From an uncultured Gammaproteobacteria bacterium (GTDB taxonomy: Bacteria; Patescibacteriota; Patescibacteriia; UBA9934), in NCBI GenBank assembly GCA_964613815.1, contig CAZTKG010000006.1, positions 10,973 to 74,972 of the forward strand: a DNA stretch of 64,000 bases, read 5' to 3'. The notes beneath the pieces are model-generated. The model made no database searches. It saw only the letters and a program-made list of their open reading frames with translations, and was not told where the DNA came from. Position 1 is the first letter of the stretch, and each line of letters begins with the position of its first letter. The position numbers and the translations under genes are program-made. This document shows, in pieces, positions 1 to 64,000 of the stretch.

Positions 1-1111
1 GGAAAAATCTTCTACAGGCGATAGTTTGGCAGTAGAGGAGAATGTCTTCGAGTTTTCTTGTGGCTACTTGTTTTTCCGCTTGGTCTTCGATTTGATTGAT
101 GAAGTATTCTTGTTTTGATTTGTCGGCGAATGTGTAGAAAAGAATGCATTTACTTGGGAGGCCGTCGCGTCCTGCACGACCTGTTTCTTGGTAGTAGCCT
201 TCGATGGTTTTGGGGAGGTCCATGTGGATGACGGTGCGGACGTTTGGTTTGTTGATGCCCATGCCGAAAGCGATGGTTGCAGCGATGATGGGGGTTTTGT
301 CGTGGATGAAGTTTTCTTGGATGTTTGCTCGGTCGTCTTTTGAGAGGCCGGCGTGATAAGCGGCGGCTTTTAGGCCGGCTTTTTGAATGCTTGCAGCGAT
401 GGACTCGGTGTTTTTGCGGGAGTAACAGTAGATGATGGCGGATTCTTCTGGGGAGGCTTTTAGGATGTCGATGAGCTGGGCGGTGGCTTTGATTTTGGGG
501 CGGACGTGGTAGGTGAGGTTGGCTCTGTTGAAAGAGGATTTGAATGTTTTTGCGTTTAGGATGCCAAGTTGTTTGATGATGTCTTGTTCGACTTGTGGGG
601 TAGCGGTTGCGGTGAGGGCGACGATGGGGGCTCCGGTGGTTTTGAGGGATTTGAGGGTGCGGTAGTCTGGGCGGAAGTCGTGGCCCCATTCGCTGATGCA
701 ATGGGCTTCGTCGATGGCGATGAGATTTACGCGGAGGTCTGATAGGGCTTGGCGGAAGCTGTAGGTGCTTACGCGTTCTGGGGCGAGGTATAGGATTTTG
801 ATGCGGCCTTCTGTGGCGTTTTGGATGACGGTTTGTTGTTGTTTGGGTGTGAGGGATGAGTTGAGGAAGGCGGCTTGGATGCCGTTTGCGTTTAGGGCGT
901 CGACTTGGTCTTTCATGAGGGCGATGAGGGGGGAGACGACGAGGGTGAGGCCTGGGAAGACGAGAGCAGGGAGTTGGTAGCAGAGGGATTTTCCTCCGCC
1001 GGTTGGCATGAGGACAAGCGTGTCGTTTTTTGCGAGGATGGAATCGATGATTTGCTTCTGCATTGGGCGGAAGCTTGTGTAGCCGAAGTGTTTTTTGAGG
1101 ATGGATTCCAT
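1..1111 (-). CDS. recQ: ATP-dependent DNA helicase RecQ, N-terminal about 370 aa; the 3' end lies beyond the window start
   Basis: Manual translation of the minus strand from the ATG at 1109-1111 gives MESILKKHFGYTSFRPMQKQII...LMPTGGGKSLCYQLPAL...IDEAHCISEWGHDFRPDY..., which are canonical RecQ helicase motifs I, II (DEAH) and onward. This ORF is not in the supplied track because no stop falls inside the window. Confidence 0.85.
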   Translation of the reverse strand, partial: MESILKKHFGYTSFRPMQKQIIDSILAKNDTLVLMPTGGGKSLCYQLPALVFPGLTLVVSPLIALMKDQVDALNANGIQAAFLNSSLTPKQQQTVIQNATEGRIKILYLAPERVSTYSFRQALSDLRVNLIAIDEAHCISEWGHDFRPDYRTLKSLKTTGAPIVALTATATPQVEQDIIKQLGILNAKTFKSSFNRANLTYHVRPKIKATAQLIDILKASPEESAIIYCYSRKNTESIAASIQKAGLKAAAYHAGLSKDDRANIQENFIHDKTPIIAATIAFGMGINKPNVRTVIHMDLPKTIEGYYQETGRAGRDGLPSKCILFYTFADKSKQEYFINQIEDQAEKQVATRKLEDILLYCQTIACRRFF

Positions 1112-1196
1112 AGTGATTTTGTTTGGAGACGAAAAGCCGGCTTTGTAGCCGGCTTTGAAAGGATTGATATAATTTTATCGTGATTTTGATGGGATG

Positions 1197-1580
1197 TCAA
1201 TTTGCTTGTTTTTTGATCCAGTTGATGATTTGTTTCTTTGAGCGTTTTTTTGATGCGATGTTGATCATGAATTGTTTTGTTTGCCTTGGTGGTGTTTTGA
1301 GGTTTTTTCCATTTATGGCGAGGAATATTTTTGTTGCAAGTAGGGCGGTTCGTTTGTTTCCGTCGAAGAATGGGTGATAGTTTGTGAGTGCTTCTAGTAG
1401 CGTTGCTGCTTTGGATTCGATGGAGGGATAGAGTTCGATCTTTGTGATGGTTGTTTTGGGTTTTTCGCAGGCGGCAAAAAGAAGTCCTGGGTCACGAAGT
1501 CTTTCTTTCCCCCCTGTTTCTTCTAGGATTCGTTTGTGGATGGCGATGATTTCTTCTGGGGTGAGGTAGGTGATTTTCAT
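1197..1580 (-). CDS. doc: Fic/Doc-family toxin (death-on-curing-like)
   Basis: The 127-aa ORF carries the Doc/Fic signature HPFFDGNKRTA. Its start overlaps the stop of the upstream small antitoxin ORF by 4 nt (ATGA). Confidence 0.8.
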   Translation of the reverse strand: MKITYLTPEEIIAIHKRILEETGGKERLRDPGLLFAACEKPKTTITKIELYPSIESKAATLLEALTNYHPFFDGNKRTALLATKIFLAINGKNLKTPPRQTKQFMINIASKKRSKKQIINWIKKQAN

Positions 1581-1792
1581 GCGTCCTTTAGGGCGATGAG
1601 GAGGTCTTTGTCTTCCTCGATGAATTTGTTTGTCCAGGCGATGATTTCTGGGCGGACTGAAGGGGAGGATGGTTTTGTTTTGGAGATGTTGACGTGAATG
1701 TTGTCTCCGATTTTTGCGTTTGCTTCTCGGAGCATTGTTTTTGGGAGGATGACGGCTGCGGAGTCGCCTACTTTTATGATTTTTCTGTTCAT
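1577..1792 (-). CDS. AbrB/MazE/SpoVT-fold antitoxin partnered with the Doc toxin
   Basis: The 71-aa ORF reads MNRKIIKVGDSAAVILPKTMLRE, a swapped-hairpin AbrB/MazE-like N-terminus. It overlaps doc translationally. A TATAAT box sits immediately 5' of the ATG, suggesting a leaderless transcript. Confidence 0.7.
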   Translation of the reverse strand: MNRKIIKVGDSAAVILPKTMLREANAKIGDNIHVNISKTKPSSPSVRPEIIAWTNKFIEEDKDLLIALKDA

Positions 1793-1844
1793 ATATTATA
1801 ATGATATTATAATGGGCTGTTTTGTCAAGTGATTTGTTGCTGTT

Positions 1845-2594
1845 GTGTTATGCTTTGAGCCCATGGAACGAGAAGTGAAAATTAAGATTCCTGGGACGAA
1901 GAAGTTTGTGTATGTGAAGGTTCGAGGGAGTTTGAAGAAGCCTTTGGTGGTTTTTGTGCCGGGGCTTTTTTGTCGTATCAACGAGCATTATTTTTTTAAT
2001 GGGGCGAAGTATTTTGAGAAGGCGGGGTATGCGGTTTGTCGGATGAATTTGTATAGCTATCAGAAAGACGCTCGGAAGGCGGCGGGGTGTACGTTAAAGA
2101 CGCATGCGAATGATTTGGATGTTGTTGTGAGGTATTTTCGGGGGAAGGGGGTGCGGAAGATTTTTGTTGTGGGGCATAGTAATGGTGGAGCGGTGGTTTT
2201 GCTTTCGAAGAAGAAGGATTTTGATGGGGTTTCGCTTTGGGATTCGGCGCATGAGGAGATTAGTGGGTATAAGCAGTATTCTTATGTGAAGAAATTGTCG
2301 GGGATGAGTGGATATCGATTGCGATGGGCGATTGATTATATTTTGCCGAAGAATCTTGTGGAGGAAGCAGAGACGATCAAGTATGAGCATTTGATTGAGG
2401 ATATCGTGGCGCCTGTTCAGGTCATCGTCGCGGAGAAGGGGGTGTTGGTGCCTTATGGGAAAAGATATTATGAACGGGTTAAGGGGGAGAAGGATTATCA
2501 TCTACTTAGGGGAAGTGGGCATACGTTTAATGAAGATGGGGTTGAGGAGAAATTGTTTGCGGTGACGCGGGGGTGGTTTGATAAATGGCGGTAG
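1845..2594 (+). CDS. alpha/beta-fold hydrolase
   Basis: GHSNGG nucleophile elbow (GxSxG) and a plausible acid/His downstream. The true start may be M7 at 1863. Confidence 0.6.
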   Translation: MLCFEPMEREVKIKIPGTKKFVYVKVRGSLKKPLVVFVPGLFCRINEHYFFNGAKYFEKAGYAVCRMNLYSYQKDARKAAGCTLKTHANDLDVVVRYFRGKGVRKIFVVGHSNGGAVVLLSKKKDFDGVSLWDSAHEEISGYKQYSYVKKLSGMSGYRLRWAIDYILPKNLVEEAETIKYEHLIEDIVAPVQVIVAEKGVLVPYGKRYYERVKGEKDYHLLRGSGHTFNEDGVEEKLFAVTRGWFDKWR

Positions 2595-2653
2595 GGGTTG
2601 GTGATTTTTGGGAGGTAGGCGTTTTGGGCTTCTTGTGTTACAATGTCTTACAT

Positions 2654-2875
2654 ATGGATCAGCCTACGATTACGTTGCGATTGCCGAAAAAGATTAAGAA
2701 GCGACTTGATTCTTTTGTGAAATCTGAGCAGCGGAATCGGAGTGAGGTTGTGCGGGATGCGCTTCGGCAATATTTTGCGAAAGAGGAGTTTCGGGCGCTT
2801 CGGGCGAAGATGGTTCCTCGGGCTCAGGGGCGAGGGGTGTTTACAGATGATGATGTGTTTGATCGGGTTTCATGA
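2654..2875 (+). CDS. ribbon-helix-helix (CopG/VapB-like) antitoxin
   Basis: Internal ATG at 2654 gives MDQPTITLRLPKKIKKRLD..., a typical RHH N-terminal beta-strand plus helix. It overlaps the downstream PIN gene by 4 nt. Confidence 0.65.
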   Translation: MDQPTITLRLPKKIKKRLDSFVKSEQRNRSEVVRDALRQYFAKEEFRALRAKMVPRAQGRGVFTDDDVFDRVS

Positions 2876-3267
2876 GGGTGTTTTTTGATACGAATGTTTT
2901 GATTGCGGCGTTTGTTTCGCATGGAGGGTGTGCGGATGTTTTTGTGCATGCGATGGGGCATCATTCGGTTTTTGTTTCTGAATTTGTTTTGGGGGAACTA
3001 GAGCGAGTGCTTATGAAAAAGTTTGGATATGTGGAGTCAGATGTGACGGAGGTTTTGATATTTTTAAGGAATCAGCTAGGGGTTGTAGAAAGCGAGGGGC
3101 TTAATGTGAAGATTTGTCGGGATGAGGATGATGATTTTGTGCTTGCCGGGGCATTTGTGGCTCGGGCGGATTTTCTTGTTAGTGGGGATGAGGATTTGTT
3201 GGTTCTTGAGGAGATTGAGGGGGTTCGGATTATTTCCCCGAAAGATTATTGGAAACAGTTAACGTGA
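2872..3267 (+). CDS. vapC: PIN-domain ribonuclease toxin (VapC-like)
   Basis: MRVFFDTNVLIAA... is the PIN hallmark. Acidic residues lie further along (DEDDDFVLAG; SGDEDL). The gene is 131 aa and coupled to the RHH gene. Confidence 0.8.
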   Translation: MRVFFDTNVLIAAFVSHGGCADVFVHAMGHHSVFVSEFVLGELERVLMKKFGYVESDVTEVLIFLRNQLGVVESEGLNVKICRDEDDDFVLAGAFVARADFLVSGDEDLLVLEEIEGVRIISPKDYWKQLT

Positions 3268-3271
3268 TGGT

Positions 3272-3886
3272 ATGAAATATAAGTTGGTGATGTTTGATTT
3301 TGATGGGGTGCTTGTTGATTCTTTTGAGGATGCTTATGCGACGATGGATGCGGTGACGGAGGAATCGCTTTCTCGGGAGCGGTATCGGGATATGTATTTG
3401 GGGAATATTTATGATTCGAAGGAGGTGAAGGAGGAGAGGGAGGTTGAGGATTGGGCGGAGAATTCTTTTTTTAAGGTGTATATTCCGAAGATTTTGGCGA
3501 TGGAGCCTGTAGCGGGGATGCGGGAGGTTTTGGAGGGGCTTCAGGCGTGTGGGGTGAAGATGGTGGTGGTGAGTTCTTGTGTGGATGTGGCGATTCGGGG
3601 GTGGGCGGAGAAAAATGAGTTTTTGGAATTTTTTGAGGGGATTTATGCGGTGGATGTGGATACGAATAAGGTGCGGAAGATTGGGAAGGCGCTCGGGGAT
3701 GTTGGTGTGGGTGCGGATGAGGCGGTTTTTGTGACGGATACGCTTGGGGATGTTCGGGAGGCGAGGAAGGCTGATGTGGAGAGTGTTGCGGTGGGGTGGG
3801 GGTTTCATGGAGAGGATCGGTTGTTTTTGGATGGGGAGGTTCGGATGGTGCATAGTGCGGGTGAGCTTGGGGAAATTTTGAGGTAG
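3272..3886 (+). CDS. HAD-superfamily hydrolase (phosphatase)
   Basis: MKYKLVMFDFDGVLVDS is HAD motif I (DxDG). The C-terminal GD..D motif reads TDTLGDVREA. Confidence 0.75.
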   Translation: MKYKLVMFDFDGVLVDSFEDAYATMDAVTEESLSRERYRDMYLGNIYDSKEVKEEREVEDWAENSFFKVYIPKILAMEPVAGMREVLEGLQACGVKMVVVSSCVDVAIRGWAEKNEFLEFFEGIYAVDVDTNKVRKIGKALGDVGVGADEAVFVTDTLGDVREARKADVESVAVGWGFHGEDRLFLDGEVRMVHSAGELGEILR

Positions 3887-3902
3887 ATTTTTGAGAAAAA
3901 AA

Positions 3903-3945
3903 TGGACCCCTGCCAACCAATATGGTCGGCAGGGGTTTCACGGTG
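3903..3945. terminator. hairpin (cccctgcc..ggcagggg) flanked by A7 on one side and a U-run on the other
   Basis: Minus strand: cccctgccgaccatattggttggcagggg followed by tccattttttttt. Plus strand: a7 then hairpin then tttcac. Confidence 0.5.
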
Positions 3946-4602
3946 GGGACTCGCGCACTACCGCGATCGCGTTGCTCGCCAATTTTACGGCAAGCTGCCC
4001 TTTTCGGTGCCTGTGATTTTGGGCTTCCATGACTCTTTTGGTCGGGGCAGTGACTCCCGACTGATCGCATTCAGATTGCCGCATGTCGCGACAACCCTAT
4101 ACCCTTGAATGACCGTAAGTTGCCATTCCATCCAGCTCTTTCGAGTGCTGAACGGCCCTGACTTACCAGGGTGCAGTTTTTGCTGCTCCGTCGCCTTCGC
4201 GACTACATCGCGTTGGCACTTCGTAACCTATCCTTATTCGCCTACCAGGGGCGAAGTGTTGATTCATGCTTTTCCAGCCTTTCCACCTTGGTTGTCGGTG
4301 GACTTAGGCGCTTGGGGATGTTTGTCCGGCACGTCTCTCGACCTCTGTAGGGCGTCCCTATTTTTTTTAGCGGGAAGAACTGTTGCATCCGTTTTCGCGT
4401 TGAGGTGAAGAGGTTTCCCTCGTTCTGGGTGGTTTTCCTCAGATAACCTTTTCTGCTCTATGGCGTCCACCGACGACATTGCCTAAGCATCTCCTAAGGA
4501 TGCAGGCGGCAGGTAGGTGCGGGGTATGCGTGAGAGTTTTTTCAGCGTGACTGCTGCCTGGTGCTCTCGCTCAATTCGGTCGGTTTTCTTCAGGTGAACT
4601 GT

Positions 4603-4626
4603 GTGATTGTTTATCACACAGTTGTA
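4603..4626. promoter_or_regulatory. perfect 9-bp inverted repeat (ctgtgtgat-N5-atcacacag) at +25 to +50 of the promoter above; candidate operator
   Basis: Sequence tgtgtgattgtttatcacaca is seen directly, immediately downstream of the predicted TSS. Confidence 0.45.
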
Positions 4627-4654
4627 TAAATGCCTTAACATCTACACGACGTCG

Positions 4655-4690
4655 ATAATATAGCATATTTTGTTAAGTTTGTCAAGTGTT
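4655..4690 (-). promoter_or_regulatory. sigma70-type promoter: TTGACA, 17 nt, TATATT
   Basis: Reverse complement of 4655-4690 reads cacTTGACAaacttaacaaaatatgcTATATTatcgacg, a perfect -35, 17-nt spacer and a near-perfect -10. Confidence 0.55.
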
Positions 4691-4786
4691 TTTTGTTGGT
4701 TTTTTGTAAAAAGGTTAATGAAAGTATTGTTTTTTATGTTTTTTTGTAAAGTTAAAACCGTGCGTCTGCACGGCTTGATGGAGGTG

Positions 4787-5181
4787 TTTATGTGAGGGCG
4801 GCGGCGATGAGGGTCGTTACGCCGGTCACGGTGATAAACGTCCATTTTCTGTTTTCACGAGGCTTGTGGATTTCCTTGTGAATCAGGGTGCTGAAGATTT
4901 GGGAGAGGATCATCAGTGGGAGGATGTATCCTGCGAGGCCGGAGATGGTGAGTCCCCAGATGCAGGTGCCGATCCCGACGGCAGTTGGGATGATTGGATG
5001 GTTGGCGAAGATATGTTCGCCGATGTGGTTTCTGCGTGCGTGCGCGGTGAATGTGATGAGTTCGAGACCGCTCAGGGTGAGAAGGAGTGATGGGTCTTGC
5101 GTGATGAGGGTGCAGAGTACGATGAGGGGGTCCCATCCAGAGGATGAAATGACCCCAACGGTCGATCCATCTGCTTGTCAT
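4787..5181 (-). pseudogene. small polytopic membrane protein gene with an apparent frameshift
   Basis: A strong SD-plus-ATG (aaGGAGAcaacATG) at 5181 opens a frame that becomes Arg/His/Pro-rich nonsense after about 10 codons. The +1 frame instead encodes a continuous hydrophobic protein (...GIGTCIWGLTISGLAGYILPLMILSQIFSTLIHK...) running to a TAA at 4787. A hairpin + T-run terminator follows at about 4755-4785. Confidence 0.4.
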
Positions 5182-5305
5182 GTTGTCTCCTTGGTTGTTT
5201 GTAGGGATACCATACTGTTGATTTTGTTATTTGTTAAGTATCTTGGTATTTTCGTTGATTTTTTTGTCAAAATGCATTAGGGTTTGGGTGTCGAATTTTC
5301 GGCTT

Positions 5306-5701
5306 ATGCTCTTTGGAGTGGGCTTGTCACTGCGGTTGCTGGTTGCTTTTGATAATTGGCCTTCGTTCAATGCTGATTTGGATGATGCTGAAACGATGCT
5401 CAATTTGGATGAGGCGGTTACGCGGATTCTGGTTGATATGGGTATTGGAGGGATTTCTGATGGGAGCCAGGTGCTTGTGAGCGCCGGGACTCGTCAAATT
5501 CGTTTGGATCGTCGGATTCTGGTTGTGCGGATTGAGGATCTTGCAGGGAAGCTTCAGATGCGGCTTGCGGAGTATATGGAGCTTCGTGATCGAGTCGGTG
5601 CTGCTGTTCGTGCTGATCTTCCTGGATGGACTTCGGAGATGGTTTTGACTTCTGTGGAGGTTGATGTGACGCGTGTTGGTCGTCTTTCTCGCGCTAGTTA
5701 G
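5306..5701 (+). CDS. hypothetical protein
   Basis: ORF with protein-like composition. The start was chosen at the internal ATG (MLFGVGLSL...), because the upstream part overlaps the probable promoter of the divergent membrane-protein gene. Confidence 0.35.
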   Translation: MLFGVGLSLRLLVAFDNWPSFNADLDDAETMLNLDEAVTRILVDMGIGGISDGSQVLVSAGTRQIRLDRRILVVRIEDLAGKLQMRLAEYMELRDRVGAAVRADLPGWTSEMVLTSVEVDVTRVGRLSRAS

Positions 5702-5754
5702 CGCGATCTTGCCCGGTTTCCGGGCGATTCTTTTTTTGGGTATACTCTGCGTAT

Positions 5755-6822
5755 ATGTATTCTAAAATGTTTTTTACGATGATCGCCGGTTTGGTGATTT
5801 TGGTTGTACTTGTGATTGTTGCGTTGTTTTTGCCAGGGATGAGTGACGAGGAGTTTTATGATGATGAGATTGATGTGGTTCCTTATGGGGAGGATGGGTT
5901 GGGAGATGTTGATGAGGAGGTAGAGATTGAAGATGAGGGGGTGGGCTTGAGCGCGGGGACGGTTCGTGAAAGTTCTTTGACTGTTCGTGTTGATGAGGGT
6001 TATGACGTGGATGAGTTGGAGAAATTTGAAGGATTTATTGTTAATCAGACGACGGGGGATCGGCAGTCGGTTCGTGTTTATAAGCCGTCTGTTGGCATTG
6101 ATTTGCCACTTGTTGTTTTTGTTCCTGGTGGGAGTGGAAGTGGGGCTGGTTTTGAACGTCCTGGGCCGAATGGAGATAGTGATGCGGAGGCTTTGGTTCG
6201 AGAGGGGGTGGTGGTTGTGATTTATGATCCGCTTGGTACTGGCGAAAGTGAGGGGGATTATGATTATCAGGGGTATGCTGATCAGGATGGGATTGCGGAT
6301 ATTTTATTTGGCGTGAAGGAGTTTGATTATGTCGACGATGCAAATATTGGTATTGCGAGTTTTTCTTATGGTGTGACCGGAGCGGCTGGGGTGCTTGCGC
6401 GGTATCCGGGGATGGGGATGAAGTTTTGGTCAGATTGGGAGGGGCCTTCCAGTCGGTTTTATACAACGGTTGAGTGTGGAGAAGGAAGGGCTGCTACTGG
6501 GCGAGATGGGGGTCCGGGATCATTTGATTGTGATGATGAGGAGCATTGGATTGGGCGTGAGGCTGCTGTGAGCGCGTTTGATGTGCATGTTGATTATTAC
6601 TGGCGCGTGCAGCAAGAGAATGATCATGTGCAGGATTCGTATGGGCATACGCTTGAGATGGTGGAGGCTCTTGTTTTGAATGATGTGGTGGATTTGGTGA
6701 GGGTAAACGATGGGAAGGTGAATGTGGTTTATGAAGAGGATGATGAAGTCCCTGTGGTGGAAAATGGAAATTTTTATGGCTTGTATGTGATGTCGAATAT
6801 TCTTGAAATGATTGATATGTAA
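5755..6822 (+). CDS. membrane-anchored alpha/beta-hydrolase-like protein with an acidic linker
   Basis: N-terminal TM helix, DE-rich linker, and a GIASFSYGVTGAAG nucleophile elbow. A bidirectional terminator lies at 6825-6850. Confidence 0.6.
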   Translation: MYSKMFFTMIAGLVILVVLVIVALFLPGMSDEEFYDDEIDVVPYGEDGLGDVDEEVEIEDEGVGLSAGTVRESSLTVRVDEGYDVDELEKFEGFIVNQTTGDRQSVRVYKPSVGIDLPLVVFVPGGSGSGAGFERPGPNGDSDAEALVREGVVVVIYDPLGTGESEGDYDYQGYADQDGIADILFGVKEFDYVDDANIGIASFSYGVTGAAGVLARYPGMGMKFWSDWEGPSSRFYTTVECGEGRAATGRDGGPGSFDCDDEEHWIGREAAVSAFDVHVDYYWRVQQENDHVQDSYGHTLEMVEALVLNDVVDLVRVNDGKVNVVYEEDDEVPVVENGNFYGLYVMSNILEMIDM

Positions 6823-6850
6823 AAAAAGATCCTCGCCTTGGGCGGGGATT

Positions 6851-7249
6851 TTAGTAGCAGTTCTCGAAGAGGGTTTTGTAGGCGAGGCGTTCGATAGGGG
6901 CGAGGTTTCTGGCGGTTATCGTGTGGGGGAGCATGCCTTTTGCGATACCGCGCGGGTGCCAGATGAACTTGGTGAAGAGAAGTAGGCTTGCTGCGCAGGA
7001 TTCCATAGAGGGATTGTCTGTGCGGATTTTTCCTGAGCGATTGAGACATCCCCATTCCTCTGGGTCGTAGTAGCAGATGAGGGTTTGGCAGGCGATGATC
7101 GCGTTTTCGATTTCGACTTTTTTTGATGGATCGAGCTCCATCATTTTGTTGAGGAGTGAATGGATGATGTCGAGACAGAAGAGCATTTCGCCGAGTTTTT
7201 GTCCGGTGAGGTTTGGGGGTTTCCAGGGGGAGATGCGCGTGGTGGCCAT
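6851..7249 (-). CDS. hypothetical protein
   Basis: 132-aa ORF convergent with the hydrolase gene. No motif recognised. Confidence 0.45.
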   Translation of the reverse strand: MATTRISPWKPPNLTGQKLGEMLFCLDIIHSLLNKMMELDPSKKVEIENAIIACQTLICYYDPEEWGCLNRSGKIRTDNPSMESCAASLLLFTKFIWHPRGIAKGMLPHTITARNLAPIERLAYKTLFENCY

Positions 7250-7320
7250 TTGGTCTCCAGAAAGAGCTGATGCGTTAGTTTAGAGGGGATATTGTTTTGT
7301 GTCAATTTGATTCGTGTTTG

Positions 7321-7356
7321 ATCATGTGTTAATATGTTAATACTAAGTATTACACT
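7321..7356 (+). promoter_or_regulatory. promoter/operator of the RHH-RelE module: direct repeat TGTTAATA x2 and palindrome TAATACTaAGTATTA
   Basis: Sequence gtgttaatatgttaatactaagtattacact lies immediately 5' of the antitoxin ATG. Confidence 0.5.
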
Positions 7357-7593
7357 ATGGCTAGAAAAACAAAGATTGTTTCTGTGTCACTTCCGGAGAA
7401 GATGGCAAAAGCGATTGATTTACTTTCTGAGGAAATGGATCAGACTCGAAGTGAGCTGATTCGTGATGCTGTGCGAGATTATTTGATTGATGCTCATCGA
7501 GATCGGGAGAGATTTTTAGAGATTTATGCTGCGACGCGTGGTGAGAAAATGGTTCCATTGGAAGAGTTTCGAAAGGAGTGTGGGTTGATTTAG
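7357..7593 (+). CDS. ribbon-helix-helix antitoxin (ParD/CopG-like)
   Basis: MARKTKIVSVSLPEKMAKAIDLLSEE..., an RHH fold signature. The stop sits 1 nt from the toxin start. Confidence 0.7.
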   Translation: MARKTKIVSVSLPEKMAKAIDLLSEEMDQTRSELIRDAVRDYLIDAHRDRERFLEIYAATRGEKMVPLEEFRKECGLI

Positions 7594-7594
7594 T

Positions 7595-7864
7595 ATGTAT
7601 CGGGTTGTTCTTTCCTCCCATTATCGACGGGCGTTTAAAAAGCTGAATTCTCGGGATCAGAAGCGCATTGATCGCGCTGTTTCGCTACTCGTTGATGATC
7701 CGTTTTTATGTGTGAATATTGAGTCAATTAAGGGGGTTCGAGAAAAAGCGTTTCGTCTTCGGGTTGGTCGTTATCGGGTTGTTTATTTTGTGATTACGAA
7801 AGATTTTGTGGTCGAAGTTTTGGGATTGTTTTTGAAGAAGGGTAAGGAGGATTATCAGATGTGA
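7595..7864 (+). CDS. relE: RelE/ParE-family toxin
   Basis: 89 aa with FRLRVGRYRVVYFV, the RelE core motif. Confidence 0.75.
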   Translation: MYRVVLSSHYRRAFKKLNSRDQKRIDRAVSLLVDDPFLCVNIESIKGVREKAFRLRVGRYRVVYFVITKDFVVEVLGLFLKKGKEDYQM

Positions 7865-7879
7865 TATCCTGCGTGCATT

Positions 7880-9184
7880 ATGGCAGGAAAGATTAAGATT
7901 AGTAAGGATTTTAAACGCGCGTTTCAGTTGATGAATGAAACGGATTTGCATTTGTTTTTGACCGGGCGTGCTGGGACGGGAAAGTCGACGCTTTTGACGT
8001 ATTTTCGGAAGCATACGAAAAAACAGATTGCGATTTTGGCGCCTACGGGGGTGGCGGCGCTTAATGTGAAGGGGCAGACGATTCATTCTTTTTTTGGGTT
8101 TAAGCCGAGTGTGACGAAGGAGACGGTGCGGCGAGCGAAGAAGGATCAGCTTGATATGTTTGATAAATTGGAAGCGATTGTGATTGATGAGATTTCGATG
8201 GTGCGAGCGGATCTTTTGGATTGTGTTGATCGAGCGCTTCGGCTTAATCGGGCGAAGCCAGATATTCCGTTTGGTGGGGTGCAAATGATTTTTATTGGAG
8301 ATTTGTATCAGTTGCCGCCGGTGCTTACGGATCAGGAGCGGTTTATTTATGAGATGATGTATCAATCGCCGTACTTTTTTTCTGCGTATGCGCTTGGGGA
8401 TTTTGATATTACGGTTGTTGAATTGAAAAAAGTTTATCGGCAGAAGGATAAGGATTTTGTGAATCTGTTGAATCGGGTTCGGGATAATCAGCTCCTTAGT
8501 GATGATTTGGATGTTTGGAATGGGCGGCATGATCCGTTTTTTGATCCTGAGGAGCATGGGGAGGCGGTGCATTTGACGACGACGAATAAGATGGCGCAGT
8601 TGCGGAATGATTTTGAGTTGAGGCGACTTGAGGGGGAGGAGTGGGAGTTTAAGGGGGTGACGAGTGGGGAGTTTGATTCGCGGCGTGTGCCGGCGCCGGC
8701 GACGTTGAAATTGAAAGCTGGTAGCCGCGTGATGTTTACGTGTAATGATGTGCATCGACGGTGGGTGAATGGGTCGATTGGGACGGTTGTTTCTGTGAAG
8801 AAGGATCGGCCGCTTGCGAAGCATCCGACGGTTCGGGTGGAGCTCACTACAGGTGATGAGGTGAGAGTGGAGCCGCATACGTGGAATACCTATACGCATG
8901 TATTGAATCAGTCGAATGGGGATGTGGAGACGTCGCCTATTGGGTCTTACACGCAGTTTCCGCTTATGCTTGCTTGGGCGGTGACGATTCACAAGAGTCA
9001 GGGGAAGACGTTTGATAAGGTTTTGGTGGATGTGGGGTATGGGACGTTTGCGCATGGGCAGTTGTATGTGGCGCTCAGTCGATGTACGACGTTGAAGGGG
9101 ATTACGCTTCGGAAGCCGTTTCGGGCGAAGGATGTGATTTTGGATGATCGGGTGGTGGATTTTGTGAAGGCTTATACGGAATAA
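7880..9184 (+). CDS. Pif1/RecD-family 5'-3' DNA helicase
   Basis: Walker A (TGRAGTGKST), a Walker B DExx-like block (IVIDEISMV), and the C-terminal block LYVALSRCTTLKGITL typical of Pif1/RecD2/TraA-like helicases. Confidence 0.8.
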   Translation: MAGKIKISKDFKRAFQLMNETDLHLFLTGRAGTGKSTLLTYFRKHTKKQIAILAPTGVAALNVKGQTIHSFFGFKPSVTKETVRRAKKDQLDMFDKLEAIVIDEISMVRADLLDCVDRALRLNRAKPDIPFGGVQMIFIGDLYQLPPVLTDQERFIYEMMYQSPYFFSAYALGDFDITVVELKKVYRQKDKDFVNLLNRVRDNQLLSDDLDVWNGRHDPFFDPEEHGEAVHLTTTNKMAQLRNDFELRRLEGEEWEFKGVTSGEFDSRRVPAPATLKLKAGSRVMFTCNDVHRRWVNGSIGTVVSVKKDRPLAKHPTVRVELTTGDEVRVEPHTWNTYTHVLNQSNGDVETSPIGSYTQFPLMLAWAVTIHKSQGKTFDKVLVDVGYGTFAHGQLYVALSRCTTLKGITLRKPFRAKDVILDDRVVDFVKAYTE

Positions 9185-9214
9185 AAATGCGGTTTTGGTG
9201 TATACTTTTTTTGT

Positions 9215-10408
9215 ATGAATAAAGAATCTTTGAAACGTTTTTTTGCATCGGTTCCGGCTTGGGGGTATGGATTAGTTGTTGGTGGAGGGGTGTTTTTGGT
9301 GGGAATGTTGGTGTTGTTTTTGGCTTTTGATGAGGGTGAGCCTGTGGATGTTGTGGTTGTGGATCCTGATCCTGTGGTAGATCCGTTGGATCCGGATTTG
9401 GAGGATGGCGAGCTTTCTCTTATTGATGTAAATCCTCCTGAGCGAGCCGTGATTTATGCCGCGGTTGTGACGCATAATGAGGATACGCTCAGTCCTCGAT
9501 TTCCAGATTATTTAGAGGACGAGGAGACGTTTTGGGCGCATCGCGATGGGACGGTTTTGCTTGCGCAGATGCTTTATGATGAGGGGGTTGAGTTTAATTT
9601 TCAGACGGATTGGAATTATCTTTTAGGGTCGCTTGCGTTTGATCATGGGACGGAGAGTACGAATGGGAAGAATTTATTGAATTGGCTTGTGGAGGATATG
9701 GGGTTTTCTGTGGATCCGCATTCGCATGAGAATTTAGGGTATAACTATGCAGACGTGGCGTATTTGATTGAGCAGCATGGGGTTGAGGCTAGTGGAGTGG
9801 TTGGAGGATTTCTTGCGGCGCCGGTGAGTGATTCGAAATGGGATTATTTGCAGCTTCCTATTCGGGCGAACAAGTATGATTTTGTTTGGACGCCGGAGAT
9901 TGCGTGGGGTGGAGGAACGGCTTTGCATCAGAATGAGGAAGATTTGTGGATTTCTGGGGTTTGGATTCCGGAGAGCGCTGAGGCGCATGATGTTCATGAT
10001 TCGGATGGGCGGTTGCCGAATGTTGGAGGGTATACGCCTGATTGGGATGGATTGCAGGAACTTATTGATATGCATGAAGATGGGGAGCTTGATTCGACGA
10101 AGATTTACACGTTCTCTAAGACGCTTGCGCAGGATTGGTTGGATGAGGCGTTTGTGGAGGAGGTACGGGATGAGATTCGTGCGGTTCAGGGGGCGGTGGA
10201 TGATGGAGTGCTTGCTTGGGCGACGATTCAGGAGATTGTGGAGGTTTGGGAGTCTGAATATGAGAGTGAGGGGAATGTGTTGAAGTATGATGATGGTGCT
10301 GTTGCGACGAATGATGCGTCTGCGGGGGGTGGGGTTTTTGCGTGTGGGGATGGATCTTGTAGTTTTATTGAGCGGAAATTTGGGAGTTGTCCGGTGGATT
10401 GCGAGTAA
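9215..10408 (+). CDS. N-terminally membrane-anchored, probably extracytoplasmic hypothetical protein
   Basis: TM helix, acidic Pro/Asp linker, and C-terminal Cys cluster CGDGSCSFIERKFGSCPVDCE. Confidence 0.55.
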   Translation: MNKESLKRFFASVPAWGYGLVVGGGVFLVGMLVLFLAFDEGEPVDVVVVDPDPVVDPLDPDLEDGELSLIDVNPPERAVIYAAVVTHNEDTLSPRFPDYLEDEETFWAHRDGTVLLAQMLYDEGVEFNFQTDWNYLLGSLAFDHGTESTNGKNLLNWLVEDMGFSVDPHSHENLGYNYADVAYLIEQHGVEASGVVGGFLAAPVSDSKWDYLQLPIRANKYDFVWTPEIAWGGGTALHQNEEDLWISGVWIPESAEAHDVHDSDGRLPNVGGYTPDWDGLQELIDMHEDGELDSTKIYTFSKTLAQDWLDEAFVEEVRDEIRAVQGAVDDGVLAWATIQEIVEVWESEYESEGNVLKYDDGAVATNDASAGGGVFACGDGSCSFIERKFGSCPVDCE

Positions 10409-10432
10409 AAAAAGAATCCCGCGAGTAGCGGG

Positions 10433-11110
10433 TTAGCGGAATTTGTGGTAGATGACACGGCCTCTCTTCTGACTTGTGGGTGGGGGAGGGGCTGTTTTTG
10501 CCATTTCGATTCCGTGGGCGATGATGCAGGGTTGTTGTTCGGTCGCTTTGACGATGTGTTCGATCGTGGCGTTGATCGTGCATCTTTCGGCGTCGACGTC
10601 GTCTGCGTTGGTGGCCAGTTGGAGGTCTCCAGCGAGTCCAATGAGAAAGTGTTCGATTTCGTTCAGCATCGCTTGTGCGCGATCTGCGTTTTCTCGTAGT
10701 TCGCTTGATCGATCAATTTCTCGTAGGGCGCGAGAGGTGTCGTTGATGCTTGGTGCCCCTCGAAGGCTTTTTCGTGCGATTCGAATGGCGACTGATTGAT
10801 CGCGCGTGAGCAGGACAGTGTGTCTGGCGAGGATTGGTGCGTACGTGTTTGCGACTAGGCTTACTTGGCCGCGTTCGTGGGTCCAGTAGTCTGTCCGGAT
10901 GTGAGATAGGCACCTAGCGTGGGCTTTGTTGATGCCTCGGGTCATCTGCCAAACGTGGATTTTGAGAATTAACTTGCGGAGGAGTTTCCATTTCGGGCGT
11001 TTTCTGATTCGCCAGAATCGATGGACGAGCAGCGGGATTGTGATGATCAATCCGATGAGGCTGCCGATGATCATGAGAGAGAGGATTGTGTTGAATATGG
11101 TGTGTAGCAT
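10433..11110 (-). CDS. membrane-anchored hypothetical protein
   Basis: N-terminal TM helix. A promoter (TTGACA-17-TAATGT) lies at about 11150-11185. Confidence 0.5.
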   Translation of the reverse strand: MLHTIFNTILSLMIIGSLIGLIITIPLLVHRFWRIRKRPKWKLLRKLILKIHVWQMTRGINKAHARCLSHIRTDYWTHERGQVSLVANTYAPILARHTVLLTRDQSVAIRIARKSLRGAPSINDTSRALREIDRSSELRENADRAQAMLNEIEHFLIGLAGDLQLATNADDVDAERCTINATIEHIVKATEQQPCIIAHGIEMAKTAPPPPTSQKRGRVIYHKFR

Positions 11111-11276
11111 TGGATTCTCGATGGATGTTGAAAGAACTGTTGGTGGATGACATTAGCAATGATATTGCTTTTTGTCAACTCTGTCGTTCGCGATCGATAG
11201 GGTGTGCCTCGTGGCATTGGAGGATGCTTTGAGTAGTGTATAAAAAAATCCCTCGTGGGTGCGAGGGGGGTGGATA

Positions 11277-12065
11277 TCACCAGGCGGTGGGGAATGTGTG
11301 GACGGTGAAGTTGCCGAGCATGGCGTCCATGCTGCGGTGGATGTATTCGACGTCGCCGAGGTCGTTCTGGCCGCGGATGAGAACGGAGCCTTGGTAGACG
11401 GGGCCAATGATGTCGCCGTGGACGGGCATCTGGGTGGAGAATTCGTACACGCCGTTTGGCATGGCGGTGTAGGTGAGCTTTCCGTCGATGACCTGAGGCG
11501 GGTTGTAGCGTGAGCAGTGCAAGCCGCGCCATGCTGGGGACATGTCGTCGCCGTGGATGACGCGATGGCCTTCCGGGTAGCCTTGACAGTAGAGAGGTTC
11601 TCCGTTCTCGATGATCGGGCCGTAGGAGGGCATGGTGCCGGGGCGGCCGGTGTGGCGGTTGCCCCAGACGACGGTGTGGTTGTCGCGGCTGTCGATGCCG
11701 ACGAAGAGCGGGGCTTCGTCTACCATGATGACGGGGGCGGCGGCCTGGAAGGTGGTCAGCTCGACGCCGGCGAATTCGGCGAAGCCGCGGTTGTCGGAGA
11801 TGCGGTAGAACCAGCCGTAGTTGGCCTCCCCCCATCCGACAGTGGATCCGTCGTCGCCGTTTCGGGCGACGTAAACGGGGTCGCCGTCGACGAAGTCGAA
11901 GACTTCGATGTCGTGAAAGGTGACGCTGCCGTTGTCCCAGGTGAGGGTGCAGGTGTAGTGGAGTTCGTTTGTTGTGGCGACGAGGCTTGGGGCATCGAGG
12001 CCTTCGGGGATGATGCAGTCGATGGGGACGGGATTGTTGAGGAAGCCGAGGACGAGGGGTGTCAT
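11277..12065 (-). CDS. hypothetical protein
   Basis: 262-aa ORF. A promoter (TTGACA-17-TAACCT) lies at 12095-12125. A terminator hairpin + T-run lies at about 11235-11270. Confidence 0.5.
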   Translation of the reverse strand: MTPLVLGFLNNPVPIDCIIPEGLDAPSLVATTNELHYTCTLTWDNGSVTFHDIEVFDFVDGDPVYVARNGDDGSTVGWGEANYGWFYRISDNRGFAEFAGVELTTFQAAAPVIMVDEAPLFVGIDSRDNHTVVWGNRHTGRPGTMPSYGPIIENGEPLYCQGYPEGHRVIHGDDMSPAWRGLHCSRYNPPQVIDGKLTYTAMPNGVYEFSTQMPVHGDIIGPVYQGSVLIRGQNDLGDVEYIHRSMDAMLGNFTVHTFPTAW

Positions 12066-12104
12066 GGATTGCTCCTGGTTGGGTGAAATGTACGAAGGGG
12101 GAGG

Positions 12105-12419
12105 TTAGCGTGTTTTTGGGTGTTTGTCAAGGGTTTGAAGAATTCGTTGTTCTGCGAGTTTGTAGATTTTTGATCGATGTCCGATGATGTAAACGATGAC
12201 AGTTTGTTTTTGAATTTTGTATATAATTCGATAATTACCTACTCGGAGAGAGAGGTAGCCTTTTAGCGGAGGGACGAGATGTTTTCCGAAAAGATGAGGT
12301 TTTTTTCTGAGTTTTTCGCGTATTGATTTGTCGATGCGTTTTTTGATGGAGTTTGAAAATTTTGGAACATCTTTTTTGAGCACGCTTTCACGATATGCTA
12401 TTTGATAGGTGTTCCCCAC
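12105..12419 (-). CDS. relE: RelE/ParE-family toxin
   Basis: Core LSLRVGNYRIIYKIQKQTVIVYIIGHRSKIY. The proposed GTG start (VGNTYQIAYRE...) overlaps the antitoxin stop by about 20 nt. The track ORF begins further upstream at a non-credible start. Confidence 0.65.
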   Translation of the reverse strand: MGNTYQIAYRESVLKKDVPKFSNSIKKRIDKSIREKLRKKPHLFGKHLVPPLKGYLSLRVGNYRIIYKIQKQTVIVYIIGHRSKIYKLAEQRILQTLDKHPKTR

Positions 12420-12625
12420 ACTTCTTCGTGCGTTAATAGTTTTTCGTCTTTTCGTGCGTCGGCTAGCTCTGTCCAAATCATGTCTTCTTGCTCACTTATC
12501 GCTTTTTCTAATAAATCGGTGGCGATTTTTGTTTTTGAGACACCTTTATATTTAGCGAGTTTTGAGATCCAGAATTCCAGCTTTTCATTCAGAATTAGGT
12601 TTAGTCTTGGTTTTGTTGTAGGCAT
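12398..12625 (-). CDS. antitoxin of the RelE module (RelB/ParD-like)
   Basis: A 75-aa ORF starts at the ATG at 12625 (MPTTKPRLNLILNEKLEFWISKLAKYKGVSKTKIATDLLEKAI...). It lies immediately upstream of, and overlaps, the toxin gene. Confidence 0.55.
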   Translation of the reverse strand: MPTTKPRLNLILNEKLEFWISKLAKYKGVSKTKIATDLLEKAISEQEDMIWTELADARKDEKLLTHEEVWGTPIK

Positions 12626-12723
12626 ATATTTAGTGTGACACCAGTGTATCACTTTTGTTTGAGGATGTAAAATCAGGGACTGCTTGTGCAGTCCCTGTGA
12701 GAGGAGCTGATCATGGAGGATGA

Positions 12724-13518
12724 TCAGGAGATGAAGCCGCCGGCGGCGGTGGTGGAGAAGGCGGCGGCGGTCTGGCTGGCTCGGACGGCCGAGCGGGAGA
12801 AGACGTTGAAGGCGGCGCGGATCTCGGTGGGGGTGCCGGAGGGGGTTAGGATCCATTCGTCCTCGAGGCCCATGGAGCGGAAGACGGCCGTGAAGTCGGT
12901 GGAGCCGTCGTCAATGCCCATGGCGGCCACGATGTGGGTCTCGGCGGCCAGCATGTCGGAGACGACCTTCTTGATCTTCGCCGGGGTTTGGCGACGAGAG
13001 GTGCAGTCGGCGCCGTCGGTGATGATGAGGGTGACGGTGCGGCACGGGACGCCGTTGTCTTCGAACTCCTGCGCCTTGGCGAGGACGGTCGCGAGGATGA
13101 CGGCGGTCTCGTCGTAGAGCGGGGTCATGCCCATGGGGTCGTAGTTCGAGGTGTCCATGGTGGGGACGCCGGAGAGGGGCGAGTAGGGGTAGAGGATGGT
13201 GCCGTTCAGGTACCGGGTGTGGGCGATGATGCCGTCGCCCTGCTTGGAGTCCTTGAGGGCGTCGATGACGAGGTTGTGACCAGCGCGTACAGCGTCCGCG
13301 TTCTTGCCGAAGCGGATCGAGCCAGAGTCGTCGATGAGCATGGTGACCAGCACGACTTCGCTTGCGGTGACGTCGTCGACGGCGACGCCGAGGCCGGCGG
13401 CGATGTTGGCGCCGATGTCGGGGATGTTGAGGGCCATGACGGAGGCGGGGGTGAGCGTGCCGTCGTCGGTTGCGGCGTTGAAGAGGGAGGCGACGTTTGC
13501 TACGGTGGAGGAGGACAT
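12724..13518 (-). CDS. von Willebrand factor A (vWA) domain protein, TerY-like
   Basis: MIDAS motif DxSxS (MLIDDSGSI), plus TLIITDGADC and a further T/D. It is the last gene of the PP2C-kinase-amidase-vWA operon. Confidence 0.75.
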   Translation of the reverse strand: MSSSTVANVASLFNAATDDGTLTPASVMALNIPDIGANIAAGLGVAVDDVTASEVVLVTMLIDDSGSIRFGKNADAVRAGHNLVIDALKDSKQGDGIIAHTRYLNGTILYPYSPLSGVPTMDTSNYDPMGMTPLYDETAVILATVLAKAQEFEDNGVPCRTVTLIITDGADCTSRRQTPAKIKKVVSDMLAAETHIVAAMGIDDGSTDFTAVFRSMGLEDEWILTPSGTPTEIRAAFNVFSRSAVRASQTAAAFSTTAAGGFIS

Positions 13519-13700
13519 GGGGAGCTCCTTTGGAGCGATGATGTCCCTGCGGGACGGATAGAGCCCTTTTGGGGCGATAGGGATCCTGCGGATCGATAGA
13601 TGGCCACTCTTCGCGCTGCCGGGAAGCTTTGCGAAGAGTGGTTTTTGGGTTGCGTTTGGTACACTCCCGCCGGAGTTGTTTGATGATGATGTTGACTTGA

Positions 13701-14750
13701 TTAGGAGATGATCAGGTCAGGCCAGTCATTCATTGGGGTCATGGACTCGACGAGATGCATGCCGGCGGATTCGAAGCGCTTGAGGGCGGCTTCGGACTCG
13801 GGGGTGAAGTCGGCCACGAAGCCTCCGGCGCCGTCCGGGATCGCGACCGAAGACATGCAGTCGGTGAGGATGTAGACCTTGCTGACGAGCGACGGGTCGC
13901 GGGCGGCGATGTCGTCGAGGAGGTCGTCGATGGAGGACTTGACGCAGTGGCTTGCGGCCTGGCCGGCGATGATGACGGCGTCGGAGTCCACGAGCTTCTT
14001 GAGGAAGCCGGCGTTCCTCTGGGCGAGGGGGGCGCCGTCGTGACGGGTGAGGACTTCGGGGCGGAAGACGCTGTAGTTCTCGGTGAGCGGATGGCCGCCC
14101 TTCACTTCGCACCACGACTGGGAGCCGCGGGTGAAGCTGTGGAACAGGCGCGCTTCGTGGATGTTGCCGGCGAGGGCGTGACCGGTGGATCCGAGGAGGC
14201 AGTGCGGGGGCCAGAGGTAGAGGGCATACTTGCCCTCGCGTTCGAGCTCCTTGGTGTAGTGGATGACCTGCTTGAGGAGCCAGGCGTAGTTGCCGCTACA
14301 AAGCCACCAGGCCATCGCAGGGTTCGGACGGACGGCACCGGACTTGATCTCGGTGGTGGTGATGACGCGGAAGGGGGTGAGGGGAGCGCCAGCGCTATCG
14401 ATCCAGAATGACGCGAAGAAGATCTGGTACGCGAAGTGCGTGTCCATGGTGGTGGTGATGTCGGTGATGGCGCCGAGGTTCCGGTAGATGAATTCGGCGG
14501 TGCGGCGGGAGTCGTCGATGGCGCCAGAACCGGAGCGGCCGCCGACGTAGAGCGTGCCTTCGGGGAAGCAGAAGTCGCGCTGGACGTCGATGAGGAGGAG
14601 GTGGATGCGGGTTCGGTCGCTGGCGGCGGGGGTGATGGAGTTCGACTTGCGGTAGTCCGTCGCTGCGGCCATCAGGGTCATCTGGTCGGGGTTGTAGTCG
14701 AAGCGGGCGGAGGTGGGGGTGTAGAAGCTGGGCAGGGGGAGGGTGGTCAT
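13701..14750 (-). CDS. pncA: PncA-type nicotinamidase / isochorismatase-family cysteine hydrolase, 349 aa with insertions
   Basis: LLLIDVQRDFCFPEGTLYVGG, WPPHCLLGSTGHAL and IIAGQAASHCVKSSIDD match the PncA blocks IVDVQNDFCEGGSLAVTGG, WPPHCVSGTPGADF and VVGIATDHCVRQTAEDA. Catalytic D, K-region and C are present. Confidence 0.75.
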   Translation of the reverse strand: MTTLPLPSFYTPTSARFDYNPDQMTLMAAATDYRKSNSITPAASDRTRIHLLLIDVQRDFCFPEGTLYVGGRSGSGAIDDSRRTAEFIYRNLGAITDITTTMDTHFAYQIFFASFWIDSAGAPLTPFRVITTTEIKSGAVRPNPAMAWWLCSGNYAWLLKQVIHYTKELEREGKYALYLWPPHCLLGSTGHALAGNIHEARLFHSFTRGSQSWCEVKGGHPLTENYSVFRPEVLTRHDGAPLAQRNAGFLKKLVDSDAVIIAGQAASHCVKSSIDDLLDDIAARDPSLVSKVYILTDCMSSVAIPDGAGGFVADFTPESEAALKRFESAGMHLVESMTPMNDWPDLIIS

Positions 14751-14887
14751 GGGGATCTCCTTTGAGCGGTAGAGCCCTTTTGGGCGATAGGGATCCTTGC
14801 GGATCGATGGGGGCGCTTTGCGCCGACAGGGTTCAGCGAAGCTGAACGATAGGGTTGTTGTTGAACGTGCGTAGATTTTTCCAAGCT

Positions 14888-16753
14888 CTACGCGAGCTTG
14901 AGGAGGGAGATGTCTTTGTGATTTACCACGTAGATGCCTCCTGGCGCGGGGAAGAGGGCGCTTTCGGTGGTGACGAATGGTGCCGTTTTTGGGAACTCTT
15001 TGGCTTTTGTGATGGAAGAGCTATTGATGTCCATGCGGACGATGCCGTCGTCGGTTGCTGCGAGCAGCATGGGGCCTATTGCGCATTTTCCTCGAATGGT
15101 GCCGAGCCAGGTTCCGTCCTTTGAATGTGTCTCGGCGGATGCGATGACGGATCCATTCTGTTTGATGACGGTGCATCTATTGAGAATTTTTCCGGCATGC
15201 TTGTAGGTGACGAACAGCCAGCAGTGGGTGTGCGAGAAGCTGCAGGTTATGTCGATGAGCTGACCAGGGATTTTGGGCAGGTTGATCGAGTCATTGAGGC
15301 TTCTTGCGCCTTTTGTGAACATGAACGCGACGTTCATGGTTCCGGCTCGGTAGAGGCCGAAACCGAAGGTTTCTCCGGTCCAGATGAGGGTTTGGCCTTC
15401 GAGAATGTCGCCGATGTAGACTTCGCCGAAGTCATCTGCTTTCCGGAGCTGATGTCCTCTGGTGAAGAATGTGTGTTCACCGTTTGCGTCGAAGATGGGG
15501 AGATTTCGGAAGGATCCGATTGCTTTGCGCTCTGGAGGTCTTCCTGATTTGAGAGAGACGAGTATGCCGTTTCGGCCGAGGATTGTTTTGTTGCCAGAGA
15601 TGCGGTAGCGCATTTTTGGCTCGAACGATCCTGTGGTTACGCGGCGGCCGTCTTCTCGTTTGAGGGCATTGTTTTCGTGGTAGATCCAGCGGAGTTTTCC
15701 GTTTTGGACTGTCGCGAATACGATGTGACCTGAAGTGCGGAAGAATCGGTTGTTTGTGACGTTTCCGATAACGGTGACGGTTTCTTTGACGGCTGTTGCT
15801 GGAGTTCCAGCGCATGCGGGGCAGGTGAGTCTGGCGTGAACGAGATCGCAATGCGTGCATGTTTTCCAGTCCAGGTTTTTGATGAGGTGCTCAGGGAATG
15901 ATCCTCGGGCATCTTTTTTGAAGACCTGGTAGAAGTGCTGAAGAAGGTCGTCGGGGATGGAGTGCAGCGGGAGGGCTGGCTTGGGGTAGCGGACTTCGTC
16001 GTCGAAGAGGGTGATGCGACGAAGGGGGCGCTCCGGATGTTTGACGCGTTTTTTCTTGTCCCTTGGCTTGTAGACACCTCCGAATGGGCCGACACAGAGG
16101 AGGCAATACATGAGCATGGTGGTGAATGCGTACCAGTCTGAGTTCTCATTGTGCGGCTTGTGCAGCGTGAGATGAGACTGGTTCGGATCTGCGAGAAGCG
16201 GGTCCATGTAGCGTTCGGTGTACATGCGCGCGAACCATTTGCCGTACTGAAAGCTGTCAGCGTCGATGATGTAGGCCTCGGCGTCACGTATGAGGACGTT
16301 GAGGTCGTTGAAGTCGCCGATGACGACTCCGCGGGCGTGGATGGCTCCGACGGTTTTGTGCAGGTCAAGGAATATTTTGACGATGCGTGCCGGGTCCACG
16401 GTGAGGCGGAATTGTTTTTCGCTGAAGGCTCTGAGCGGGTCTGCACCTGGAATCAGGCGCATGGTGTAGCCAGCTATTTGATTGCCGCGTTTGCTTGTGG
16501 CGAGATCGATTGGGGTGATGACTCTTGCGGGGAGACCTTTTGGAAAGGCAGGAAGCTTTGCCTGATGTTCTTTGATTCGAGCTTTGGCGTTTGCTTGCTC
16601 TCCGGGGTCTCCGTGGAAGTCGGCATGGCTTGCGGTTTTGAAGATCTTGGCCGCTTTGCCTGAGCCGATGTCGTAGACGTCCGCCTCGCTCCCTTTGCCG
16701 AGTGTTCGGCTGGGATCGATACGAATGCGCCGACCGTTGATGTAGGTGTGCAT
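14888..16753 (-). CDS. atypical protein-kinase-like protein with a Cys4 zinc ribbon and a C-terminal beta-rich domain
   Basis: The N-terminus carries a Gly-rich loop LGKGSEADVYDIG, a VAIK-like AAKIFK, a catalytic-loop-like HARGVVIGDFNDLNVLI and a DFG-like IIDADSF. These are followed by CTHCDLVHARLTCPAC and about 280 aa of beta-strand-rich sequence. Confidence 0.7.
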   Translation of the reverse strand: MHTYINGRRIRIDPSRTLGKGSEADVYDIGSGKAAKIFKTASHADFHGDPGEQANAKARIKEHQAKLPAFPKGLPARVITPIDLATSKRGNQIAGYTMRLIPGADPLRAFSEKQFRLTVDPARIVKIFLDLHKTVGAIHARGVVIGDFNDLNVLIRDAEAYIIDADSFQYGKWFARMYTERYMDPLLADPNQSHLTLHKPHNENSDWYAFTTMLMYCLLCVGPFGGVYKPRDKKKRVKHPERPLRRITLFDDEVRYPKPALPLHSIPDDLLQHFYQVFKKDARGSFPEHLIKNLDWKTCTHCDLVHARLTCPACAGTPATAVKETVTVIGNVTNNRFFRTSGHIVFATVQNGKLRWIYHENNALKREDGRRVTTGSFEPKMRYRISGNKTILGRNGILVSLKSGRPPERKAIGSFRNLPIFDANGEHTFFTRGHQLRKADDFGEVYIGDILEGQTLIWTGETFGFGLYRAGTMNVAFMFTKGARSLNDSINLPKIPGQLIDITCSFSHTHCWLFVTYKHAGKILNRCTVIKQNGSVIASAETHSKDGTWLGTIRGKCAIGPMLLAATDDGIVRMDINSSSITKAKEFPKTAPFVTTESALFPAPGGIYVVNHKDISLLKLA

Positions 16754-16762
16754 TGATTGATC

Positions 16763-17578
16763 CTATTTGGAAGCGGTTTTTCTTCCACAGATGATGGTGG
16801 TGTCGTCTTCGAGCAGCCCAGAAAAACGTGTAATACGTCTTCCAGGCCAGTCCACTTTTTGACCGTCACGGTTCATGATTCTGAGGCGTCTGTTGATCGC
16901 CTCTGGGTTTTTGTAGAACCGGTCATTTGTCCAGAACTGGTCGATTCCTCCTACGACTTCGTGTTTTCCTGGAAGGAGACAGTCAGCGCGTTTGATGATA
17001 TTTTCGGCGCCATCTGTTCCGATGAGGAAGTGCTTCACTTCGCTTGTTGGGCCCTGCCATGCGACCTGTAAGGTCATGGATTCAGGGGCCACGTCTTTGA
17101 GGCTGGTGGGGACGAGGTCGTATGCGATGTAGATTGGTGTATTGCCTTCTTGAGGGTTCAGAATGATTGTTTTGTCGTTGATCTGGATCATTCCGTCACC
17201 GCAGAAGAAAGCGGTTGTGGTGTCTTTTTGCACCATGATGCCGATAATGGTGAAGAGGAAGTGGTCGGCGATGATGCGGTTGGGGTTTGCGCCCATGTTT
17301 CGTGCGAGGGTGAGGATCTGCTGTTTGATCATGCCGCTGGCGGCGAGCAGTCCTGTGCTTGCAGGGAGGTGCGTACAGTTTGCAATTGCTTTTGCTGCGA
17401 TGTGCGCGCCGATTTTGGCGCCTACTTCGCTGTGAGGTGCGCTTCCACATCCGTCTGTGACGATGGCGATGAAGCCGTCTTTGATGGGGATGATGCGGAA
17501 GCCGTCCTGGTTGTTTTTTCCCGATTTTCGATGCGATCTGCCCGTAACGGTGCCGTTCGCAAGTTCGAAGGTGGTCAT
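16763..17578 (-). CDS. PP2C-family Ser/Thr protein phosphatase
   Basis: FIAIVTDGCGS, FFCGDGM and FLIGTDG are the metal-binding Asp motifs of PPM phosphatases. It is the first gene of the operon, and its stop lies 10 nt from the kinase start. Confidence 0.8.
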   Translation of the reverse strand: MTTFELANGTVTGRSHRKSGKNNQDGFRIIPIKDGFIAIVTDGCGSAPHSEVGAKIGAHIAAKAIANCTHLPASTGLLAASGMIKQQILTLARNMGANPNRIIADHFLFTIIGIMVQKDTTTAFFCGDGMIQINDKTIILNPQEGNTPIYIAYDLVPTSLKDVAPESMTLQVAWQGPTSEVKHFLIGTDGAENIIKRADCLLPGKHEVVGGIDQFWTNDRFYKNPEAINRRLRIMNRDGQKVDWPGRRITRFSGLLEDDTTIICGRKTASK

Positions 17579-17803
17579 TGGGTTTCCGGGGTTGAGTTGT
17601 GAAAGGGCTGCTGCGTTTATACGCAGATTGCGGGAGGGAAGTGGCTATCTTCCAACCCAGAATCTGGGTATAATTGTTTTATTGACACTAAGTACTTGGA
17701 AAAATTTTTATGGAGGGTTTGTGGCCTTTGGCCGTTTGTATCGCTTTGCGATGTTTGTGGCCCTTTGGGCCGTTTGTTGGAATTTGTTGTTGTTGATATT
17801 ACA

Positions 17804-17866
17804 CTAACTAACACATAAAAAAATAGTTGTCAACCCCGTAAAAATCAGCGAGCTGATTCACGTGGC
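17804..17866 (-). promoter_or_regulatory. promoter of the PP2C-kinase-pncA-vWA operon (TTGACA-16-TTAGTT) with a conserved upstream module GCCACGTG-N-AATCAGCgaGCTGATT-TTTAC-GGGG
   Basis: Reverse complement reads gCCACGTGaatcagctcgctgattTTTACggggTTGACAactatttttttatgtgTTAGTT. The same architecture recurs at 18668-18731 and 24112-24171. Confidence 0.5.
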
Positions 17867-17876
17867 ATGGTCTCTT

Positions 17877-17956
17877 TCCCATCTCGACCTTGTGGAGAGA
17901 TCTGATAGCGACCAGGGCATGAGATCTCTCCACAGGGTCGAGATGGGAAGAGGGGG
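17877..17956. repeat. complete copy of a dispersed inverted-repeat element: 26-bp arms CCCATCTCGACCTTGTGGAGAGATCT / AGATCTCTCCACAGGGTCGAGATGGG around an 18-nt centre, followed by AAGAGGGGGG
   Basis: Seen directly. It is homologous to the copies at 38970, 42524, 48921 and 63089. Confidence 0.7.
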
Positions 17957-17959
17957 GTG

Positions 17960-18643
17960 TTAGATATGCATAATGTCTATTTCTTTGAATGATCGGGACT
18001 TGAAGCTGTAGAGGGCGGCGGGACGGTTGGCTTGACCTGTTTGTTTGCGGCCGGTGGGTTTGATGAGGTCTAGGGAGAGGAGTTTTCGGCGGAAGTTTCG
18101 TTTGTCTAGTTTTTTGCCGAGGATTGTTTCGTAGGTTGCTTGGAGGTCTGTGAGGGTGAATTCTTTTGGAAGAAGGGACCAGACGATGTTGGTGTAGCCG
18201 AGTTTTGCCTTTAATCGCTTATGCGCGAGTTTGATGACAGTTTTGTGGTCGTAGGCGAGGGGAGGGAGTTTTTTGATGGAGACCCAGCGGACGTCTTTGT
18301 ACTTTTCTGAAGTTTTGAGGGGGTAGCGGCCACTTGGGAGAAGGGCGAAGTAGGTGATGGAGATGACGCGGCCCAGGGGGTCTCGTTTGATGTCGTCGAA
18401 GGTTTGGAGTTGTTCTAAGTATGCTGATTTGACGCCTGTCTGTGCATTTAGGATGCGAATTGTGGCGTCTTTTGATGTTTCGGCTTGTTTGATGAGGCCT
18501 CCTGGAACGGCCCATTTGTCTGTGAATGGGGCGCGTTTCATTTGGATGAGGAGGACTTTGAGGTCATTGTTTTGGACGGTAAAAATGACTGCATCGGCAG
18601 CGATTTTGATGTTTTGTCCGTTCCAATGTTTCGGGGTAGCCAT
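17960..18643 (-). CDS. NrtR-like regulator: NUDIX hydrolase domain fused to a C-terminal winged-helix domain
   Basis: Nudix box GGLIKQAETSKDATIRILNAQTG (GX5EX7REUXEEXGU-like), with about 90 aa of C-terminal basic/helical sequence. The start was taken at the ATG (MATPKHWNG) because the track's GTG start lies inside the -10 box. Its own promoter (TTGACA-17-TACTTT) lies at 18668-18697. Confidence 0.65.
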   Translation of the reverse strand: MATPKHWNGQNIKIAADAVIFTVQNNDLKVLLIQMKRAPFTDKWAVPGGLIKQAETSKDATIRILNAQTGVKSAYLEQLQTFDDIKRDPLGRVISITYFALLPSGRYPLKTSEKYKDVRWVSIKKLPPLAYDHKTVIKLAHKRLKAKLGYTNIVWSLLPKEFTLTDLQATYETILGKKLDKRNFRRKLLSLDLIKPTGRKQTGQANRPAALYSFKSRSFKEIDIMHI

Positions 18644-18667
18644 AGGGTGTTTGTGTCGTATGTACAC

Positions 18668-18731
18668 AAAGTATCATGGGTTTTGGGTGTTGTCAACCTC
18701 TGTAAAGATCAGTAGGGCTAATCCGCGTGGC
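18668..18731 (-). promoter_or_regulatory. promoter of the NrtR-like gene, carrying the same upstream module (GCCACGCG...TTTAC..GGTTGACAA)
   Basis: Reverse complement reads GCCACGCGgattagccctactgatcTTTACagagGTTGACAacacccaaaacccatgaTACTTT. Confidence 0.5.
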
Positions 18732-18799
18732 ACGGGAGGGGCTGGTGTTGACAAAGTGTTGGTTTTGTGGTAGTTTTTTGTCGTTCTTTGGAGGTAGAG

Positions 18800-19219
18800 A
18801 TGTCTGGTGATTCTCTTGTGTGCAAGATTGTGATTTCTGGTTCTCGAAAGGGGTTGCAGTATTTCATGTGCCGTGGACATCGTGAGGGAAGTACGACAAC
18901 GCTTGTTACTACGTTTGATTTGACGTTGGCGACGATTGACGTGCTTCTGGATGAGCTTCGTGAAGAGGTGAATGGTCTTTATTGTGATGTAGAGTTCCTA
19001 GAGACTGAGTCGGTGGAGATGTTCCGACGCGAGGCCGCTGCTGATGCGACGAGGAAGGCTGAGGGGGTTGCTCAAGAAGTTGCCAATATTGCACCGGCTG
19101 TATTTCGTCGGATTATGGCTTCTGCTGATTCTTCAACGGCCGTGCGTCTGACCGTCGATGTGACCGTGATGGGCCGTTCGGCGACTCAAACGGTGCAGCT
19201 TTCGGCGCAGAGTATTTAG
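18800..19219 (+). CDS. hypothetical protein
   Basis: ORF with SD ggagg 6 nt before the internal ATG (MSGDSLVCK). It is followed by a strong terminator. Confidence 0.4.
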   Translation: MSGDSLVCKIVISGSRKGLQYFMCRGHREGSTTTLVTTFDLTLATIDVLLDELREEVNGLYCDVEFLETESVEMFRREAAADATRKAEGVAQEVANIAPAVFRRIMASADSSTAVRLTVDVTVMGRSATQTVQLSAQSI

Positions 19220-19235
19220 TCTCTTCTGATAGCAC

Positions 19236-19258
19236 GCGGTTTCGCGTGTTTTTTTCTT
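19236..19258 (+). terminator. rho-independent terminator: cacgcg-gttt-cgcgtg + T7
   Basis: Sequence cacgcggtttcgcgtgttttttt. Confidence 0.6.
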
Positions 19259-19515
19259 TGATACAAAAGTGGTCCGTACGGACCACTTTTGATACAAGGA
19301 GGATGGGGGGGTGTTGTTTGTTTTAGGTAATGAAATATGTGTTTTTTGATTTTTGTATTTGGTTTCTCTCTGTATTTAATATGCTCCGTACGGATTGTTT
19401 TTGTATCAAGGAGGTTGATGGGCGAGTGATGAGGGAGGATTTTTTTGGGATGTGTGATTAGTTGACATTGTGGGATTTTTTTGTTATGTTTTTTTCGTTC
19501 TTTTGAGGAGGGACT

Positions 19516-19995
19516 GTGTACGTTTTTCTTTGTCTTTTGTTTTTGGCTTGTGGATTTGACGGTGGTGATACTGCCTCTGCTGATACGGCGGCGGTGACGG
19601 TCACGATGACGACAGGGAGTGGGTCGACAGGTTCAGTGACGACTTCTTCGACATCTGCTACGACTACTACGCTTGTGACCTCTACGACGTCTGGGACTTC
19701 ATCGACAGGTGGTGTTCCTGAGCGTTATGGTTCTGAGGCGGAGGAGATTCCGCCGGGGACGATGGAATGTTTGTGGGAGTATGTGAAGGCGCAGACGGAG
19801 TACTACTGCGCGGATACGCCGGGGATGTGGGCGTGTCAGGGGTATGCGGATCGTGACGGCGATGGGTATGGGGATGCGAACGACGGGGGGAGTCGGGAGG
19901 ATTACTCGTACATCTGTCCTGGGGAGGAGCTTCGTGAGGGGTACACGCTTGGTCCGGATACGGATCGGGATGACTGGGACGCTTTGGTGCATTGA
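19516..19995 (+). CDS. putative lipoprotein with a Thr/Ser-rich linker and a Cys-containing acidic C-terminal domain
   Basis: MYVFLCLLFLACGFDGG has a signal peptide with lipobox L-A-C. A promoter (TTGACA-17-TATGTT) lies at 19451-19485. Confidence 0.55.
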   Translation: MYVFLCLLFLACGFDGGDTASADTAAVTVTMTTGSGSTGSVTTSSTSATTTTLVTSTTSGTSSTGGVPERYGSEAEEIPPGTMECLWEYVKAQTEYYCADTPGMWACQGYADRDGDGYGDANDGGSREDYSYICPGEELREGYTLGPDTDRDDWDALVH

Positions 19996-20016
19996 TCAGT
20001 GAGATCGTGCGCTTTT

Positions 20017-20427
20017 TTATTTGTTTAGAAATGTTTCAAAAGCTGGATGGAGGTTTGGGATGAGGGATTCGTTTTGATAATTGAGGGGATCGATCCATTT
20101 GAAGGCTGAGTGGTCTTCGGAGAGAGTGACGTTTTGGGTGTTTGATTGGCAGTGGAAGAAGGTTCCGACGATTTGCCACTGTTCACCTCTTACTGTTGGG
20201 CGCCATTCGTTCATGAAGAAGGGGGTTCCGATGGTGACTGTGAGGCTTGTTTCTTCCATGATTTCTCGTTTTAAAGCGTCTAGGAAGTGTTCGCCTGGGT
20301 TTAGGCGGCCTCCTGGGACGTCGAATTGACCTCGGTTTGATGCGTCTTTGTAGGATTGTGATTCTGCGAGGACGAGGATTTTTCCGTTGTGTTCGATAAA
20401 GGCTTTTGTGGCTACGAAGAGGCGCAT
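20017..20427 (-). CDS. NUDIX hydrolase
   Basis: Nudix box GGRLNPGEHFLDALKREIMEETSL. Confidence 0.75.
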   Translation of the reverse strand: MRLFVATKAFIEHNGKILVLAESQSYKDASNRGQFDVPGGRLNPGEHFLDALKREIMEETSLTVTIGTPFFMNEWRPTVRGEQWQIVGTFFHCQSNTQNVTLSEDHSAFKWIDPLNYQNESLIPNLHPAFETFLNK

Positions 20428-20491
20428 AGGGGGATTTTTTGATTGTTGATGTCATTATCTTGACATGATTTACTTTATTGTGTAAGTTTTC

Positions 20492-20890
20492 TTGTTCTTT
20501 TCTGGAGGCGTGATGGGGACGATGATTCGTCTTGGGCGCGCGTCTCAGATTGTGACGTGCGTTGAGTTGACTGGATACTCTTCGGTGACCGTGGGGCTTT
20601 TGATGCGTTCGCGGGTTTCGATCAATGCTGGTTGGGCGTACGACTTTCATTTTTTCTTTCTTCTGAATGGTGAGCGGATTCCGCTTCAGGTGCGAGCTTC
20701 TTGTGACCGGCGTGACCGGCGGAGTTTGCAAGTTGGGTTTCAGCCTATTTGGGAGCAGGTGACGGATCTTGAGCAGGCGGCGCGTGATGGTGTGCTTGAG
20801 CTTCTCATCGTTCATCATTTTCGTGGGGCTTTTCATACTCACCGTGTGTGGGTTGAGGCTCCTGGGGAAGGAGTTCTCTCGGCGTGCTGA
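20492..20890 (+). CDS. hypothetical protein (weak PilZ-like RxxxR / D-x-S-x-x-G resemblance)
   Basis: 132-aa ORF. Only a weak motif resemblance was found. Confidence 0.3.
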   Translation: MFFSGGVMGTMIRLGRASQIVTCVELTGYSSVTVGLLMRSRVSINAGWAYDFHFFFLLNGERIPLQVRASCDRRDRRSLQVGFQPIWEQVTDLEQAARDGVLELLIVHHFRGAFHTHRVWVEAPGEGVLSAC

Positions 20891-20913
20891 TGTGCGTCGG
20901 GTTTTTTGATAGA

Positions 20914-22293
20914 ATGGAGGATATGGGGTTTTTTGATTTTTTGAAGCGTCGGCCGGAGCAGAAAGAAGTAAAGGAGCGAGAGCGGCTTCAGTTTACGAGT
21001 TCTGAGGTCACGGAGGCGAGTTTGGCGCATCCGGATCGGAATGAGGATGCTTCTTTTGTGTCTGCGGAGGATGGATTTATGGTTGTTAGTGATGGAGCCG
21101 GTGGGCATGCTGGAGGGGATGAGGTTAGTCGGCGTATTGTTCAGTCTTTTGCGGAGACGCTTGAGCATGTGCGTGGAGTGGAGCTTGGGGAGGATTCTTT
21201 AGAAAAGGCGAGTGAGCTTTTGGAGATGCAGGTTTTGAAGGCTGCGCAGGATGCGTATACGTTTTCGATGGAGGTGGCGCAGACGCTTGATGATCCTAGG
21301 AAGCGGCCGATGGCGACGGTGATGGCTGGGCGGGTGATTCGGACGGAGCAGGGGATTCGTGCGATTATCAAAAGCGTTGGGGATGGACTTGCGTATGTGC
21401 GGCGAGCGAATGGGGAGGTGGAGCAGGTGCCGATTGTCGAGGATAGTTATGTGGCAATGTATTTTGAGAAGAAGGTGCGGAAGGGGGAGCTTTCTGAGGA
21501 GGATGTGTATCGGATTATGAATTGTTCTAGTCCTTTGGATTTTGATTTTGAGCCGGATTTGGTGAAGGGGGCGCTATTGAAAAAAGAAGCGCAGTTTTAT
21601 TTTAAGAAACGGAATGTTGTCACTGCTTCGCTTGGGAGTGATTTGCCTGATTCGCTGGATGTTCATTCGGCGATTGTGGCGCTGGATACGGGGGATGAGC
21701 TTTTCTTTATGAGTGATGGGGTGGAGAATTTGACGGATGATGAGCGGAAGATGCTTTTGAGTGGTGGGCCGCATTTGCAGTCTCGGGCGGAGGCTTTGAT
21801 GAGTAGTTCTGTTGCGCGGAGTCAGAGTCGGTCGAGGCGGTCGAAGAAGGATGATGTGACGGTGACGGGGCTTGAGGTGCGGGATGTGGTGCATGAGGAG
21901 ATGGAGAAGGCAGCTGCGGTGAATGCGAAGATTGAGCGGTTGCGTGATAGGCAGGAGGTGTTTGCTGGACGTGTGCGGGAGCTTGGAAAGCTTGTGAGAC
22001 GGAAGGGGGCTCGGCCTTTGGAGCGGATGGATTTGTATCAGACGCAGATGCAGCTTGCGGATGTGCAGTATGCGATTGGGAAGGCGCAGTTGGAGCTTTA
22101 TGATGAGGGGACGGATGATAAGCGGGATCAGTTTGAGATTCAGCGGCATAAGGAGACGATGCGGCTTGCGAAAGCGAATCGGACTCGGGCGGAGAATGCG
22201 CTCGGTCGGCTTCAGGGTGCTAGAGATGATGTTGACCGGGTGAAGGCTGATAAGGCTCGGGCGGCTGCGCGGAATGCGAGTAAGGGGGCTTGA
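20914..22293 (+). CDS. PP2C/SpoIIE-family phosphatase with a long C-terminal coiled coil
   Basis: HPDRNEDASFV, MVVSDGAGGHAGG, VGDGLAYV and FFMSDGV are PPM motifs. The C-terminal 130 aa is heptad-rich (ERLRDRQEVFAGRVRELGKLV...). The start is uncertain (M11/M14 of the track ORF). Confidence 0.7.
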   Translation: MEDMGFFDFLKRRPEQKEVKERERLQFTSSEVTEASLAHPDRNEDASFVSAEDGFMVVSDGAGGHAGGDEVSRRIVQSFAETLEHVRGVELGEDSLEKASELLEMQVLKAAQDAYTFSMEVAQTLDDPRKRPMATVMAGRVIRTEQGIRAIIKSVGDGLAYVRRANGEVEQVPIVEDSYVAMYFEKKVRKGELSEEDVYRIMNCSSPLDFDFEPDLVKGALLKKEAQFYFKKRNVVTASLGSDLPDSLDVHSAIVALDTGDELFFMSDGVENLTDDERKMLLSGGPHLQSRAEALMSSSVARSQSRSRRSKKDDVTVTGLEVRDVVHEEMEKAAAVNAKIERLRDRQEVFAGRVRELGKLVRRKGARPLERMDLYQTQMQLADVQYAIGKAQLELYDEGTDDKRDQFEIQRHKETMRLAKANRTRAENALGRLQGARDDVDRVKADKARAAARNASKGA

Positions 22294-22323
22294 TAGATTT
22301 TTTGTAGCTGATAGGATTTTGGC

Positions 22324-23313
22324 ATGCGAATACTTGGAATTGAGTCTAGTTGTGATGAGTCGGCGATTGCTTTGCTTGATGGCAAGGGTGATGATTTGAC
22401 CGTGGTTTCATCGGTTGTTTTGTCGCAGGTTGATATTCATAAGGAATTTGGGGGGATTGTGCCGGAGGTTGCGGCGCGGGAGCATGTGCGGGGGTTGTTG
22501 CCACTTTTTGATGGGGTTGTGGAGCGTGATGGTTCTGATATTGATGCGATTGCTGTGACGCGGGGGCCGGGGCTTAGTACCTCGCTTCAGGTTGGGCTGG
22601 AGACGGCTAAGTCGCTATCATACGTTTGGAATAAGCCTTTGGTTGGGGTAAATCATTTGAAGGGGCATGTGTATTCTGCTTGGCTTGGGGAAGGGGTGCC
22701 GGAGTTTCCTGCGCTTTGTCTTTTGGTGAGTGGGGGGCATACGGAGCTTGTGGTGATGCGAGGACATGGGGATTTTGAGAAAATTGGGTCGACGATTGAT
22801 GATGCGGCTGGGGAGGCGTTTGATAAGGTGGGGAGTATGCTTGGGCTTGAGTATCCTGGGGGGCCGAAGGTTTCGACGTTGGCTGTAGAGGGGGATGAGA
22901 AGGCGTTTGATTTTCCTCGGCCGATGATTGATCGGGATAATTATGATTTTAGTTTTTCTGGGTTGAAGACGTCTGTTTTGTATAAGCTTCGGAAGATGGA
23001 TGATGTGGATGCGGTGCGTGCGGATGTTGCGGCGAGTTTTGAGGAGGCGGTTGTGGATGTGCTTTGTAAGAAGACGTTTCGGGCGATTGAGGAGTTTGGG
23101 GTGAAGAATTTGATTGTGGCTGGTGGGGTGGCGGCGAATCGGAAGTTGCGTGCGCGATTGGTTGATGGGGCGGGGGTTGATGTTTATTTGTCTGAGATGC
23201 AGTATGCGACGGATAATGCGGCGATGATTGCTGCTGCGGGGTATTTTGATTATCTGTCAGGCGTACGTGATGATGCGTTTGATTTAATTATTGATACTAA
23301 TTTGAATTTTTAG
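22324..23313 (+). CDS. tsaD: tRNA N6-adenosine threonylcarbamoyltransferase
   Basis: MRILGIESSCDESAIALL..., with HxxGH metal site HLKGHVYSAW and the Kae1/TsaD fold. Confidence 0.9.
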   Translation: MRILGIESSCDESAIALLDGKGDDLTVVSSVVLSQVDIHKEFGGIVPEVAAREHVRGLLPLFDGVVERDGSDIDAIAVTRGPGLSTSLQVGLETAKSLSYVWNKPLVGVNHLKGHVYSAWLGEGVPEFPALCLLVSGGHTELVVMRGHGDFEKIGSTIDDAAGEAFDKVGSMLGLEYPGGPKVSTLAVEGDEKAFDFPRPMIDRDNYDFSFSGLKTSVLYKLRKMDDVDAVRADVAASFEEAVVDVLCKKTFRAIEEFGVKNLIVAGGVAANRKLRARLVDGAGVDVYLSEMQYATDNAAMIAAAGYFDYLSGVRDDAFDLIIDTNLNF

Positions 23314-23315
23314 GT

Positions 23316-23762
23316 ATGGAGGTCAAGAAAACATCTAGTTTAGAAGAAACTTGGAGCGTTGCTGAAGATTTTTTGAAGCTGTTGAAGGCTGGAGAGGTTG
23401 TTGGGCTTGTGGGGGATTTGGGAGCTGGGAAGACGGCGTTTGTGCAGGGAATTGTGAAGGCGATGGGAGCTGATGTGCAGGCGAAGAGTCCGACGTTTAC
23501 GTTTGTGCGTGAGTATTCGGTGGATTTTGAGGGGATTAAGAAGGTTGTGCATGCGGATTTTTATCGGCTTGAGGATGCGAAGGGTGTGGAGGCGCTTGCG
23601 ATGCATGATTTGATGGGGGATGATGTGGTGATGTTTGTGGAGTGGGTGAATAAGGTTGAGGAGCATGGGGTGAAGCCGGATTGGATTGTGGAGATTTCGG
23701 GGAGAGATGAAGGAGAACGGGAGATTGGGATTAGGAGGGTTGAAATCGTTGAAAGCGTTTAA
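23316..23762 (+). CDS. tsaE: tRNA threonylcarbamoyladenosine biosynthesis ATPase TsaE
   Basis: P-loop LVGDLGAGKTAFVQG, about 150 aa, lying immediately after tsaD. Confidence 0.8.
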   Translation: MEVKKTSSLEETWSVAEDFLKLLKAGEVVGLVGDLGAGKTAFVQGIVKAMGADVQAKSPTFTFVREYSVDFEGIKKVVHADFYRLEDAKGVEALAMHDLMGDDVVMFVEWVNKVEEHGVKPDWIVEISGRDEGEREIGIRRVEIVESV

Positions 23763-23847
23763 AACGTTGATGACAAAAAAGACCCTGGTGGGTCTTTTTT
23801 GGCTTTCGATGATAATGACAGGGTCATTGGCATTGAGAGGCCCCGGG

Positions 23848-24078
23848 TTAGCGGGGGAGGGAGTTGGTGACGATCACTTCGTGGCGCTGGCTGAAGGCCA
23901 GGTTTGCGATGTGACCGAGGAGGGCTCCGGACGCGAGGGCGAGCCAGGAGATTGCCTTGAGGTTTGCGTTGTCGATCTGGATGTCGGCGAGGTTGATGAT
24001 GCCCTGCACGGATCCCAGGAGGACGATACCGAAGGTGAAAGAAAGGATGATCGTACGGGTCAGGTCGTTGGGCTGCAT
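23848..24078 (-). CDS. small membrane protein (hypothetical)
   Basis: 76 aa with two hydrophobic segments. It has its own promoter carrying the conserved upstream module (24112-24171). Confidence 0.4.
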   Translation of the reverse strand: MQPNDLTRTIILSFTFGIVLLGSVQGIINLADIQIDNANLKAISWLALASGALLGHIANLAFSQRHEVIVTNSLPR

Positions 24079-24111
24079 TTACTGCTCCAGCTTCAGGTTG
24101 TCAGCGGTTGA

Positions 24112-24171
24112 ATAGTAGCATATTTTTTGGGTTTTGTCAACCGCGTAAAGACAATAAATTGTCCACGTGGC
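24112..24171 (-). promoter_or_regulatory. promoter (TTGACA-17-TACTAT) with the conserved upstream module GCCACGTG-GACAATttATTGTC-TTTAC-GCGG
   Basis: Reverse complement reads GCCACGTGgacaatttattgtcTTTACgcggTTGACAaaacccaaaaaatatgcTACTAT. Confidence 0.5.
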
Positions 24172-24232
24172 GCGGCCATGTTTGAAAAAAATAGGGCCAA
24201 TGTTGGCTCTATTTTTGGCTCTTTGTTTATAT

Positions 24233-26032
24233 TTATAGTCCTGCTATTCTTTGAATTTCTTCGATTGAAATGTGTCCTTCGTACGCCTTTAGGAGGCCGT
24301 CTTGAGTCATGGTGAGCATGCCTTGTTTTTGGGCAACTTCTTTCATGGCATATTCGGATACCTCGCCGGAGAGGATGAATTTTTCGATGTCGGCGTCTTT
24401 GATAAGGATTTCGTAGATTCCCATTCGGCCTTTGTATCCGGTGTTGTTGCACTTAGGGCAGCCTTTTGCTTTTTTGAATTGTGTTTTTGTGAGGTCTGGT
24501 GGGGTTTCGCCGGATGCTTCTGGGATTGTAGTGAGGAGTTCGGTGATTTTTTTCATGACTTCGGCGTCTGGGGTGTCGGGTTCGCTACATTCTGCGCACA
24601 ATCTGCGCGCGAGGCGCTGTCCCATGATGACGTTGACGGCTGGAGCGAGGAGGAATGGTTTGACGCCCATGGCGTTGAATCGTGGGATGGCTCCGGAGGC
24701 GTCGTTTGTGTGGATGGTGGAGAGGAGGAGGTGACCGGTGAGGGCTGCTTGGATGGCTGTTTCCGCTGTTTCTAGGTCTCGGATCTCACCGACCATGACG
24801 ACGTCTGGGTCTTGGCGGAGAATGGAGCGGAGACCTTTGGCGAAGGTGTATTCTTTGGAGTGGTTTATTTGGCTTTGGTTGAGGCCTTCTACTTTGTATT
24901 CGATTGGGTCTTCTAGAGTGATGATTTTGGTTCCAGCGACGTTTAGTCTGGAAAGGATAGCGTATAGCGTTGTGGTTTTTCCGGATCCTGTTGGTCCGGT
25001 GGTGATGATCATGCCGTGTGGCTTTGAGAATTCTTTTTCTAGACGTTTGAAGGATGCTTCGCGGAATCCAAGGTCGGAGAAGTCTAAGGAGATAGAGTCT
25101 GGATTGAGGATACGCATGACAACAGATTCTCCCCAGGCGGTTGGGAGAGTGGAGGTACGGACGTCGATTTTTTTGCCTTCTGCGTTGATGGTGAATCGAC
25201 CGTCTTGTGGTTTGTCGAGGATGTTCATTTTGAGGCCGGCGACGAGCTTGATGCGGTTGATCATTTTTTTCCACTCGTCTTTGTTGATGGTTGTGATCTC
25301 TTGAAGCATGCCATCGACACGGAATCGCACAGTGATGCCTTTTTCTTCGGCTTCGATGTGGATGTCGGAGGTCTTTACTTTGAGCGCGGCGGCGATGACG
25401 ATGGCGATGATGTCTGTGGTGCTAGCGTCTTTGAGGACGCTGGCAATGTCTGCGAAGCTGTTGATTTTGTCTTGGAATTGTTTAAGTTCCTCTTCTGAGA
25501 TTTCTACGCCTTTTTTGATTTTTTGGATGCGCGGGAGTGTGGAGTAGAGTTTTTTTCCATGTTCTAAACTGTCCTCGGTGATTTGGTAGATTGATCCGTG
25601 TGCCTTGTTACGTTCTGTGAGTTGAAAGAGAAGGTCTTTGATTTCTTGTTTTTGTGGTTCTACAGCGCCAATTCGGATTTCTGGTCCAGTAAAAAGAAAA
25701 CAAATGACTTGTTGTTTTTTGGCGACCATGAATGGAATTTGCGAAAGGGCGTCTGCGGAGATTGGGTACCCTTTGAGGTCGATATATTCGAAGCCGGATG
25801 TTTTTGCTTTGACTTCTGTTTCTTTTTCTTTGCTTGATCGAGTGATGTTTTGCAATTTTGTATCAAGTTCCTCGGTGACGGATGCTTTTGGCGGCGTAGA
25901 TGCTTTTGGTTTGCTTGGTTGTTTGGGAGGGGCTGGCTGTGCGGGTGCTGATGTTGCCTGCTTTTTTTTGAGGAGGTCTTCGATGGATGGGAGTGCGTCT
26001 GACATAGGTTGGGTTACTTGCGTGTGAGCCAT
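24233..26032 (-). CDS. pilB: type IV pilus / type II secretion assembly ATPase
   Basis: Walker A GPTGSGKTT, an Asp box and His box, CxxC...CxxC tetracysteine (CAEC...CPKC), and a GspE N-terminal domain. Confidence 0.85.
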   Translation of the reverse strand: MAHTQVTQPMSDALPSIEDLLKKKQATSAPAQPAPPKQPSKPKASTPPKASVTEELDTKLQNITRSSKEKETEVKAKTSGFEYIDLKGYPISADALSQIPFMVAKKQQVICFLFTGPEIRIGAVEPQKQEIKDLLFQLTERNKAHGSIYQITEDSLEHGKKLYSTLPRIQKIKKGVEISEEELKQFQDKINSFADIASVLKDASTTDIIAIVIAAALKVKTSDIHIEAEEKGITVRFRVDGMLQEITTINKDEWKKMINRIKLVAGLKMNILDKPQDGRFTINAEGKKIDVRTSTLPTAWGESVVMRILNPDSISLDFSDLGFREASFKRLEKEFSKPHGMIITTGPTGSGKTTTLYAILSRLNVAGTKIITLEDPIEYKVEGLNQSQINHSKEYTFAKGLRSILRQDPDVVMVGEIRDLETAETAIQAALTGHLLLSTIHTNDASGAIPRFNAMGVKPFLLAPAVNVIMGQRLARRLCAECSEPDTPDAEVMKKITELLTTIPEASGETPPDLTKTQFKKAKGCPKCNNTGYKGRMGIYEILIKDADIEKFILSGEVSEYAMKEVAQKQGMLTMTQDGLLKAYEGHISIEEIQRIAGL

Positions 26033-26997
26033 TTTAGGACTGCTTGCGTTCCGGCTGTGATGCCGTATTGGTTGATTCGTTTGTATAGGTTAACCCAAAC
26101 GGCGTAATTGTACGAGGTGATGAGTCCGATTCCTGCTAAGTAGACGAGGGCTCCGGCGAATGTACTGAGAATGCCGACAGCGACTGATGCTGGCCAGATG
26201 TTTGCGTGTAGCGCTGCGAAGAATGCTGCTGCGGATGGGAGGGCGAGTAGGGCGATGATGAGGGCGAGCGCGAGGAAGAGGATGATGTTTGCGACGAGAA
26301 GGAAGAGGCCGGTTTCCGTGCAGGCGACCCAGTGTGATTTGAATAAATTTGTCGCGTGTTTGATGGCGGTTGTGAGGGGTTTTTCTTTGAGGACGACGGT
26401 AATGAGGGAGAGGGCACCGATGAGATTGATTGTGATGAGGATTGGAATTGAGGTTGCAAAAATGGCGGTGTAGATGAGGCTTGTTGCGGCGGATGTTGTA
26501 CTGATGAAATAGATGGTGATGAGGGCTGCTCCGAGGGTGGTGATTGTGGTGAGGAGGTAGGTGAGAATGTTTATGGTGAGCATTCTGATGACGTGGATGT
26601 GTTTTAGGTTGCTGAGAATTTTTTGAAAAGATGTCTTTGTTGGGTGTTTTTTTGCTCTTGCGACTCCGGTGATGAGGAGTTGCTGTGCGGCGATACCTGC
26701 GCCGGCGATGACGATGGCGAGGATCGTGATAGCTGAAAGGGTGATGATGAGGTTCGAGGTTTGTAGGGTTGAGAGATTCTGGAGGTAGATCGTGGTCCAA
26801 TTTTGATTTGCGATGTTTGAAATTGTGCCTCCGTTTATGATGCTGAGCTGTGAAATTATGGCGTGAAAAATACTTCCGCCGGATAGGGGGATGGAAGCGA
26901 TTGCTCCGATGAGCCAAAGTTCTTTGTGGTTCCATGCGGTTTGCCAAGATGTTTTGAAGATCTTTTTGTAGCTTGCGGCGGATTTACGGATTGGCAT
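26014..26997 (-). CDS. polytopic integral membrane protein (hypothetical)
   Basis: 327 aa with at least 7 hydrophobic helices. It overlaps the pilB start and is followed by a bidirectional terminator at 27010-27050. Confidence 0.55.
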   Translation of the reverse strand: MPIRKSAASYKKIFKTSWQTAWNHKELWLIGAIASIPLSGGSIFHAIISQLSIINGGTISNIANQNWTTIYLQNLSTLQTSNLIITLSAITILAIVIAGAGIAAQQLLITGVARAKKHPTKTSFQKILSNLKHIHVIRMLTINILTYLLTTITTLGAALITIYFISTTSAATSLIYTAIFATSIPILITINLIGALSLITVVLKEKPLTTAIKHATNLFKSHWVACTETGLFLLVANIILFLALALIIALLALPSAAAFFAALHANIWPASVAVGILSTFAGALVYLAGIGLITSYNYAVWVNLYKRINQYGITAGTQAVLKWLTRK

Positions 26998-27052
26998 ATG
27001 CGTGGATTATATCATGTGATTTTAAAACACCGCCTTTTGGGCGGTGTTTTAA

Positions 27053-28900
27053 TTATGCCGGTTGAATTTCTAGCTTTGGTGCCTTTTTGGGCTCTCCTGC
27101 AATTTCTTCGAATTCTTCTTTTTCGATTGTTTCTTTTTCGAGTAGATGCTTTACAATTTTTTCCAGCATGGGTCGGTTTTTTGTGATGACTTCTTTTGCT
27201 GTTTTGAATGCTGCTTCGACAAGGGATGAGATTTCTGTGTCGATGTCTTGCGCGGTTTGTTCTGAGTAGTCGCGTTTTTCTCGGATTTCTTTTCCGAGGA
27301 AGACCATGTCGTCACGTTGACCGAATGTTCTTGGGCCGAGTTTTTCGCTCATGCCGAAGCGCGTTACGAGGTTGCGAGCGAGTTTTGTTGCGCGTTCTAG
27401 ATCGTTCGATGCACCGGTGGTAATGTCGCCGAAGATGAGTTTTTCTGCGGCGTATCCTCCGAGCATCATAGCCATTTCGTCTAGGAACTCTGCGCGGAAT
27501 TGCATTTTTTTGTCTTCGTCGGGAAGGCTCATGGTGTAGCCAGCTGCTTGGCCGCGGGAGATGATGGAGATTTTGTGTACTTCATCTGCGTGCGGGAGCA
27601 TGTGACCGACGAGGGCGTGGCCTGCTTCGTGGTAGGCGGTGATTTTTTTCTCGTCTTTTGAGAGGATGTGTGATTTTCGTTCTGGGCCAAGCATGACTTT
27701 TTCGATGGCTTCGAGCATGTCGTGTTGTTCAACCTTTTTGCGATTGTCCCGTGCGGCGAGGATTGCGGCCTCATTCATGACGTTCATGATGTCGGCGCCG
27801 GAGAATCCAATGGTGCGTTGCGCGATGCGTTTGAGATTGATTTCTTTCGCGAGTGGCTTGTTCTTCGCGTGGATTTCTAGGATTTCCTGTCGATCTTTTA
27901 GCGATGGGAGTCCTAGGATCACGCGGCGGTCGAATCGGCCTGGGCGGAGGAGGGCAGGGTCTAGGACATCTGGGCGGTTTGTTGCTGCAATGACGATGAC
28001 GCCTAGGTTTGGATCGAATCCGTCCATTTCTACCAAGATTTGGTTGAGGGTTTGTTCGCGTTCGTCGTGGCCTCCGCCGAGTCCTGCTCCGCGTTGGCGT
28101 CCGACGGCATCAATTTCGTCGATGAAGATGATGCATGGGGCGGATTTTTTTGCTTTGGCGAAGAGGTCTCGTACGCGAGAAGCTCCGACTCCGACGAACA
28201 TCTCTACGAATTCTGAGCCGGAGATGTGGTAGAAGGGGGCGTTTGCTTCGCCCGCAACGGCTCTAGCCATGAGCGTCTTTCCGGTTCCTGGAGGACCCAT
28301 GAGAAGGACACCTTTTGGAATTTTGGCTCCGACTTCTGCGTATTTTTTGGGCGATTTGAGAAAGTCGACGACTTCGAAGAGTTCTTCTTTAGCTTCCTTT
28401 GCTCCGGCGACTTCTTTGAAGGTAACCTTGTTCTTTTTGTTTGAGACTTCGCGTGCTTTTGATTGTCCGAATGTGAGAGCGCGGTTGTTTGCGCCCTGCA
28501 TCTGACGAACGATGAACCAGAAGATGATGAGGAACCCGATGAGGAAGATGACTGTTGGTAGTAGCGTTCGTAATAGGGTTACGCCGATTCCTGGTTCGGT
28601 TACTTCGATTTGTAGGCTCGCTAGTTCTTCTGTGGTTACTCCGTAGTTTGTGAGGAGTTCGGAAAGGGATTCGCCGGCTTCTTTTTTTGCCGTGAATTCT
28701 GTTCCGTCTGCTGCGATGATTGCGAGCGTGTCTTCTTTGACCTCGATTGATTCAATTTCGCTGGCTCGGATTTTTTCTACAACTTCAGATGTTGCAATGA
28801 CTTCTGGTTTGTCGTCAGTGATGTTGTAGTTGGAGAAAATGATTCCGGCGGCGAGAATGACGAGGATGAAGACGATGATGTTTTTTGACAACGGCTTCAT
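27053..28900 (-). CDS. ftsH: ATP-dependent zinc metalloprotease FtsH
   Basis: N-terminal TM helices, AAA motifs [18 protein letters not shown] and [11 protein letters not shown], and the HEAGHAL zinc site. Confidence 0.9.
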
Positions 28901-28909
28901 AGGTGTGGG

Positions 28910-30208
28910 CTATGACGCTGGAGCGTCTGTTGTTTCTGATGAGGTTTCAGTTGATTCTGATTCGGTTTCTGGCGTTGTTTCGTTTGTTGTTTCTGATGGT
29001 GTCTCTGCTGTTGGCGGGGTTTCTGTTTGTGTTTCCTCTGTCGCTGGCGCAGGTGTTTCTTCTGGAGTTTCTTTTGTTGGTGTTGTTTTTGGTGCGCTGT
29101 CTTTGAGTGCCTTTAGTGAGAGGCCGAGTCGGTGTTCTTTTGGTTCGATGGAGACGATTTTGAATTTTACAACATCGCCAACTTGACCGAGTTTGAAGAC
29201 GTTCTCGACTGGTTTTTCTGAGAGTTCAGAAACGTGTGCAAGACCGTGAATGTCTTGGTCGAGCTCAACGAAGAATCCGAATGGATTGATTTTGAGGATT
29301 TTTCCTTCCACGGTGTCTCCGACTTTGTATTTCTTTTCGACGCCGGTCCATGGGTCTTCGATGAGTTTTTTGATAGATAGGAAGATTTTGCTTCCTTCGA
29401 TGCCGATGATTTCTGCTTTGACTTCTTGATCCATTTTGAGGATGTCTTTTGGATGGTCAATGCGTTGCCAGGCGATTTCTGAGATGTGTACGAGTCCTTC
29501 GAGGGATGTATTTGGATCTCCGCTCGGTTGGAATTTAATGAAGGCTCCGAAGTCTGCGAGGGCGGTGATTTTTCCTTCGATTTTGTCGCCAATGTGAATT
29601 TGTGAGATGACGTTTCGTTGTTCGCTTTCCCAGACGGCTTTTTCGCTGACGATGAGTTTTTCGTCTTGTTCATTGAGGTCGAGGATGCGGACGCGGAATG
29701 TGCTTCCAACGAATTTTTTAAGCTTTTCGAGGATTTTTTGTTTGTCACCTCCGCTTACGCGCGGGTAGTGTTCTGGAGCGAGTTGGGAAACTGGCAAGAA
29801 CCCAGAAATGAATGAAACTTTGACGATGAGTCCACCCTTGTTTGCGTCGAGCACGGTGGCTTCGATTGGATCGTTTTTTGAGAAGCTCTCTTTGAGGTTT
29901 TCCCAGGCTTTTCTGTTTCCTGCGTATCGGAATGAGAGCTCGACTTCGCCTTGTTCGTTTTCGAGATCGATGACGGTTGCTTCTACTTCGTCTCCTTCGC
30001 GGAGGTTTTGGTACATTGCTCCTTCTGCGAAGAGTTCTCGGCCTCGGACGACTCCTGTGGTCATACCTGAGAGGTCAACGCGGACTTCTCGGCCTTTTGT
30101 TGAAAGGATTTTTCCTGTGATGAGGTCACCTAGTTTTGGAATAACCAAAAAATCTCCTTCATCTAGGAGTTTTGCAAATTCTGACTGAATTGTCGTATCT
30201 TCTGACAT
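28910..30208 (-). CDS. rpsA: 30S ribosomal protein S1 with a Thr/Glu/Pro-rich C-terminal tail
   Basis: Four S1 repeats (GDLITGKIL..., GDEVEATVID..., GDKIEGKITAL..., GDTVEGKILK...). A promoter (TTGACA-17-TAACAT) lies at about 30285-30320. Confidence 0.85.
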   Translation of the reverse strand: MSEDTTIQSEFAKLLDEGDFLVIPKLGDLITGKILSTKGREVRVDLSGMTTGVVRGRELFAEGAMYQNLREGDEVEATVIDLENEQGEVELSFRYAGNRKAWENLKESFSKNDPIEATVLDANKGGLIVKVSFISGFLPVSQLAPEHYPRVSGGDKQKILEKLKKFVGSTFRVRILDLNEQDEKLIVSEKAVWESEQRNVISQIHIGDKIEGKITALADFGAFIKFQPSGDPNTSLEGLVHISEIAWQRIDHPKDILKMDQEVKAEIIGIEGSKIFLSIKKLIEDPWTGVEKKYKVGDTVEGKILKINPFGFFVELDQDIHGLAHVSELSEKPVENVFKLGQVGDVVKFKIVSIEPKEHRLGLSLKALKDSAPKTTPTKETPEETPAPATEETQTETPPTAETPSETTNETTPETESESTETSSETTDAPAS

Positions 30209-30361
30209 AAAAAAGTTCCGATCTGCGCAGTTAGCTCAAGGCTAGTGGGCAAATAGGCGCTAATAGTTAATGAGGGGATGTTATGAGATTTGGTGAGGAT
30301 TGTCAAGAGTGGTAGGGTTTTTTTGTTCTTTTGATGAGGTGAAGGCCTCGAGGAGTGTGTT

Positions 30362-31207
30362 ATGGATGTGATTTCTGTTCATCAGTTTAATGAAGCTGTT
30401 CTGGATGATGCCGTGCGTCGGGCTCGTGCCCGCGACGGTGTGCTTCTGGTGAATACGGGGGTGTGTGGAAGTGCGTTGATGTTCGAAGAGAGGGTTCGCA
30501 GGGCGAGCGTTCTTTGTTCTGACTATGATGGGACGGCGCATCCTGGGAATCATTGGGATGCATTTCGGGGGTTGATGACGGAGGAGGGGCGTGAGCGGAA
30601 TCGTCGTGATGCGTTGGCGTATTGGGCTGGTGATGATCGGTCTGATGAGGGGGAGCGGGCGTTTCTTTTTCGGAGTGTTCGGCTTATTGTTGAGGCTGCT
30701 CCGATGGAGGCTCAGGTGGAAGATGTTGTTGATTTTGTTCCTCGTCCTGGCATTGTCGATTTTGCTCGTACGTTTGGTCCGAATGGGTTTGCGAGTGTGA
30801 GTTATGGGCTGTATGATGCTCAGTTTATGAGTTGGACTCGGTGGCTTGGGGTTTCGAAGGTGAATGCCTATGGTGTGCAGCTTTTGTACACGCCTTATTT
30901 TTCCGGCAGGCGGGTTTCGAGTATGGATTGTCTTTTGGCTGCTACAAGTCGTGATAAGGGTACGTGTCTTCGGCGATTTTGTCAGACGGTTGGGGTTGAT
31001 CCGCGTTTTGCACTTGCGTTTGGTGATGCCGGTGGAGATGAATGGTTGTTTCGCGCGGCTGGGACGTCGGTGATGATTTATCCTCTGGATGATGAGAATC
31101 CGGATCGGGTTGCTGCGAGGCGGCGGGCGCTTCCTCGGTTGTGGCCGCATGTTGATGCGGTGCTTGTGGGGAATTCTTGGGAGGGGATTGCTGCGATGCG
31201 GCAATGA
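30362..31207 (+). CDS. hypothetical protein, possibly HAD-like
   Basis: A weak HAD motif-IV-like block LAFGDAGGDEW. Otherwise no motif recognised. Confidence 0.4.
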   Translation: MDVISVHQFNEAVLDDAVRRARARDGVLLVNTGVCGSALMFEERVRRASVLCSDYDGTAHPGNHWDAFRGLMTEEGRERNRRDALAYWAGDDRSDEGERAFLFRSVRLIVEAAPMEAQVEDVVDFVPRPGIVDFARTFGPNGFASVSYGLYDAQFMSWTRWLGVSKVNAYGVQLLYTPYFSGRRVSSMDCLLAATSRDKGTCLRRFCQTVGVDPRFALAFGDAGGDEWLFRAAGTSVMIYPLDDENPDRVAARRRALPRLWPHVDAVLVGNSWEGIAAMRQ

Positions 31208-31258
31208 CGTGACTGGGTCTTTGGGCCTGGTTTTTTGTTTGTGATAAGATCGAGATAT

Positions 31259-31948
31259 ATGTCACATCCACATCAATCGTTTTTGGACGAGTTTCAGATT
31301 GCTATCGATAAAATGGTTCCGCTTACTCCGCCGGAGTTTGTGGAGGAGGCGAAGAAGTTGCACGCGGAATTGTCTGCGGAAGAGGGGACGAGTGAGAAGC
31401 AGATTCATCAGGCGCTTAGTGTGATTGGGCGGAAGGAATTTCCTTATCGGAAGGCTTATCATGAGATTTGTGCGGGGGATGAGGAGCAGCGGTTGCAGGT
31501 TGCTGTGTTTGAGCGGCTTGAGGATGACTTGAAGAAGAAGGTTGAGGAGTTGACGAAGCATGGGGTGGCTTTGGATCATTTGGTTGAGAGTAAGTTATTT
31601 GAGGAGCAGTTTGAGGGGACGGAGCGGTATCAGATTGAACAGGCGATTTTGATGAGTGAAGAAGTTATTGATAGTCAGTGTGATGACAGGGCGAAGAATC
31701 GGAATGCGCAGTTTGGGGATCTTGTAGAGAAGTGGAAGACGGAGGTTGATCGGTTACAGGGGATGATTGATCGGTTGCGCGCGATGGGGGATGAGGATGC
31801 GAAATGGACGGCGGAGATTCGGGGGAGTGCGGATCGGCTGGAAGAGGGGTGGAGCGTTGTTGAGCGAGATCCGGGCGAAGAGGAAATTGTAAAAGAGATT
31901 GAGTATTGGACGACGGTGCTTCATGAGGGGGAGGATGATGCGGTTTAG
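31259..31948 (+). CDS. hypothetical alpha-helical protein
   Basis: ORF with an internal ATG start (MSHPHQSF). It is charged and helical. Confidence 0.45.
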   Translation: MSHPHQSFLDEFQIAIDKMVPLTPPEFVEEAKKLHAELSAEEGTSEKQIHQALSVIGRKEFPYRKAYHEICAGDEEQRLQVAVFERLEDDLKKKVEELTKHGVALDHLVESKLFEEQFEGTERYQIEQAILMSEEVIDSQCDDRAKNRNAQFGDLVEKWKTEVDRLQGMIDRLRAMGDEDAKWTAEIRGSADRLEEGWSVVERDPGEEEIVKEIEYWTTVLHEGEDDAV

Positions 31949-32014
31949 GTTTGGTGGATGATCGCGTTGTTTTGGATTGGGTGACGTGTTAAGATTCTGA
32001 CGAACAATGATTTT

Positions 32015-32644
32015 ATGCTTCAGATTATTTCTCACGGTTTTGGGTGTTTTTGGATGCAGATTAAGACTGCTTCTGGGGAGGTTTCGCTTGTTACGGATCC
32101 TTATAAGTCAGAAAAAGGGGCTAATTTTCCTAAATCTTTGAGCGCTTCTTTGATTGTGCGGTCGCATGAGGGGGGTGAGACACAAAATGTTTCAGGGGTG
32201 CAGTCTGAGCAGGAGGGGGTAAAGCCGTTTGTTGTGGATCATGCTGGAGAATATGAAGTTCAGGGGATGTTTGTGCGAGGTGTGACGGTTGGGAAAAAGG
32301 GGGATGCGATTTATCGGCTTGGGCTTGGTGATTTTTCTGTGGTGTTTTTTGGGGCTTGGAGCGGCGTGCTTACAGATAAGCAAGTTGAGGCGCTTGGTGT
32401 TGTTGATGTGATGGTTGTGCCCGTTGGAGGGAAGGATGGATTGACGGTTGATGCGGCACGGAGCTTGACGCAGCAAGTTGAGCCGCGGATTGTGGTTCCG
32501 TTTATGTATTCTGGCGATAAGGGTGCAAAGGAGATTGAAGCGTTTTGCAAAGAGCTTGCAAGTCCGGTTGAAGAGGTTTCTAAGATGAAGATAAAAAAGA
32601 GCGCACTTCCACAGGATGGGATGCAAGTTTATGTGCTTTCTTAG
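32015..32644 (+). CDS. MBL-fold metal-dependent hydrolase (UPF0173-like)
   Basis: MLQIISHGFGCFWMQIK...LVTDPY, then HAGEYE, matching the beta-lactamase-fold N-terminal pattern (MKITWLGHACF-like). Confidence 0.5.
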   Translation: MLQIISHGFGCFWMQIKTASGEVSLVTDPYKSEKGANFPKSLSASLIVRSHEGGETQNVSGVQSEQEGVKPFVVDHAGEYEVQGMFVRGVTVGKKGDAIYRLGLGDFSVVFFGAWSGVLTDKQVEALGVVDVMVVPVGGKDGLTVDAARSLTQQVEPRIVVPFMYSGDKGAKEIEAFCKELASPVEEVSKMKIKKSALPQDGMQVYVLS

Positions 32645-32647
32645 GGT

Positions 32648-33199
32648 ATGAAGATTACTCGACCGTCACAGCGTAAGCATCGAGGATTGTTTTTTGGCGC
32701 GCTTGCTGTTGGGGTGGTTGTGTTGTTTGGGATTTGGGGGTTTCAGATTTTGGTCATGGTGGAAGGTAATGCGGAGCGTATGGCTGGGCGTGAGAAGTTG
32801 AGTGAAACGATTGAAGCTGGGCAGGATTATGCGGAGGAGCTTCGGGAGTTGACGCCTCAGCTCGATGGAGATGTGCAGAATTTTGTTTCTGGGATTTCGA
32901 ATTTGTTTTTTGCGGCTGAGGTGAGTGAGGCTGAGGCGGAAGCTGTTGCTGGAGGGGTTGTGGAGGCGCTTTTGGCTGATTTGGACGAGGAGGACGTAAA
33001 GAGCGATGACGCTCCACGTCCCGAGGGGGAAGTTGAAGGCGTTGATTCCGGAGATGAGGAGGGGGGAGATGGGAGTATTGATGGCGGAGGTGATGATCGG
33101 AGTTTGATTTATGCTGAGACTGATGTGGCTGAAGGGGATTTCTCCAGCAAGGTCGAGATGACAGAAGGAGGGGGTGAAGGTGAGGATGTTCGTTTTTAA
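32648..33199 (+). CDS. membrane-anchored acidic hypothetical protein
   Basis: N-terminal TM helix followed by an extremely acidic and Gly-rich sequence. Confidence 0.45.
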   Translation: MKITRPSQRKHRGLFFGALAVGVVVLFGIWGFQILVMVEGNAERMAGREKLSETIEAGQDYAEELRELTPQLDGDVQNFVSGISNLFFAAEVSEAEAEAVAGGVVEALLADLDEEDVKSDDAPRPEGEVEGVDSGDEEGGDGSIDGGGDDRSLIYAETDVAEGDFSSKVEMTEGGGEGEDVRF

Positions 33200-33208
33200 T
33201 GATTTATA

Positions 33209-35803
33209 TTGCATATGGCGAAGAAGAAGGGTGCTGGTGATGAGAAGTTGCCGCTTGTGAAAGAAAATATTATTTCTCAGCCGATGGTTGAGGAAATGAA
33301 ACGGTCCTATCTTGATTATGCGATGAGCGTGATTGTTTCGCGTGCGCTTCCGGATGTTCGTGATGGATTGAAGCCTGTACATCGTCGTATTTTGTATGCG
33401 ATGTGGACGATTGGGCTTCGCTCTACGGCGAAGTTTCGGAAGTCGGCGAATGTGGTTGGAGAGGTGATGGCGAAATATCACCCTCATGGTGATAGCGCGA
33501 TTTATGATGCGATGGTTCGTATGGCGCAGGACTTTAGTTTTCGTCATCCGCTTGTGCGCGGGCAGGGGAACTTTGGGTCCATGGATGGTGATGGTGCTGC
33601 GGCGATGCGTTATACGGAGGCGAAGCTTGAGCTCATCGCAGAAAGTTTGCTTTTGGATATTGAGAAGAAGACGGTTGATTTTCGACCGAACTATGATGAG
33701 AGTCACAAGGAGCCAAGTGTTTTACCTGCGAAATTGCCGAATTTGCTTTTGAACGGGACGCTTGGAATTGCGGTTGGAATGGCGACGAATATTCCTCCGC
33801 ATAATCTTGGAGAGCTTTGTGCTGCTATTTTGCTTTTACTTGATAAGCCGGATGCGACACTTGCGGAGCTTTTGGAGCATGTGAAGGGGCCGGATTTCCC
33901 GACCGGAGCGATTGTGTATGGAGCGAAAGATTTGGAGCAGGCGTATGCGACTGGGCGTGGAGGGATTGTGGTGCGGGCGAAGGCGGATATTGAGGAGCGC
34001 AAGAAGGGTGGGCATCAGATTGTGGTTACGGAGGTGCCGTACATGGTGAATAAGGCTTCGATGCTTGAGAAAATCGCGCTTTTGGTTCGGGAGAAGAAGT
34101 TGGAGGGGATTCGGGATTTGCGGGATGAAAGTAACAAGGATGGTGTACGCGTTGTGATTGAGCTTAAAAAGGATGCATATCCGAAGAAGGTGTTGAATCG
34201 GTTATATCAGGCGACGCAATTGCAGACATCGTTTCATTTTAATATGGTTGCGCTTGTTGAAGGGGGAATGCAACCACGGATTTTGGGGTTGAAAGATATT
34301 TTGGTTGAGTACGTAAAGCATCGGGAAGAAGTTGTTCGTCGTCGGACGGAGTTTGAGCTTGAGAAGGCTCGAGAGCGCGCGCATATTTTGGAGGGGTTGA
34401 AAATTGCGCTTGAGAATATTGATAAGATTATTGCGACCATTAAGAAATCGAAAGATAAAGAAGAGGCTCGAGAGAATTTGATGAAGAAATTTAAGCTCAG
34501 TGAACGGCAGGCGATTGCGATTTTGGACATGCGATTGCAGAGTCTTGCGAATTTGGAGCAGTTGAAAATTGAGCAGGAGTATGAGGAGAAGATGAAGTTG
34601 ATTCGGGCGCTTGAGGCGATTTTGAAATCTCGTGCGAAGATGATGTCTGTGATTCGGGAGGAGATTGAGGAAATTCGGGATCGGTTTAGTGAAGATCGGC
34701 GCACGAAGATTGTGAAGAGTGGGATTAAGGAGTTTTCTATTGAGGATGTTATTCCTGATACGCAGACGATTGTGATGATGACTCGTGATGGGTACATTAA
34801 GCGTTTGAGTCCGGATACGTTCCGAAAGCAGGTGCGTGGAGGGAAGGGAGTTGCTGGTTTGACGACAAAGGAGGCGGATAGTGTTGAGTCGATGTTTGCG
34901 GCGACGACGCATCAGGATATTTTGTTCTTTACGTCTCGTGGACGCGTGTTTAAGTTGAAGGTTTATGAGATTCCAGAGGCGAGTCGGACGGCAAAGGGGC
35001 AGGCGATTGTGAATTTTTTACAGCTTGCGCCTGGGGAGCGCGTGAATGCGACGATGCGTGGGCGTGATTTGGTGAATTCTGAATATATTTTGATGGTGAC
35101 TCGGAAGGGGCTCATGAAGAAGACGGCGGTTAAGGAATTTGCGAGTGTGCGGAAGAGTGGGCTTATTGCGATTAAGTTGAAAGATGGAGATGCGCTTGAG
35201 TGGGTGAAGTCTAGCAGTGGAGAGGATGAGGTGATGATTGTGACGAGTCTTGCTATGGCGATTCGATTTAGTGAGAAAGATGTGCGTCCAATGGGGCGTG
35301 TCGCGGCTGGTGTGCGCGGGATTAAGCTTCGCAGTGAGGATACGGTTGTTGGGATGACGGTTTTGACAAAGGAAGATATTGATGAGGATCGATCTTTGCT
35401 TGTGATCAGTCAGTTTGGATATGGAAAGCGAACGGCGTTTAAGGAATATAAGGTTCAGAATCGTGGAGGGATGGGGATTCGTACGAGTAAGTTGACGAGT
35501 AAGACGGGGAATTTGGTTTCTGCGAAGAAGGTGAGTAAGCGTGATTCTCGTGACCTTTTGGTGGTGAGTGAGGCTGGGCAGGTGATTCGGCTTGGAGTGA
35601 CGAGTATTTCGAAGCTTGGGCGTGCGACGCAAGGTGTGCGGGTGATGCGGTTTAAGAAGGCGGGCGATAGTGTGAGTAGCGTAGCGTTTGTGGAAAGTGA
35701 GCCGGAGATTGTGCCGGAGGATGTGCAGGCGGCGATTGATGATGGAGGTGGTGATGGGAAGAAGAAAGAAAAAGAGAAGGAGAAGAAGAAAGCGAAGAAG
35801 TAG
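33209..35803 (+). CDS. gyrA: DNA gyrase subunit A
   Basis: [28 protein letters not shown] (active-site Tyr region), GyrA-box-like repeats in the C-terminal domain, and a Lys/Glu tail. Confidence 0.92.
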
Positions 35804-35898
35804 ATTTGAAGCGGGGCGCGAGCCCTGTTTTGATTTGTGTAAAAAAAACTCCCCGTCGCTGCGCGAGCGACGGGGCAAGTCCTTGAGAGGGTGTGATG

Positions 35899-37929
35899 CT
35901 AGAGGGCGTCACCGGTGAGGGCGCATTCCTTCTTTTTCTTTGGGCAGGTGAGAAGGTACATGTGGCCTGACCGGAGGACAACCGTTGCACGGATTTGGAC
36001 CCTGTCTTTGAGGACGCGGATGGCTGTGTAGCCGCCGGGGGGTACCGAGATGTCTTCGCCGGGTGACAAGGCGAATTTGTTTCGGTCGATGTCGAGTAGG
36101 TAGTCGATTCCTCCGTTCGGATCGGTGCCGATTCTGGCGAAGGTTCTGATTTCCTTGACTTCCGTTGCCGTTGTTGTGGGAGTCGCTTCCTGGGTGGGTT
36201 GCGAGACCGTTTGAACTGGGGTTTCGGGAGTTGGCGCCGGAGGCTCTTCCATGAAGAACGTTCGATAGCCGAGGATGACCACGACGATCACTAGAAGAGC
36301 GAGAATGGTGCCTTCGATCCAGCCTGCTCGCGAGCGAGGCTGCTCGATTGGCTCGACGCTGAAGGCGGTTGGGATTTTCGCTGAGCCTGGAGCTGCGAAG
36401 GTCCCCCCTGGGACGCGTCTCGTTTGTGGCCGCTCCACTGGATCTGGTTCGTTTGCGAATTCGATGGGAGTTCTCGGGCCAGCCGGAGGTTCAGCTTGGA
36501 TAGGCGGCGGTGTTGGCGCTGAGATCTCGGGAAGTTCGAATTCGGCAAACGTCTGGTTTGTGTCTTGATCCGTTTGCTGCGCCGGTTCGGGCTCTTGGAG
36601 TTCTTCGATGATGGCCATTGCGCCTGTTCCAGCGTGCTGCCGAATGATGGGTGTTGAGCTACGAACCGGAGCAATCGGCTCGCTGATTGATTCCATCGGT
36701 GTCACGATTGCAGCTGGGGCTGGCACGATCGTTGGGGAGGACGCGGGGATTTGAACCGGTCGCGGTCCTCTTGGGACGTGCGCTGTGGCGGGTGCTGGCG
36801 GTGAGGTTTGCGGCTTGATGTGTGTACGCGCCTTTGGCTGAGGCGTTGCCGCGACTTGAGGTGCTTCTGATGGTGTGGGCGCGCGTGGCGTTGCCCTGGG
36901 CATGCTGATCATCAGATGTCTGGGCGGCGATGCTGGACTGTGGAAGTCGCTCGGGAATTCGGTTCTGGTTCCGCCTGAGGATCCTTTTTCGAGTCTTTCT
37001 GTTGAGGGCTTTGGCGTTGTTGGTCGCGCGCGGTTGATGCTGATGACGCCCTTGCTGGTTCTCGCCTCGATTTCCTGAAGCATAGCTTCTGCGGCTGGGA
37101 ATCGTTTGCCAGGATTCCACTGTGTTGCTCTGACGATGATGCCACGCAATGGCTCGGTGATCGGCTGGAGCTCGGAGGCTGGGAACATCTGGCTTCCTCT
37201 CAGGCGTTTTGGTGGGAGTTTTCCGAGCGCGAGGGCGAGCATGGTCACGCCAAGGGCATAGATGTCCGCCGTTTCGCTGATTCGGGTTGGGTCCCTTGCT
37301 TGTTCTGGCGCCATGTATTCCGGGGATCCCATGCGGGATCCTGCGCGCGTGTGCGCGACACCCATGTTGCCTTGGGCGATTCCGAAGTCTGCGAGGACGT
37401 ACTGGCCATGGTCTCCGATGAGGATGTTGTCTGGCTTGACGTCTCTGTGCATGTACCCTTGCGAGTGAGCGAATGAGAGTGCTCGTAAGATGTCGCGTGT
37501 GATTGCGAGAATCTTCCACTGGGAAAGTGGTGATGCACGTCCCTCTTGCCCCTTTCGGATGTACTGTTCGCACGATCCGTGCTTGAAGTACTGGAGTACG
37601 AGATAGTAGATGTGGAACATCTTTCTCTGTGTGCTCTGGTTTGGCAGGATGGTGCGCTGGACGTCGTAGAGCGTGAGGATGTTCGGGTGGCCTCGAAGTG
37701 CGGCGAGAATTGTTGCCTCTTGTGTGAATCGGGCAACTGATTCGTTGTTGCGGCACATTTTTGGGTCGAGGAACTTCAGGGCGAGGGTGATGTTGATGTG
37801 ATCGGCCACGCTTCCGAAGACGCGATCTTCTGCGAGGAAGACCGTCGACATTCCGCCTTCGCCGATTTTTTGCCTGATGCGATATCGATGATCGGCAGGG
37901 AACTGGAATCCATCGAGAAGATTGGACAT
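35899..37929 (-). CDS. Hanks-type Ser/Thr protein kinase with a Pro-rich linker, TM segment and extracytoplasmic C-terminal domain
   Basis: GEGGMSTVFLA, VALKFL, HRDVKPDNILI, DFGIA and SPEYMAPE. The start was taken at the ATG preceded by aaGGAGAaac (M26 of the track ORF). Confidence 0.8.
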   Translation of the reverse strand: MSNLLDGFQFPADHRYRIRQKIGEGGMSTVFLAEDRVFGSVADHINITLALKFLDPKMCRNNESVARFTQEATILAALRGHPNILTLYDVQRTILPNQSTQRKMFHIYYLVLQYFKHGSCEQYIRKGQEGRASPLSQWKILAITRDILRALSFAHSQGYMHRDVKPDNILIGDHGQYVLADFGIAQGNMGVAHTRAGSRMGSPEYMAPEQARDPTRISETADIYALGVTMLALALGKLPPKRLRGSQMFPASELQPITEPLRGIIVRATQWNPGKRFPAAEAMLQEIEARTSKGVISINRARPTTPKPSTERLEKGSSGGTRTEFPSDFHSPASPPRHLMISMPRATPRAPTPSEAPQVAATPQPKARTHIKPQTSPPAPATAHVPRGPRPVQIPASSPTIVPAPAAIVTPMESISEPIAPVRSSTPIIRQHAGTGAMAIIEELQEPEPAQQTDQDTNQTFAEFELPEISAPTPPPIQAEPPAGPRTPIEFANEPDPVERPQTRRVPGGTFAAPGSAKIPTAFSVEPIEQPRSRAGWIEGTILALLVIVVVILGYRTFFMEEPPAPTPETPVQTVSQPTQEATPTTTATEVKEIRTFARIGTDPNGGIDYLLDIDRNKFALSPGEDISVPPGGYTAIRVLKDRVQIRATVVLRSGHMYLLTCPKKKKECALTGDAL

Positions 37930-38132
37930 GGTTTCTCCTTGAAAAACTGGTGAAATTGATAATGAACGAGAGGAATTCTTATCAGAAAAAATGGGTTTTG
38001 TCAAGGAAAAATGATATTTTTTTGTTTGTTTGCTTGGGTTTTTGGTTTATTTTGGCGATTTGGTTGTTTTTGATTCGTGTGTTTGACAATTTGGGCGATA
38101 TTTATTACAGTTCTGGCCGTAATCTATCTTTT

Positions 38133-38402
38133 ATGTCTGTTCCGAAGTTTCGGAATTCTCGTTCTCGTGTTCGACGTCGTCGCGCGCATCATCATTTGAA
38201 ACCTGTATCGCTCCGAAATTGCGGAAAATGTTCCGAGCCTGTTTTGCCTCATGTGGCATGCAAGGCTTGTGGATTTTATAAAGGACGAGAAGTGGTGAAA
38301 AAAGATGTTGTTCCGGTGAGGGTTGAGGCGAAAACTGAAGAATCAAAACCAACTGAGGTTGTAGCCCCTCAAGAAAAAGCTGCAGAAAAGACTCCGGCGT
38401 AA
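38133..38402 (+). CDS. rpmF: 50S ribosomal protein L32 with a C-terminal extension
   Basis: MSVPKFRNSRSRVRRRRAHHHL...CGKCSEPVLPHVACKACGFYKGR, the L32 signature with a zinc ribbon. The track ORF starts earlier at a hydrophobic N-terminus that is unlikely to be real. Confidence 0.7.
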   Translation: MSVPKFRNSRSRVRRRRAHHHLKPVSLRNCGKCSEPVLPHVACKACGFYKGREVVKKDVVPVRVEAKTEESKPTEVVAPQEKAAEKTPA

Positions 38403-38457
38403 TGCGCTGAGTCTTTTTGTGATATTCTTTAGCCACTAATGTTGAATACTTGATTGT

Positions 38458-39036
38458 ATGTCGAATCGTCATTTAGCCCGAACCATGGCTATGCAGTGTC
38501 TTTTTGAATGGGATTTTCGTCGTGGTGATAAAGAGCGGGTGCCGGAGATTGTGCAGTTTGTGAAGGAGGAGTTTGCTCCTCAGTTTGATGATGGGGATTA
38601 TGTGGCTCATCAGGTCGCGGAAACGATTGGGCGGATTAATGAAATTGATGAGATTTTGGAACATTTTGCGCCGGATTGGAATATTCCTGAGATGACGATT
38701 GTTGATCGGAATATTTTGCGGCTTGGGGCGTATGAGTTGAAATTTGATGAGAAGATTCCTAGTAAGGTGGCGATTAATGAGGCGATTGAATTGGGGAAGA
38801 CATTTGGAGGAAGTGCTAGTGGGAAGTTTATTAATGGTGTGCTTGGAGCGGTTTATAAAGATATGGTTGCCAAGGGTGAGTTGAAGAAGGTTGATTTGGA
38901 GAAGCGAGAAGAAAAAGAGAAGAAGGAAGAAGTGGCTGATGCCGGGGAAGGGAAGGAAGGTGAAGAGATCTCTCCACAAGGTCGAGATGGGAAGGGGGAT
39001 GAGAAAGAGGAGAAGAAAGAATCTAGTGACGAATAA
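38458..39036 (+). CDS. nusB: transcription antitermination factor NusB with an acidic/Lys C-terminal extension that contains a repeat-element half copy
   Basis: [21 protein letters not shown]...[14 protein letters not shown] is the NusB core. The tail ...[12 protein letters not shown]... is encoded by the AGATCTCTCCACAAGGTCGAGATGGG repeat. Confidence 0.8.
38970..39002. repeat. half copy of the inverted-repeat element (AGATCTCTCCACAAGGTCGAGATGGGAAGGGGG) inside the nusB 3' coding region
   Basis: Identical to the reverse complement of the left arm at 17877-17902. Confidence 0.7.
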
Positions 39037-39038
39037 GT

Positions 39039-39731
39039 ATGCGAAAAGATATTGCGGCTTTGGCGAAGATGTTGAATACTCCTCATGTTCCTGGTGGGCA
39101 TTTGGAGCAAGCGGTTGTTCATCGTTCTTATTTGAACGAGCATCCGAGTTTTGAGCTTGGGCACAATGAGCGTTTGGAGTTTTTGGGGGATGCGGTACTT
39201 GAGCTTGTGGTGACGGAGTTTTTGTATGCGAATTATGATAATCCTGAAGGTGAGTTGACTAATTGGCGTGCTGCGCTCGTGAATGGGGTGAATCTGGCGA
39301 AGGTTGCTCGCGCGCTTGATATTGAGCCTTACCTTTATTTGTCGCGTGGAGAGCAGAAAGATGCGAGTGTGAAAGCGCGGAATTATATTTTGGCAAATGC
39401 GATGGAGGCTTTGATTGGAGCTGTTTATTTGGACTCTGGTTGGGATGAGGCGAAACGGTTTGTGAGTGATGTGATTTTGAGTACGCTTCCGGAGATCTTG
39501 GAGAAGAAGTTGTATATTGATCCGAAGAGTCGGTTTCAGGAGGAGAGTCAGAGTCGGATGAGTTTGACGCCGACGTATAAGGTGCTTGAGGAGACGGGGC
39601 CGGACCATAATAAGACGTTTCGTGTTGGGGTTTATCTTGGGAGTGCGCTTGTTGCGCAAGGGACGGGGAGTAGTAAGCAGGAGGCTCAGGTGGATGCGGC
39701 GACGAAGGGGATTGAGGCGAAGGGGTGGTAG
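39039..39731 (+). CDS. rnc: ribonuclease III
   Basis: ERLEFLGDAVLELVVTEFLY (RNase III signature), plus a C-terminal dsRBD. Confidence 0.88.
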   Translation: MRKDIAALAKMLNTPHVPGGHLEQAVVHRSYLNEHPSFELGHNERLEFLGDAVLELVVTEFLYANYDNPEGELTNWRAALVNGVNLAKVARALDIEPYLYLSRGEQKDASVKARNYILANAMEALIGAVYLDSGWDEAKRFVSDVILSTLPEILEKKLYIDPKSRFQEESQSRMSLTPTYKVLEETGPDHNKTFRVGVYLGSALVAQGTGSSKQEAQVDAATKGIEAKGW

Positions 39732-39906
39732 TTTGTTTGGTGTATTTTGACAGAATTTTTTATCGTGGTACTGTTTTGTCTAGTTATGGCAATTGATTTT
39801 AAGAAAACTTGTACGTGTAAGAAGATATCGGGGGATATTCTGTTTTAAGGTGATTGCTTAGAAGAGATATCCCCCGGAATTTCCCTCCGGGGGATTTTGT
39901 TTTGTC

Positions 39907-40938
39907 TTGATGATGGTTGCTTGTGGCGATCGTCGTGAGGGTGAAACCTCTGAATGTTCATTTGAGGAGAACAGCATGAGTGTGAGTACGGGCGCGATTG
40001 GTTCCGTTGAGTATGACCCGGTCAGTGATCGATTCAAGGGATTCTGGACACAGGTTCCTGAGACGGTGGAGGGGGTGTCTGTGGTAATTCGGACTGCCGT
40101 TTTGGCCGGCATGATGCGTGGACAGGAGGTTCGGGATACCTGTCGGTTCACTATGCGGATGTTCGTGGGGCCTGGTGTTCGACGGCAGGATCTTCGGCTT
40201 CTGTATGAGGACTGGATGGGTGTTCCGCTTATGTGCGAGGCGTTCATTCCGATTTCTGGGGATTCGCGTGTCGGAGGGCTTGCGTACTTTGGGGGAAATC
40301 GGTCGCTTCGGCGAACGGCGGGTCGAGATGTCGCTCAGCAGTGGGAGATGTGTGCGCGTGTGAGTGATGCTGTGCGGTTCCGGACGACAGCTAGGGCGCC
40401 TTCTGGACATATGCAGCTTGAGTCGATGGATGTTGGAGCTTCTGATGCGGATGTGAGTCAGCTCGTGGAGCTCTACGGTGTCTGTTACCGCTCGTACATG
40501 ACTGTGTTCACGTGGCGGACGGTTCGTAGCATGCTTGCGGAGAACATTGTCGGGATTGTACGTGATAAGCGTTCTGGTCAGATCGTTTCCGTGGGAATGG
40601 CTGAGGTCGCGACGATTTCTGTTGGGCCTGATGACTGGCATGTGGTTGAGCTGACGGAGATGGCGACGCATCCCGAGTTTGGGGGACAGGGGCTCTCTCA
40701 GCGGATTCGGCACCAGCTTGTTCGTGAGGTTCGTGAACGATTTGGTCAGCGTGTGGTGATTCTCTCTGAATCCCGGGCGAACTGGCCGGCGGTCGTGAAG
40801 GCGAATTTGATTCTCGGCATGCGTGTGGCCGGACTTCTCGATCAGGCGGCGGTGATTTCTTCCAACATGGAGGTGCGGCCGCAGGATGGGAAGTATGGGA
40901 GTCTGTTTGTTCTTTATCTTCCGGTTGTGATCCGGTAG
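39907..40938 (+). CDS. hypothetical protein with a C-terminal GNAT-like acetyltransferase fold
   Basis: VVELTEMATHPEFGGQGLSQRI resembles GNAT motif A (Q/RxxGxG/A). The N-terminal 200 aa are unassigned and the start is uncertain. Confidence 0.45.
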   Translation: MMMVACGDRREGETSECSFEENSMSVSTGAIGSVEYDPVSDRFKGFWTQVPETVEGVSVVIRTAVLAGMMRGQEVRDTCRFTMRMFVGPGVRRQDLRLLYEDWMGVPLMCEAFIPISGDSRVGGLAYFGGNRSLRRTAGRDVAQQWEMCARVSDAVRFRTTARAPSGHMQLESMDVGASDADVSQLVELYGVCYRSYMTVFTWRTVRSMLAENIVGIVRDKRSGQIVSVGMAEVATISVGPDDWHVVELTEMATHPEFGGQGLSQRIRHQLVREVRERFGQRVVILSESRANWPAVVKANLILGMRVAGLLDQAAVISSNMEVRPQDGKYGSLFVLYLPVVIR

Positions 40939-40981
40939 ATGCGTGGGGCAGCTTGTGTAGCTGTCCTGTTTTTATTACTGT

Positions 40982-42478
40982 TTGGTTAGTATGAAATTTT
41001 TGAATGGGAAATTTTTTGTTGATGGGCGGTTTTTGGCCGCTGATGTTTTGGTTGAGGATGGGGTGATTGTGCATGCGGGAGATCCTTCCGTCGAGGGTGA
41101 ACATCCCTCGACTCAGGATGGCTGCAGGGCGGAGGAAGTTGTTGATTTGGGTGGGCGATTTGTCTTGCCTGGGTTTGAGGATGCGCATAATCATCCTTCT
41201 CGGCGGAGTCGGACGTTAAGTGAAATTGATTTGCGGCGGGGGGATTTGGATTGGGAAGGGGTTGTTTCTCGTTTGCGTGATGCGTGTGAGGAGGGCTTAT
41301 CAGCCTGGATTGTTGTGCATGGATGGAATGATTCGAAATGGGGGGTGGAGGTGACGCAGGCGCTTGTTGATGAGGTTTGTGGGGATCGGGCGGTGTTCTT
41401 TTTTCATCATACGTATCACATGGGGCTTGTGAGTTCTGCGGGGATTGCGAAATTGCGATCTGAGGGATGGAAAGGGGAGGATGAGGAGGGCGCTGTTCAT
41501 GAGAAAAATTTTGTGGAGGTTGAGGTGCGTACGGCGCCAGGGGTTATGGAGACGGCGGAGAATATTAAGCGGTATTGTGATGGGTGGATGGAGAAGGGGA
41601 TTGTTGCGGTGCATGATATGTATGTGACGAGTTTTGATCAGCTGGAGGCGTATGTGCGACTTTTGGATGATGAGGAGTTTGTGATGAATGTTTCGCTTTT
41701 TGTGGATGCGCGGTTGTTTGAGGAGAGGGGTCGGTTTCGGGCGTATGTTGATCGGTTGAAGGGGCAGATTCAGATTCGTGGGGTGAAGGTGTTTATGGAT
41801 GGGACGATTGGGACGAAGACGGCTTGTTTTAAAGAGGCTTATTGTTGTGGGATGATTGGGTCGACGTTTGTGTGTGAAGAGGAGTTTCGACGTATTGTGG
41901 ATTTGATGGCGTCTTTTGGGTTGAGGGATGTGGCAGTGCATGCGATTGGAGATGGAGGGATTGAGAAGGTTTTGGATATTGTGGAGGCGATTGGAGATGA
42001 GCGTTTGCGATGGCGACTTGAGCATTGTGAGATGCTTGTGCCGGAGGCTTTGGTTAGGATGAAAAAGCTTGGTGTTGTCGCGAGTGTGCAGCCGAATTTT
42101 TTGTGGGATGCGGTGCATTATGGTGATCGGCTTGGGGATCGGGTGAAGGAGCTTGTGCCGCTTCGAAGTATTCTTGATCATGATGTTTTGATGCCGTTTG
42201 GGAGTGATGATATGCCGAGTGGGCCGATGGATGGGATTGGATGGGCAGTTGATGAGGGGCAGTTTCCGCGTCGGGCGGTGACGTTTGCGGAGGCGGTGGA
42301 TGCGTATACGCGGGTGAGTGCGGAGGTGGTTGAGGCGGGGGATCGGCGGGGGAGGATTGCGGAGGGGTGTGAGGCGAGTTTTGTGGTTTATGATGAAGAT
42401 GTTTCGGGGATGATGTCGGCGGAGATGATGAAGGTTTTGCCTCGGGAGGTTTGGGTGAGGGGGAGGAGAGTGAAATAA
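40982..42478 (+). CDS. amidohydrolase-family metal-dependent hydrolase
   Basis: N-terminal FEDAHNHPS (HxH metal motif), VHAIGDGG, and the C-terminal Asp region typical of the amidohydrolase 3 family. Confidence 0.7.
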   Translation: MVSMKFLNGKFFVDGRFLAADVLVEDGVIVHAGDPSVEGEHPSTQDGCRAEEVVDLGGRFVLPGFEDAHNHPSRRSRTLSEIDLRRGDLDWEGVVSRLRDACEEGLSAWIVVHGWNDSKWGVEVTQALVDEVCGDRAVFFFHHTYHMGLVSSAGIAKLRSEGWKGEDEEGAVHEKNFVEVEVRTAPGVMETAENIKRYCDGWMEKGIVAVHDMYVTSFDQLEAYVRLLDDEEFVMNVSLFVDARLFEERGRFRAYVDRLKGQIQIRGVKVFMDGTIGTKTACFKEAYCCGMIGSTFVCEEEFRRIVDLMASFGLRDVAVHAIGDGGIEKVLDIVEAIGDERLRWRLEHCEMLVPEALVRMKKLGVVASVQPNFLWDAVHYGDRLGDRVKELVPLRSILDHDVLMPFGSDDMPSGPMDGIGWAVDEGQFPRRAVTFAEAVDAYTRVSAEVVEAGDRRGRIAEGCEASFVVYDEDVSGMMSAEMMKVLPREVWVRGRRVK

Positions 42479-42523
42479 AAAAACGACCGTGATGAGGTTC
42501 GGTTGTTTTTTGATGAGATCTCT

Positions 42524-42560
42524 CTACTCACTTCGTTCGGTCGAGATGGGCAGAGGGGTT
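42524..42560. repeat. long-form half copy of the inverted-repeat element (AGATCTCTCtactcacttcgttcGGTCGAGATGGGCAGAGGGG)
   Basis: Matches the reverse complement of the left arm of the 63089 copy (agatctctccattcacttcgctcagtcgagatggg). Confidence 0.65.
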
Positions 42561-42757
42561 TATGATATTAGTTGTACGACGTAGTGGCCGGCTATGAGGG
42601 ATAGGCCGATGAGCATGGTGATGAAGGTGATTTTGAGGACGGCTGCGGCGTCGTCGTCGTCTTTGACGAAGGACATAAAGATAAAGCTCGCGAATCCGAT
42701 GATTAGCGCGACGGGAATAACCGTAAGTACAATGCCTGTGATGAGCATGTATGACAT
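42560..42757 (-). CDS. small membrane protein (hypothetical)
   Basis: 65 aa with two TM helices separated by DDDD. Confidence 0.4.
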   Translation of the reverse strand: MSYMLITGIVLTVIPVALIIGFASFIFMSFVKDDDDAAAVLKITFITMLIGLSLIAGHYVVQLIS

Positions 42758-42838
42758 GTGTCTATGATATCAAAATTGGCTAACGCTATCTATTTGTTGA
42801 CGGGATAAGTCTTGTGCGCTATGATCTCGGCACAATTT

Positions 42839-42914
42839 GCGGCGTTAGCTCAGTTGGTAGAGCAGATGGCTCTTAACCATTTGGTCGGAGGTTCGAGTCC
42901 TCCACGCCGCACCA
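42839..42914 (+). tRNA. tRNA-Lys (anticodon CUU)
   Basis: Cloverleaf parsed by hand. Acceptor is gcggcgt/acgccgc, D arm gctc-agttggta-gagc, anticodon stem gatgg/ccatt with loop ctCTTaa, T arm ggagg-ttcgagt-cctcc, then encoded CCA. Confidence 0.85.
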
Positions 42915-43053
42915 CAGGCTTGTTAAAATGTCCTGAGATCGTCCCGAATCTCCGTTCCTCGACTACGTACTTGTATGTACGTTTTACTGCGGTACTCGAT
43001 TCGAAACGATCTCAGAACATTTTTCCTGCGCCTGTCTTGCTGATTACATTTAT

Positions 43054-43131
43054 GCGGCGTTAGCTCAGTTGGATTAGAGCGTCTGGCTTCGGACCAGAAG
43101 GTCGGGGGTTCGAGCCCCTCACGCCGCACCA
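43054..43131 (+). tRNA. tRNA-Arg (anticodon UCG)
   Basis: The acceptor and D arm have the same first 19 nt as tRNA-Lys. Anticodon stem is tctgg/ccaga with loop ctTCGga, T arm ggggg-ttcgagc-ccctc, then encoded CCA. Confidence 0.8.
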
Positions 43132-43207
43132 AGAAGTCCTCGCATTTATGCGGGGGTTTTTTGTTTTGTGAAATCTTGTAAGATATGGATGTTCTTTTGG
43201 AGGCTCT

Positions 43208-43864
43208 ATGTCTTTGTTCTTTTTTTCTTATCTCATCGACGTTAACTTTAGTCCTGATTTTAAATCGTCTGCGTTTTATGCGATGGTATTAACTCTTGTT
43301 CTTGGTGGTTCTTGTTTGAAGCAGTTCATGGAGATTTTTGAACTTGAATCAGATGAATCGTTGGATTTTAAGTTCTTCTCGTATGACGTTGCCGTTTGTT
43401 TTTGTTTTTTTGTGTTTGGATTTGGATTTGGGGATTTTGCAACCATGTTCAATGGATTGTTTCTCGGGGGGATCAATTCATTGATCGTTGTTGGGATTTG
43501 GAAGTATGGCGAGTTTTCGCTTTTTAGATTGGTTTTTCTTTGCGCTTCCCTTTGCCTTGTTCCTGTCATGGTGTTTATTCCTTATCAAGAAATGATGATG
43601 CTTGGTTTAGACGTTGTATTTTTCATTCTTGCGTTGAGTCAGTTAATTACTCTCTGGAAGAGTGGGCGAACAGGTGCGATGGAAAACTCGATGAATGTCA
43701 TGTATTTTGTTTCTGATGTTTTTTGGGCTTGGCACATGCTCTATAGCGGAAAATATTTTCTTGCGGGGATTATTTGTGCCAACGGGTTGATGTTTTTTGC
43801 TACTATCGTTCTTTGGACTAAGTATTGGATTCGGGAGCGTAAGGCTATTGTTTTGGCAGGTTGA
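43208..43864 (+). CDS. polytopic membrane protein (hypothetical; possibly a PnuC-like transporter) in an AT-rich, compositionally atypical segment
   Basis: 218 aa with about 6 hydrophobic helices. Local GC is clearly lower than the flanks (TTT/ATT-rich codons). It lies directly 3' of the tRNA pair. Confidence 0.5.
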   Translation: MSLFFFSYLIDVNFSPDFKSSAFYAMVLTLVLGGSCLKQFMEIFELESDESLDFKFFSYDVAVCFCFFVFGFGFGDFATMFNGLFLGGINSLIVVGIWKYGEFSLFRLVFLCASLCLVPVMVFIPYQEMMMLGLDVVFFILALSQLITLWKSGRTGAMENSMNVMYFVSDVFWAWHMLYSGKYFLAGIICANGLMFFATIVLWTKYWIRERKAIVLAG

Positions 43865-43920
43865 GGGGCTTGCCTGTTTTTTATTGCCAATGTCTTTCGG
43901 ACGCGTTAGACTCTTTGCAT

Positions 43921-45153
43921 ATGAAACAGTCACATCTTTTTACGAAGACGTCGAAGCAGGTTCCTGCGGATGCGGATAGTGCGAATGCTCGGTTTTTGAT
44001 TCAAGGGGGGTTTGTGAGTCAGCTTGCAGCCGGTGTGTATTCGTATTTGCCTCTAGGGCTTCGGGTTCTTGATAAGATTAAAAACATTGTTCGGGAGGAG
44101 CTTGATGCGATTGGGGGGCAGGAGATTTATATGCCTGCGCTTCAGCCGAAGCAGCTTTATGATAAGACGGGGCGATGGGATGCGATTGATGTGCTTTTTA
44201 AGGTTGAGGGGCATGGGAAGGAGTATGGGCTTAGTTGTACGGCTGAAGAGGTTGTGACGCCGCTTGTGAAAGAGTTTGTGAAGTCTTATAAGGATTTGCC
44301 TGTTGCGGTGTATCAGATTCAGGATAAGTTTCGGAATGAGGCTCGGGCGAAAAGCGGGCTTTTGCGGGGGCGGGAATTTTCGATGAAAGATTTGTATAGT
44401 TTTCATGCGGATGAGGCTGACTTTTTGGCGTTTTATGAAAAGGCGAAGGAGGCTTATTTGAAGATTTATTCTCGGTGTGGACTTGAGGCGATGGTTGTTG
44501 AAGCGGATGGTGGGGTGTTTACGGAGAAGCATTCGCATGAATTTCAGGTGATGACTGAAGCGGGGGAGGATCATGTTTATGTTGATAAGGAGACTAGGGA
44601 GGCATCGAATCGAGAGATTGTTCCTGAGGCGGATTGGGGGTCTGATAAATATGAGGTGAAGAAGTCGATTGAGGTTGGCAATATTTTTCCGCTTGAGACG
44701 AAATTTTCTGATGCGTTTAAGTTTTCTGTTCAGGATGCGAAAGGGAAGCAGATCTCGCCGATCATGGGGTGCTATGGGATTGGGCCTAGTCGGACGATGG
44801 GAGCGGTTGTTGAGGTTCATCATGATGAGAAGGGGATTATTTGGCCGAAGGAGATTGCGCCTTTTGGTGTGCATTTGATTAGTTTGGAGGGGCGCGATGG
44901 CGAGGGGCGTGTGCGGGAGGTGAGTGAAGGGCTTTATGATGATTTGCGCGCGGCTGGTGTGGAGGTGCTTTGGGATGATCGTGATGCGCGAGCTGGTGCG
45001 AAGTTTGCGGATGCGGATGTGATTGGGATTCCTGTGCGATTGGTTGTGAGTGAGAAGACGCTTGCGGAGGATAATGTGGAATGGAAAGAGCGGAGTGGGG
45101 ATGAGGTGAAGATGGTGAATGTGGGGGATGTTGTGGGGATGTTGAAGGGATAG
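43921..45153 (+). CDS. proS: prolyl-tRNA synthetase (short form without an editing insertion)
   Basis: LFTKTSKQVPADADSANARFLIQGGF (the ProRS N-terminal block), class II motifs 2 and 3 (FRNE..R..GLLRGREF; GCYGIGPSR), and a C-terminal anticodon-binding domain. The start is the ATG (MKQSHLF). Confidence 0.85.
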   Translation: MKQSHLFTKTSKQVPADADSANARFLIQGGFVSQLAAGVYSYLPLGLRVLDKIKNIVREELDAIGGQEIYMPALQPKQLYDKTGRWDAIDVLFKVEGHGKEYGLSCTAEEVVTPLVKEFVKSYKDLPVAVYQIQDKFRNEARAKSGLLRGREFSMKDLYSFHADEADFLAFYEKAKEAYLKIYSRCGLEAMVVEADGGVFTEKHSHEFQVMTEAGEDHVYVDKETREASNREIVPEADWGSDKYEVKKSIEVGNIFPLETKFSDAFKFSVQDAKGKQISPIMGCYGIGPSRTMGAVVEVHHDEKGIIWPKEIAPFGVHLISLEGRDGEGRVREVSEGLYDDLRAAGVEVLWDDRDARAGAKFADADVIGIPVRLVVSEKTLAEDNVEWKERSGDEVKMVNVGDVVGMLKG

Positions 45154-45197
45154 AGTTTGGAGAGAAATAAAAAATACGCCTGAGAGGGCGTTTTTGG

Positions 45198-45809
45198 CTA
45201 CTGGAGGTTGATGGCTCGACTTGGGTCGTTGAGTTGGTCAGAGAAGAAATTCCAGAAGGCTATCGAGATGTATATACCGATCCAGATGACTACGGTTGCA
45301 GCCGTGGCTATTGCGAGGCATGTCGAGAGTGGCATGGATATTGGGTCTCCCGTGGTGACGAGTGACCATCCCATGACCGGGGCCATCACGATGGCATGGA
45401 CGATGATTGCTGCGAGCGATATCATCCAGATTAGCAGGGCTAGTCCTACTGTATCGCCGAACGTTGGAGGTTCTGGCGGGATATCTTCTTCGCAGGTTTC
45501 TCCGTTTGATGTCCAGCTTGTCGTGTTTAGCAAGCTCTCGAGTGATGATTCGGGTGGATGCCAGCCGAGAACGCCGGCTCTCAGGATGTGGAATAGTAAG
45601 ACCCAAATGAGTTTGATGCACGATGCGATGACACGCCAAGCGAAGATGTGTGGCGGTGCGTGGGTTTCGGTTGGCTTGGATTTGGAGTGGGCTTTGTAGA
45701 GGTGATGAGCGAGCGACATTTGTTTCTCGTTGAGAAGGTGCTTTTTTAGCCTAGCATTGCATTTTTTGGTGTGCAAGTAATGATGGATGATGTGATGATA
45801 CTGTGTCAT
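45198..45809 (-). CDS. membrane protein (hypothetical)
   Basis: 203 aa with several TM helices. Confidence 0.45.
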   Translation of the reverse strand: MTQYHHIIHHYLHTKKCNARLKKHLLNEKQMSLAHHLYKAHSKSKPTETHAPPHIFAWRVIASCIKLIWVLLFHILRAGVLGWHPPESSLESLLNTTSWTSNGETCEEDIPPEPPTFGDTVGLALLIWMISLAAIIVHAIVMAPVMGWSLVTTGDPISMPLSTCLAIATAATVVIWIGIYISIAFWNFFSDQLNDPSRAINLQ

Positions 45810-45931
45810 GATATTTATTTATGCTTGTTTGGTGATTCGGGATTTTTGTTTGTTGGGATTGTAGCGTTTTTGATGATTGGTCGTTGGGCATGTGACTGAT
45901 CTTGATATCCACCTCTTTGTGAGGTGGATTT

Positions 45932-48868
45932 TTGGTAGAATGGTTTTATATGTATGGAGAATTTGAGAATAGCGTTGCCCGTCCTGTGGAGCGTGAGGAG
46001 CAGTTTGAGATGGATTATCGATTCTTTTTTTCTGATCCTGAATGGCCGAGGCGGATGGAAGGTTCTTTACCGGAAGATCATGTAGAGATGGCGAAGTGGC
46101 TTTTGGAACATCGGCGAGTTCGGTTGTTGCTTGATCATCGTGAGTTGTTTGAGATTGAGGATGTAGCTTTGATGGAAATTGCTATTGAGATGGATTCGGG
46201 TGATTTTTCTCGGTTACTTATGAATGAGGGGTTTGTGATGAATATTGGTTCTGTAGCGCTTGTTGCGCGGATGATGGAGGCTCAGTTTTATGATCATGTT
46301 CAGTGGTTTTTGAATAGTCCGTTTTTGGAGGGGGAGAAGCTGTCTCAGGGGCTTTTATTTCAGATGTTGGATGCTGAGATAAGGGTTGATGTTGAGAAGT
46401 TTGAGTATGATCCGACTGAGTTGGCGAAGTATTTGGCTGGGAAGGGAAATTATACTTATGTTAATTGGGGGGAGGAGGTAAGGGCGGAGGTTGATTTTGT
46501 TGATTTGGGGCGGGAGTTGATTCGATTGAATCGGTTGAGTCAGATGATGCATCAGGCGGGGTATAATCAATTGTTTTTGGAGGATGAGCTTCGGGGTGAA
46601 GTGCGAGAAGCGATGTTGAGGCACGTGCCTAATGACGGGGAGTTTCATGTGTTCGGAGAGTATGAGGATGCGTATGATGATGGAAATACTCAGGCGTTTG
46701 CCGAGGAGATGGTTGCGGTTGGCAACGAGGCGACGATGGTGCGAATTTTGAATGGGTTTCGAGGGCTTGATTGGGATTTTGGGAAGCAAGTTTTGGCGAT
46801 GGATGGTGGGCCGGAGGCGGTTGGGCAGGCGCTTAAGGTTGAGGGGGTTTTTGCGAAGAAGGCGGATGAGGATGTGGCCATCGCGCTTCTTGAAGGGGAC
46901 GAGGGTTGTCTTCCGGCGGATGGGAATGGAGTGATTGATTTTGAAATATATTTTGAACGATTTGGTCCTCGTTTTGCGTCGGCTTGTATTGATGCTGGAG
47001 ATCCTGAGACGCTTGTTGATGCGCTTGGGATTTCGCGTGGTTTGTCGGCGAATATGTTTCGTCGTCTTGTAGAGGTTGAAGGAATTGATGTTCTTTTGAA
47101 TAAGAAGAGTGTGATGGCGTTTGATTTTGAGGGAGAGGCGGTTTCTGTTATTGAGATGCTTGTTCAGTGGCGTGCGTCGACTGGGGAGATTGAGCGCGTA
47201 CTTGATCGACATACGTTTTCTTTGGAGGAGACGAAGCGGCTTGTTGAGATTTTTTGTGAGGAGCGAGATTTGTATGCGCTTGCGTATTTGTTAGATGCGC
47301 GTCTTGCAGAGACGCTTGATGCGGATTTGCGGTTTTCCGGTGAGGCGTTTGGGATGCAGCTTGATAAGCGCGTGTATGATTTGGTACGTCGGTTTCGTGC
47401 AGGAGAGTTATCTGAGCAAGATGTTTTTGAGTTGACGCAGTTTGGGATTGCGCATCCTGAACGTGGAGAGGGGGTCGAGTTTGTGCGGGCTGCGCGTCAG
47501 TTTAAGGAAGAGGTGTTTTCTTTTGAGGGAGTTGATACGGGTCGTTTGCTTCATTCGGATTTGCGCATGAAGGTTTTTTTGCATGAGATTCGATTTTCTT
47601 CGGCGGAGTTTGGACAGGATGTTGAGCCTAAATATTTGATTGAGAAATATCAGGAATTGCGGGATGCTGGAAGATTGAAGGAGCTTGATCCGGCGTTTGA
47701 GTCTAGTGAGGTGGTGAATATTGATAAGCTTGATCGAGATGCGCTTGCAGCGTTTCAGTTTACGGATGGGGGGTTGAATCGGTTTGAGGATTTTCGTGGA
47801 GCTCTTGGGAGGGCGTTTGCGATGATTGATAGTGATCAGGCGGCTTCGGGGGTTGTGAATATGATTGGGTATAAGCGAGATCAGCTTGTTCAGGAGCTTC
47901 GAGTGAAGGTGCTTGAAATGGATAATGAACGGGCGGTGGCAGCGATGCAGAAGCGCATTGATGTGCTTGAGGGGATGGATTTTGAGGATATGTCGGATTG
48001 GCGAGAGATGTTTTTGACGTTGTCTTCGTTTCGTGGAGTTTTTGATGAGGAGCTTCGGATTGGTGTGCTTTGGTGGGGACTGCAGCAGCTCAGTGATGAT
48101 CGTCTTGAGGTGGCGCGGGAGTTGGTTCAGCGGACGAGTGTTCGGTCGCGCGTGATGGGGAAGGAGTTTTCTTGGATGGCGAATTTTGTTGGGCACTTGA
48201 TGCGGAAGGAGGTGCTTGCGGAGACGTTTACGGAGGTTGATGAGCGAGGGAAGCGAACGAAGCGTGGGAAGAAGGTTTCTCGGGCGCTTGGGGGGCTTTT
48301 GTCGGTGAAGGGATTGGATCAAGAAGTTGGGCGGCTTCGGGATGTGGGTACGCGAGGGACGATGGAGATGCAGCTTGTTCCGCAGCGGAATATTATGACA
48401 GAATTTTCTGGGCATATTGGGGATGCGTGTTGGGCTGGGAAGGAGGATTCTATGCTTGAGAGGTATCCGAATGTGACAAGTGTGACGATGGTGATGAATC
48501 CGGAGAGTGAGAAGCATCGGCGGCTTGCGGGGAGTATGATGCTTTTGGAGGTGACGGCGGATGATGGGACGGATCTTTTGGTTATGCGAGGTGTGAACCC
48601 GCTCGAGAATGTGATTAATCAGTTGAGTCCCAGGGCGTTTGTGCAGGTGCTTCGTGAATATTTGGAGCCTATTGCCGAGAAGATGGGGCGGAAGCTTGGG
48701 ATGGTGATTGATAAGAAGTCTGGGGATGCGGCGACGAATCGGCCGACGTTGTTTGGGTATTTGAAAGATGAGTTGAAGGGAGAGCTTGTGCAGATGAAGG
48801 TTTCGGATGAGGCTGCGACGTTTAATGGGTATGATATTCGGAATGATGTTTATGTGTTTGGGGATTAG
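45932..48868 (+). CDS. large (978 aa) hypothetical cytoplasmic protein with no recognisable motif
   Basis: Long uninterrupted ORF with protein-like composition. It is followed by a terminator and a repeat element. Confidence 0.6.
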   Translation: MVEWFYMYGEFENSVARPVEREEQFEMDYRFFFSDPEWPRRMEGSLPEDHVEMAKWLLEHRRVRLLLDHRELFEIEDVALMEIAIEMDSGDFSRLLMNEGFVMNIGSVALVARMMEAQFYDHVQWFLNSPFLEGEKLSQGLLFQMLDAEIRVDVEKFEYDPTELAKYLAGKGNYTYVNWGEEVRAEVDFVDLGRELIRLNRLSQMMHQAGYNQLFLEDELRGEVREAMLRHVPNDGEFHVFGEYEDAYDDGNTQAFAEEMVAVGNEATMVRILNGFRGLDWDFGKQVLAMDGGPEAVGQALKVEGVFAKKADEDVAIALLEGDEGCLPADGNGVIDFEIYFERFGPRFASACIDAGDPETLVDALGISRGLSANMFRRLVEVEGIDVLLNKKSVMAFDFEGEAVSVIEMLVQWRASTGEIERVLDRHTFSLEETKRLVEIFCEERDLYALAYLLDARLAETLDADLRFSGEAFGMQLDKRVYDLVRRFRAGELSEQDVFELTQFGIAHPERGEGVEFVRAARQFKEEVFSFEGVDTGRLLHSDLRMKVFLHEIRFSSAEFGQDVEPKYLIEKYQELRDAGRLKELDPAFESSEVVNIDKLDRDALAAFQFTDGGLNRFEDFRGALGRAFAMIDSDQAASGVVNMIGYKRDQLVQELRVKVLEMDNERAVAAMQKRIDVLEGMDFEDMSDWREMFLTLSSFRGVFDEELRIGVLWWGLQQLSDDRLEVARELVQRTSVRSRVMGKEFSWMANFVGHLMRKEVLAETFTEVDERGKRTKRGKKVSRALGGLLSVKGLDQEVGRLRDVGTRGTMEMQLVPQRNIMTEFSGHIGDACWAGKEDSMLERYPNVTSVTMVMNPESEKHRRLAGSMMLLEVTADDGTDLLVMRGVNPLENVINQLSPRAFVQVLREYLEPIAEKMGRKLGMVIDKKSGDAATNRPTLFGYLKDELKGELVQMKVSDEAATFNGYDIRNDVYVFGD

Positions 48869-48919
48869 AATGAGGGTGGATAAAAAAATCGGCCATTGGC
48901 CGATTTTTTTGATTTTTGA

Positions 48920-49276
48920 CTAGATCTCTCCGCCTTGGTCGAGATGGGAGGAGGCGGTGGAAGTTGGTTCTGGTTCAGATGGTGATGTTGCGGCTAAGCT
49001 GCTTTTTACTTCGTCTTTTAGTTTTTTTCCAGCTTTGAATTTTGGCACTTTTACCGCTGGGATGTCGATGATTTGAGATGGGTTTCTTGGGTTCACGCCT
49101 TTTCTTGCGTGGCGTACGCGGGAGGAGAACGTGCCGAATCCGCTGATGGTTACTTCTTCATCGTTTTGGAGGGCTTTGATGATTTCTGCTTGGAAGGCGA
49201 TGAGGAAATCTTCTGCCTCTTTTTTGGAGAGGTTGAGATTGTCTGCAATTTTTTCTGCCAGTCTTGCTTTGTTCAT
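48920..49276 (-). CDS. hup: DNA-binding protein HU with a Ser/Pro/Thr C-terminal tail
   Basis: MNKARLAEKIADNLNLSKKEAEDFL...GFGTF...R.ARKGVNPRNP is the HU/IHF fold signature. Confidence 0.8.
   Translation of the reverse strand: MNKARLAEKIADNLNLSKKEAEDFLIAFQAEIIKALQNDEEVTISGFGTFSSRVRHARKGVNPRNPSQIIDIPAVKVPKFKAGKKLKDEVKSSLAATSPSEPEPTSTASSHLDQGGEI
48921..48950. repeat. half copy of the inverted-repeat element (AGATCTCTCCGCCTTGGTCGAGATGGGAGGAGG) overlapping the hup stop codon
   Basis: The last 9 codons and the stop of hup (SHLDQGGEI*) are encoded by the element. Confidence 0.65.
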
Positions 49277-49287
49277 ATATGAAGAAG

Positions 49288-50817
49288 TTAACGTGCGTAC
49301 TCGCTAACGCGGGTCTCGCGGATGATTGTGATTCGAACTTCGCCGGGGTAGGTGAGGCTACTTTCGATTTTCTTTGCAATGTCTCTTGCTAGCTTGTGCG
49401 CTTCGTAGTCGTCGACTTTGTCTGGCCTTACGAAGACGCGGACTTCGCGACCGGCTTGGATAGCGTAGGCTTTCTCGACGCCTTCGAAACTGTTTGCCGT
49501 GTCTTCTAGGTTTTGGAGGCGCTGGAGGTAGTCTTCCACGTTTGTTCTACGCGCTCCAGGTCTTGCACCGCTGATGGCGTCGGCTGCTTTTACGATTATA
49601 CCCTCTAATGTGCGAGGGCGGTCTTCGTGGTGTGCAATAGATTGGTAACAGAGGTCTTCTGGCCAACCGAATTTTTTCATGATGTTGTAGCCGATTTCTG
49701 GATGGGCGCCTTGCATGTCGTGGTCAACGGCTTTTCCGATGTCGTGGAAGAGTCCGCCTTGTTTGCAGTTTTTGACGTCAGCGCCGAGTTCTTCTGCAAT
49801 CATACCGGAGATACGAGCGACTTCGATGGAATGTTGAAGGACGTTTTGTCCGTAGCTGGTTCGGAATTTGAGTCGGCCAAGAATAGAGACGAGTTTTGGA
49901 TCGATGGATGAGACGGGAATACCGAGTTGATAGAGTGCGTCTTCTCCAGCTTTTTTCATTTCTCGTGCAAGTTCTTTTTTGGCGAGTTCAATGGTGTCTT
50001 CGATTTTGGCTGGCTGGATGCGGCCGTCTTTCATGAGCATCTCGATGGTGCGTTTGGCGATTTGGCGACGGACAGGGGAGAAACCGCTGATGGTGATGGA
50101 TTCTGGTGTGTCGTCGATGATGATTTCGCAGCCTGTGAGGCGTTCGAGCGCCTTGATGTTTCGTCCTTCTTTTCCAATGATGCGGCCCTTCATATCGTCT
50201 GATGGGAGACTGACGTTTGTTGTTGTGGAATCAACAACATGAGAGGCGGCGAATCTTTGAATGGCGAGGGAGAGGATTTTTTTCGCTTTGTTTTCTATTT
50301 CGTCATCGTGCTCTTGCTCCATTTTTCTTACGCGTGAGAGGAGGGCCTCTTTTTGGTCTTGTTCTACGAGATTGAAAAGATGATCTTTTGCTTCGTCTTT
50401 TGAGAGACCTGCGATTGATTGGAGTTTATCGATGGCTTCTTGTCGTTTTTTGTGAACTTCTTCGGCTTTTTGTTCTATTTTTTTAAATTCTTCTTGAATT
50501 TTTGCCTTGCTCTCCTCGAGACCCATGAGTTTGGCGTCGAATTTATTTTGACGGTCGAGAAGTTGGCGTTCGAGGTTTTTGAGCTCTCTTCGACGTTCGT
50601 TTTCCTCTTGTTTTCCTTTTTCGATGAACTTGAGCGTTCGTTCTTTCGCGGCGATGAGCATTTCTTGCTCTTTGTTTTTTGCCTCTTGTAGGATTTTGTT
50701 CGCTTTTATTTCTGCGCCTTCGACTTTTCGTTTGCCGAATGTGCTTCGAGCGATGACTCCGATGAGGATTCCGATAACGAGTGCTCCAAGTCCAGATGCG
50801 ATAATTCCTGTTGGCAT
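49288..50817 (-). CDS. rny: ribonuclease Y
   Basis: N-terminal TM helix, a coiled coil, a KH domain (IIGKEGRNIKALE) and an HD domain (HSIEVARISGMIAEELGAD...GLFHDIGK). Confidence 0.88.
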   Translation of the reverse strand: MPTGIIASGLGALVIGILIGVIARSTFGKRKVEGAEIKANKILQEAKNKEQEMLIAAKERTLKFIEKGKQEENERRRELKNLERQLLDRQNKFDAKLMGLEESKAKIQEEFKKIEQKAEEVHKKRQEAIDKLQSIAGLSKDEAKDHLFNLVEQDQKEALLSRVRKMEQEHDDEIENKAKKILSLAIQRFAASHVVDSTTTNVSLPSDDMKGRIIGKEGRNIKALERLTGCEIIIDDTPESITISGFSPVRRQIAKRTIEMLMKDGRIQPAKIEDTIELAKKELAREMKKAGEDALYQLGIPVSSIDPKLVSILGRLKFRTSYGQNVLQHSIEVARISGMIAEELGADVKNCKQGGLFHDIGKAVDHDMQGAHPEIGYNIMKKFGWPEDLCYQSIAHHEDRPRTLEGIIVKAADAISGARPGARRTNVEDYLQRLQNLEDTANSFEGVEKAYAIQAGREVRVFVRPDKVDDYEAHKLARDIAKKIESSLTYPGEVRITIIRETRVSEYAR

Positions 50818-50873
50818 ATCTGGAATTGTATAAAATGATTACTCACTGACTTTAGCAACGGTTGCTGGGGTCG

Positions 50874-51569
50874 TCAATGCGATTTTTGGATGAGGAGGGA
50901 TTGCCAATTGTCTTTGGTTACGTCTCTGAGGTTAGCGGCGTTTTGGATTGTGTAGGTTCCGATGGTGGATCTGTTTAGGGAAGAGCAGTAGCCGAGGGTG
51001 TTTAGGTGCTTTGCAAGATCCCTCGCGATACACCTGATGTAGGTTCCGGATGAGCACGAAATTGATACATCGATGGTTGTGGTTTGATCGCCTTGGTTGA
51101 TGTTTCGCAGTTTGAAGTCGGTGATGGTAATTTGTCGGGGTTTGCGTTCGATTGTTTTTCCTTGGCGGGCGAGTTCGTAGAGTTTTTTTCCGTTTACTTT
51201 GATCGCGGCGTACATTGGGGGGATTTGGTCCTGGGGGCCGGTCATGGCACCCATCGCGGTTTTAATGTTGGTTTCTGATAGGGATGGGGGTGATTCTGCG
51301 TATGTTATTTTTGATTCTGGGTCTAGGGTTTCTGTCGTTGCTCCGAGGGTGAAGGTCGCTTCGTAGGTTTTTGGGAGGCCGACGAAGCTTGAAATTTCTT
51401 TTGTTGCTTGACGGGATATGGCGAGGATGAGGAGTCCTGTAGCGAATGGGTCGAGAGTTCCGGCGTGACCTATTTTTTTGATGCCGGTGATTTTGCGGAG
51501 CGTGTCGACGACGTCGTGAGAGGTGATTCTGGGGGGTTTGTTTATGAGGAGAAATCCTGATGGTGTCAT
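50874..51569 (-). CDS. truB: tRNA pseudouridine(55) synthase
   Basis: GFLLINKPPRITSHDVVD and GHAGTLDPFATGLLILA (catalytic Asp motif). Confidence 0.85.
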   Translation of the reverse strand: MTPSGFLLINKPPRITSHDVVDTLRKITGIKKIGHAGTLDPFATGLLILAISRQATKEISSFVGLPKTYEATFTLGATTETLDPESKITYAESPPSLSETNIKTAMGAMTGPQDQIPPMYAAIKVNGKKLYELARQGKTIERKPRQITITDFKLRNINQGDQTTTIDVSISCSSGTYIRCIARDLAKHLNTLGYCSSLNRSTIGTYTIQNAANLRDVTKDNWQSLLIQKSH

Positions 51570-51609
51570 ATGAATTGAGTTTAGATGAGGTTGACGTGTT
51601 TGGCTAGGG

Positions 51610-52320
51610 TTGGTAGATTTTTTTTATCGTTCTTTGGGAGAATTGATGTTTTTGATTGGTCTTTTTTTCTCGTTTTTCTTTGTTTCTGATGCTGATGCTG
51701 GGCGCCAATGTGTTCCTCGTCGGGTGTATGACCTCTCTTTGTATCCTGGATTTGATCGGGATGATTGGGATGTCTATGACGCGGAGACCTGCGTTGCGAC
51801 GGTGCACGTTGATTATGATCCTGCTGTCGGTGAAACGATTCGGATGATGGATTCGACTGCGGTGAATGCGGAGGTGACGCGGCTTGTGCTGGAGATTCGA
51901 AGTGTTTTTTTGTGGATTCAGCGGATTCATAAAGAAGATTGGAGTGCGTATCTTCGGTCGATGGGGCATTTTTCGTATGCGCTTTGTTCGGGTGCTCGGC
52001 TCATGTATTACGCGCACGAGCGGCCTGATCGGGTGCCTGATGGGATTGTGATGAGTGCGATTCGTGATCCTGGTGGACGACTTGGAGGGCCTGGGTATGC
52101 GGCAATGTTGATGTATCGGGCTGTGGATCTTGGTTATCGCGATGCGGCGCTTTTGCTTTGGCATGAGCTTGAGCGTGTTGAGGAGGCTGGCGGCGGGTTG
52201 AGTTGTTCGAATGAGATTGAGGGGGCTTCGTCTCGTCGATATGCCGCGGTTCTTGATGAGCGTGGGCAGGAGGCTGCTGATCAGGTGCGAATCAACTTTC
52301 AGTTCTTGCCGCCGAGCTGA
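51610..52320 (+). CDS. secreted hypothetical protein
   Basis: N-terminal signal-peptide-like segment (FLIGLFFSFFFVSDADA). No motif recognised. Confidence 0.45.
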   Translation: MVDFFYRSLGELMFLIGLFFSFFFVSDADAGRQCVPRRVYDLSLYPGFDRDDWDVYDAETCVATVHVDYDPAVGETIRMMDSTAVNAEVTRLVLEIRSVFLWIQRIHKEDWSAYLRSMGHFSYALCSGARLMYYAHERPDRVPDGIVMSAIRDPGGRLGGPGYAAMLMYRAVDLGYRDAALLLWHELERVEEAGGGLSCSNEIEGASSRRYAAVLDERGQEAADQVRINFQFLPPS

Positions 52321-52361
52321 TATCTCCCGCATGCGGGGGATTTTTTTGTTATACTTCTTGC

Positions 52362-52853
52362 ATGACGCATGGATATTCAAATATTGAGGTTTTGACGGCT
52401 GGAGCGATTGTGATGTTTTTGGCGCTTGTTTTGATTGTACTTGGTGGGCCTGATCGGGAACTTCGGGCGGAATATGATGTGGTGCGTCAGGGGGATGTGG
52501 GTGATGTGATGGAAGTGATGCTTGATTTGGAGCTTTCGGATCGGGAGGAATTCGCTGGGGTGGTTGGGCAGGTGACGGATCGGCGTGTGATGCTTGGGAC
52601 GGGGGTTGATTGCAGTGGAGATGTGGGGACGGTATGTACAGATGAAGGGCTTGCGGACGCGTGTTTGGATTTGAGTGGATATTTTGAAGGGCATGATCCT
52701 GATGTGATGCCAGTTGATCCTCGTGATGGGGAGTTTACGATGGAGCGGACGGGGTATTACATTTCTTTTGTTGATGGGTTGATGGAGATTGGGAGTTGTA
52801 ATCCTGAGAGTATGAACGGGGTGTTTTTGCAGAAGCGGTTTGGGCTTGAGTAA
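52362..52853 (+). CDS. type IV pilin-like / pseudopilin protein
   Basis: MTHGYSNIEVLTAGAIVMFLALVLIVLGG has a class III signal with G at -1, Glu at +5, and a hydrophobic helix. Confidence 0.5.
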   Translation: MTHGYSNIEVLTAGAIVMFLALVLIVLGGPDRELRAEYDVVRQGDVGDVMEVMLDLELSDREEFAGVVGQVTDRRVMLGTGVDCSGDVGTVCTDEGLADACLDLSGYFEGHDPDVMPVDPRDGEFTMERTGYYISFVDGLMEIGSCNPESMNGVFLQKRFGLE

Positions 52854-52923
52854 GTTTTTTGCTTTTATTATTGACGCTTTGGGCGTTTTTTTGTATTGTC
52901 CTCGGTATTGAACCCCTACTTCC

Positions 52924-54918
52924 ATGAATATTACGCAGCTTGCTAGACGTCTTCGAGTTACTCCTGAAGAGCTACGCGCAAAATTGCCGGAGCTCGGTTT
53001 TGATATTGGGCAGAAAGCGCTTAAGATTCCGGATCGGGATGCGGGGCGAATTATGTATGCTTGGCGTGAATATAAGAAGCGTCAGTATTTGGAGAAGAAG
53101 CGTGATGAGCAGCGAGCTCGTGCAGAGCGGAAGGAGCGGGTGAAGAGTGGTGATGCTGAGCAGGTCATGCTTCCTTCGACGATGAGTGTGCGGGAATTTG
53201 CTGAGCATATGAACTTGCCGATCGCGAAGGTGATGCAGGAGTTGATGCGACAGGGTATTCTTGCGTCTCTTAATGAGCGGATTGATTTTGATACAGCTGC
53301 TATTGTGGCTGAGGATTTGGGATTTTTGGCGCAGCCGCTTGAAGGGAGCGCGGATGGTTCTGATGAGGAGGTGCAGAGGCTTGAGGCTGTTATGTCAGCT
53401 GAAGATGAGGCTGATCTTGTTCAGCGACCTCCGGTTATTGTGGTGATGGGGCATGTTGATCATGGAAAGACGAAGCTTCTTGATGCTGTGCGGAAGACGA
53501 ATGTTGTTGATAGTGAGCGTGGAGGAATTACGCAGCATATTGGTGCTTATCAGGTTGAGCGGAATGATCATTTGATGACTTTTATTGATACACCGGGACA
53601 CGAGGCTTTTACGGTTATGAGAAGTCGTGGTGCGAAGGTTGCGGATATTGCGATTTTGGTTGTTGCTGCGGATGATGGAATTCAGCCGCAGACAAAGGAG
53701 GCGATTGATATTATTAAGGCTTCTAAGTTGCCGTTTGTTGTTGCGATTAACAAGATTGATGTTGCGGGTGCAAATGTTGAACGTGTGAAGGGGCAGCTTG
53801 CTGAGGTGAATTTTGTTCCGGAAGATTGGGGAGGGAAAACGATTTGTGTTCCGATGAGCGCGAAGACGGGAGAGAATGTTGATCAGCTTCTTGATATGCT
53901 CGTGCTTGTCGCTGATTTGGCGAAGGATGATATTCGTGCGAATCCTGATCGACTTGCGATTGGAACGATTATTGAGTCACACGTTGATAAGGGTGAAGGG
54001 GCTGTTGCAACGGTTTTGGTACAGACTGGGGAGTTGAAGGTTGGGGACGCTGTTGGTCTTCGTGGAGTTAATTATGGAAAGGTTCGCGCGATGCGGACTT
54101 GGGATGGGCAGACGGTGAAGACTGCTGCGCCTTCTACTCCTGTGAAAATTTTGGGATTAAAAGATGCGCCTTCTGTTGGAGATATTTTGGAAGTGCCGGA
54201 AAATCCGAAGTCTTTGGAAAAGGTGAAGTTTAAGCATAGTACGAAGTCTGGTGTGGCGGAGATTTCTGTGAAGAAGACGGTTTCTGTGGATGATGATGAG
54301 GATGAGAAGCCGGTTTTGAATGTGATCGTGAAGGCAGATGTGCTTGGGTCGCTTGAGGCGGTGATTGGCATGATTGAGAAGATTGATAATCCGTATGTTG
54401 ATGTGAAGGTTGTGGCGAAGGGGCTTGGGAATGTGACGGATGCGGATATGCTTCGGGCGGAGGCTGCTGAGGCTCGTGTGTATGCGTTTAATGTGCGTTT
54501 GACAGGAACTGCGGAGACGCTTGCTCGCGACAAAGATTTGTCGTTTGAGCGGTTTGAGATTATTTATCGATTGCATGAAGACATGGAGGAGCGTGTGAAG
54601 GCGCTTGTGCCGAAGGAGAAGGTTTATACGGAACTTGGAAGTTTGCGTGTACTTGCGGTGTTTGGGAAGCTTGAGAAGGGTGTTGTGATTGGAGGGCAGG
54701 TTCTTAAAGGGACGATTGAGCGCGGGGCTGTTGCTCGTGTGATTCGTGAGGAGAAGATTTTGGGGGAGGGGCTTATTGAGACGTTGCAGGCTGGGAAGGT
54801 TGATGTGAAGGATGTTGAGCAGGGGCAGGAATGTGGGATTGGGTTTACGACGAAGACGAAGGTTGAGGTTGGGGATACCTTGGAGATTTATAAGGAGGAG
54901 GAGATTGAACGGAAATAA
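52924..54918 (+). CDS. infB: translation initiation factor IF-2
   Basis: GTP-binding motifs GHVDHGKT, DTPGHEAF and NKID, plus IF-2 C-terminal beta-barrels. Confidence 0.92.
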   Translation: MNITQLARRLRVTPEELRAKLPELGFDIGQKALKIPDRDAGRIMYAWREYKKRQYLEKKRDEQRARAERKERVKSGDAEQVMLPSTMSVREFAEHMNLPIAKVMQELMRQGILASLNERIDFDTAAIVAEDLGFLAQPLEGSADGSDEEVQRLEAVMSAEDEADLVQRPPVIVVMGHVDHGKTKLLDAVRKTNVVDSERGGITQHIGAYQVERNDHLMTFIDTPGHEAFTVMRSRGAKVADIAILVVAADDGIQPQTKEAIDIIKASKLPFVVAINKIDVAGANVERVKGQLAEVNFVPEDWGGKTICVPMSAKTGENVDQLLDMLVLVADLAKDDIRANPDRLAIGTIIESHVDKGEGAVATVLVQTGELKVGDAVGLRGVNYGKVRAMRTWDGQTVKTAAPSTPVKILGLKDAPSVGDILEVPENPKSLEKVKFKHSTKSGVAEISVKKTVSVDDDEDEKPVLNVIVKADVLGSLEAVIGMIEKIDNPYVDVKVVAKGLGNVTDADMLRAEAAEARVYAFNVRLTGTAETLARDKDLSFERFEIIYRLHEDMEERVKALVPKEKVYTELGSLRVLAVFGKLEKGVVIGGQVLKGTIERGAVARVIREEKILGEGLIETLQAGKVDVKDVEQGQECGIGFTTKTKVEVGDTLEIYKEEEIERK

Positions 54919-55216
54919 GAAAAGGAGGTGAATTGAAGAGGGAGAGGCTTTTTTGGGCAATCGGACGCCTTTAACGCCTCTTTTTTGATTTTGGCTTCAG
55001 ATGGATAAAAGAGGGTGGACGGCGTTATTCCTCATGCCTAAAAACACCCCTCCTCCCTCCAATTCACGTTTTTATAGGGGAATGAAAAAACACCGGGGAT
55101 AGCTGGTGCTTTTGATGGTGCCGTGTGGCGTGGGCGCTGCTGGCCTCGCGGGATCCTTTCGGCGCGCTAGGGCTGGCGCGCCTCAGGATGGTGGAGCAAG
55201 GTGGGATTTTGTAATC

Positions 55217-55525
55217 TTATAAGTGTTTTTGGAGTTTTTCTTTTAAACCTTCTTTGCTCATTGATCCTGAGAATTGTTCCACCACCTTGCCGCTTTTGAA
55301 GACGAGGAAGGTTGGGATGGAGAGGATGTTGTATTGTCTTGCGAGATCTGGTTCTGCGTCTACGTTGATTTTGCCGATGGTGACGTGTTCCATTTCTGTG
55401 GCGAGTTCGTCGACGATGGGGGACATCATTTTACATGGGCCGCACCAGGGGGCCCAGAAGTCTACGAGAACAAGGGTTTCGGATTGAAGTACGGCGGCGT
55501 CGAAGTTGTCGGCGGTTAGGTCCAT
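55217..55525 (-). CDS. trxA: thioredoxin
   Basis: WAPWCGPCK active site. The start was taken at the ATG (MDLTADNF), because the track start is a TTG. Confidence 0.88.
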   Translation of the reverse strand: MDLTADNFDAAVLQSETLVLVDFWAPWCGPCKMMSPIVDELATEMEHVTIGKINVDAEPDLARQYNILSIPTFLVFKSGKVVEQFSGSMSKEGLKEKLQKHL

Positions 55526-55606
55526 AGAGATAGATTCAAAATTCAAAGTGGTGATAGTTTATCATATTTCGATTAAAGATTCTGTTTGTGATAAACTCAG
55601 GCCAAT

Positions 55607-56536
55607 ATGGATGATGCAACTCGTGAGGTTATCATTATTGGTTCTGGGCCTGCTGGGTATACGGCGGCTATTTATGCTGCTCGAGCGGATTTGAAGCCGC
55701 TTATGATTGCTGGAGATCAGCCTGGGGGACAGTTGATGTTGACGAGTGATGTAGAGAATTGGCCTGGAGAGGCGGATGGGGTGATGGGGCCGGATTTGAT
55801 GTTGAAATTGAAGAAGCAGTCGGTTCGGTTTGGGACGGAGTTTGTGCAGGATATGGTGACGGAGGTGGATTTTGATGCGCGTCCGTTTGTTATTAAGACG
55901 AAGGATAAAATATATCGTGCGGAGACGGCGATTATTTCAACGGGGGCGAGTGCGATGTGGCTTGGGATTCCGGGGGAGGAGCGATTGCAAGGGAAGGGAG
56001 TGAGTGCTTGTGCGACGTGTGATGGATTCTTTTTTCGTGATAAGGATGTGATTGTGGTTGGTGGGGGAGATAGTGCGATGGAGGAGGCGACGTTTATTAC
56101 GAAGTTTGCTCGGAAGGTGACGATTTTGGTGCGGCGGGATGCTTTGCGGGCGAGTAAGATTATGCAGAAGCGGGCGATGGATAATGTAAAGATTGAGATT
56201 ATGTGGAATACGAGTGCGGTGGAATTGCGTGGGGAGGAGAAGGTTGAGGAGGTTTTGGTGAAAAATAATCAGACGGGGGAGGAGACGGTTTTGAAAGCGG
56301 ATGGGTTTTTTGTGGCGATTGGGCATAAGCCGAATACCGGGATTTTTGCGGGGAAGATTGATTTGGATGAGAAGGGGTATGCGAAGCATGCGCCGGATAG
56401 TACGCGGACGAATGTGGAGGGAGTGTTTGTTGCGGGGGATGTGGGAGATAGTGTTTATAGGCAGGCGGTGACGGCGGCTGGGACGGGGTGTATGGCGGCT
56501 TTGGAGGCGGAGCGGTATTTGGCAAGTCGGGAGTAG
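55607..56536 (+). CDS. trxB: thioredoxin-disulfide reductase
   Basis: GSGPAGYTAAIYAAR (FAD), CATCDG redox centre and GGGDSAMEEA (NADPH). Confidence 0.9.
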   Translation: MDDATREVIIIGSGPAGYTAAIYAARADLKPLMIAGDQPGGQLMLTSDVENWPGEADGVMGPDLMLKLKKQSVRFGTEFVQDMVTEVDFDARPFVIKTKDKIYRAETAIISTGASAMWLGIPGEERLQGKGVSACATCDGFFFRDKDVIVVGGGDSAMEEATFITKFARKVTILVRRDALRASKIMQKRAMDNVKIEIMWNTSAVELRGEEKVEEVLVKNNQTGEETVLKADGFFVAIGHKPNTGIFAGKIDLDEKGYAKHAPDSTRTNVEGVFVAGDVGDSVYRQAVTAAGTGCMAALEAERYLASRE

Positions 56537-56626
56537 GTTTTGATGGAGGCTGTCGGGGTTCTCGGCGGTTTTTTGATTGAAAAAAAGAACCCCTTTAGGG
56601 GGTGAGGGTTTTGCAGAGATGTTGAG

Positions 56627-57241
56627 CTATGCTTCCGCGGCGGCGGAAGAGGTTGGGCTTGTCTGGAGGAGCATGGCGCGTTGGGCGATGTCGATTTCTT
56701 GAATGAGCCTTGCTTGGAGAATGTTGTTTCCGTGATCGGCGAAGCGGGAGCTGGTGCTTGATCCGTGGATGATTACGGATTGTTCATCGTTGGAGATGCG
56801 CGGGGGCTTGAAGTGCGGATGTGGGTTTCCGCAGTGTGAGCAGTAGACGTCTGCAATGGCCTCGTGGGGTGGCCTGTGCTCGATGGAGATGAGGCTGACG
56901 ATTTTGCTCGGTGGAGTGCTTGCGAGGTGGAGGCTTTGCACGATGCGTACTGCGGGTTGGGTGAAGCTCACTGCTTTTGCCCAGGCAGACATGTTGACGA
57001 GTTCGCCCCAGGCGTCGATGAGGAAGTCGATGATTCGAGTTCGGAGGTCTCCGTTTGGGTTGACCGTGCTCGTTGTCGATGCGGTGATGCCGGTTTTGTT
57101 GACGATGAGGGTGAGGTGATCGGTTTCGGTGAACGTTGCCAGGAAGGCGCCGAACAGATTTCGGAAACCGGCTTCGAAGAGGGGGCAGCTTGGGGTGCTG
57201 AGGATGTCGGTCGCGGTGAGGGAGAGTCGGAGTTCTTGCAC
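56627..57241 (-). CDS. member 1 of a four-gene tandem paralog family (hypothetical; C-terminus ...AAAEA)
   Basis: It has its own promoter (TTGACA-16-TATCCT at about 57270-57300) and its own terminator hairpin + T-run (56575-56605). The conserved 3' end is GCxGAAGCATAG. It contains CSHCGNPHP. Confidence 0.5.
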   Translation of the reverse strand: MQELRLSLTATDILSTPSCPLFEAGFRNLFGAFLATFTETDHLTLIVNKTGITASTTSTVNPNGDLRTRIIDFLIDAWGELVNMSAWAKAVSFTQPAVRIVQSLHLASTPPSKIVSLISIEHRPPHEAIADVYCSHCGNPHPHFKPPRISNDEQSVIIHGSSTSSRFADHGNNILQARLIQEIDIAQRAMLLQTSPTSSAAAEA

Positions 57242-57340
57242 GAGGTTTCCTCTTGGGTGAAAAGAACGTTTTTAGGATAGGTCGGTTGGCGTGGTTTTGT
57301 CAATAAGAAAAGAACAACCCTGATGGGTTGTTTGGTTTGG

Positions 57341-58012
57341 CTAGGCTTCGCCGGTTGGTTGGGGTTGCCATGTTCGAGCGGTCCCTGGGACAGGTGCGCC
57401 TTGTTGTTTTCGGGCGCGCCGCGTGTTTGCTTGGTGGGTGATTTCTGCCCGTATTCGAGTGATGATTTCTCGTTTGGTCTGGCGATTGAGCCAGTCTGCG
57501 AAGGGGTAGGGGTCTTGGCATCTCAGGAAGGCGATTCGTCTGGTTCCGTGCGGGGCGGCGAATGCCCTGGCGTGGTTTGCGAATTCGATGTGAGATTCTG
57601 CTGGAGGCTTGTCGATGCCTTGAACTATTCGCGGGATGTTTGGAAGGTCTTCTTCTGTGAGGTCGAAGGCTCGGACGGTTGCCTTGATTGTTTCCTCTGA
57701 GATTCCGCTTTCGATGTGGCGCGTGGCCTTGATGCAGATGATGCGGAGGAGTTTCAGGAGGTCTTTGAGCATCATCGTGTTATTGAAGCTTGGAAGCGCT
57801 CCGAGGATTGCGAATGTTCCGTTTGCCATGTCCATGACGGCCGTGATTTGGTCGCCGGGCTTCATGCGGTGGAGGATGCTGTTTTTGCATTCGGCTTCTG
57901 CTTCTCTGGTGATGTTGTCGCAGTGTGGTGCGGATCGCGCGATGAGCCGTTTGGAGCCGTCCTCTTCGGTAATGCAGATGAAGGTGAGGGAGATGAAGGC
58001 GGGAAGTAGCAT
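57341..58012 (-). CDS. member 2 of the tandem paralog family (C-terminus ...PTGEA)
   Basis: Promoter TTGACA-17-TACACT at 58040-58070. The start was taken at the ATG (MLLPAFISLTF), because the track TTG start lies inside the -35 box. A terminator lies at 57305-57335. Confidence 0.5.
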   Translation of the reverse strand: MLLPAFISLTFICITEEDGSKRLIARSAPHCDNITREAEAECKNSILHRMKPGDQITAVMDMANGTFAILGALPSFNNTMMLKDLLKLLRIICIKATRHIESGISEETIKATVRAFDLTEEDLPNIPRIVQGIDKPPAESHIEFANHARAFAAPHGTRRIAFLRCQDPYPFADWLNRQTKREIITRIRAEITHQANTRRARKQQGAPVPGTARTWQPQPTGEA

Positions 58013-58115
58013 TGGTGCTCGCGGTGAAAAGAACGCGTGGAGTGTATGGGGAGATGGGGGGTTTGTCAAGGTTAGGGAGATAAAAAAGAACAGCCGGGTT
58101 GGGCTGTGTGTTGGG

Positions 58116-58790
58116 TCATGCTTCGGCAGCTGGGCCGCCTTGCCAGTGAATCATGTGGATGTTGTCTGGCATGGGAGGGGGTGTGAACGGTTTTGGGGTC
58201 GGATTGGTTTGACGCCGCATGTGCATTCTGACTCGGGCGATGACGAGTTCTCGGATTCTCTCGTTGATCCATTCGTGGAATGGCGTTTCGCGTGAGTGGC
58301 CAGCGACGATTGCCGCGGTGCATTCTTTCCCTGGCTCGCAGACGTGATTGGGATTTGGGTGTCCGGTGATGTCGATGGGGACGCCTGCGGGCTGGACCCA
58401 GATGTGGTCTTCGATCGGATGGTGATTTTTTAAGAGTTCCATGATGCCATGGAGCATCTTAGGAGTCGCTACTCGTTTTGCTGTTGTTTGCGCGAGAGCC
58501 TCTGCGATCTTGATCGTTTTTGTCCCGATAGTTCTGACTGCGTTGATGAATTGCGGAGGCGGAGATCCTGTGAGGATTTCGACGGTTGTGTTGTCGTGGT
58601 TTGTGGTTGCTTGGATCGCGATTCTGACGTCGAGTACCTCTAGGGTTTCTGTTGGGAATTTTTTACTAGCGAACCGTTCCATCTCTTTGGCGCGTGGCTG
58701 AGTCCGTACGCGGACTTTTTTGACTCGCATTCCAGTTTTGGAGTGGATGCCTTCGGTGACACGGAAGGTGATGATGATGGGGTTTGGCAT
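58116..58790 (-). CDS. member 3 of the tandem paralog family (C-terminus ...GPAAEA)
   Basis: Promoter TTGACA-17-TATCCT at 58820-58852, terminator at 58082-58112, and motif VAGHSRETPFHEWINERIRE. Confidence 0.5.
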   Translation of the reverse strand: MPNPIIITFRVTEGIHSKTGMRVKKVRVRTQPRAKEMERFASKKFPTETLEVLDVRIAIQATTNHDNTTVEILTGSPPPQFINAVRTIGTKTIKIAEALAQTTAKRVATPKMLHGIMELLKNHHPIEDHIWVQPAGVPIDITGHPNPNHVCEPGKECTAAIVAGHSRETPFHEWINERIRELVIARVRMHMRRQTNPTPKPFTPPPMPDNIHMIHWQGGPAAEA

Positions 58791-58886
58791 GATGGCCTCG
58801 ATTGTGAAAAGGGCGTTGGGAGGATAGCGGATTTTTGGGGGTTTGTCAACTATGTTTTGTTGTATGAAAAAATCCTCGATAGAGGA

Positions 58887-59462
58887 TTATGCTTCGGCGG
58901 GGGTTGGGGAGGGGTGGAGTTCGGCTTGGAGTTTTTCCCTGATTCGGCGTTGGAGTTCTGCGTTCATGTATTTGTGGAAGGGGTGGTCGCAAGAGAGGCC
59001 GATGAGGATGACGGGGTTGGTGCCGGTTCTTGTGGCATTTTGGATGATGCCTTGAGCGAGCGACGCGTCGGGGATGATGTGGATGTGTTCGTGGAGTTGT
59101 TCTGGTGGGATGTGAGTAGCGTTTTCGCGGATGACTGAGGTTGGTATGAGGGGAATGGCTCTGTTGATCATGTTCTGTACGACGCTCATTGCAGATGCTG
59201 CCTTGCTGCGCATGTACGTTTCGAGTTGTGAGCTGATGCGAGCATCGGAGATTTCGATCGTTGTTTCGTCTGCTGTTGCGGTGATGGTGATGAGGCTGTT
59301 TTTGGTGAGTGAGGCCGCATTTCTGTTGTTTGAGAGAACTTTTTGGATCGCTGCCGTGAATGCTCGCTCTGTGGTGGGGTCTCTTGGTACTGTGCGGAGT
59401 CTCAGCGTGAAGCTGGATGGGGTTTTGACGGCGTGAAAGATGAACTTTATCGCGTTTGGCAT
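58887..59462 (-). CDS. member 4 of the tandem paralog family (C-terminus ...PTPAEA)
   Basis: Promoter TTGAAC-17-TATAGT at 59480-59515, terminator at 58858-58884, and motif LSCDHPFHKYMNAELQRRIRE homologous to that of member 3. The N-terminus MPNAI... resembles MPNPI... of member 3. Confidence 0.5.
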   Translation of the reverse strand: MPNAIKFIFHAVKTPSSFTLRLRTVPRDPTTERAFTAAIQKVLSNNRNAASLTKNSLITITATADETTIEISDARISSQLETYMRSKAASAMSVVQNMINRAIPLIPTSVIRENATHIPPEQLHEHIHIIPDASLAQGIIQNATRTGTNPVILIGLSCDHPFHKYMNAELQRRIREKLQAELHPSPTPAEA

Positions 59463-59575
59463 GATAGTTCCTGATTTGAAAAGGACATGGCGACTATATG
59501 TTGAACTGGGATTTTGTTCAAGCTCGCCAGGATTGGGAAGTTTTGTTACTCTTTTGAGGACATTAATGATTATTT

Positions 59576-59911
59576 ATGATGGATGTGAGTCCGCAGAAAT
59601 TAAAAGAGGAGGTGACCGGTGGGAAATCGGTTACGATTGTTGATCTTCAGGAGGCGCATGCGTATGCGCATTCTCATATTCCTGGGGCGGTGAATGTGCC
59701 GATGGAGGGGTTTGAGAAGGGGTATGCGGATGTGGTGAAGGATAAGGATTCGATTGTGGTTTTGTATGGGGAGTATGATGAGTTAGGGAAGGGATCGAAG
59801 GCTGGGGAGGTTTTGCAGGCGGCTGGGTATGAGAAGGTTGGGCATGTTGTTGGGGGGCTTCGGGGGTGGCAGGAGGCTGGGTATCCGACTGAGGGAGGGA
59901 AGGAGAGTTAA
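59576..59911 (+). CDS. single-domain rhodanese-homology protein (no active-site Cys visible)
   Basis: Rhodanese-fold layout (TIVDLQEAHAYAHSHIPGAVNVP...LYGEYDELG...GGLRGWQEAGYP). The catalytic-loop Cys is replaced. Confidence 0.6.
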   Translation: MMDVSPQKLKEEVTGGKSVTIVDLQEAHAYAHSHIPGAVNVPMEGFEKGYADVVKDKDSIVVLYGEYDELGKGSKAGEVLQAAGYEKVGHVVGGLRGWQEAGYPTEGGKES

Positions 59912-59924
59912 GGGGTGAAAACGG

Positions 59925-60074
59925 GCCGAAGTTGCACTCTGGGTATGGTGCGACGTCGGGTCGGGACACCTTTAGCGTCCATACCGTTAATTTTGGCTAC
60001 AGGATGGATGGGTGAGGAGCGGCGGTGTCATATCCTCCGCCTCCTTACGCACCATACCCAGAGTGCAACTTCGG
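59925..60074. repeat. 30-bp perfect inverted repeat (gggccgaagttgcactctgggtatggtgcg / cgcaccatacccagagtgcaacttcggccc) enclosing a 90-nt GC-rich loop, 25 nt upstream of leuS
   Basis: Seen directly. Both arms are exact reverse complements. Confidence 0.75.
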
Positions 60075-60098
60075 CCCGTTTTGATTATTTATATTTGT

Positions 60099-63095
60099 AT
60101 GCAATTTGATCATAAGAAGATTGATAAGAAATGGCAGGAGCGGTATGAGGCTGAGGAGCCTTTTAAGGCTTTGGATGATTCTGATAAGGAGAAGGTTTAT
60201 CATCTTGTTGAGTTTCCTTATCCGAGTGGAGCGGGGCTTCATGTTGGGCATGTTCGGAGTTATACAGCGCTTGATATTGTGAGTCGGAAAGCTCGGATGT
60301 TGGGAAAGGAAGTTTTGTATCCGATTGGATGGGATGCGTTTGGGTTGCCGACGGAGAATTATGCGATTAAGACGGGGCGGTTGCCTGCGGAGGTGACGAA
60401 GGAAAATATTGATACGTTTCGGCGTCAGCTCAAGGCGCTTGGGATTGGGTTTGACTGGAGTCGGGAAGTGGATACGACGGATCCGAATTATTATAAGTGG
60501 ACGCAGTGGATGTTTTTGCAGTTTTTTGATGCGGGGCTTGCGTATAAGGCGACAGTGCCGATTAATTGGTGTTTGAGTTGTAAGATTGGGCTTGCGAATG
60601 AGGAGGTGGTTGCTGGGGCTTGTGAGCGTTGTGGGGGTGAAGTTGAGAAGCGAGATAAAGAGCAGTGGATGATTCGGATTACGGATTATGCGGAGCGGCT
60701 TTTGGAAGGGTTGGATGAGGTGGATTATTTGCCGCAGATTGCGAAGCAGCAGTGGGATTGGATTGGGAAGAGTGAGGGATGTGATATTGATTTTGTGGTT
60801 TCTGGTGAGGGAGTGGAAGAGATTGTTGTGGCGACGGGGAATGAGGCGAAGGTTGCGCGGGTGAAGAAATTGCTTGGGCGTGTTTGTGCTGGAGTGAAGG
60901 TTTTCTCGATTAGCGATGCTGGACTTGAAAAGGTTGAGGTTGAGGAGGATGGGTCGCTTGTGGAGAATGCGCGGAAGAAGGCAGTGGCTTATATTGGAAA
61001 AACTGATAAGCCTGTGCTTGGGATGGATACGGCGTTTTATATTGATGGGGAGGAGATTGATCCTTTGGCGGTGAAGCGGAATGCTTTGGGAGGTGCGGAT
61101 GAGAAGGATTTTTCGCAGGAGGAGATTGCGGAGAAGATGCATGCGTTTTATCGGAAGATTGCGGAAAAGCATGGTGGGGATGTTGAGGCGTATTTTGAGG
61201 ATGCGAGTGTGTTGATTTTTGCTGATGGGAGTGAGCGGGTTGAGGTGAATCAGCGGGCGGTTATTTTGACATCGGAAGCGGTTGGGGAGCGGGAGTTGTA
61301 TTTTCCTGTGCGGAATATGTATAAGGTTGCGGCGACGGGGAAGTATGTTGCTGATTCTGATGAGGAGGATGAGTTTGTTGAGCTTGTAAGTTTGATGGGT
61401 GCCTTGCGGAATGTTTGTGCGCCGAGTTTGTGTGTGTTTACGACGCGGCCGGATACGCTTTTTGGGGCGACGTATATGGTTTTGGCGCCGGAGCATCCTA
61501 TGGTTGACGCGTTGACGATTGATGATCAGAAAAAGGTAGTTGATGATTATGTGAAGGCGGCTGGGAGGATTTCTGATCGGGATCGGGGGGATGCTGGTCG
61601 GGAGAAGACGGGGGTGTTTACGGGGGCGTATGTGATTAATCCTGTGAATGATGAAAAGATTCCTGTTTGGGTGGCTGATTATGTCTTGATGGGATATGGG
61701 ACTGGAGCGATTATGGCGGTGCCGGGGCATGATGAGCGGGATTGGGCGTTTGCGAAGAAATTTGAAATTGATATTCGGGAGGTGGTTTCTGGAGGTGATG
61801 TTGATGAGGAGGCGTATGTTGGTGATGGGGAGATTGTGAATAGTGATTTTTTGGATGGGAAGCCTGTAGCGGAAGCGAAGGAATTGATGATGGAGCGACT
61901 TGTGGAGATGGGGGTTGGGCGTGCGAAGGTGAATTATAAACTTCGGGATTGGGTGTTTAGTCGGCAGCGGTATTGGGGGGAGCCTATTCCTTTGGTGCAT
62001 TGTGAGGATTGTGGATGGGTGCCGGTTTCTGATGGGGAGTTGCCTGTTGTGCTTCCTGTGGTTGAGAAATATGAGCCTACGGATAGTGGGGAGAGTCCGC
62101 TTGCGGCGATTGAGGAGTGGGTGCAGACATCGTGTCCTGCGTGTGGAGAGGGGGCTCGGCGGGAGACGGATACGATGCCGAATTGGGCTGGGTCTAGTTG
62201 GTATTTTTTGCGGTATGTTGATGCGCGGAATGATGAGGAGTTTGCATCAAAGGAAAAGCTTGCTGCATGGATGCCGGTGAATTTGTATAACGGGGGGATG
62301 GAGCATACGACGCTTCATTTGTTGTATTCTCGGTTTTGGAATATGTTCTTGTTTGACCGAGGATTGGTTCCGACGAGCGAACCTTATGCGAGGCGACATA
62401 GTCATGGGATGGTGCTTGCGCATGATGGATTGAAGATGAGTAAGTCGAAGGGGAACACGGTGAATCCGGATGAGATTTTGGAAGGACTTGGAGCGGATGC
62501 GCTTCGGATGTACGAGATGTTTATGGGGCCGTTTGAAGATGCGATTCCTTGGAACGAGCAGGGGCTTGTGGGGGTTCGGCGATTTTTGGATAAGGTTTGG
62601 CGGTTGCAGGAGAAGGTATCGGATAGCGAAGATGAGAGTGTGACTCGCGCGGTTCATAAGATGGTGAAGAAGGTTGGAGAGGATGTTGATGGGATGCGGT
62701 TTAATACGGCGGTGAGTGCGTTTATGATTTGTGTGAATGTGATTCAGGAGGCGGGGAGTGTGACGAAGGATTCGCTTGTGATGATGTTGACGGCTTTGAA
62801 TCCGTTTGCGCCGCATGTGACGAATGAGATGTATGAGATTTTGGGAGGAGAGGGACTTTTGGAGAAGTCTGCGTGGCCTGTTTATGATGAAGGGTTGGTG
62901 GTTGATGATGAGGTGACGGTTGCGGTGCAGGTGAATGGGAAGTTGCGTGGGAAGATTGTGGTGCGTGTGGATGCTGCGGAGGTTGATGTGGTTGAGACGG
63001 CGAAGGGGGAGGAGAATGTGGTGAAGTTTTTGGAGGGGGTTGATATTAAGAAGACGGTTTATGTGAAGGGGAGGTTGGTGAATTTTGTGGTTTGA
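60099..63095 (+). CDS. leuS: leucyl-tRNA synthetase carrying an about 210-aa Ham1/ITPase-like insertion
   Basis: HVGHVRSY (HIGH), KMSKS, Zn-knuckle cysteines and the CP1 editing core (FTTRPDTLFGAT...GTGAIMAVPGHDERD). Between the Zn module and CP1 lies EIVVATGNEAKVARVKKLL...VENARKKAVAYIGKTDKPVLGMD..., matching the RdgB/Ham1 signature VLATGNxGKxxE...ENAxxKA...PxLgDDSG. Confidence 0.9.
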   Translation: MQFDHKKIDKKWQERYEAEEPFKALDDSDKEKVYHLVEFPYPSGAGLHVGHVRSYTALDIVSRKARMLGKEVLYPIGWDAFGLPTENYAIKTGRLPAEVTKENIDTFRRQLKALGIGFDWSREVDTTDPNYYKWTQWMFLQFFDAGLAYKATVPINWCLSCKIGLANEEVVAGACERCGGEVEKRDKEQWMIRITDYAERLLEGLDEVDYLPQIAKQQWDWIGKSEGCDIDFVVSGEGVEEIVVATGNEAKVARVKKLLGRVCAGVKVFSISDAGLEKVEVEEDGSLVENARKKAVAYIGKTDKPVLGMDTAFYIDGEEIDPLAVKRNALGGADEKDFSQEEIAEKMHAFYRKIAEKHGGDVEAYFEDASVLIFADGSERVEVNQRAVILTSEAVGERELYFPVRNMYKVAATGKYVADSDEEDEFVELVSLMGALRNVCAPSLCVFTTRPDTLFGATYMVLAPEHPMVDALTIDDQKKVVDDYVKAAGRISDRDRGDAGREKTGVFTGAYVINPVNDEKIPVWVADYVLMGYGTGAIMAVPGHDERDWAFAKKFEIDIREVVSGGDVDEEAYVGDGEIVNSDFLDGKPVAEAKELMMERLVEMGVGRAKVNYKLRDWVFSRQRYWGEPIPLVHCEDCGWVPVSDGELPVVLPVVEKYEPTDSGESPLAAIEEWVQTSCPACGEGARRETDTMPNWAGSSWYFLRYVDARNDEEFASKEKLAAWMPVNLYNGGMEHTTLHLLYSRFWNMFLFDRGLVPTSEPYARRHSHGMVLAHDGLKMSKSKGNTVNPDEILEGLGADALRMYEMFMGPFEDAIPWNEQGLVGVRRFLDKVWRLQEKVSDSEDESVTRAVHKMVKKVGEDVDGMRFNTAVSAFMICVNVIQEAGSVTKDSLVMMLTALNPFAPHVTNEMYEILGGEGLLEKSAWPVYDEGLVVDDEVTVAVQVNGKLRGKIVVRVDAAEVDVVETAKGEENVVKFLEGVDIKKTVYVKGRLVNFVV

Positions 63096-63176
63096 CCCAT
63101 CTCGACTGAGCGAAGTGAATGGAGAGATCTGATAGTGGCAGAGCTGCAAGATTTCTCCGCGATGGTCGAGATGGGA
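63089..63176. repeat. complete long-form copy of the inverted-repeat element directly after the leuS stop
   Basis: Arms cccatctcgactgagcgaagtgaatggagagatct / agatttctccgcgatggtcgagatggg with centre gatagtggcagagctgca, then agatgttgggggg. Confidence 0.7.
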
Positions 63177-63315
63177 GATGTTGGGGGGATTTTGTGAAGT
63201 AATGTGGATGGATCAGTTGACTTAGGTTCGCCATCGGGAGAGAATAGAGACATAGAAGCCCTTGGTTGAATGTATTTTCAACTGGGGGTTTTCGAATTAG
63301 TGATATACTTTTTTT

Positions 63316-64000
63316 ATGCATGGAGGGCATAAACATTCTCGGGTGGCAGGATCGCATCGGTTTGACGTGCGGCATTTTAGTTCTCTGACGAAATTGAGTT
63401 TGAATCGGCTTATTGGGTTTGTGGCGATTGGATTGCTTGGGTTGTATTTTCCGATTTTTTTGTATGAGCTTTTAGGTGGAAATTTGTGGTGGCTCATGGG
63501 ACTTTATTTCATTAGTTTTTTGTTTCGGGTGCTCTTGTTTCCTGTGGCGGGGAAAGTGATTGGGAAGATTGGACTTGTGGCGAGCATGATTATTGGGCTG
63601 ATTGCTTGGATTGCGGAGTTTGTGTTTTTGTGGCTTTTGGAATTGTCTGGGGTGCCGAATGCGCTTCTTTTGGGTGCGGTGATTTTGACGGTTGGAATTT
63701 ATGTGGCGATGTATTGGGCGCCTTATCATGTGGAGTATGCGGAGGTGAGTAAAAAGGGGAAGCGCGGGAAAGAGGTGAGCGGGTTATATGCGGCGCAGCA
63801 GGTGATTGGGATTGTGATGCCGCTTGTGGCGGCGTGGTTAATTTCGACGATTGGATATAGTGCGCTTTTTGTGGGGAGCTTGATTGTGGCGGCGGTATCT
63901 ATTATTCCTTTGTTTGGGTTGAAGAATGAGAAGGTGGTTTATGAGTTTGGATATTTGGAGACGTTTAAGAAAGCGTTTGAAGGGGATTTTAAATATTTGA
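63316..64000 (+). CDS. MFS-type transporter, N-terminal part (continues beyond the window end)
   Basis: Manual translation from the ATG at 63316 gives at least 6 TM helices (GLLGLYFPIFLYELLGG..., LVASMIIGLIAWIAEFVF..., LLLGAVILTVGIYVAMYWAP...) with no stop before 64000. Confidence 0.6.
   Translation, partial: MHGGHKHSRVAGSHRFDVRHFSSLTKLSLNRLIGFVAIGLLGLYFPIFLYELLGGNLWWLMGLYFISFLFRVLLFPVAGKVIGKIGLVASMIIGLIAWIAEFVFLWLLELSGVPNALLLGAVILTVGIYVAMYWAPYHVEYAEVSKKGKRGKEVSGLYAAQQVIGIVMPLVAAWLISTIGYSALFVGSLIVAAVSIIPLFGLKNEKVVYEFGYLETFKKAFEGDFKYL

Follow-up and report, generated by a model that had tools for sequence, protein, structure and literature searches.

According to Rodionov et al. (2008, PMC2330246), the operators of the NrtR proteins, Nudix-related transcriptional regulators of NAD metabolism, are 21-bp palindromes built around a conserved GT-N7-AC core. 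Near-identical promoter sequences before non-homologous genes have been described in prokaryotes as putative mobile promoters or promoter reuse (PMC3575422). UP elements are A/T-rich and lie at about -40 to -60, where they have a proximal and a distal subsite. In attC sites and in IS200/REP hairpins the base is conserved and the top is variable. The parS centromere sites are 16-bp palindromes (TGTTNCACGTGAAACA).

The element studied here was pointed out in an earlier note on a 64-kb stretch of DNA, the whole of which was analysed and is called the window below. Like UP elements and class I/II factor sites, it lies at about -36 to -75, abuts the -35 hexamer, has a proximal and a distal part and also stands before tRNA and infA promoters. 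It differs from them in containing a covarying inverted repeat, in the spacing of its parts, which varies by ~10 bp, and in not being A/T-rich: with 47-50% G+C, and only the proximal TTT resembling an A/T tract, it does not fit the definition of an UP element. As with mobile promoters (PMC3575422), the boxes and the -35 hexamer are common to non-homologous genes, within the genome, in several genomes and across phyla, and are missing at orthologous sites of sister species; however, the similarity covers only ~25 nt, limited to two short boxes and the -35 hexamer, with a variable, self-complementary core and nothing shared past -35, and no transfer mechanism was seen. The module has in common with attC, REP/BIME repeats with RAYT and IS200/IS605 ends a conserved base or flanks, a variable stem, a conserved asymmetry (TT bulge, G.T pair) and tandem copies, but its boxes resemble neither the R''/R' boxes of attC nor the GTAG motif of REP, its copies are few and coupled to a -35 hexamer, and no cognate enzyme gene was seen in the window ORFs scanned. 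It shares the central CACGTG/CCACGTGG palindrome with parS but lacks the TGTT/AACA arms, and TGTTNCACGTGAAACA was not found in the window even when up to 3 mismatches were allowed.

A shared module upstream of three promoters

Three minus-strand promoters with the module upstream lie at 17866-17805 (A), 18731-18668 (B) and 24171-24112 (C), where the earlier note had located them (Table 1). Read 5' to 3', each consists of GCCACGYG, an inverted repeat of 14-17 nt, TTTAC, a gap of 2-3 nt (first given as 3-4 nt) and GGTTGACAA, followed by a promoter of the form TTGACA-17 bp-TGnTAnnnW. A, B and C are real promoters, and their -35 and extended -10 sequences are near consensus. The core, described as palindromic, is complete as CCACGTGG at C only; the corresponding sequence is CCACGTGA at A and CCACGCGG at B. 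The inner palindromes do differ among the sites, as had been claimed, but those of A and B are not fully locus-specific, being related as ATYAG-N4-5-CTGAT. In generalised form the element spans ~35-45 bp and comprises a distal box (Y)TG-CCACG(T/C)G, the inverted repeat, a proximal box YTTTAC(G/A)N(1-2)GG and TTGACA; the repeat varies in sequence and length from copy to copy, and its closing pair always touches both boxes.

The composite pattern is confined to these three sites in 64 kb (0 expected). TTTAC-N(2-5)-GTTGACA has 3 matches against 0.00 expected (100 shuffles). GCCACGYG has 7 against 2.8 expected, the remaining 4 being isolated with no adjoining promoter. A covariance model of the module, run over the whole window, returned A, B, C and a fourth, partial copy (22.4 bits, E about 8e-4), and nothing else. 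The earlier note had raised the prospect that the motif is a feature of all promoters; in the window, ~19 further promoter-like matches (TTGACA-type/16-18 nt/TAnnnT) all lack it, and so the module is real and not generic.

Table 1. Coordinates of the modules, promoters, NrtR boxes and neighbouring genes in the window.
Feature	Position	Strand	Description
Module A, distal box	17866-17859	(-)	GCCACGTG
Module A, inverted repeat	17858-17843	(-)	AATCAGCTCGCTGATT = AATCAGC-TC-GCTGATT; closing A-T pair touches both boxes
Module A, proximal box	17842-17834	(-)	TTTACGGGG; adjoins -35 directly
Module A, TTTAC and GGTTGACAA	17842-17838; 17835-17827	(-)	GG follows TTTAC
Promoter A	17833-17805	(-)	TTGACA 17833-17828, 17-nt spacer, TGt-TAGTTA, -10 at 17810-17805; drives PP2C/kinase-like operon
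Module B, distal box	18731-18724	(-)	GCCACGCG
Module B, inverted repeat	18723-18707	(-)	GATTAGCCCTACTGATC = GATTAG-CCCTA-CTGATC; one T.G wobble
Module B, proximal box	18706-18697	(-)	TTTACAGAGG
Module B, TTTAC and GGTTGACAA	18706-18702; 18698-18690	(-)	AGA follows TTTAC
Promoter B (nrtR)	18696-18668	(-)	TTGACA 18696-18691, 17-nt spacer, TGa-TACTTT, -10 at 18673-18668
Module C, distal box	24171-24164	(-)	GCCACGTG; full CCACGTGG palindrome
Module C, inverted repeat	24163-24150	(-)	GACAATTTATTGTC = GACAAT-TT-ATTGTC
Module C, proximal box	24149-24141	(-)	TTTACGCGG
Module C, TTTAC and GGTTGACAA	24149-24145; 24142-24134	(-)	GC follows TTTAC
Promoter C	24140-24112	(-)	TTGACA, 17-nt spacer, TGc-TACTAT, -10 at 24117-24112; without NrtR box
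Fourth, partial module	33019-32994	(-)	gACGTGG-AGCG-TCAT-CGCT-CTTTACGTCC; promoter-less; antisense inside plus-strand ORF 32648-33199
NrtR box B	18670-18650	(-)	Perfect palindrome TTTGTGT-acatacg-ACACAAA; overlaps -10 of nrtR promoter; ends 6 nt before nrtR ATG
NrtR box A1	17807-17787	(-)	TTAGTGTaatatcaACAACAA; overlaps -10/start of promoter A
NrtR box A2	17691-17671	(-)	TTAGTGTcaataaaACAATTA; in roughly 220-nt leader of PP2C operon
nrtR	17960..18643	(-)	227 aa; NUDIX and NrtR winged-helix domain (NrtR_WHD)
Promoter A operon	13701..17578	(-)	Three genes
PP2C phosphatase	16763-17578	(-)	First operon gene
621-aa protein	14888-16753	(-)	Weak kinase match, below threshold (E=0.002)
349-aa protein	13701-14750	(-)	vWA/TerY domain not detected
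Divergent promoter	18748-18753; 18771-18776	(+)	TTGACA; TAGTTT
SIMPL/DUF541-like gene	18800 to 19219	(+)	ATG at 18800
76-aa ORF	23848..24078	(-)	Two hydrophobic segments; driven by promoter C; GGAG 7 nt before ATG

NrtR boxes and neighbouring genes

The window encodes an NrtR, and a 21-bp box that fits the published signature (PMC2330246), TWWGTGT-N7-ACACWWA, has exactly 3 matches in it against 0.44 expected, all of them outside the module. The placement of box B is consistent with nrtR autoregulation. Since boxes cover the -10/start of both promoter A and promoter B, NrtR probably represses the two in the usual ADP-ribose-relieved way; it appears here to control a PP2C/kinase-like operon and not NAD genes. 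The 21-bp box also stands at the orthologous positions of five further Uhrbacteria loci, either just upstream and just downstream of nrtR (L014, L030, L033) or downstream of it (L012, L027); the nrtR-upstream site has a spacing of 6 or 8 nt in L012 and a degenerate right half in L027. In relatives, boxes at orthologous positions adjoin nadD, pncB, nadE and ADP-ribosylglycohydrolase genes.

NrtR had been proposed as the factor acting on the module. Unlike the NrtR operators, however, the module lies upstream of -35, neither its boxes nor its inner repeats have GT-N7-AC symmetry, and it is absent from the same five nrtR loci in which the 21-bp boxes are conserved. Conversely, promoter C carries the module, and the window scan with TWWGTGT-N7-ACACWWA found no NrtR box there. 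We therefore reject the module as an NrtR operator; it is independent of NrtR.

The gene labels held for NrtR, for PilB (confirmed by its T2SSE domain) and for PP2C, but not for the operon behind promoter A: only PP2C is clear in this supposed TerY-P-like operon. The order nrtR-PP2C-~640 aa-~370 aa was found again in L027. Module B sits between two divergent promoters, those of nrtR and of the SIMPL/DUF541-like gene, and a bidirectional terminator lies near 23775-23800, after the 76-aa ORF.

Pairing and distribution of the element

The patterns used to search the collection fixed the boxes and the -35 hexamer only, and palindromy was not required. Instances beyond the window (L009, L010, L011, L017, L018, L019, L022, L023 and L024), which also carry 16-17 nt spacers and -10 hexamers, come from other Patescibacteria and from Myxococcales-like MAGs (L009 is assigned to Myxococcales), the sample being a small one of about 10 independent instances. 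The downstream genes are unrelated: tRNA-Val (L009/L017 and L022), infA (L018), uvrA (L023, a Patescibacteria contig) and membrane-protein genes. At three uvrA loci with orthologous promoters (L036-L038) the module is absent. Copies are in tandem in L010 (two) and L024 (three), and inner types recur across loci, being shared by L011 and L024 copy 1 and by L010 and L024 copy 3. Because these scans demanded TTGAC beside the proximal box, part of the tight coupling to -35 comes from the search itself; when TTGAC was not demanded, two stem-bearing copies that do not adjoin a -35 turned up (L068, L070).

Of 15 pattern hits not chosen for palindromy, 5 have a Watson-Crick stem that is 4 bp or longer and starts from both boxes (binomial P about 3e-9), a count reached by 0 of 20000 shuffles. 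In an alignment of 13 sequences, both partners have changed in 7 of the 8 inner pairs, and pairing is kept in 94.5% of the cells, compared with 33-70% in slid controls; even within the orthologous pair L009/L022 the closing pair is G-C versus A-T. Pairing is kept through two-sided changes in sequences unselected for it, which identifies a covarying stem-loop, as expected of a structure under selection. The inner segment measures 12-20 nt among the stem-bearing copies, a range incompatible with a rigid dimer on B-form DNA. As for the outer pairing between the boxes, the A-N position is mismatched in 5 of 13 copies and the conserved G.T works on the sense strand only. Predicted hairpin stability is modest, and barely that for B: the z-scores for A, B and C are -1.9, +0.1 and -1.8 as RNA and -2.3, +0.7 and -0.7 as DNA. 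In the pattern hits L020 and L021 the two boxes and a good promoter come with essentially no stem, so the stem may be dispensable. The inner palindromes had been taken for individual operators; they differ in most other instances and vary in length, yet stay self-complementary, which argues for pairing rather than for a set of gene-specific repressors.

What the element may be

Our preferred though tentative reading, with a probability of about 0.4, is that these are strong sigma-70-type promoters, each fused at -35 to a self-contained upstream element that acts as a DNA-level recognition module, with boxes presented by a fold, and travels as a portable cassette. The module would be recognised by a putative, widely distributed DNA-binding factor. 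Its two CACGTG-like boxes, 10-20 bp apart at variable spacing, could adopt one fixed geometry only through a hairpin or cruciform of the spacer. Since the proximal box touches -35, binding of the factor would modulate RNA polymerase where the core promoter is strong to begin with, and repression or insulation would be more likely than activation. The element may spread, and be lost, as a promoter-upstream cassette. In Pfam scans that covered most ORFs of the window, the only candidate regulators were NrtR, toxin-antitoxin proteins and HU.

The earlier note was partly supported, its observation being confirmed and its interpretation mostly not. It had read CCACGTG as a common activator site, the inner palindromes as gene-specific operators and NrtR as the regulator of the regulon, a scheme that accommodates boxes common to three promoters with differing palindromes, and also the relatedness of the A and B palindromes, both promoters being NrtR targets through separate boxes. 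We now regard it as highly improbable: besides the location of the NrtR operators and the case of promoter C, the several distinct palindromes and lengths in several genomes would call for many cognate regulators in very small genomes, and near-consensus core promoters are atypical of activator dependence, of which there is no indication. Two linear protein sites, with a dimeric factor on the distal CCACGTGG and separate binding to the proximal TTTACGTGG beside -35, are a rather unlikely option. The intervening palindrome would then be incidental, for instance a terminator left over from the upstream gene or the result of palindrome-templated mutation, with no folding role. Stemless L020 and L021, the weak hairpin energies, boxes far more conserved than all else and tandem arrays that look like multiple operator sites all fit, but both ends of the stem always sit directly on the boxes and the stem covaries, between L009 and L022 as well. 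Moreover, separate terminators or hairpins are already present upstream of A and C, and upstream of B and L010 there is no gene on the same strand that would need one.

The element might also be a small repeat that moves or recombines, either REP/MITE-like or serving a structure-specific recombinase or HUH enzyme as a folded target or end, and might carry or abut a -35 by chance, without itself regulating anything. Its patchiness across phyla, its absence from the orthologous sites of sister species, tandem copies, inner types shared by different loci, promoter-less copies and the attC- and IS200/REP-like layout favour this view. We hold it to be unlikely, since copy number is low (3-4 per 64 kb), transposase, integrase and Y1/HUH genes were not found in the window ORFs scanned, the motifs differ from those of attC and REP, and the fixed GG|TTGAC junction with a near-consensus -10 indicates selection as promoters. 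By copy number in the 64 kb, by the genes of the ORFs scanned and by motif, the element does not fit REP/MITE-like repeats or attC-like sites. Quite unlikely, in turn, is a transcribed RNA element, in which the upstream transcript would end in a hairpin and a short U-tract that serve as a compact terminator, insulator or processing site and keep read-through from reaching the next promoter. YTTT(T) does come after the stem, the G.T pair functions on one strand as noted above, ordinary terminators of this genome stand at the same distance from the next -35 (e.g. 57303), and module A comes after nrtR, whose preceding 31-bp hairpin has no T-run. However, the gene next upstream of B and of L010 is divergent, so that a sense transcript is not expected and the module would not be part of an RNA in these two cases at least; the T-tract of 3-5 nt is absorbed into longer pairing, whereas an intrinsic terminator would have a G+C-rich stem with at least 5 T in 8 nt behind a same-strand gene, and the terminator scan did not call the modules. 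Moreover, terminators need no boxes conserved across phyla, and Rfam yielded nothing relevant, either across the whole window at the gathering threshold or across 17500-18900 at E<=10.

Going beyond the recognition module with fold-presented boxes, we see a minority chance that the element belongs to an undescribed class of promoter elements: a stem-loop or cruciform whose base is conserved (CCACGTG / TTTACGNGG, the TT bulge and G.T pair being fixed) and whose top can vary freely, which would be read as folded DNA just upstream of -35 by a conserved protein or by RNA polymerase itself and, as a portable control cassette, would move between genes and phyla (Patescibacteria, Myxococcota). Ordinary terminators, which are hairpins that lack the boxes, also occur about 8 nt upstream of a -35.

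Architecture and specificity of the upstream module

Reading of the minus strand confirmed, almost to the base, the shared architecture that the earlier note had described at three promoters. In modules A, B and C, the three copies of the upstream element, GCCACGYG is followed by a 14-17 nt inverted repeat, TTTAC, 2-3 nt (not the 3-4 nt first given) and GGTTGACAA, always in the same order; a 17-nt spacer then leads to an extended -10 element (TGtTAGTTA, TGaTACTTT or TGcTACTAT at the three sites). All three sites are intergenic and each is directed toward a real gene. TTTAC-N2-5-GTTGACA occurs three times in the 64 kb (0 expected), and GCCACGYG seven times in the window (2.8 expected), its remaining four occurrences being solitary and within genes. 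A simple scan of both strands returned ~22 promoter-like sites (TTGACA-type, 16-18 nt, TAnnnT); since ~19 of them lack the module, it is specific and not a generic property of these promoters. When the window was scanned with a covariance model, A, B, C and a single partial copy were recovered.

The earlier note had read these sites as a small regulon with a common activator site and individual operators. A specific module in common and real promoters remain from that interpretation; the regulator, the operators and the activator are not supported. The inverted repeat differs in sequence in most instances elsewhere, which does not support inner palindromes acting as individual operators, and the core promoters, being near consensus, show no evident need for activation.

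Module B sits between the nrtR promoter and the divergent plus-strand promoter of a SIMPL-like gene. At site C, public gene calls on identical contigs place a 113-aa plus-strand ORF antisense to the 76-aa ORF; we favour the latter on account of its promoter, ribosome-binding site and a bidirectional terminator near 23775-23800, and strand bias may mislead gene callers.

Positions of the features discussed, in window coordinates unless a locus is named
Feature	Position	Description
Module A	17866-17834	minus strand; PP2C phosphatase operon
Module B	18731-18697	minus strand; nrtR (NUDIX and NrtR winged helix)
Module C	24171-24141	minus strand; 76-aa ORF with two hydrophobic segments, GGAG ribosome-binding site and own terminator
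Partial module copy	33019-32994	promoter-less
113-aa ORF	23770-24111	plus strand
Predicted NrtR box	18670-18650	perfect palindrome TTTGTGT-acatacg-ACACAAA, overlaps the nrtR promoter -10
Predicted NrtR box	17807-17787	TTAGTGT-aatatca-ACAACAA, covers promoter A -10/start
Predicted NrtR box, third	17691-17671	in the A leader
Four-gene order with nrtR	13701-17578	kept in L027 (10980-15921)
PP2C-operon leader hairpins	17720-17790	minus strand
TTCCCATCTCGACCTTGTGGAGAGATCT repeat, 31-bp inverted pair	17876-17949	between the nrtR stop and module A
TTCCCATCTCGACCTTGTGGAGAGATCT repeat, single	38966-38993, 48922-48968, 63149-63195	
GTTCTTT(T) leader	18777-18795, 19491-19510, 20489-20507, ~57265-57274, ~58031-58040	
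35-nt inverted repeat	59918-59952 / 60048-60082	perfect; arms 95 nt apart; adjoins the start of a 1027-aa ORF at 60012

NrtR and its separate operators

A homologue search with the 227-aa NrtR found a 100% identical protein on several contigs from marine metagenomes, up to 579 kb in length, and relatives at 55-66% identity labelled Candidatus Uhrbacteria or Patescibacteria. Among six contigs with the same locus, which are 99.96-100% identical, the module showed no variation. In other Uhrbacteria the neighbours of nrtR are NAD genes (nadD, pncA, pncB, nadE, ADP-ribosylglycohydrolase and prs), and three of these loci (L014, L030 and L033) carry TTTGTGT-N7-ACACAAn ~20 nt before the nrtR start codon and TTAGTGT-N7-ACACTAA 40-100 nt past the nrtR stop, within the following gene's promoter. 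The downstream box is also present in the nrtR loci L012 and L027; the site upstream of nrtR has a spacing of 6 or 8 nt in L012, and its right half is degenerate in the L027 copy. The window shows the same box arrangement, and a search with TWWGTGT-N7-ACACWWA allowing up to two mismatches found exactly the three tabulated sites, against 0.44 expected, a number reached in 0 of 100 shuffles.

The published NrtR signature is a 21-bp palindrome with a GT-N7-AC core, from which ADP-ribose frees NrtR in vitro (PMC2330246). Judged by their sequence, the 21-bp boxes, which are separate from the module, are NrtR operators of the ordinary kind and define a predicted operator for the Uhrbacteria; A and B are NrtR targets through these predicted sites. 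NrtR had also been named as the candidate regulator of the module, a role for which we consider it very unlikely because promoter C has no NrtR box and the orthologous nrtR-region promoters of other Uhrbacteria have no upstream module.

The order nrtR, PP2C phosphatase, a 620-640-aa weakly kinase-like gene and a 350-370-aa gene is kept in L027, another Uhrbacterium, where pncA, nadD/NAD-kinase and ADP-ribosylglycohydrolase genes come after it. This conserved order, together with the two NrtR boxes of the PP2C operon in the window, suggests that NrtR controls a phosphorylation module, which would tie NAD/ADP-ribose sensing to protein phosphorylation.

Recurrence, stem covariation and nature of the module

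Species-representative genomes were scanned with a pattern constrained solely at the two boxes and the -35, palindromy not being required. Two of the five matches lie in one low-GC MAG and have the anatomy of the window modules: CCACGTG-GAGGC-TT-GCCTC-TTTACGTGG-TTGACA, which is accompanied by a second copy in tandem, and CCACGTG-GGCAG-TTTA-CTGCC-TTTACGTGG-TTGACA. A MAG titled Myxococcales carries CCACGTG-G-ACGACGC-AAA-GCGTCGA-C-TTTACGGGG-TTGACA ahead of a tRNA-Val gene. A similar pattern gave 12 matches in metagenomes, seven of them with an inverted repeat anchored on both boxes and different in sequence each time (stems AGGCC/GGCCT, GCG/CGC, CGACGC/GCGTCG, AGCAATGC/GCATTGCT and GAGGC/GCCTC). 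The metagenome copies precede infA, uvrA (on a Patescibacteria contig), tRNA-Val and genes for small membrane proteins, are followed by a proper spacer and -10 hexamer, and at one locus form three tandem units; the junction with the -35 was imposed by the patterns themselves. Viral contigs gave 0 matches when the -35 was required and 46 when it was not, 44 of which are chance-like; L068 and L070, on viral contigs, bear stems that are not next to a -35, are ambiguous and may fall within ORFs. Back to back with the tRNA-Val module of L022 lies a second module-like copy (5359-5395, minus strand; CCCCGTG-GCGAC-GCA-GTCGC-TTTACGGGG), whose distal box has C in place of A and whose proximal box has the matching G.

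Under patterns not asking for palindromy, an anchored Watson-Crick stem of at least 4 bp was present in 5 of 15 distinct matches (P ~3e-9), and three further matches had stems with one mismatch or wobble. In an alignment of 13 sequences, seven of the eight inner pairs showed changes on both sides and 94.5% of the cells were paired; sliding the partners as a control brought pairing down to 33-70%. The first inner pair switches between G-C and A-T, also between the orthologous tRNA-Val promoters L009 and L022. The stem invariably begins right at the boxes, which could themselves pair (CCACGTG with ACGNGG, leaving a constant G.T and a two-T bulge), though 5 of the 13 copies have a mismatch at one position. 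The hairpins are predicted to be modestly stable, B barely so, and L020 and L021 keep boxes and promoter with the stem absent.

The covariance model found no copy over ~95 kb of other Uhrbacteria nrtR loci, nor ahead of uvrA in three relatives of locus L023, with which they share 84-86% UvrB identity. Because of these absences and the promoter-less partial copy in the window, the element is, as far as such comparisons tell, gained and lost quickly in Patescibacteria. The boxes stay the same across lineages whose G+C ranges over 39-63%, and a second phylum has them too. In the L023 relatives L036 (8960-9040) and L037 (8930-8965), the uvrA promoters have no boxes, and a different G+C-rich hairpin (CCGCAG..CTGCGG and CCGCG..CGCGG) lies 4 nt ahead of the -35; in L036, ACGTGG also lies 5 nt ahead of a second TTGACC.

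Several known systems were compared. The module is not an ordinary intrinsic terminator, since its T-run is short, a terminator scan does not call it, and other hairpins or terminators lie ahead of A and C; the window also has plain terminators whose hairpins, lacking the boxes, stand ~8 nt before a -35. For B and L010 at least, the divergent genes upstream make a role as RNA unlikely. Rfam gave no relevant match, and the defining features of parS, NrtR operators and UP elements are absent from the module. The downstream genes (tRNA, infA, nrtR, membrane proteins, beside uvrA and uvrC) are too varied for an SOS/LexA system, and TGGCAC on the opposite strand, which recalls sigma-54, has no -12 GC element at the right distance. 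The operator consensus sequences of MetJ, BirA, TyrR, the LacI family, Zur, MraZ, DnaA and marbox do not fit it. A literature search for CCACGTGG returned plant G-box papers only. attC and REP sites, hairpins recognised by structure, have a similar layout, but the module lacks their motifs, and no gene for an associated enzyme was found among the window ORFs scanned. In behaviour it resembles reused or mobile promoters, which are described by cross-genome sequence similarity (PMC3575422). The element looks like a variant, so far undescribed, among promoter-associated cis-elements.

The strong conservation of the boxes points to a protein that recognises them; with a box-to-box distance that varies by ~10 bp, however, a single rigid protein could not span the two on B-form DNA. 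We favour a module recognised at the DNA level by a putative factor, in which folding of the spacer would cancel the difference in distance and juxtapose the boxes, and which would act on RNA polymerase at the adjoining -35 and behave like a portable cassette. No candidate gene for this factor emerged from Pfam scans covering most of the window ORFs. Almost nothing is known of transcription control in Patescibacteria (CPR), whose genomes are tiny and have few recognisable regulators; if true, a portable module of boxes plus covarying hairpin would provide these uncultured bacteria with a cis-element open to testing. Shared with Myxococcales-like genomes and placed ahead of genes as unlike as tRNA-Val, infA, uvrA and nrtR, it may exemplify structure-dependent promoter recognition.

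Additional features of the window

Three mini-hairpins, each with an AAA loop (GGCCCaaaGGGCC, ATCGCaaaGCGAT and GGCCaaaGGCC), lie in the PP2C-operon leader, with ACAAAC in between. The ~30-nt TTCCCATCTCGACCTTGTGGAGAGATCT repeat would encode the C-terminal peptide SSHLDQGGEI in an HU ORF, and SHLDxxGEI-like peptides at the other sites; it could represent a common C-terminal tag or else a DNA/RNA element at 3' ends. The table also lists a perfect 35-nt inverted repeat. Strand asymmetry is extreme over 1-64000, with a GC skew of +0.17 to +0.54 and an AT skew of ~-0.01 to -0.39 in every 2-kb bin regardless of gene strand, so plus- and minus-strand genes must differ greatly in codon use. Finally, GTTCTTT(T) stands immediately after the -10 in several promoters on both strands; the plus-strand examples run into a GGAGG ribosome-binding site (consensus ~CGTTCTTTTGGAGG), forming a conserved, very short leader that is independent of the strand composition bias.

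Follow-up and report, generated by a model that had tools for sequence, protein, structure and literature searches.

What kind of element is the short repeated arm that recurs at gene ends in the window (the whole 64-kb stretch of DNA analysed here), and why are some of its copies translated? The original prediction described five arm-bearing loci, two of them complete inverted elements and three single arms, in recurring short and long classes, and interpreted them as a REP- or MITE-like repeat that is remodelling gene ends.

Seven intact arms at five loci

Direct reading of the sequence confirmed this layout, with seven intact arms distributed over the five loci (Table 1). The motif AGATCTCTCC-N(4-20)-GGTCGAGATGGG has four exact matches in the window, compared with 0.00 expected from 100 shuffles, and three further arms differ from it by one mismatch (42516-42550; 63096-63130, on the - strand; 63149-63175). 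As the arm was originally read, five of the seven lie on the + strand and two on the - strand. The core is 26-27 nt long in four arms and 35 nt in two, and both the short and the long class are also present in other phyla. Loci 1 and 5 are inverted arm pairs with 18-nt spacers, both arranged with the tags outward. The relatedness claimed for these two centres is weak: only 9/18 positions are identical, and these are mostly the first five (GATAG). The starts originally given were a few nucleotides off at loci 2 and 3 (true starts 38966 and 42516). A degenerate eighth copy had been overlooked. A low-confidence candidate relative falls in the variable N-terminal loop of an amidohydrolase gene; alignment of homologues did not reveal an insertion at this position, the loop being merely 3-7 aa longer than in relatives.

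Table 1. Arms, spacers and related copies in the window (strand, strand of the tag)
Feature	Position	Strand	Sequence or remark
Locus 1, left arm, short class	17868..17906	+	ctcttt-CCC-ATCTC-GA-CC-TTGT-GG-A-GAGAT-CT-gat
Locus 1, spacer between inverted arms, 18 nt	17904..17921		GATAGCGACCAGGGCATG
Locus 1, right arm with pyrimidine-rich 5' tail	17919..17959	-	cacCCCCCTCTT-CCC...
Locus 2, single short arm, in nusB tail	38963..39002	-	26-nt core identical to that of the locus 1 left arm
Locus 3, single long arm, 35-nt core	42513..42559	-	
Locus 4, single short arm, at hup end	48919..48960	-	
Locus 5, left long arm	63096..63133	+	first base directly follows the leuS TGA
Locus 5, spacer, 18 nt	63131..63148		GATAGTGGCAGAGCTGCA
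Locus 5, right short arm, T.G wobble in stem	63146..63190	-	AGATTTCTCC...GAGAT
Degenerate copy, TGTC tag (canonical)	33133..33165	-	T-GTC-ATCTC-GACC-TTGCT-GG-A-GAAAT-CC
Candidate relative, low confidence	41080..41121	-	AGATCCTTCC-GTCGAGGG-TGAACAT-CCCTCGAC-TCAGGATGG

The arm is an oriented hairpin with an unpaired tag

Functionally, the arm is to be read as the reverse complement of the form first given: (T)CCC-ATCTC-GA-CC-(variable apex)-GG-A-GAGAT-CT. It comprises, in order, an unpaired (T)CCC tag, a 5-bp stem (ATCTC/GAGAT) starting with an A-T pair, a small internal loop (GA / A), which is conserved, a CC/GG step of 2 bp, an exchangeable apex and a short CT-N tail. The apex takes the form of a loop of 4-5 nt or of a 2-bp mini-hairpin with an RNA-type (purine-N-A) triloop, e.g. 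GCGAAGT; apex length varies by steps of ~9 nt, and three length classes are found. Folded as single-stranded DNA, the left arm of locus 1 forms the 5 bp, the internal loop and the 2 bp. The whole 92-nt locus 1 element folds at -34 kcal/mol (z = -8.6); single arms are weak DNA hairpins, at about -3 kcal/mol, not better than shuffles.

Sequence covariation supports the hairpin, the basal stem occurring in compensatory variants: ATCTC/GAGAT (92 distinct copies), ATTTC/GAAAT (11), ACTTC/GAAGT, ATCCC/GGGAT and ACCTC/GAGGT. Among 45 distinct 35-nt copies, the first apical pair is AU in 15, CG in 12, GC in 10, GU in 3 and UA in 1, and the second is CG in 21, UA in 15 and UG in 9; paired cells amount to 92.6%, versus 84.6% in shuffles and at most 60% in registers shifted by 1-3 columns. 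The strand carrying the CCC tag is the folded one, because wobbles on it are G.T in 22 cases and A.C in only 3.

The arm core is found in several phyla

Further copies had been expected outside the window, and the 22-nt core was found in at least 77 stretches, from several phyla. Among the matches listed, most come from at least eight Anaerococcus species, the further hosts being two Uhrbacteria, two Doudnabacteria and Pedobacter alluvionis. Anaerococcus arms are intergenic in 242 of 252 cases, with fewer between divergent genes, and pairs are tag-outward in 33 cases versus 7 in the opposite arrangement. Paired arms are separated by 4 to about 60 nt and often differ from each other in length class (locus 5; L024, L011); single arms are common. 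The original prediction of a REP-like repeat, structured and dispersed, that occurs both in pairs (REPIN/MITE-like) and singly is therefore right in kind.

Copies at gene 3' ends

The identities of the genes concerned (NusB, HU, the NrtR-like Nudix regulator and LeuS) were confirmed. The complete copy at locus 5 does abut the leuS stop codon (TGA, 63093-63095). Locus 1, however, had been placed between a promoter and the NrtR-like gene; this gene is on the - strand with its stop codon at 17960-17962, and the element begins 0-3 nt beyond its 3' end. The locus 3 arm lies 38 nt past the amidohydrolase stop codon, and its tail comes within 1 nt of another stop codon (42560-42562), that of a 65-aa membrane-like ORF encoded on the - strand, a gene call taken from L079. 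Translation of the arms in hup and nusB was read as predicted: in hup (48920-49276, - strand), the locus 4 arm, adjoined by a bidirectional terminator-like hairpin at 48881-48911, provides the final 11 codons together with the TAG stop, the frame terminating within it as ...SSHLDQGGEI, and in nusB (38458-39036, + strand), the locus 2 arm encodes 11 residues of the disordered C-terminal tail. To these is added the degenerate copy, located within the 3' end of ORF 32648-33199, where it encodes GDFSSKVEMT. As the three translated copies (three of the eight copies in the window are intragenic) each use a different frame or strand, the repeat unit is DNA, not peptide. The proposed active remodelling of gene ends was not supported: HU and NusB relatives already have variable disordered tails, and the gene-end copies agree with a passive process in which a ~90% coding genome tolerates insertions at its few permissive sites.

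The position of the copies raises the possibility that the arms are structured RNAs at mRNA 3' ends, serving as stabiliser, termination aid or processing site. All six window loci lie between -70 and +45 nt from a stop codon, a zone that represents ~12% of the window; at 4/5 firm loci (leuS, the NrtR-like gene, hup and the 65-aa ORF) the tag lies on the sense strand of the adjoining gene, and the covariation and the surplus of G.U-type wobbles suit RNA equally. However, the arms of nusB and ORF 32648-33199 are oriented the other way, orientation relative to neighbouring genes is mixed overall, and in Anaerococcus the opposite orientation predominates among first arms past a stop codon (43 versus 21). 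The arms are also devoid of a U-tract, separate canonical terminator hairpins adjoin loci 3 and 4, Rfam gave no match even at E <= 1-10, and an identity of 22/22 nt between phyla is unusual for a 3'-UTR hairpin. We therefore consider an RNA element unlikely, although it is the best of the alternatives. A secondary effect on mRNA is reported for E. coli REPs, and the arms may have a similar one.

Outside the window, arms flank a GIY-YIG nuclease gene

Ssn nucleases belong to the GIY-YIG class, are about 95 aa long and act specifically on single-stranded DNA. A 96-aa GIY-YIG gene (PF01541) is embedded in an array of arms in Anaerococcus L038 and L060. These are two of the seven ORFs with arms on both sides; the remaining ones are housekeeping-looking, judged by sequence reading, and GIY-YIG is the only nuclease-like one. 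As the loci of L038 and L060 are probably orthologues, gene and arms are associated in about two independent cases. The other is that of L096, a related low-GC contig, where a 70%-identical homologue has different neighbouring genes and is preceded by a tag-arm and followed by a complement-arm (arms CCATTTCGACC...GGAGAAATCC). The hairpins that flank nuclease homologues of 57-65% identity are canonical, with the CGTC tag, or bridging in form: that of L083, TGTCATTCCCGCGAAGGCGGGAATCCAG, is the NTS consensus of Neisseria except for the first base; that of L086, GTCATTCCTGCGCAGGCAGGAATCCAG, has an inverse copy across the gene on the other side; that of L115 reads GTC-ATCCT-GAGC-GCA-GCGA-AGGAT-CTC; and that of L102, GTCATACCGACCGAGCGTAGTGAGTGGAGTGTATCTC, has the same apex, CGACCGAGCG(T/A)AGTGAGTGGAG, as the long arms of the window. 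Because it is 57% identical to the protein flanked by NTS-consensus hairpins, we assign the stand-alone GIY-YIG protein, putatively, to cd10448 (Ssn). The published degenerate SRM pattern (HGTCWY...) has no match in the arms, and it also misses the near-canonical L086 hairpin. Searches with the Ssn HMM (E <= 1) and tblastn yielded no ssn homologue in the 64-kb window, so a partner nuclease in the host genome is presumed only; the same searches yielded none in the 8-kb stretches around the Uhrbacteria, Doudnabacteria and Pedobacter arms, and the link between the CCC form and the nuclease thus comes from low-GC Firmicutes-type contigs only.

The nature of this gene also bears on whether the arms are classical REPs or REPINs mobilised by a RAYT (an IS200/IS605-type Y1 HUH transposase), which share their general habit: imperfect hairpins, inverted doublets with short spacers, single remnants and an extragenic 3'-end location. 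This is improbable, as the arms lack the GTAG tag and carry CCC or GTC, like members of the CGTC superfamily, and the sole nuclease-like ORF flanked on both sides is of the GIY-YIG type; an association of the CGTC superfamily with Y1 transposases was not found (Di Nocera et al., BMC Genomics 2013, PMC3733652). Least probable of all are ordinary MITEs derived from a DDE-transposase insertion sequence, the arms being terminal inverted repeats: two loci are inverted-repeat units of 80-100 bp and copies are numerous across several genomes, but no target-site duplication, a mark suggested earlier as a check, is visible around either complete element, the stretches between arms showed no transposase gene, each arm forms its own internally covarying hairpin with an apex stepping by ~9 nt, and the mixed length classes, single arms and variable spacers described above fit poorly.

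A putative mechanism for arm spread and persistence

The arms look like a new CCC-tagged sequence variant, NTS-like, of the Ssn-related-motif (SRM)/CGTC-REP superfamily. The explanation that we favour, and hold to be likely, is that they are CCC-tagged SRM/CGTC-REP hairpins cut by a cognate Ssn and persisting at gene 3' ends. By analogy with the family, the tag strand would fold once DNA becomes single-stranded during replication, uptake or repair, and the cognate Ssn would bind the folded tag strand and nick it a few nucleotides 5' of the tag, which in the window would be the pyrimidine-rich stretch beside stop codons. The predicted single-stranded substrate of the Anaerococcus or L096 Ssn is the CCCATCTCGACC...GGAGAGATCT strand. 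Since their polarity is the same as that of hairpin-ssn-hairpin units, tag-outward arm pairs around a short spacer may be gene-less miniatures of such units, analogous to REPINs or MITEs, and single arms may be remnants of pairs. In a compact Patescibacteria genome, copies would persist nowhere but at the 3' ends of genes and in disordered C-terminal tails, hence the translation of some of them.

Comparison with known systems

The nearest known system is the SRM, including Neisseria NTS/dRS3 with SsnA, cd10448 (Chenal et al., Nat Commun 2025, PMC11893778). Both SRM and arms are oriented hairpins of 25-45 nt with an unpaired 5' tag, an A-T-first stem, a loop that varies and a short tail at the 3' end; copy numbers run from tens to hundreds in both, with the copies mainly intergenic and often clustered, and both have tag-outward copies around a ~95-aa GIY-YIG gene, the exact motif being so arranged in Anaerococcus and L096. 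The wobble statistics of the arms, which favour one strand, agree with the one-strand-only cleavage of SRM systems and with the strand-specific recognition of single-stranded DNA by Ssn (PMC11893778). The arms differ from SRM by their CCC rather than GTC tag, by an interrupted stem (5 bp, GA/A internal loop, 2 bp) with a modular apex in three length classes, and by their hosts, Patescibacteria, Peptoniphilaceae-type Firmicutes and Pedobacter being absent from the main text of PMC11893778. Copies in coding sequence represent about 2% for N. meningitidis NTS, well below the 3/8 of the window.

The CGTC-tagged REP superfamily includes dRS3 and Rickettsia RPE-4 and RPE-6, and the tag variants TGTC and CCTC are on record (PMC3733652); TGTC is the tag of the degenerate window copy. 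These REPs share with the arms an unpaired tag at one end, A-T pairs at the first two stem positions, a 3-nt tail, mostly head-to-head dimers and intragenic units (PMC3733652). However, their stems are continuous (8-9 bp, with 4-5 nt loops), whereas that of the arms is interrupted with an extensible apex, and the phyla listed in PMC3733652 do not include Patescibacteria or Firmicutes. Like the arms, RPEs are small palindromic repeats tolerated and translated in coding sequence, adding surface or disordered peptide segments; RPEs are ~100-150 bp long and mainly gene-internal, whereas the translated arms are singles of 26-35 nt within the last 10-25 codons. REPIN-RAYT systems and E. coli BIMEs resemble the arms in their inverted hairpin doublets, single remnants, 3'-end intergenic preference and association with a small single-copy gene, for a nuclease or a transposase, that the repeats themselves flank; they rely on a GTAG tag and a Y1 HUH transposase, whereas the arm family has a different tag and a GIY-YIG nuclease.

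A strand-polarised hairpin repeat

The repeat is a short imperfect hairpin, the arm, described here on the strand where it starts with the tag (T)CCC, opposite to that used in the original prediction. Exact matches to AGATCTCTCC-N(4-20)-GGTCGAGATGGG occur four times in the window, against 0.00 expected from 100 dinucleotide-preserving shuffles, and allowing one mismatch adds three more, to give a total of seven intact arms. Direct reading confirmed all five of the loci that had been proposed: loci 1 and 5 are inverted arm pairs with an 18-nt spacer each, and loci 2 to 4 hold one arm apiece. The two spacers, which had been described as related, have only 9 of 18 positions in common. A looser search of the window retrieved a decayed eighth copy (33133-33165). 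The tag was found in 7/7 intact arms, as TCCC, GCCC or ACCC; among the window copies, TGTC is present only in the decayed one. The core measures 26–27 nt in four window arms and 35 nt in two, and the recurrence of short and long classes, already noticed in the window, extends to other genomes, where arm lengths (relaxed matches included) cluster at ∼26–28, 35–38 and 43–46 nt. Across the strain-variant contigs L078-L080, every arm is identical and no presence/absence polymorphism was observed at the arms.

The looser search also yielded a doubtful candidate at 41080-41121, AGATCCTTCC-GTCGAGGG-TGAACAT-CCCTCGAC-TCAGGATGG, with a perfect 8-bp apex and a doubly compensated stem, ATCCT/AGGAT, which is the stem found beside the nuclease gene of contig L115 described below. 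It was not retained as an inserted arm: the site is a variable amidohydrolase loop that is only 3–7 aa shorter in relatives, so that insertion is not demonstrable.

On the tag strand, every copy reads (T)CCC-ATCTC-GA-CC-[apex]-GG-A-GAGAT-CT. The variants of the basal stem are compensatory: ATCTC/GAGAT in 92 distinct copies, ATTTC/GAAAT in 11, and ACTTC/GAAGT, ATCCC/GGGAT and ACCTC/GAGGT in a few each. In 45 distinct 35-nt copies, the first apical pair is AU (15), CG (12), GC (10), GU (3) or UA (1) and the second is CG (21), UA (15) or UG (9). Overall, 92.6% of the cells are paired in these 45 copies; shuffles reach 84.6 ± 0.9%, and registers that have been slid do not exceed 60%. The stem starts with A-T (A4:T33 in 45/45 copies, T5:A32 in 44/45) and the tail is CT-N. 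The loop triplets at the apex are of the RNA type (purine-N-A; GAA 15, GTA 9, AAA 7), which closes very stable DNA mini-hairpins, e.g., GCGAAGC. As G.T pairs exceed A.C mismatches by 22 to 3 on the tag strand (the copies not being independent), this strand is the folding strand. In nearest-neighbour DNA folding, the short arms adopt exactly this structure, but their energy of only ∼-3 kcal/mol does not improve on that of shuffles. The hairpin is therefore supported by comparative and not by energetic evidence. Taken together, these results establish a genuine repeat family with a structure and a strand polarity.

Arms lie at and inside gene ends

Repeat loci of the window and their position relative to genes
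Locus	Coordinates	Arms	Gene	Position of the arm
1	17868-17959	inverted pair	NrtR-like gene, - strand, stop TAA 17960-17962	tail ends 0-3 nt from the stop
Decayed copy	33133-33165		ORF 32648-33199	translated as GDFSSKVEMT, 38 nt before the stop codon
2	38963-39002	single	nusB	translated as 11 residues, 45 nt before the stop codon
3	42513-42559	single	65-aa membrane-like ORF 42560-42757, - strand (gene call in L079)	tail 1 nt from the stop
4	48919-48960	single	hup	last 11 codons and TAG stop; protein end ...SSHLDQGGEI*
5	63096-63190	inverted pair	leuS, stop TGA	left arm starts at the next base

All six window loci (the five and the decayed copy) are located between -70 and +45 nt from a stop codon, a zone that represents ∼12% of the window; the crude gene set used for this tally missed nusB, and locus 2 was placed by separately obtained nusB coordinates. 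The window is ∼90% coding (crude ORF cover), which leaves little other room for arms. The gene products were confirmed as NusB, HU, an NrtR-like Nudix regulator and LeuS. A complete copy does adjoin the leuS stop codon, as had been proposed. The other complete copy had been placed between a promoter and the NrtR-like gene, which is wrong: because this gene is on the - strand with its stop codon next to locus 1, the arm adjoins its 3′ end. A half copy does supply the end and the stop codon of hup, and another is indeed carried within the nusB C-terminal extension.

The Pfam domains cover residues 7–134 of the 192 of NusB and 1–91 of the 118 of HU. Each of the three translated copies is read in a different frame or on a different strand, so it is the DNA that is conserved; a conserved peptide as the repeat unit was ruled out. 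The suggested comparison of hup and nusB with relatives lacking the arm showed that the C-terminal tails are variable and of low complexity in all the HU and NusB relatives from Uhrbacteria-like Patescibacteria, and that none of these carries arm-derived C-terminal residues. The arms therefore landed in already permissive regions. The NusB and HU relatives also place the window organism, which stems from an ENA metagenome series, among the Patescibacteria, close to Uhrbacteria.

Several other features of this region were recorded. The leuS ORF (60012-63095, 1027 aa) has a Ham1p-like match (ITPase family, PF01725, E = 1.5e-7) at residues 271–358, in the stretch that separates the catalytic core from the editing domain, which looks like a domain inserted in the synthetase. 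The gene upstream of nusB (L078/L079:9505-9945; window ∼37962-38402) was annotated as coding for 146 aa, including a ribosomal L32p domain; L32 proteins are usually less than half as long. Compared to the window, contig L080, from the same organism in another sample, misses 40 nt (33037-33076) and 31 nt (36789-36819), the latter gap breaking a Ser/Thr kinase gene into two calls; neither gap touches an arm, and both could be real polymorphisms or assembly artefacts. Finally, the two strands of the whole window (1-64000), both of which carry genes, are extremely and uniformly asymmetric: GC skew is +0.28 to +0.52 in all 4-kb bins and AT skew is -0.08 to -0.32, values that ordinary replication skew does not approach. 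The arm-bearing Uhrbacteria-like contigs L008, L113 and L114 are skewed too, with a magnitude of ∼0.2.

The same element in other genomes

The repeat is not unique to the window, as the original prediction had anticipated. With one genome per species, the exact composite motif was found in at least 77 stretches; among the matches listed, most are from at least eight Anaerococcus species, and others are from two Uhrbacteria, two Doudnabacteria and Pedobacter alluvionis. Eight high-GC matches (Proteobacteria, Acidobacteria and similar) were discarded because they fall within genes for an unrelated, conserved protein; there, the reverse strand encodes PISTGLGEIYQ, which we take to be an RND-pump motif. 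No match to the arm was found in plasmid and phage collections. IMG/VR gave two matches on low-GC (30–31%) contigs, one with the flanks seen in Anaerococcus hydrogenalis (L030), and the arm in these contigs is taken to lie in host DNA. Literature searches with the arm sequence returned unrelated primers only, and nothing came up for repeats of Anaerococcus or for REPIN/RAYT of Firmicutes.

Of 252 Anaerococcus arms, 242 are intergenic; arms are frequent where genes converge or run in tandem and rare where genes diverge, and they show no replication-strand bias. Close arm pairs there are tag-outward in 33 cases versus 7 in the opposite arrangement, a polarity shared by both window pairs and by the Pedobacter pair, which starts 5 nt past a stop codon. 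These genomes bear on the possibility that the arms act as RNA at the 3′ ends of genes. In the window, the arms adjoin stop codons, and at four of the five firm loci the tag is on the sense strand, as such a role would have it. In Anaerococcus, however, arms that come first after a stop codon have the other orientation by 43 to 21, and a fixed orientation to the upstream gene was rejected as the window and Anaerococcus disagree. The arms are also devoid of U-tracts and stand beside separate terminator hairpins. Rfam gave no match at the window arms (gathering threshold) or at arm-rich loci (E <= 1-10). An RNA role thus fits the window and not Anaerococcus.

Mobile repeats of known types fare less well. 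If the paired elements were TIR-type MITEs, target-site duplications, for which a check had been advised, would be expected; there is no direct repeat or target-site duplication around either complete element (loci 1 and 5), and the adjacent bases continue the inverted symmetry. The length-variable apex counts against MITEs and against RAYT-type REPs (GTAG REP or REPIN-RAYT) alike, and the latter fail further in that the arms bear no GTAG tag and the seven arm-flanked ORFs, read by eye, include no Y1 transposase-like product.

Other observations were made on the Anaerococcus copies. A second conserved block, AATTGCT(A/G)AAG, is found ∼18 nt after the arm in many stretches (L065, L066 and L071 among them), and arms in both orientations form long non-coding arrays with units of ∼300–400 bp. 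An upstream flank, apparently orthologous, is common to three Anaerococcus species (L065:6918, L049:2345 and L018, - strand, 4835-4869), followed by a short arm in L065 (ACAG) and L049 (ACAA) and by a long one in L018, which suggests that the apex was exchanged or replaced in place.

Elsewhere, the repeat flanks a small GIY-YIG nuclease gene

Ssn proteins are single-domain GIY-YIG nucleases of ∼94 aa (CDD family cd10448) that bind hairpin repeats, the NTS in Neisseria (CGTCATTCCCGCGMAVGCGGGAATCYRG) and Ssn-related motifs (SRM) in general; they cut a few nt upstream of the repeat, on single-stranded DNA only and on one strand only, and never cut double-stranded DNA or RNA (Chenal et al. 2025, PMC11893778).

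Seven ORFs of the arm-rich loci have arms on both sides. Two of these seven, one in A. rubeinfantis (L038) and one in A. senegalensis (L060), code for the same protein of 96 aa. This protein consists of a GIY-YIG domain on its own (PF01541, E = 3e-17), for which PDB and NCBIfam gave generic GIY-YIG/UPF0213 relatives only. Its database relatives are ∼95 aa long, often lie on very short contigs, and include Patescibacteria and Saccharibacteria proteins with 56–57% identity to the Anaerococcus protein.

Hairpins beside genes of relatives of the Anaerococcus nuclease
Contig	Identity to the Anaerococcus protein	Hairpins	Arrangement or feature
L096	70%	CCATTTCGACC...GGAGAAATCC	tag-arm, gene, complement-arm; other gene neighbourhood
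L115	65%	GTC-ATCCT-GAGC-GCA-GCGA-AGGAT-CTC	16 nt on, reverse complement of a similar hairpin; both upstream of the gene
L102	63%	GTCATACCGACCGAGCGTAGTGAGTGGAGTGTATCTC	GTC tag; apex same as in the long arms of the window
L083	57%	TGTCATTCCCGCGAAGGCGGGAATCCAG
L086	56%	GTCATTCCTGCGCAGGCAGGAATCCAGTAC ... gene ... GTACTGGATTCCTGCCTGCGCAGGAATGAC

The flanking arms of L096 are the ATTTC variant of the window motif, and the hairpin of L083 corresponds to the NTS consensus except for the first base. Across these five contigs, the hairpins grade from the canonical CGTC-tagged type into the CCC-tagged type seen in the window. Judged on sequence, the L083 protein, to which the Anaerococcus protein is 57% identical, is a predicted Ssn by the criterion of PMC11893778. 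These data show that, in low-GC contigs of Firmicutes type, genes of the Ssn type have the same motif on either side. Neither the window nor the stretches with arms from Patescibacteria and Pedobacter yielded an ssn homologue, and a metagenome scan for more copies of the window lineage returned three stretches only, none with ssn. Small 23S_rRNA_IVP/bAvd-like genes lie less than 2 kb from ssn in L083 (4720-5103) and L086 (1203-1571), which are unrelated Patescibacteria and Saccharibacteria contexts; this proximity may be a coincidence.

Significance of the repeat family

The arms are most likely a CCC-tagged member of the recently characterised Ssn/CGTC kind of hairpin repeats; a REP- or MITE-like nature had been sensed correctly. 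We infer that a cognate Ssn is, or once was, encoded by the window organism and would nick the tag strand beside stop codons, and the tag-outward pairs may be gene-less miniatures of a hairpin-ssn-hairpin unit. It seems unlikely, though worth stating, that the CCC hairpins of Patescibacteria are an active nuclease-driven element that prefers stop codons and rewrites C-termini, and that also marks DNA for an Ssn restricting incoming single-stranded DNA in a lineage dependent on natural uptake. If true, the near-identity of the core between Patescibacteria, Peptoniphilaceae and Pedobacter would result from a single Ssn-hairpin pair having recently moved across phyla. On the main reading, the reach of the recently defined Ssn-hairpin partnership would extend to Patescibacteria and Peptoniphilaceae-type Firmicutes. 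The Anaerococcus or L096 Ssn with CCCATCTCGACC...GGAGAGATCT suggests itself as a candidate new enzyme-site pair for single-stranded DNA cutting.

In this very compact genome, repeats accumulate around stop codons and within disordered tails, where they add or replace the final codons of housekeeping proteins (HU, NusB); for annotation, such C-terminal extensions in Patescibacteria proteins are better read as repeat-derived than as functional. The occurrence in Patescibacteria, the nearly identical core across three phyla and the lodging at or inside gene ends go beyond published descriptions.

Comparison with SRM and CGTC-tagged REPs

SRM are found near 71% of ssn homologues, and on both sides for 42%; the NTS-ssnA-NTS layout resembles an insertion sequence, and the system makes N. 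meningitidis less transformable by DNA that carries NTS (PMC11893778). The window arms are likewise hairpin-forming imperfect palindromes of 20–50 nt that are repeated (seven plus one degenerate in 64 kb). The NTS is oriented by a conserved non-palindromic 5′ flank, CGTC. In the arms, the 5′ tag is invariant and oriented and wobbles mark one strand; the tag, however, is (T)CCC and not CGTC. No arm matches the published SRM pattern HGTCWYN(0-2)YYVSBRHN(0-5)WNVSBRGN(0-2)RNCYNB, because this pattern demands GTC. As it also misses near-canonical hairpins beside ssn in L086 and L092, the pattern is an operational filter and neither a definition nor exhaustive, and surveys based on it undercount the family because the CCC tag variant is missed. 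The sole window match to the pattern is at 24772-24800 on the - strand (CGTCATGGTCGGTGAGATCCGAGACCTAG). A gene of ∼95 aa for a single-domain GIY-YIG (Ssn) nuclease is enclosed by copies of the identical motif in L038 and L060 of Anaerococcus and by the ATTTC variant in L096; no such gene is present in the window or in the stretches with arms from Patescibacteria and Pedobacter.

The CGTC-tagged REP superfamily, which includes dRS3 and Rickettsia RPE-4 and RPE-6, has a terminal tag that is sometimes TGTC or CCTC, stems that start with A-T and a 3-nt tail; head-to-head dimers predominate, some units are intragenic, and no transposase was then known (Di Nocera et al. 2013, PMC3733652). The intact window arms, with TCCC, GCCC or ACCC, depart from the CGTC/TGTC/CCTC tag, whereas the decayed copy has TGTC. 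The A-T start of the stem, the short unpaired 3′ tail and the predominance of head-to-head dimers are common to both, and the arms match all the listed habits of these REPs save the exact tag.

Follow-up and report, generated by a model that had tools for sequence, protein, structure and literature searches.

When four small genes of one orientation stand head to tail among housekeeping genes, and none of their products resembles a known protein, the question arises whether they are genes at all and, if so, whether they form a family, where it came from and what it does. Such an array lies between trxB and rhodanese/leuS, with trx, trxB, rhodanese and leuS as flanks, in the window considered here (the whole stretch of 64,000 nucleotides that was analysed). 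The host, a Patescibacteria/CPR-like bacterium, has an extreme difference in base composition between its two DNA strands. A large share of CPR genes is hypothetical and lineage-restricted families are common there; it is not in itself surprising when a genome of this kind carries a row of genes for hypothetical proteins. An earlier note regarded the four genes as recently duplicated paralogues, a view that would fail if the minus-strand ORFs were artefacts of plus-strand genes or if the proteins showed no mutual similarity. Our own reading, that four real genes encode a lineage-restricted orphan family, is one that we hold, taken as a whole, with moderate confidence.

The coding sequences, numbered along the window, are as follows.

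56627-57241, minus strand: G1, 204 aa, GTG start, C-terminus ...SSAAAEA, contains CSHC; probable, highly diverged family member
57341-58012, minus strand: G2, 223 aa (also the length of the JGI call), ATG start, C-terminus ...PQPTGEA
58116-58790, minus strand: G3, 224 aa, N-terminus MPNPI, C-terminus ...GGPAAEA
58887-59462, minus strand: G4, 191 aa, N-terminus MPNAI, C-terminus ...PTPAEA

JGI gene calls give the identical four proteins; certain public annotations wrongly show two ORFs on the plus strand in place of G4. In-frame codon scores of G1-G4 range from +0.21 to +0.35 bits/codon (G1 +0.35), as compared with 0.31-0.61 bits/codon in bona fide minus-strand genes and -0.16 to -1.2 in other frames, plus-strand ORFs and known antisense artefacts. 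C and A together occupy 74-84% of third codon positions (81% in a genuine minus-strand thioredoxin gene), T accounts for 26-28% of second and 5-10% of third positions, and GC content is 0.53-0.58 versus ~0.49 in the neighbours. On both strands of shuffled sequence the longest run without a stop codon averages ~100-115 codons; even so, the length of the real stop-free stretch was reached by only 9-51 shuffles out of 5000 for each unit (p = 0.002-0.01 per unit), which gives a combined ORF-length probability of ~1e-10 for G1-G4. Over the length of the array, every contig that carries it has the same sequence (100% identity), and a single base elsewhere in the window distinguishes two contigs. Because of the codon statistics, G1-G4 are genuine genes and the overlapping plus-strand ORFs are artefacts. 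The opposite view, that the minus-strand ORFs reflect base composition or are an antisense shadow of plus-strand genes, could appeal to the spurious long minus-strand ORFs that are frequent in the 64-kb window (e.g. 651 aa antisense to leuS) and to the plus-strand ORFs called at the array, but it is effectively refuted by codon scores that are positive only in the G1-G4 frames and negative in every plus-strand ORF or frame, by the ORF-length probability, by the precise placement of promoter, Shine-Dalgarno site and terminator around each ORF, and by a C-terminus that is conserved at the protein level.

A promoter scan returned exactly four minus-strand sites, one before each gene, of the form TTGACA-17/18-TAnnnT for G1-G3 and TTGAAC-17-TATAGT for G4. 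It also returned four terminators consisting of a hairpin and a T-run, one behind each gene. Together with the leaders, these signals are located as follows.

57274-57303, minus strand: G1 promoter, TTGACA, 18 nt, TATCCT
58041-58069, minus strand: G2 promoter, TTGACA, 17 nt, TACACT
58821-58849, minus strand: G3 promoter, TTGACA, 17 nt, TATCCT
59493-59521, minus strand: G4 promoter, TTGAAC, 17 nt, TATAGT, with a perfect inverted repeat TTGAAC-N9-GTTCAA at 59501-59521
57257-57264, minus strand: G1 leader CTTTTCAC, 9 nt past the -10 box, then Shine-Dalgarno site AGAGGA
58024-58031, minus strand: G2 leader CTTTTCAC
58804-58811, minus strand: G3 leader CTTTTCAC, then Shine-Dalgarno site CGAGG
59476-59483, minus strand: G4 leader CTTTTCAA, then Shine-Dalgarno site AGGAA
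56589-56603, minus strand: G1 intrinsic terminator, hairpin and T7, between the convergent trxB and G1
57313-57332, minus strand: G2 intrinsic terminator, 8-bp stem, T-run abutting the G1 -35 box
58090-58107, minus strand: G3 intrinsic terminator
58871-58888, minus strand: G4 intrinsic terminator, stem overlapping the TAA stop codon

The head-to-tail arrangement of singly promoted and terminated genes described previously is thus borne out, and the spacers of 96-103 nt between the genes each hold a terminator followed by a promoter. Private promoters and a shared cttttcac element of the 5'-UTR had also been proposed. Both elements are indeed present at all four genes, but they are general features of the genome that occur on both strands: the grammar TTGACAAA...GCTAnnnT and YTCTTT(T) with a Shine-Dalgarno site is found at unrelated genes as well, and promoter and pyrimidine leader follow it without being private to the array. 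The motif CTTTTCA(C/A) has seven copies on the minus strand across the 64 kb and none on the plus strand; four of the copies sit 9 nt after the -10 boxes of the array. To judge from these signals, each gene would form its own transcription unit, with a standard strong promoter, a pyrimidine leader with Shine-Dalgarno site and an intrinsic terminator, and would be transcribed independently in vivo. A conserved leader hairpin sequestering the Shine-Dalgarno site was considered and dropped, as the folds are inconsistent among the four leaders, and an Rfam search of the region gave no RNA family.

Pairwise alignment reveals significant relatedness among G2, G3 and G4, with Smith-Waterman z-scores against shuffles of 7.7 (G2-G3), 7.6 (G3-G4) and 3.8 (G2-G4) and BLASTP E-values of 3e-4 and 7e-4. 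These three are old paralogues: their identity is 20-27% and DNA similarity is limited to short motifs, which speaks against the recent duplication that had been supposed. Their paralogy is further supported by a shared strand (DNTTVEI/DETTIEI) that shows up even as a DNA repeat. For G1 the similarity is marginal (z-scores of 0.3-2.4, hhalign E = 0.08) and a leave-one-out HMM does not recover it; it is a probable fourth member on account of its colinear helix motif and its AEA end. Invariant alignment columns are M, P, I, T, I, I, A, F, N, E and A, and conservation is highest in strands beta1 and beta4, in the beta2 region and along the C-terminal helix. "Variable body, constant tail" is therefore only partly apt as a description, since conservation is spread over the core secondary-structure elements.

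The most conserved segment of the family is a predicted amphipathic, Arg-rich helix near the C-terminus, which is encoded at the following positions.

58209-58283, minus strand: G3, residues 170-194, PFHEWINERIRELVIARVRMHMRRQ, the family's most conserved block
57431-57505, minus strand: G2, residues 170-194, PFADWLNRQTKREIITRIRAEITHQ
58917-58982, minus strand: G4, residues 161-182, PFHKYMNAELQRRIREKLQAEL
56672-56746, minus strand: G1, residues 166-190, RFADHGNNILQARLIQEIDIAQRAM, corresponding weakly to the block

The helix has the pattern PF-x-x-(W/Y)-h-N...R-I-R and is followed by a Pro-rich tail and (A/G)-E-A-COOH, an ending that all four proteins share and that has no match among genuine ORFs elsewhere in the window. 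In G3 and G4 the common N-terminus MPN(P/A)I and the C-terminal block PFHEWINERIRE / HPFHKYMNAELQRRIRE are as the earlier note described them. Its almost identical DNA ends (GCxGAAGCATAG) are a different matter: the form GCNGAAGCAT(AG/GA/AA) is matched by only three of the four genes, G2 reads GGCGAAGCCTAG, and the stop codons are TAG, TAG, TGA and TAA. Since codons and stop codons differ, the likeness of the 3' ends is conservation of (A/G)-E-A at the protein level combined with codon bias, and not conserved DNA. Resemblance to the organism's own tmRNA tag was entertained and dropped, the window containing no tmRNA gene.

The proteins are soluble, of predicted alpha/beta type and ~190-225 aa long. 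No transmembrane segment or signal peptide was found in any of the four, and the 19-residue Kyte-Doolittle mean nowhere exceeds 1.25, so that the surface-associated role once suggested is unlikely. Three are basic (pI of G1-G4: 6.1, 9.1, 9.8 and 9.5), and the amino-acid make-up leans to residues with C/A-rich codons (T, P, A, I, H). AlphaFold predicts compact alpha/beta models of the same topology for G3 (pLDDT 69, pTM 0.59) and G4 (pLDDT 66, pTM 0.58) with medium confidence, the spread over five runs being 47-69 and 41-66; the agreement is not independent, because one alignment of four sequences is common to both models, and the Pro-rich tail is modelled with low confidence at its end. Foldseek searches against PDB (both models) and BFVD gave nothing at E < 1e-3, nor even below E = 1e-2, and a sequence profile search of PDB gave nothing either. 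Recurrent weak Foldseek matches to MHC-like or Mago-like platforms were rejected (TM about 0.2).

Sequence searches likewise support the view that no known domain is present. Pfam, NCBIfam, PHROGs and PADLOC yielded nothing significant for any of the four proteins, sub-threshold matches to GrpE, FliE and Birna_VP2 (E = 0.014-0.18) being dismissed as noise. A word-indexed search of 5.8 billion clusters, with G3 and a four-sequence profile as queries, returned only the query proteins, and HMMER, run exhaustively with a profile against 1.84 billion representatives, recovered only the four array proteins and two repetitive proteins, which were rejected as chance hits. Neither tblastn against phage and plasmid records (E <= 1) nor a pattern scan and two protein scans of IMG/VR gave a match. 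On these searches the family appears to be an orphan without detectable homologue outside its lineage, to be read with the caveat that public gene callers often pick the wrong strand in this genome and that wrong-strand calling in similarly skewed genomes may keep relatives out of protein databases.

Related Patescibacteria carry glutamate dehydrogenase (gdh) in the same slot between trxB and rhodanese/leuS: the order is trx-trxB-gdh-rhodanese in L086, gdh-rhodanese in L084 and trx-trxB-gdh-X-leuS in L005 and L010, and tblastn of G1-G4 against these four loci found nothing at E < 1. Because the nearest relatives hold gdh in the slot, the array is a lineage-specific replacement of gdh in a variable spot. 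A gdh remnant, or an origin from the antisense strand of gdh, was dropped, there being no such similarity within the window. No recombinase is present among the annotated genes within ~10 kb and no integrase is annotated within +/-10 kb. The array combines the properties of a taxonomically restricted gene family, namely real coding, no homologue found and absence from the slot of relatives. It resembles the ORFan families of CPR/Patescibacteria in its restriction to a narrow lineage and its small proteins of hypothetical function, but differs from them as a compact four-gene set with unusually clean signals and a gdh replacement that is datable against sister lineages.

As to function, we tentatively propose that these are binding proteins, not enzymes, with a docking module in common at the C-terminus, because no residue of catalytic type is invariant and conservation is strongest in the C-terminal helix. 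The diverged bodies would recognise different ligands, while the shared module would attach them all to a single partner (for example a protease, a chaperone, an export component or nucleic acid); the four proteins would then be variants of equivalent function, much like the members of neutralising or immunity protein arrays. In SSB and FtsZ, too, a flexible linker joins a folded domain to a conserved tip at the C-terminus, and the array proteins, with a structured body, a Pro-rich tail whose end is modelled with low confidence and a short conserved tip, are comparable by analogy only; to our knowledge, (A/G)-E-A matches no known docking peptide. A bolder and improbable extension would see here a fold family not encountered before, with a C-terminal targeting module for CPR-specific export or proteolysis, whose members serve an episymbiont as diversified contact-dependent effectors or adaptors of regulated turnover and whose divergence was sped by strong head-on transcription under the extreme strand-asymmetric mutation pressure of the genome.

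Alternatively, by analogy, the array could be a polyimmunity-type locus of the homogeneous kind, in which distantly related cytoplasmic paralogues would each neutralise a different incoming toxin, as a pre-emptive defence maintained by a bacterium living attached to others; we think both the locus type and this role unlikely. As defined by Zhang et al. (2012, PMC3482391), homogeneous polyimmunity loci share with the array a variable site and a same-orientation tandem of distantly related (G1 probably so), small, soluble, non-enzymatic alpha/beta paralogues with no adjoining toxin gene, and the slot does vary among relatives. Runs of non-identical paralogues are likewise on record among the immunity genes of type VII secretion (T7SS): like the array, the esaG / tsaI strings of Firmicutes line up diverged paralogues head to tail, their gene ends conserved and their interiors variable (PMC9484751). 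Conserved flanks drive homologous recombination between close copies in these strings (PMC9484751), whereas the array copies have no DNA similarity past the motifs, and neither a T7SS nor a toxin is in evidence. Polyimmunity loci are, moreover, polycistronic and variable in content between strains, often with a recombinase alongside, and extended ones are not reported in CPR lineages (PMC3482391). The array has separate promoters and terminators with 96-103-nt spacers in place of a polycistron, shows no strain-to-strain variation and has no annotated recombinase nearby; its proteins fall in no known Imm/SUKH family (no Imm, SUKH or SuFu match in Pfam at E <= 1; PADLOC and NCBIfam negative), and their conserved C-terminal tripeptide and Arg-rich helix are not typical of immunity proteins.

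Nucleic-acid-binding, nucleoid-associated or regulatory proteins, which would be small, basic and abundant and would bind DNA or RNA through the Arg-rich C-terminal helix, are quite unlikely in our estimation. A pI of 9.1-9.8 in three of the four proteins, the amphipathic Arg-rich nature of the most conserved element, promoters of consensus strength and an N-terminal order of beta-hairpin, helix and beta-hairpin, presumably compatible with several DNA-binding folds, would suit such a role. On the other hand, Pfam and NCBIfam give no DNA-binding family, the models have no fold match, G1 is acidic to neutral (pI 6.1), and C/A-rich codons account in part for the basic pI.

That the block was brought in by a mobile element or phage since lost, as moron-like units that were acquired horizontally, replaced gdh and drifted to host composition, is improbable. 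Phage morons, reportedly described by Hendrix and colleagues about 2000, are single genes with their own promoter and terminator, inserted between the genes of a phage or prophage, and the autonomy of each array unit, the absence of the block from relatives at the syntenic site and the raised GC content recall them. However, the array lies outside any prophage among housekeeping genes, its units are paralogous, its promoters follow host grammar, its codon and strand bias equal those of resident minus-strand genes, and neither phage, plasmid or IMG/VR similarity nor an integrase, tRNA or repeat boundary was found. Integron gene cassettes are promoterless, separated by attC sites and next to an intI integrase; the array genes have their own promoters, and the spaces between them contain no inverted repeats other than the terminator hairpins. 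Finally, de novo birth in the lineage from non-coding DNA, helped by a low frequency of stop codons in this strongly skewed DNA and followed by duplication, is highly improbable: it would agree with the fruitless homologue searches, the long stop-free runs of shuffled sequence and the C/A-rich codon preference, but not with proteins of 190-225 aa that have clear three-base periodicity and a hydrophobic pattern, with a compact alpha/beta fold predicted from almost no alignment, or with the long history that 20-27% identity between paralogues implies.

If its proteins are expressed, the array is a compact and cleanly bounded lineage-specific gene family whose arrival is datable, because gdh was replaced once the lineage had parted from relatives with ~75% core-protein identity, and its conserved C-terminal tripeptide is a handle that may be used as bait for partners. 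Standard gene callers assign several of these and other minus-strand genes of this genome to the wrong strand, so that proteins of such genomes are under-represented in protein databases. Strand asymmetry in the host genome is among the strongest recorded, and the locus may therefore serve as a test case for the origin and divergence of orphan genes under extreme mutational bias and head-on transcription.

Between the plus-strand genes trxB, which ends at 56536, and a rhodanese gene, which starts at 59576, four minus-strand open reading frames (ORFs) lie head to tail:

56627-57241, minus strand: G1, 204 aa, GTG start
57341-58012, minus strand: G2, 223 aa
58116-58790, minus strand: G3, 224 aa
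58887-59462, minus strand: G4, 191 aa

We conclude with high confidence that G1-G4 form a genuine family of restricted taxonomic range, made up of three to four old paralogues in tandem. To judge from the upstream sequences, each would be expressed from its own strong predicted promoter.

The length of an ORF is by itself no proof of a gene in this window. Stop codons are scarce on both strands, the longest stop-free run in shuffled local sequence averages 100-115 codons, and long spurious ORFs are frequent (e.g. one of 651 aa antisense to leuS). The plus strand of the whole window consists of 34.6% G, 15.8% C, 30.4% T and 19.3% A, with a skew that is uniform across all 64 kb (GC skew +0.37, AT skew -0.22). 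G+T makes up 88-92% of third codon positions in the plus-strand genes infB, trxB and leuS, and C+A makes up 81% of them in a genuine minus-strand thioredoxin gene; the bias switches with the coding strand and therefore tracks the DNA strand, not the direction of transcription. The genes of the window are split roughly equally between the two strands. Microgenomates Ch65 has a comparable G/C disparity, but without AT skew (PMC7143001). The GC skew is only ~0.13 in the loci of relatives, and the extreme bias therefore arose, or grew stronger, after the split. A block of minus-strand genes at 11277-14750, with a GC content of 0.63-0.67 versus ~0.49 for the remaining window, may be a horizontally acquired island.

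The array of four head-to-tail minus-strand genes proposed in the earlier note nevertheless holds, on shuffles, codon periodicity and codon scores alike. Stop-free runs as long as those observed occurred in only 9-51 of 5000 shuffles per unit (joint probability ~1e-10), and three-base periodicity is clear, with T at 26-28% in position 2 and 5-10% in position 3, and C at 43-59% in position 3. Codon usage was modelled for each strand by itself, with the confident genes of the window as training sets.

Codon scores (bits/codon)
G1-G4 in their annotated frames: +0.21 to +0.35
Genuine minus-strand genes: 0.31 to 0.61
Remaining frames across G1-G4 (both strands): -0.16 to -1.23
Plus-strand ORFs across G1-G4 (five): -0.24 to -0.90
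Antisense ORFs known to be artefacts: -0.19 to -0.33

Since scores in the region are positive only in the annotated G1-G4 frames, these ORFs are not by-products of a plus-strand gene, and the view that they are artefacts is effectively refuted; G1-G4 are genuine genes. The identical four proteins were called by a JGI annotation on identical contigs, while two public annotations of identical sequence call short plus-strand ORFs instead of G4, or of G1, G2 and G4. These replacement ORFs (in ENA and some JGI annotations) are short and have no Pfam hit. Other minus-strand genes, genuine-looking in translation, were likewise replaced, namely a VWA-like gene (12724-13518), an isochorismatase-like gene (13701-14750) and a kinase gene (14888-16753). 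Public calls for identical DNA (loci L003, L112 and L113) thus conflict at 56600-59500 and 11300-16700. Strand bias appears to confuse gene callers on this genome, and such frequent miscalling of its minus-strand genes weakens claims of absence based on protein databases.

In a multiple alignment, G1-G4 share 15-27% identity. Their relationship was assessed with Smith-Waterman z scores against shuffles, BLASTP, hhalign and leave-one-out HMMs.

Pairwise similarity of the four proteins
G2-G3: z 7.7, BLASTP E = 7e-4
G3-G4: z 7.6, BLASTP E = 3e-4
G2-G4: z 3.8
G1-G4: z 2.4
G1-G3: z 1.6
G1-G2: z 0.3

Among 315 window ORFs, leave-one-out HMMs ranked the omitted G3 (E = 5.5e-5) and G2 (E = 1.8e-3) as top non-members and recovered neither G4 nor G1. 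Aligned by hhalign to the G2-G4 profile, G1 gave E = 0.08 over a colinear segment (QSVIIHGSSTSSRFADHGNNILQARLIQEI vs TAAIVAGHSRETPFHEWINERIRELVIARV). The sequences thus firmly indicate that G2, G3 and G4 are old paralogues; G1 probably belongs with them, to judge from the colinear motif, AEA end, size and position, so that the fourfold paralogy originally proposed is secure for three genes and probable for the fourth. The recent duplication suggested along with it is contradicted by the low identity and by recurrent DNA-level motifs that are short only (leader, terminator T-runs, last codons and a DNTTVEI/DETTIEI strand). All four proteins end in A/G-E-A, an ending found in none of the genuine ORFs elsewhere in the window. 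Their final codons are GCG-GAA-GCA-TAG, GGC-GAA-GCC-TAG, GCC-GAA-GCA-TGA and GCC-GAA-GCA-TAA in G1 to G4, respectively; since some of these codons differ synonymously and TAG, TGA and TAA all serve as stops, the identity of the 3' ends is a signal at the protein level and not, as first described, near-identity of the DNA.

A consensus scan of 54900-60100 placed one minus-strand promoter-like site ahead of each G ORF (TTGACA, 17 or 18 nt, TATCCT or TACACT in G1-G3; TTGAAC, 17 nt, TATAGT in G4) and a hairpin with T-run terminator shortly past each stop codon, with intergenic spacers of 96-103 nt. In all four genes CTTTTCA(C/A) follows 9 nt past the -10 box and precedes a Shine-Dalgarno-like site; within the window the 8-mer is confined to the minus strand, with only seven occurrences. 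The earlier note was right in assigning each gene its own promoter and terminator, but these signals are not private to the array. TTGACA(AA), ~13 nt, (T/C)GCTAnnnT is present at 12 minus-strand and five plus-strand sites in the window, and a pyrimidine element YTCTTT(T), ~9 nt past the -10 box and followed by a GGAGG-like site, stands ahead of many unrelated genes on either strand (plus: promoters 18748, 19462 and 20460, gene starts 43208 and 59576; minus: 11110, 17578 and ~7250). The general grammar of this genome, on both strands, reads TTGACAAA, ~13 nt, (T/C)GCTAnnnT, YTCTTT(T) and then directly a GGAGG-like Shine-Dalgarno site. The YTCTTT(T) leader element may be a marker of the region where transcription starts, or else a pyrimidine-rich translation enhancer. 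As unrelated genes share this grammar, G1-G4 rely on the strong expression signals that are standard in their host; what sets the array apart is a run of four genes that each form a complete monocistronic unit, while the adjoining housekeeping genes are operon-packed. The promoter of G4 is unlike those of G1-G3: across its -35 box and spacer runs a perfect inverted repeat, TTGAAC-N9-GTTCAA (59501-59521, minus strand). It sits in a 113-nt divergent region common to G4 and the rhodanese gene, and may be an operator.

No domain had been recognised in these proteins initially, and Pfam, NCBIfam, PHROGs and PADLOC likewise gave no significant match. Searched with G3 and the family profile, 5.8 billion protein clusters yielded the query proteins alone; HMMER, run exhaustively with a profile over 1.84 billion representatives, yielded only the four G proteins and two others, both repetitive proteins dismissed as chance matches. 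A sequence profile search of the PDB, tblastn against phage and plasmid records, and IMG/VR scans found no match to the family. AlphaFold2 models built from the 4-sequence alignment are of medium confidence (G3: pLDDT 69.4, pTM 0.59; G4: pLDDT 66.4, pTM 0.58), with wide scatter among five runs. The predicted topology common to G3 and G4 starts with a beta-hairpin, a helix and a second beta-hairpin, continues with a ~28-residue helix, shorter helices and a low-confidence His/Pro/Cys-rich loop, and ends with a short strand, a ~22-residue C-terminal helix and a Pro-rich tail whose last residues are of low confidence. De novo birth of the family is unlikely, being disfavoured by protein size, periodicity and this predicted fold. 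Neither transmembrane segments nor signal peptides were found in G1-G4, and the pI is 6.1, 9.1, 9.8 and 9.5 from G1 to G4. The alignment is invariant at M, P, I, T, I, I, A, F and N and at the final E-A, none of these being a residue of catalytic type; conservation peaks at beta1, the beta2 region and beta4, and most strongly in a PF-x-x-(W/Y)-h-N...R-I-R helix. A CxxC motif (YCSHCGNPHPHF; residues ~134-147, window 56800-56860, minus strand) is exclusive to G1, its Cys not being conserved in G2-G4; it lies in the low-confidence loop, and G1 adjoins the trx/trxB/rhodanese redox neighbourhood.

LeuRS, Trx, TrxB and rhodanese place the host among Patescibacteria/CPR, and the corresponding slot was compared in six relatives.

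The trxB-rhodanese/leuS slot in relatives (protein identities; gene content)
L086: TrxB 78%, rhodanese 68%; trx-trxB-gdh-rhodanese
L084: rhodanese 78%; gdh (3' end plus terminator) immediately upstream of rhodanese
L005: TrxB 77%; trx-trxB-gdh-X-leuS
L010 (Ca. Uhrbacteria MAG): TrxB 64%; trx-trxB-gdh-X-leuS
L085: TrxB 67%, rhodanese 68%; small lipoprotein gene
L006: TrxB 62%; ~5.8 kb of other genes

In tblastn searches G1-G4 had zero similarity to these six loci, and no remnant of gdh (glutamate dehydrogenase) was found in the window. With gdh in the slot of relatives and G1-G4 absent there, the array is a lineage-specific replacement of gdh in a variable slot. Its codon and strand bias equals that of resident minus-strand genes, and it is therefore either old in the lineage or fully ameliorated; over its length, all array-bearing contigs (three JGI samples, one ENA assembly) show 100% identity to one another. 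Horizontal gain as moron-like cargo was considered, but there is no evidence of a mobile element. Two further observations concern the surroundings. LeuRS (60099-63095, plus strand) has 998-1027 aa versus 767-802 aa in relatives, the insert being a Ham1p-like segment (ITPase, PF01725; weak hit). Between the stop codons of infB and trx, an intergenic element of ~160 nt (54919-55095, plus strand) forms a long imperfect hairpin (RNA MFE -63.6 kcal/mol, z = -4.4) with no match in Rfam; a 91% identical copy lies ~9 kb off, just past the window end, beside ndk (L003 585-770, minus strand). A MITE-like repeat is one possible reading of the element, a structured RNA another.

The nearest functional analogy would be the homogeneous polyimmunity locus (PMC3482391). 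Three tested features speak against membership in that class: the proteins fall in neither an Imm nor a SUKH family, the genes are not packed polycistronically, and the array shows neither a recombinase nor variability among strains. A role as nucleic-acid-binding proteins was also considered. We infer that the G proteins would be non-enzymatic binding proteins, because they have no invariant catalytic residue and are soluble and basic in character, and also because of their Arg-rich amphipathic helix, Pro-rich tail and protein-level-conserved terminal tripeptide; the C-terminal module would plausibly dock on one common partner. G1-G4 are thus one more orphan family in a CPR genome, but one that is cleanly delimited and datable and has an intriguing conserved C-terminus.
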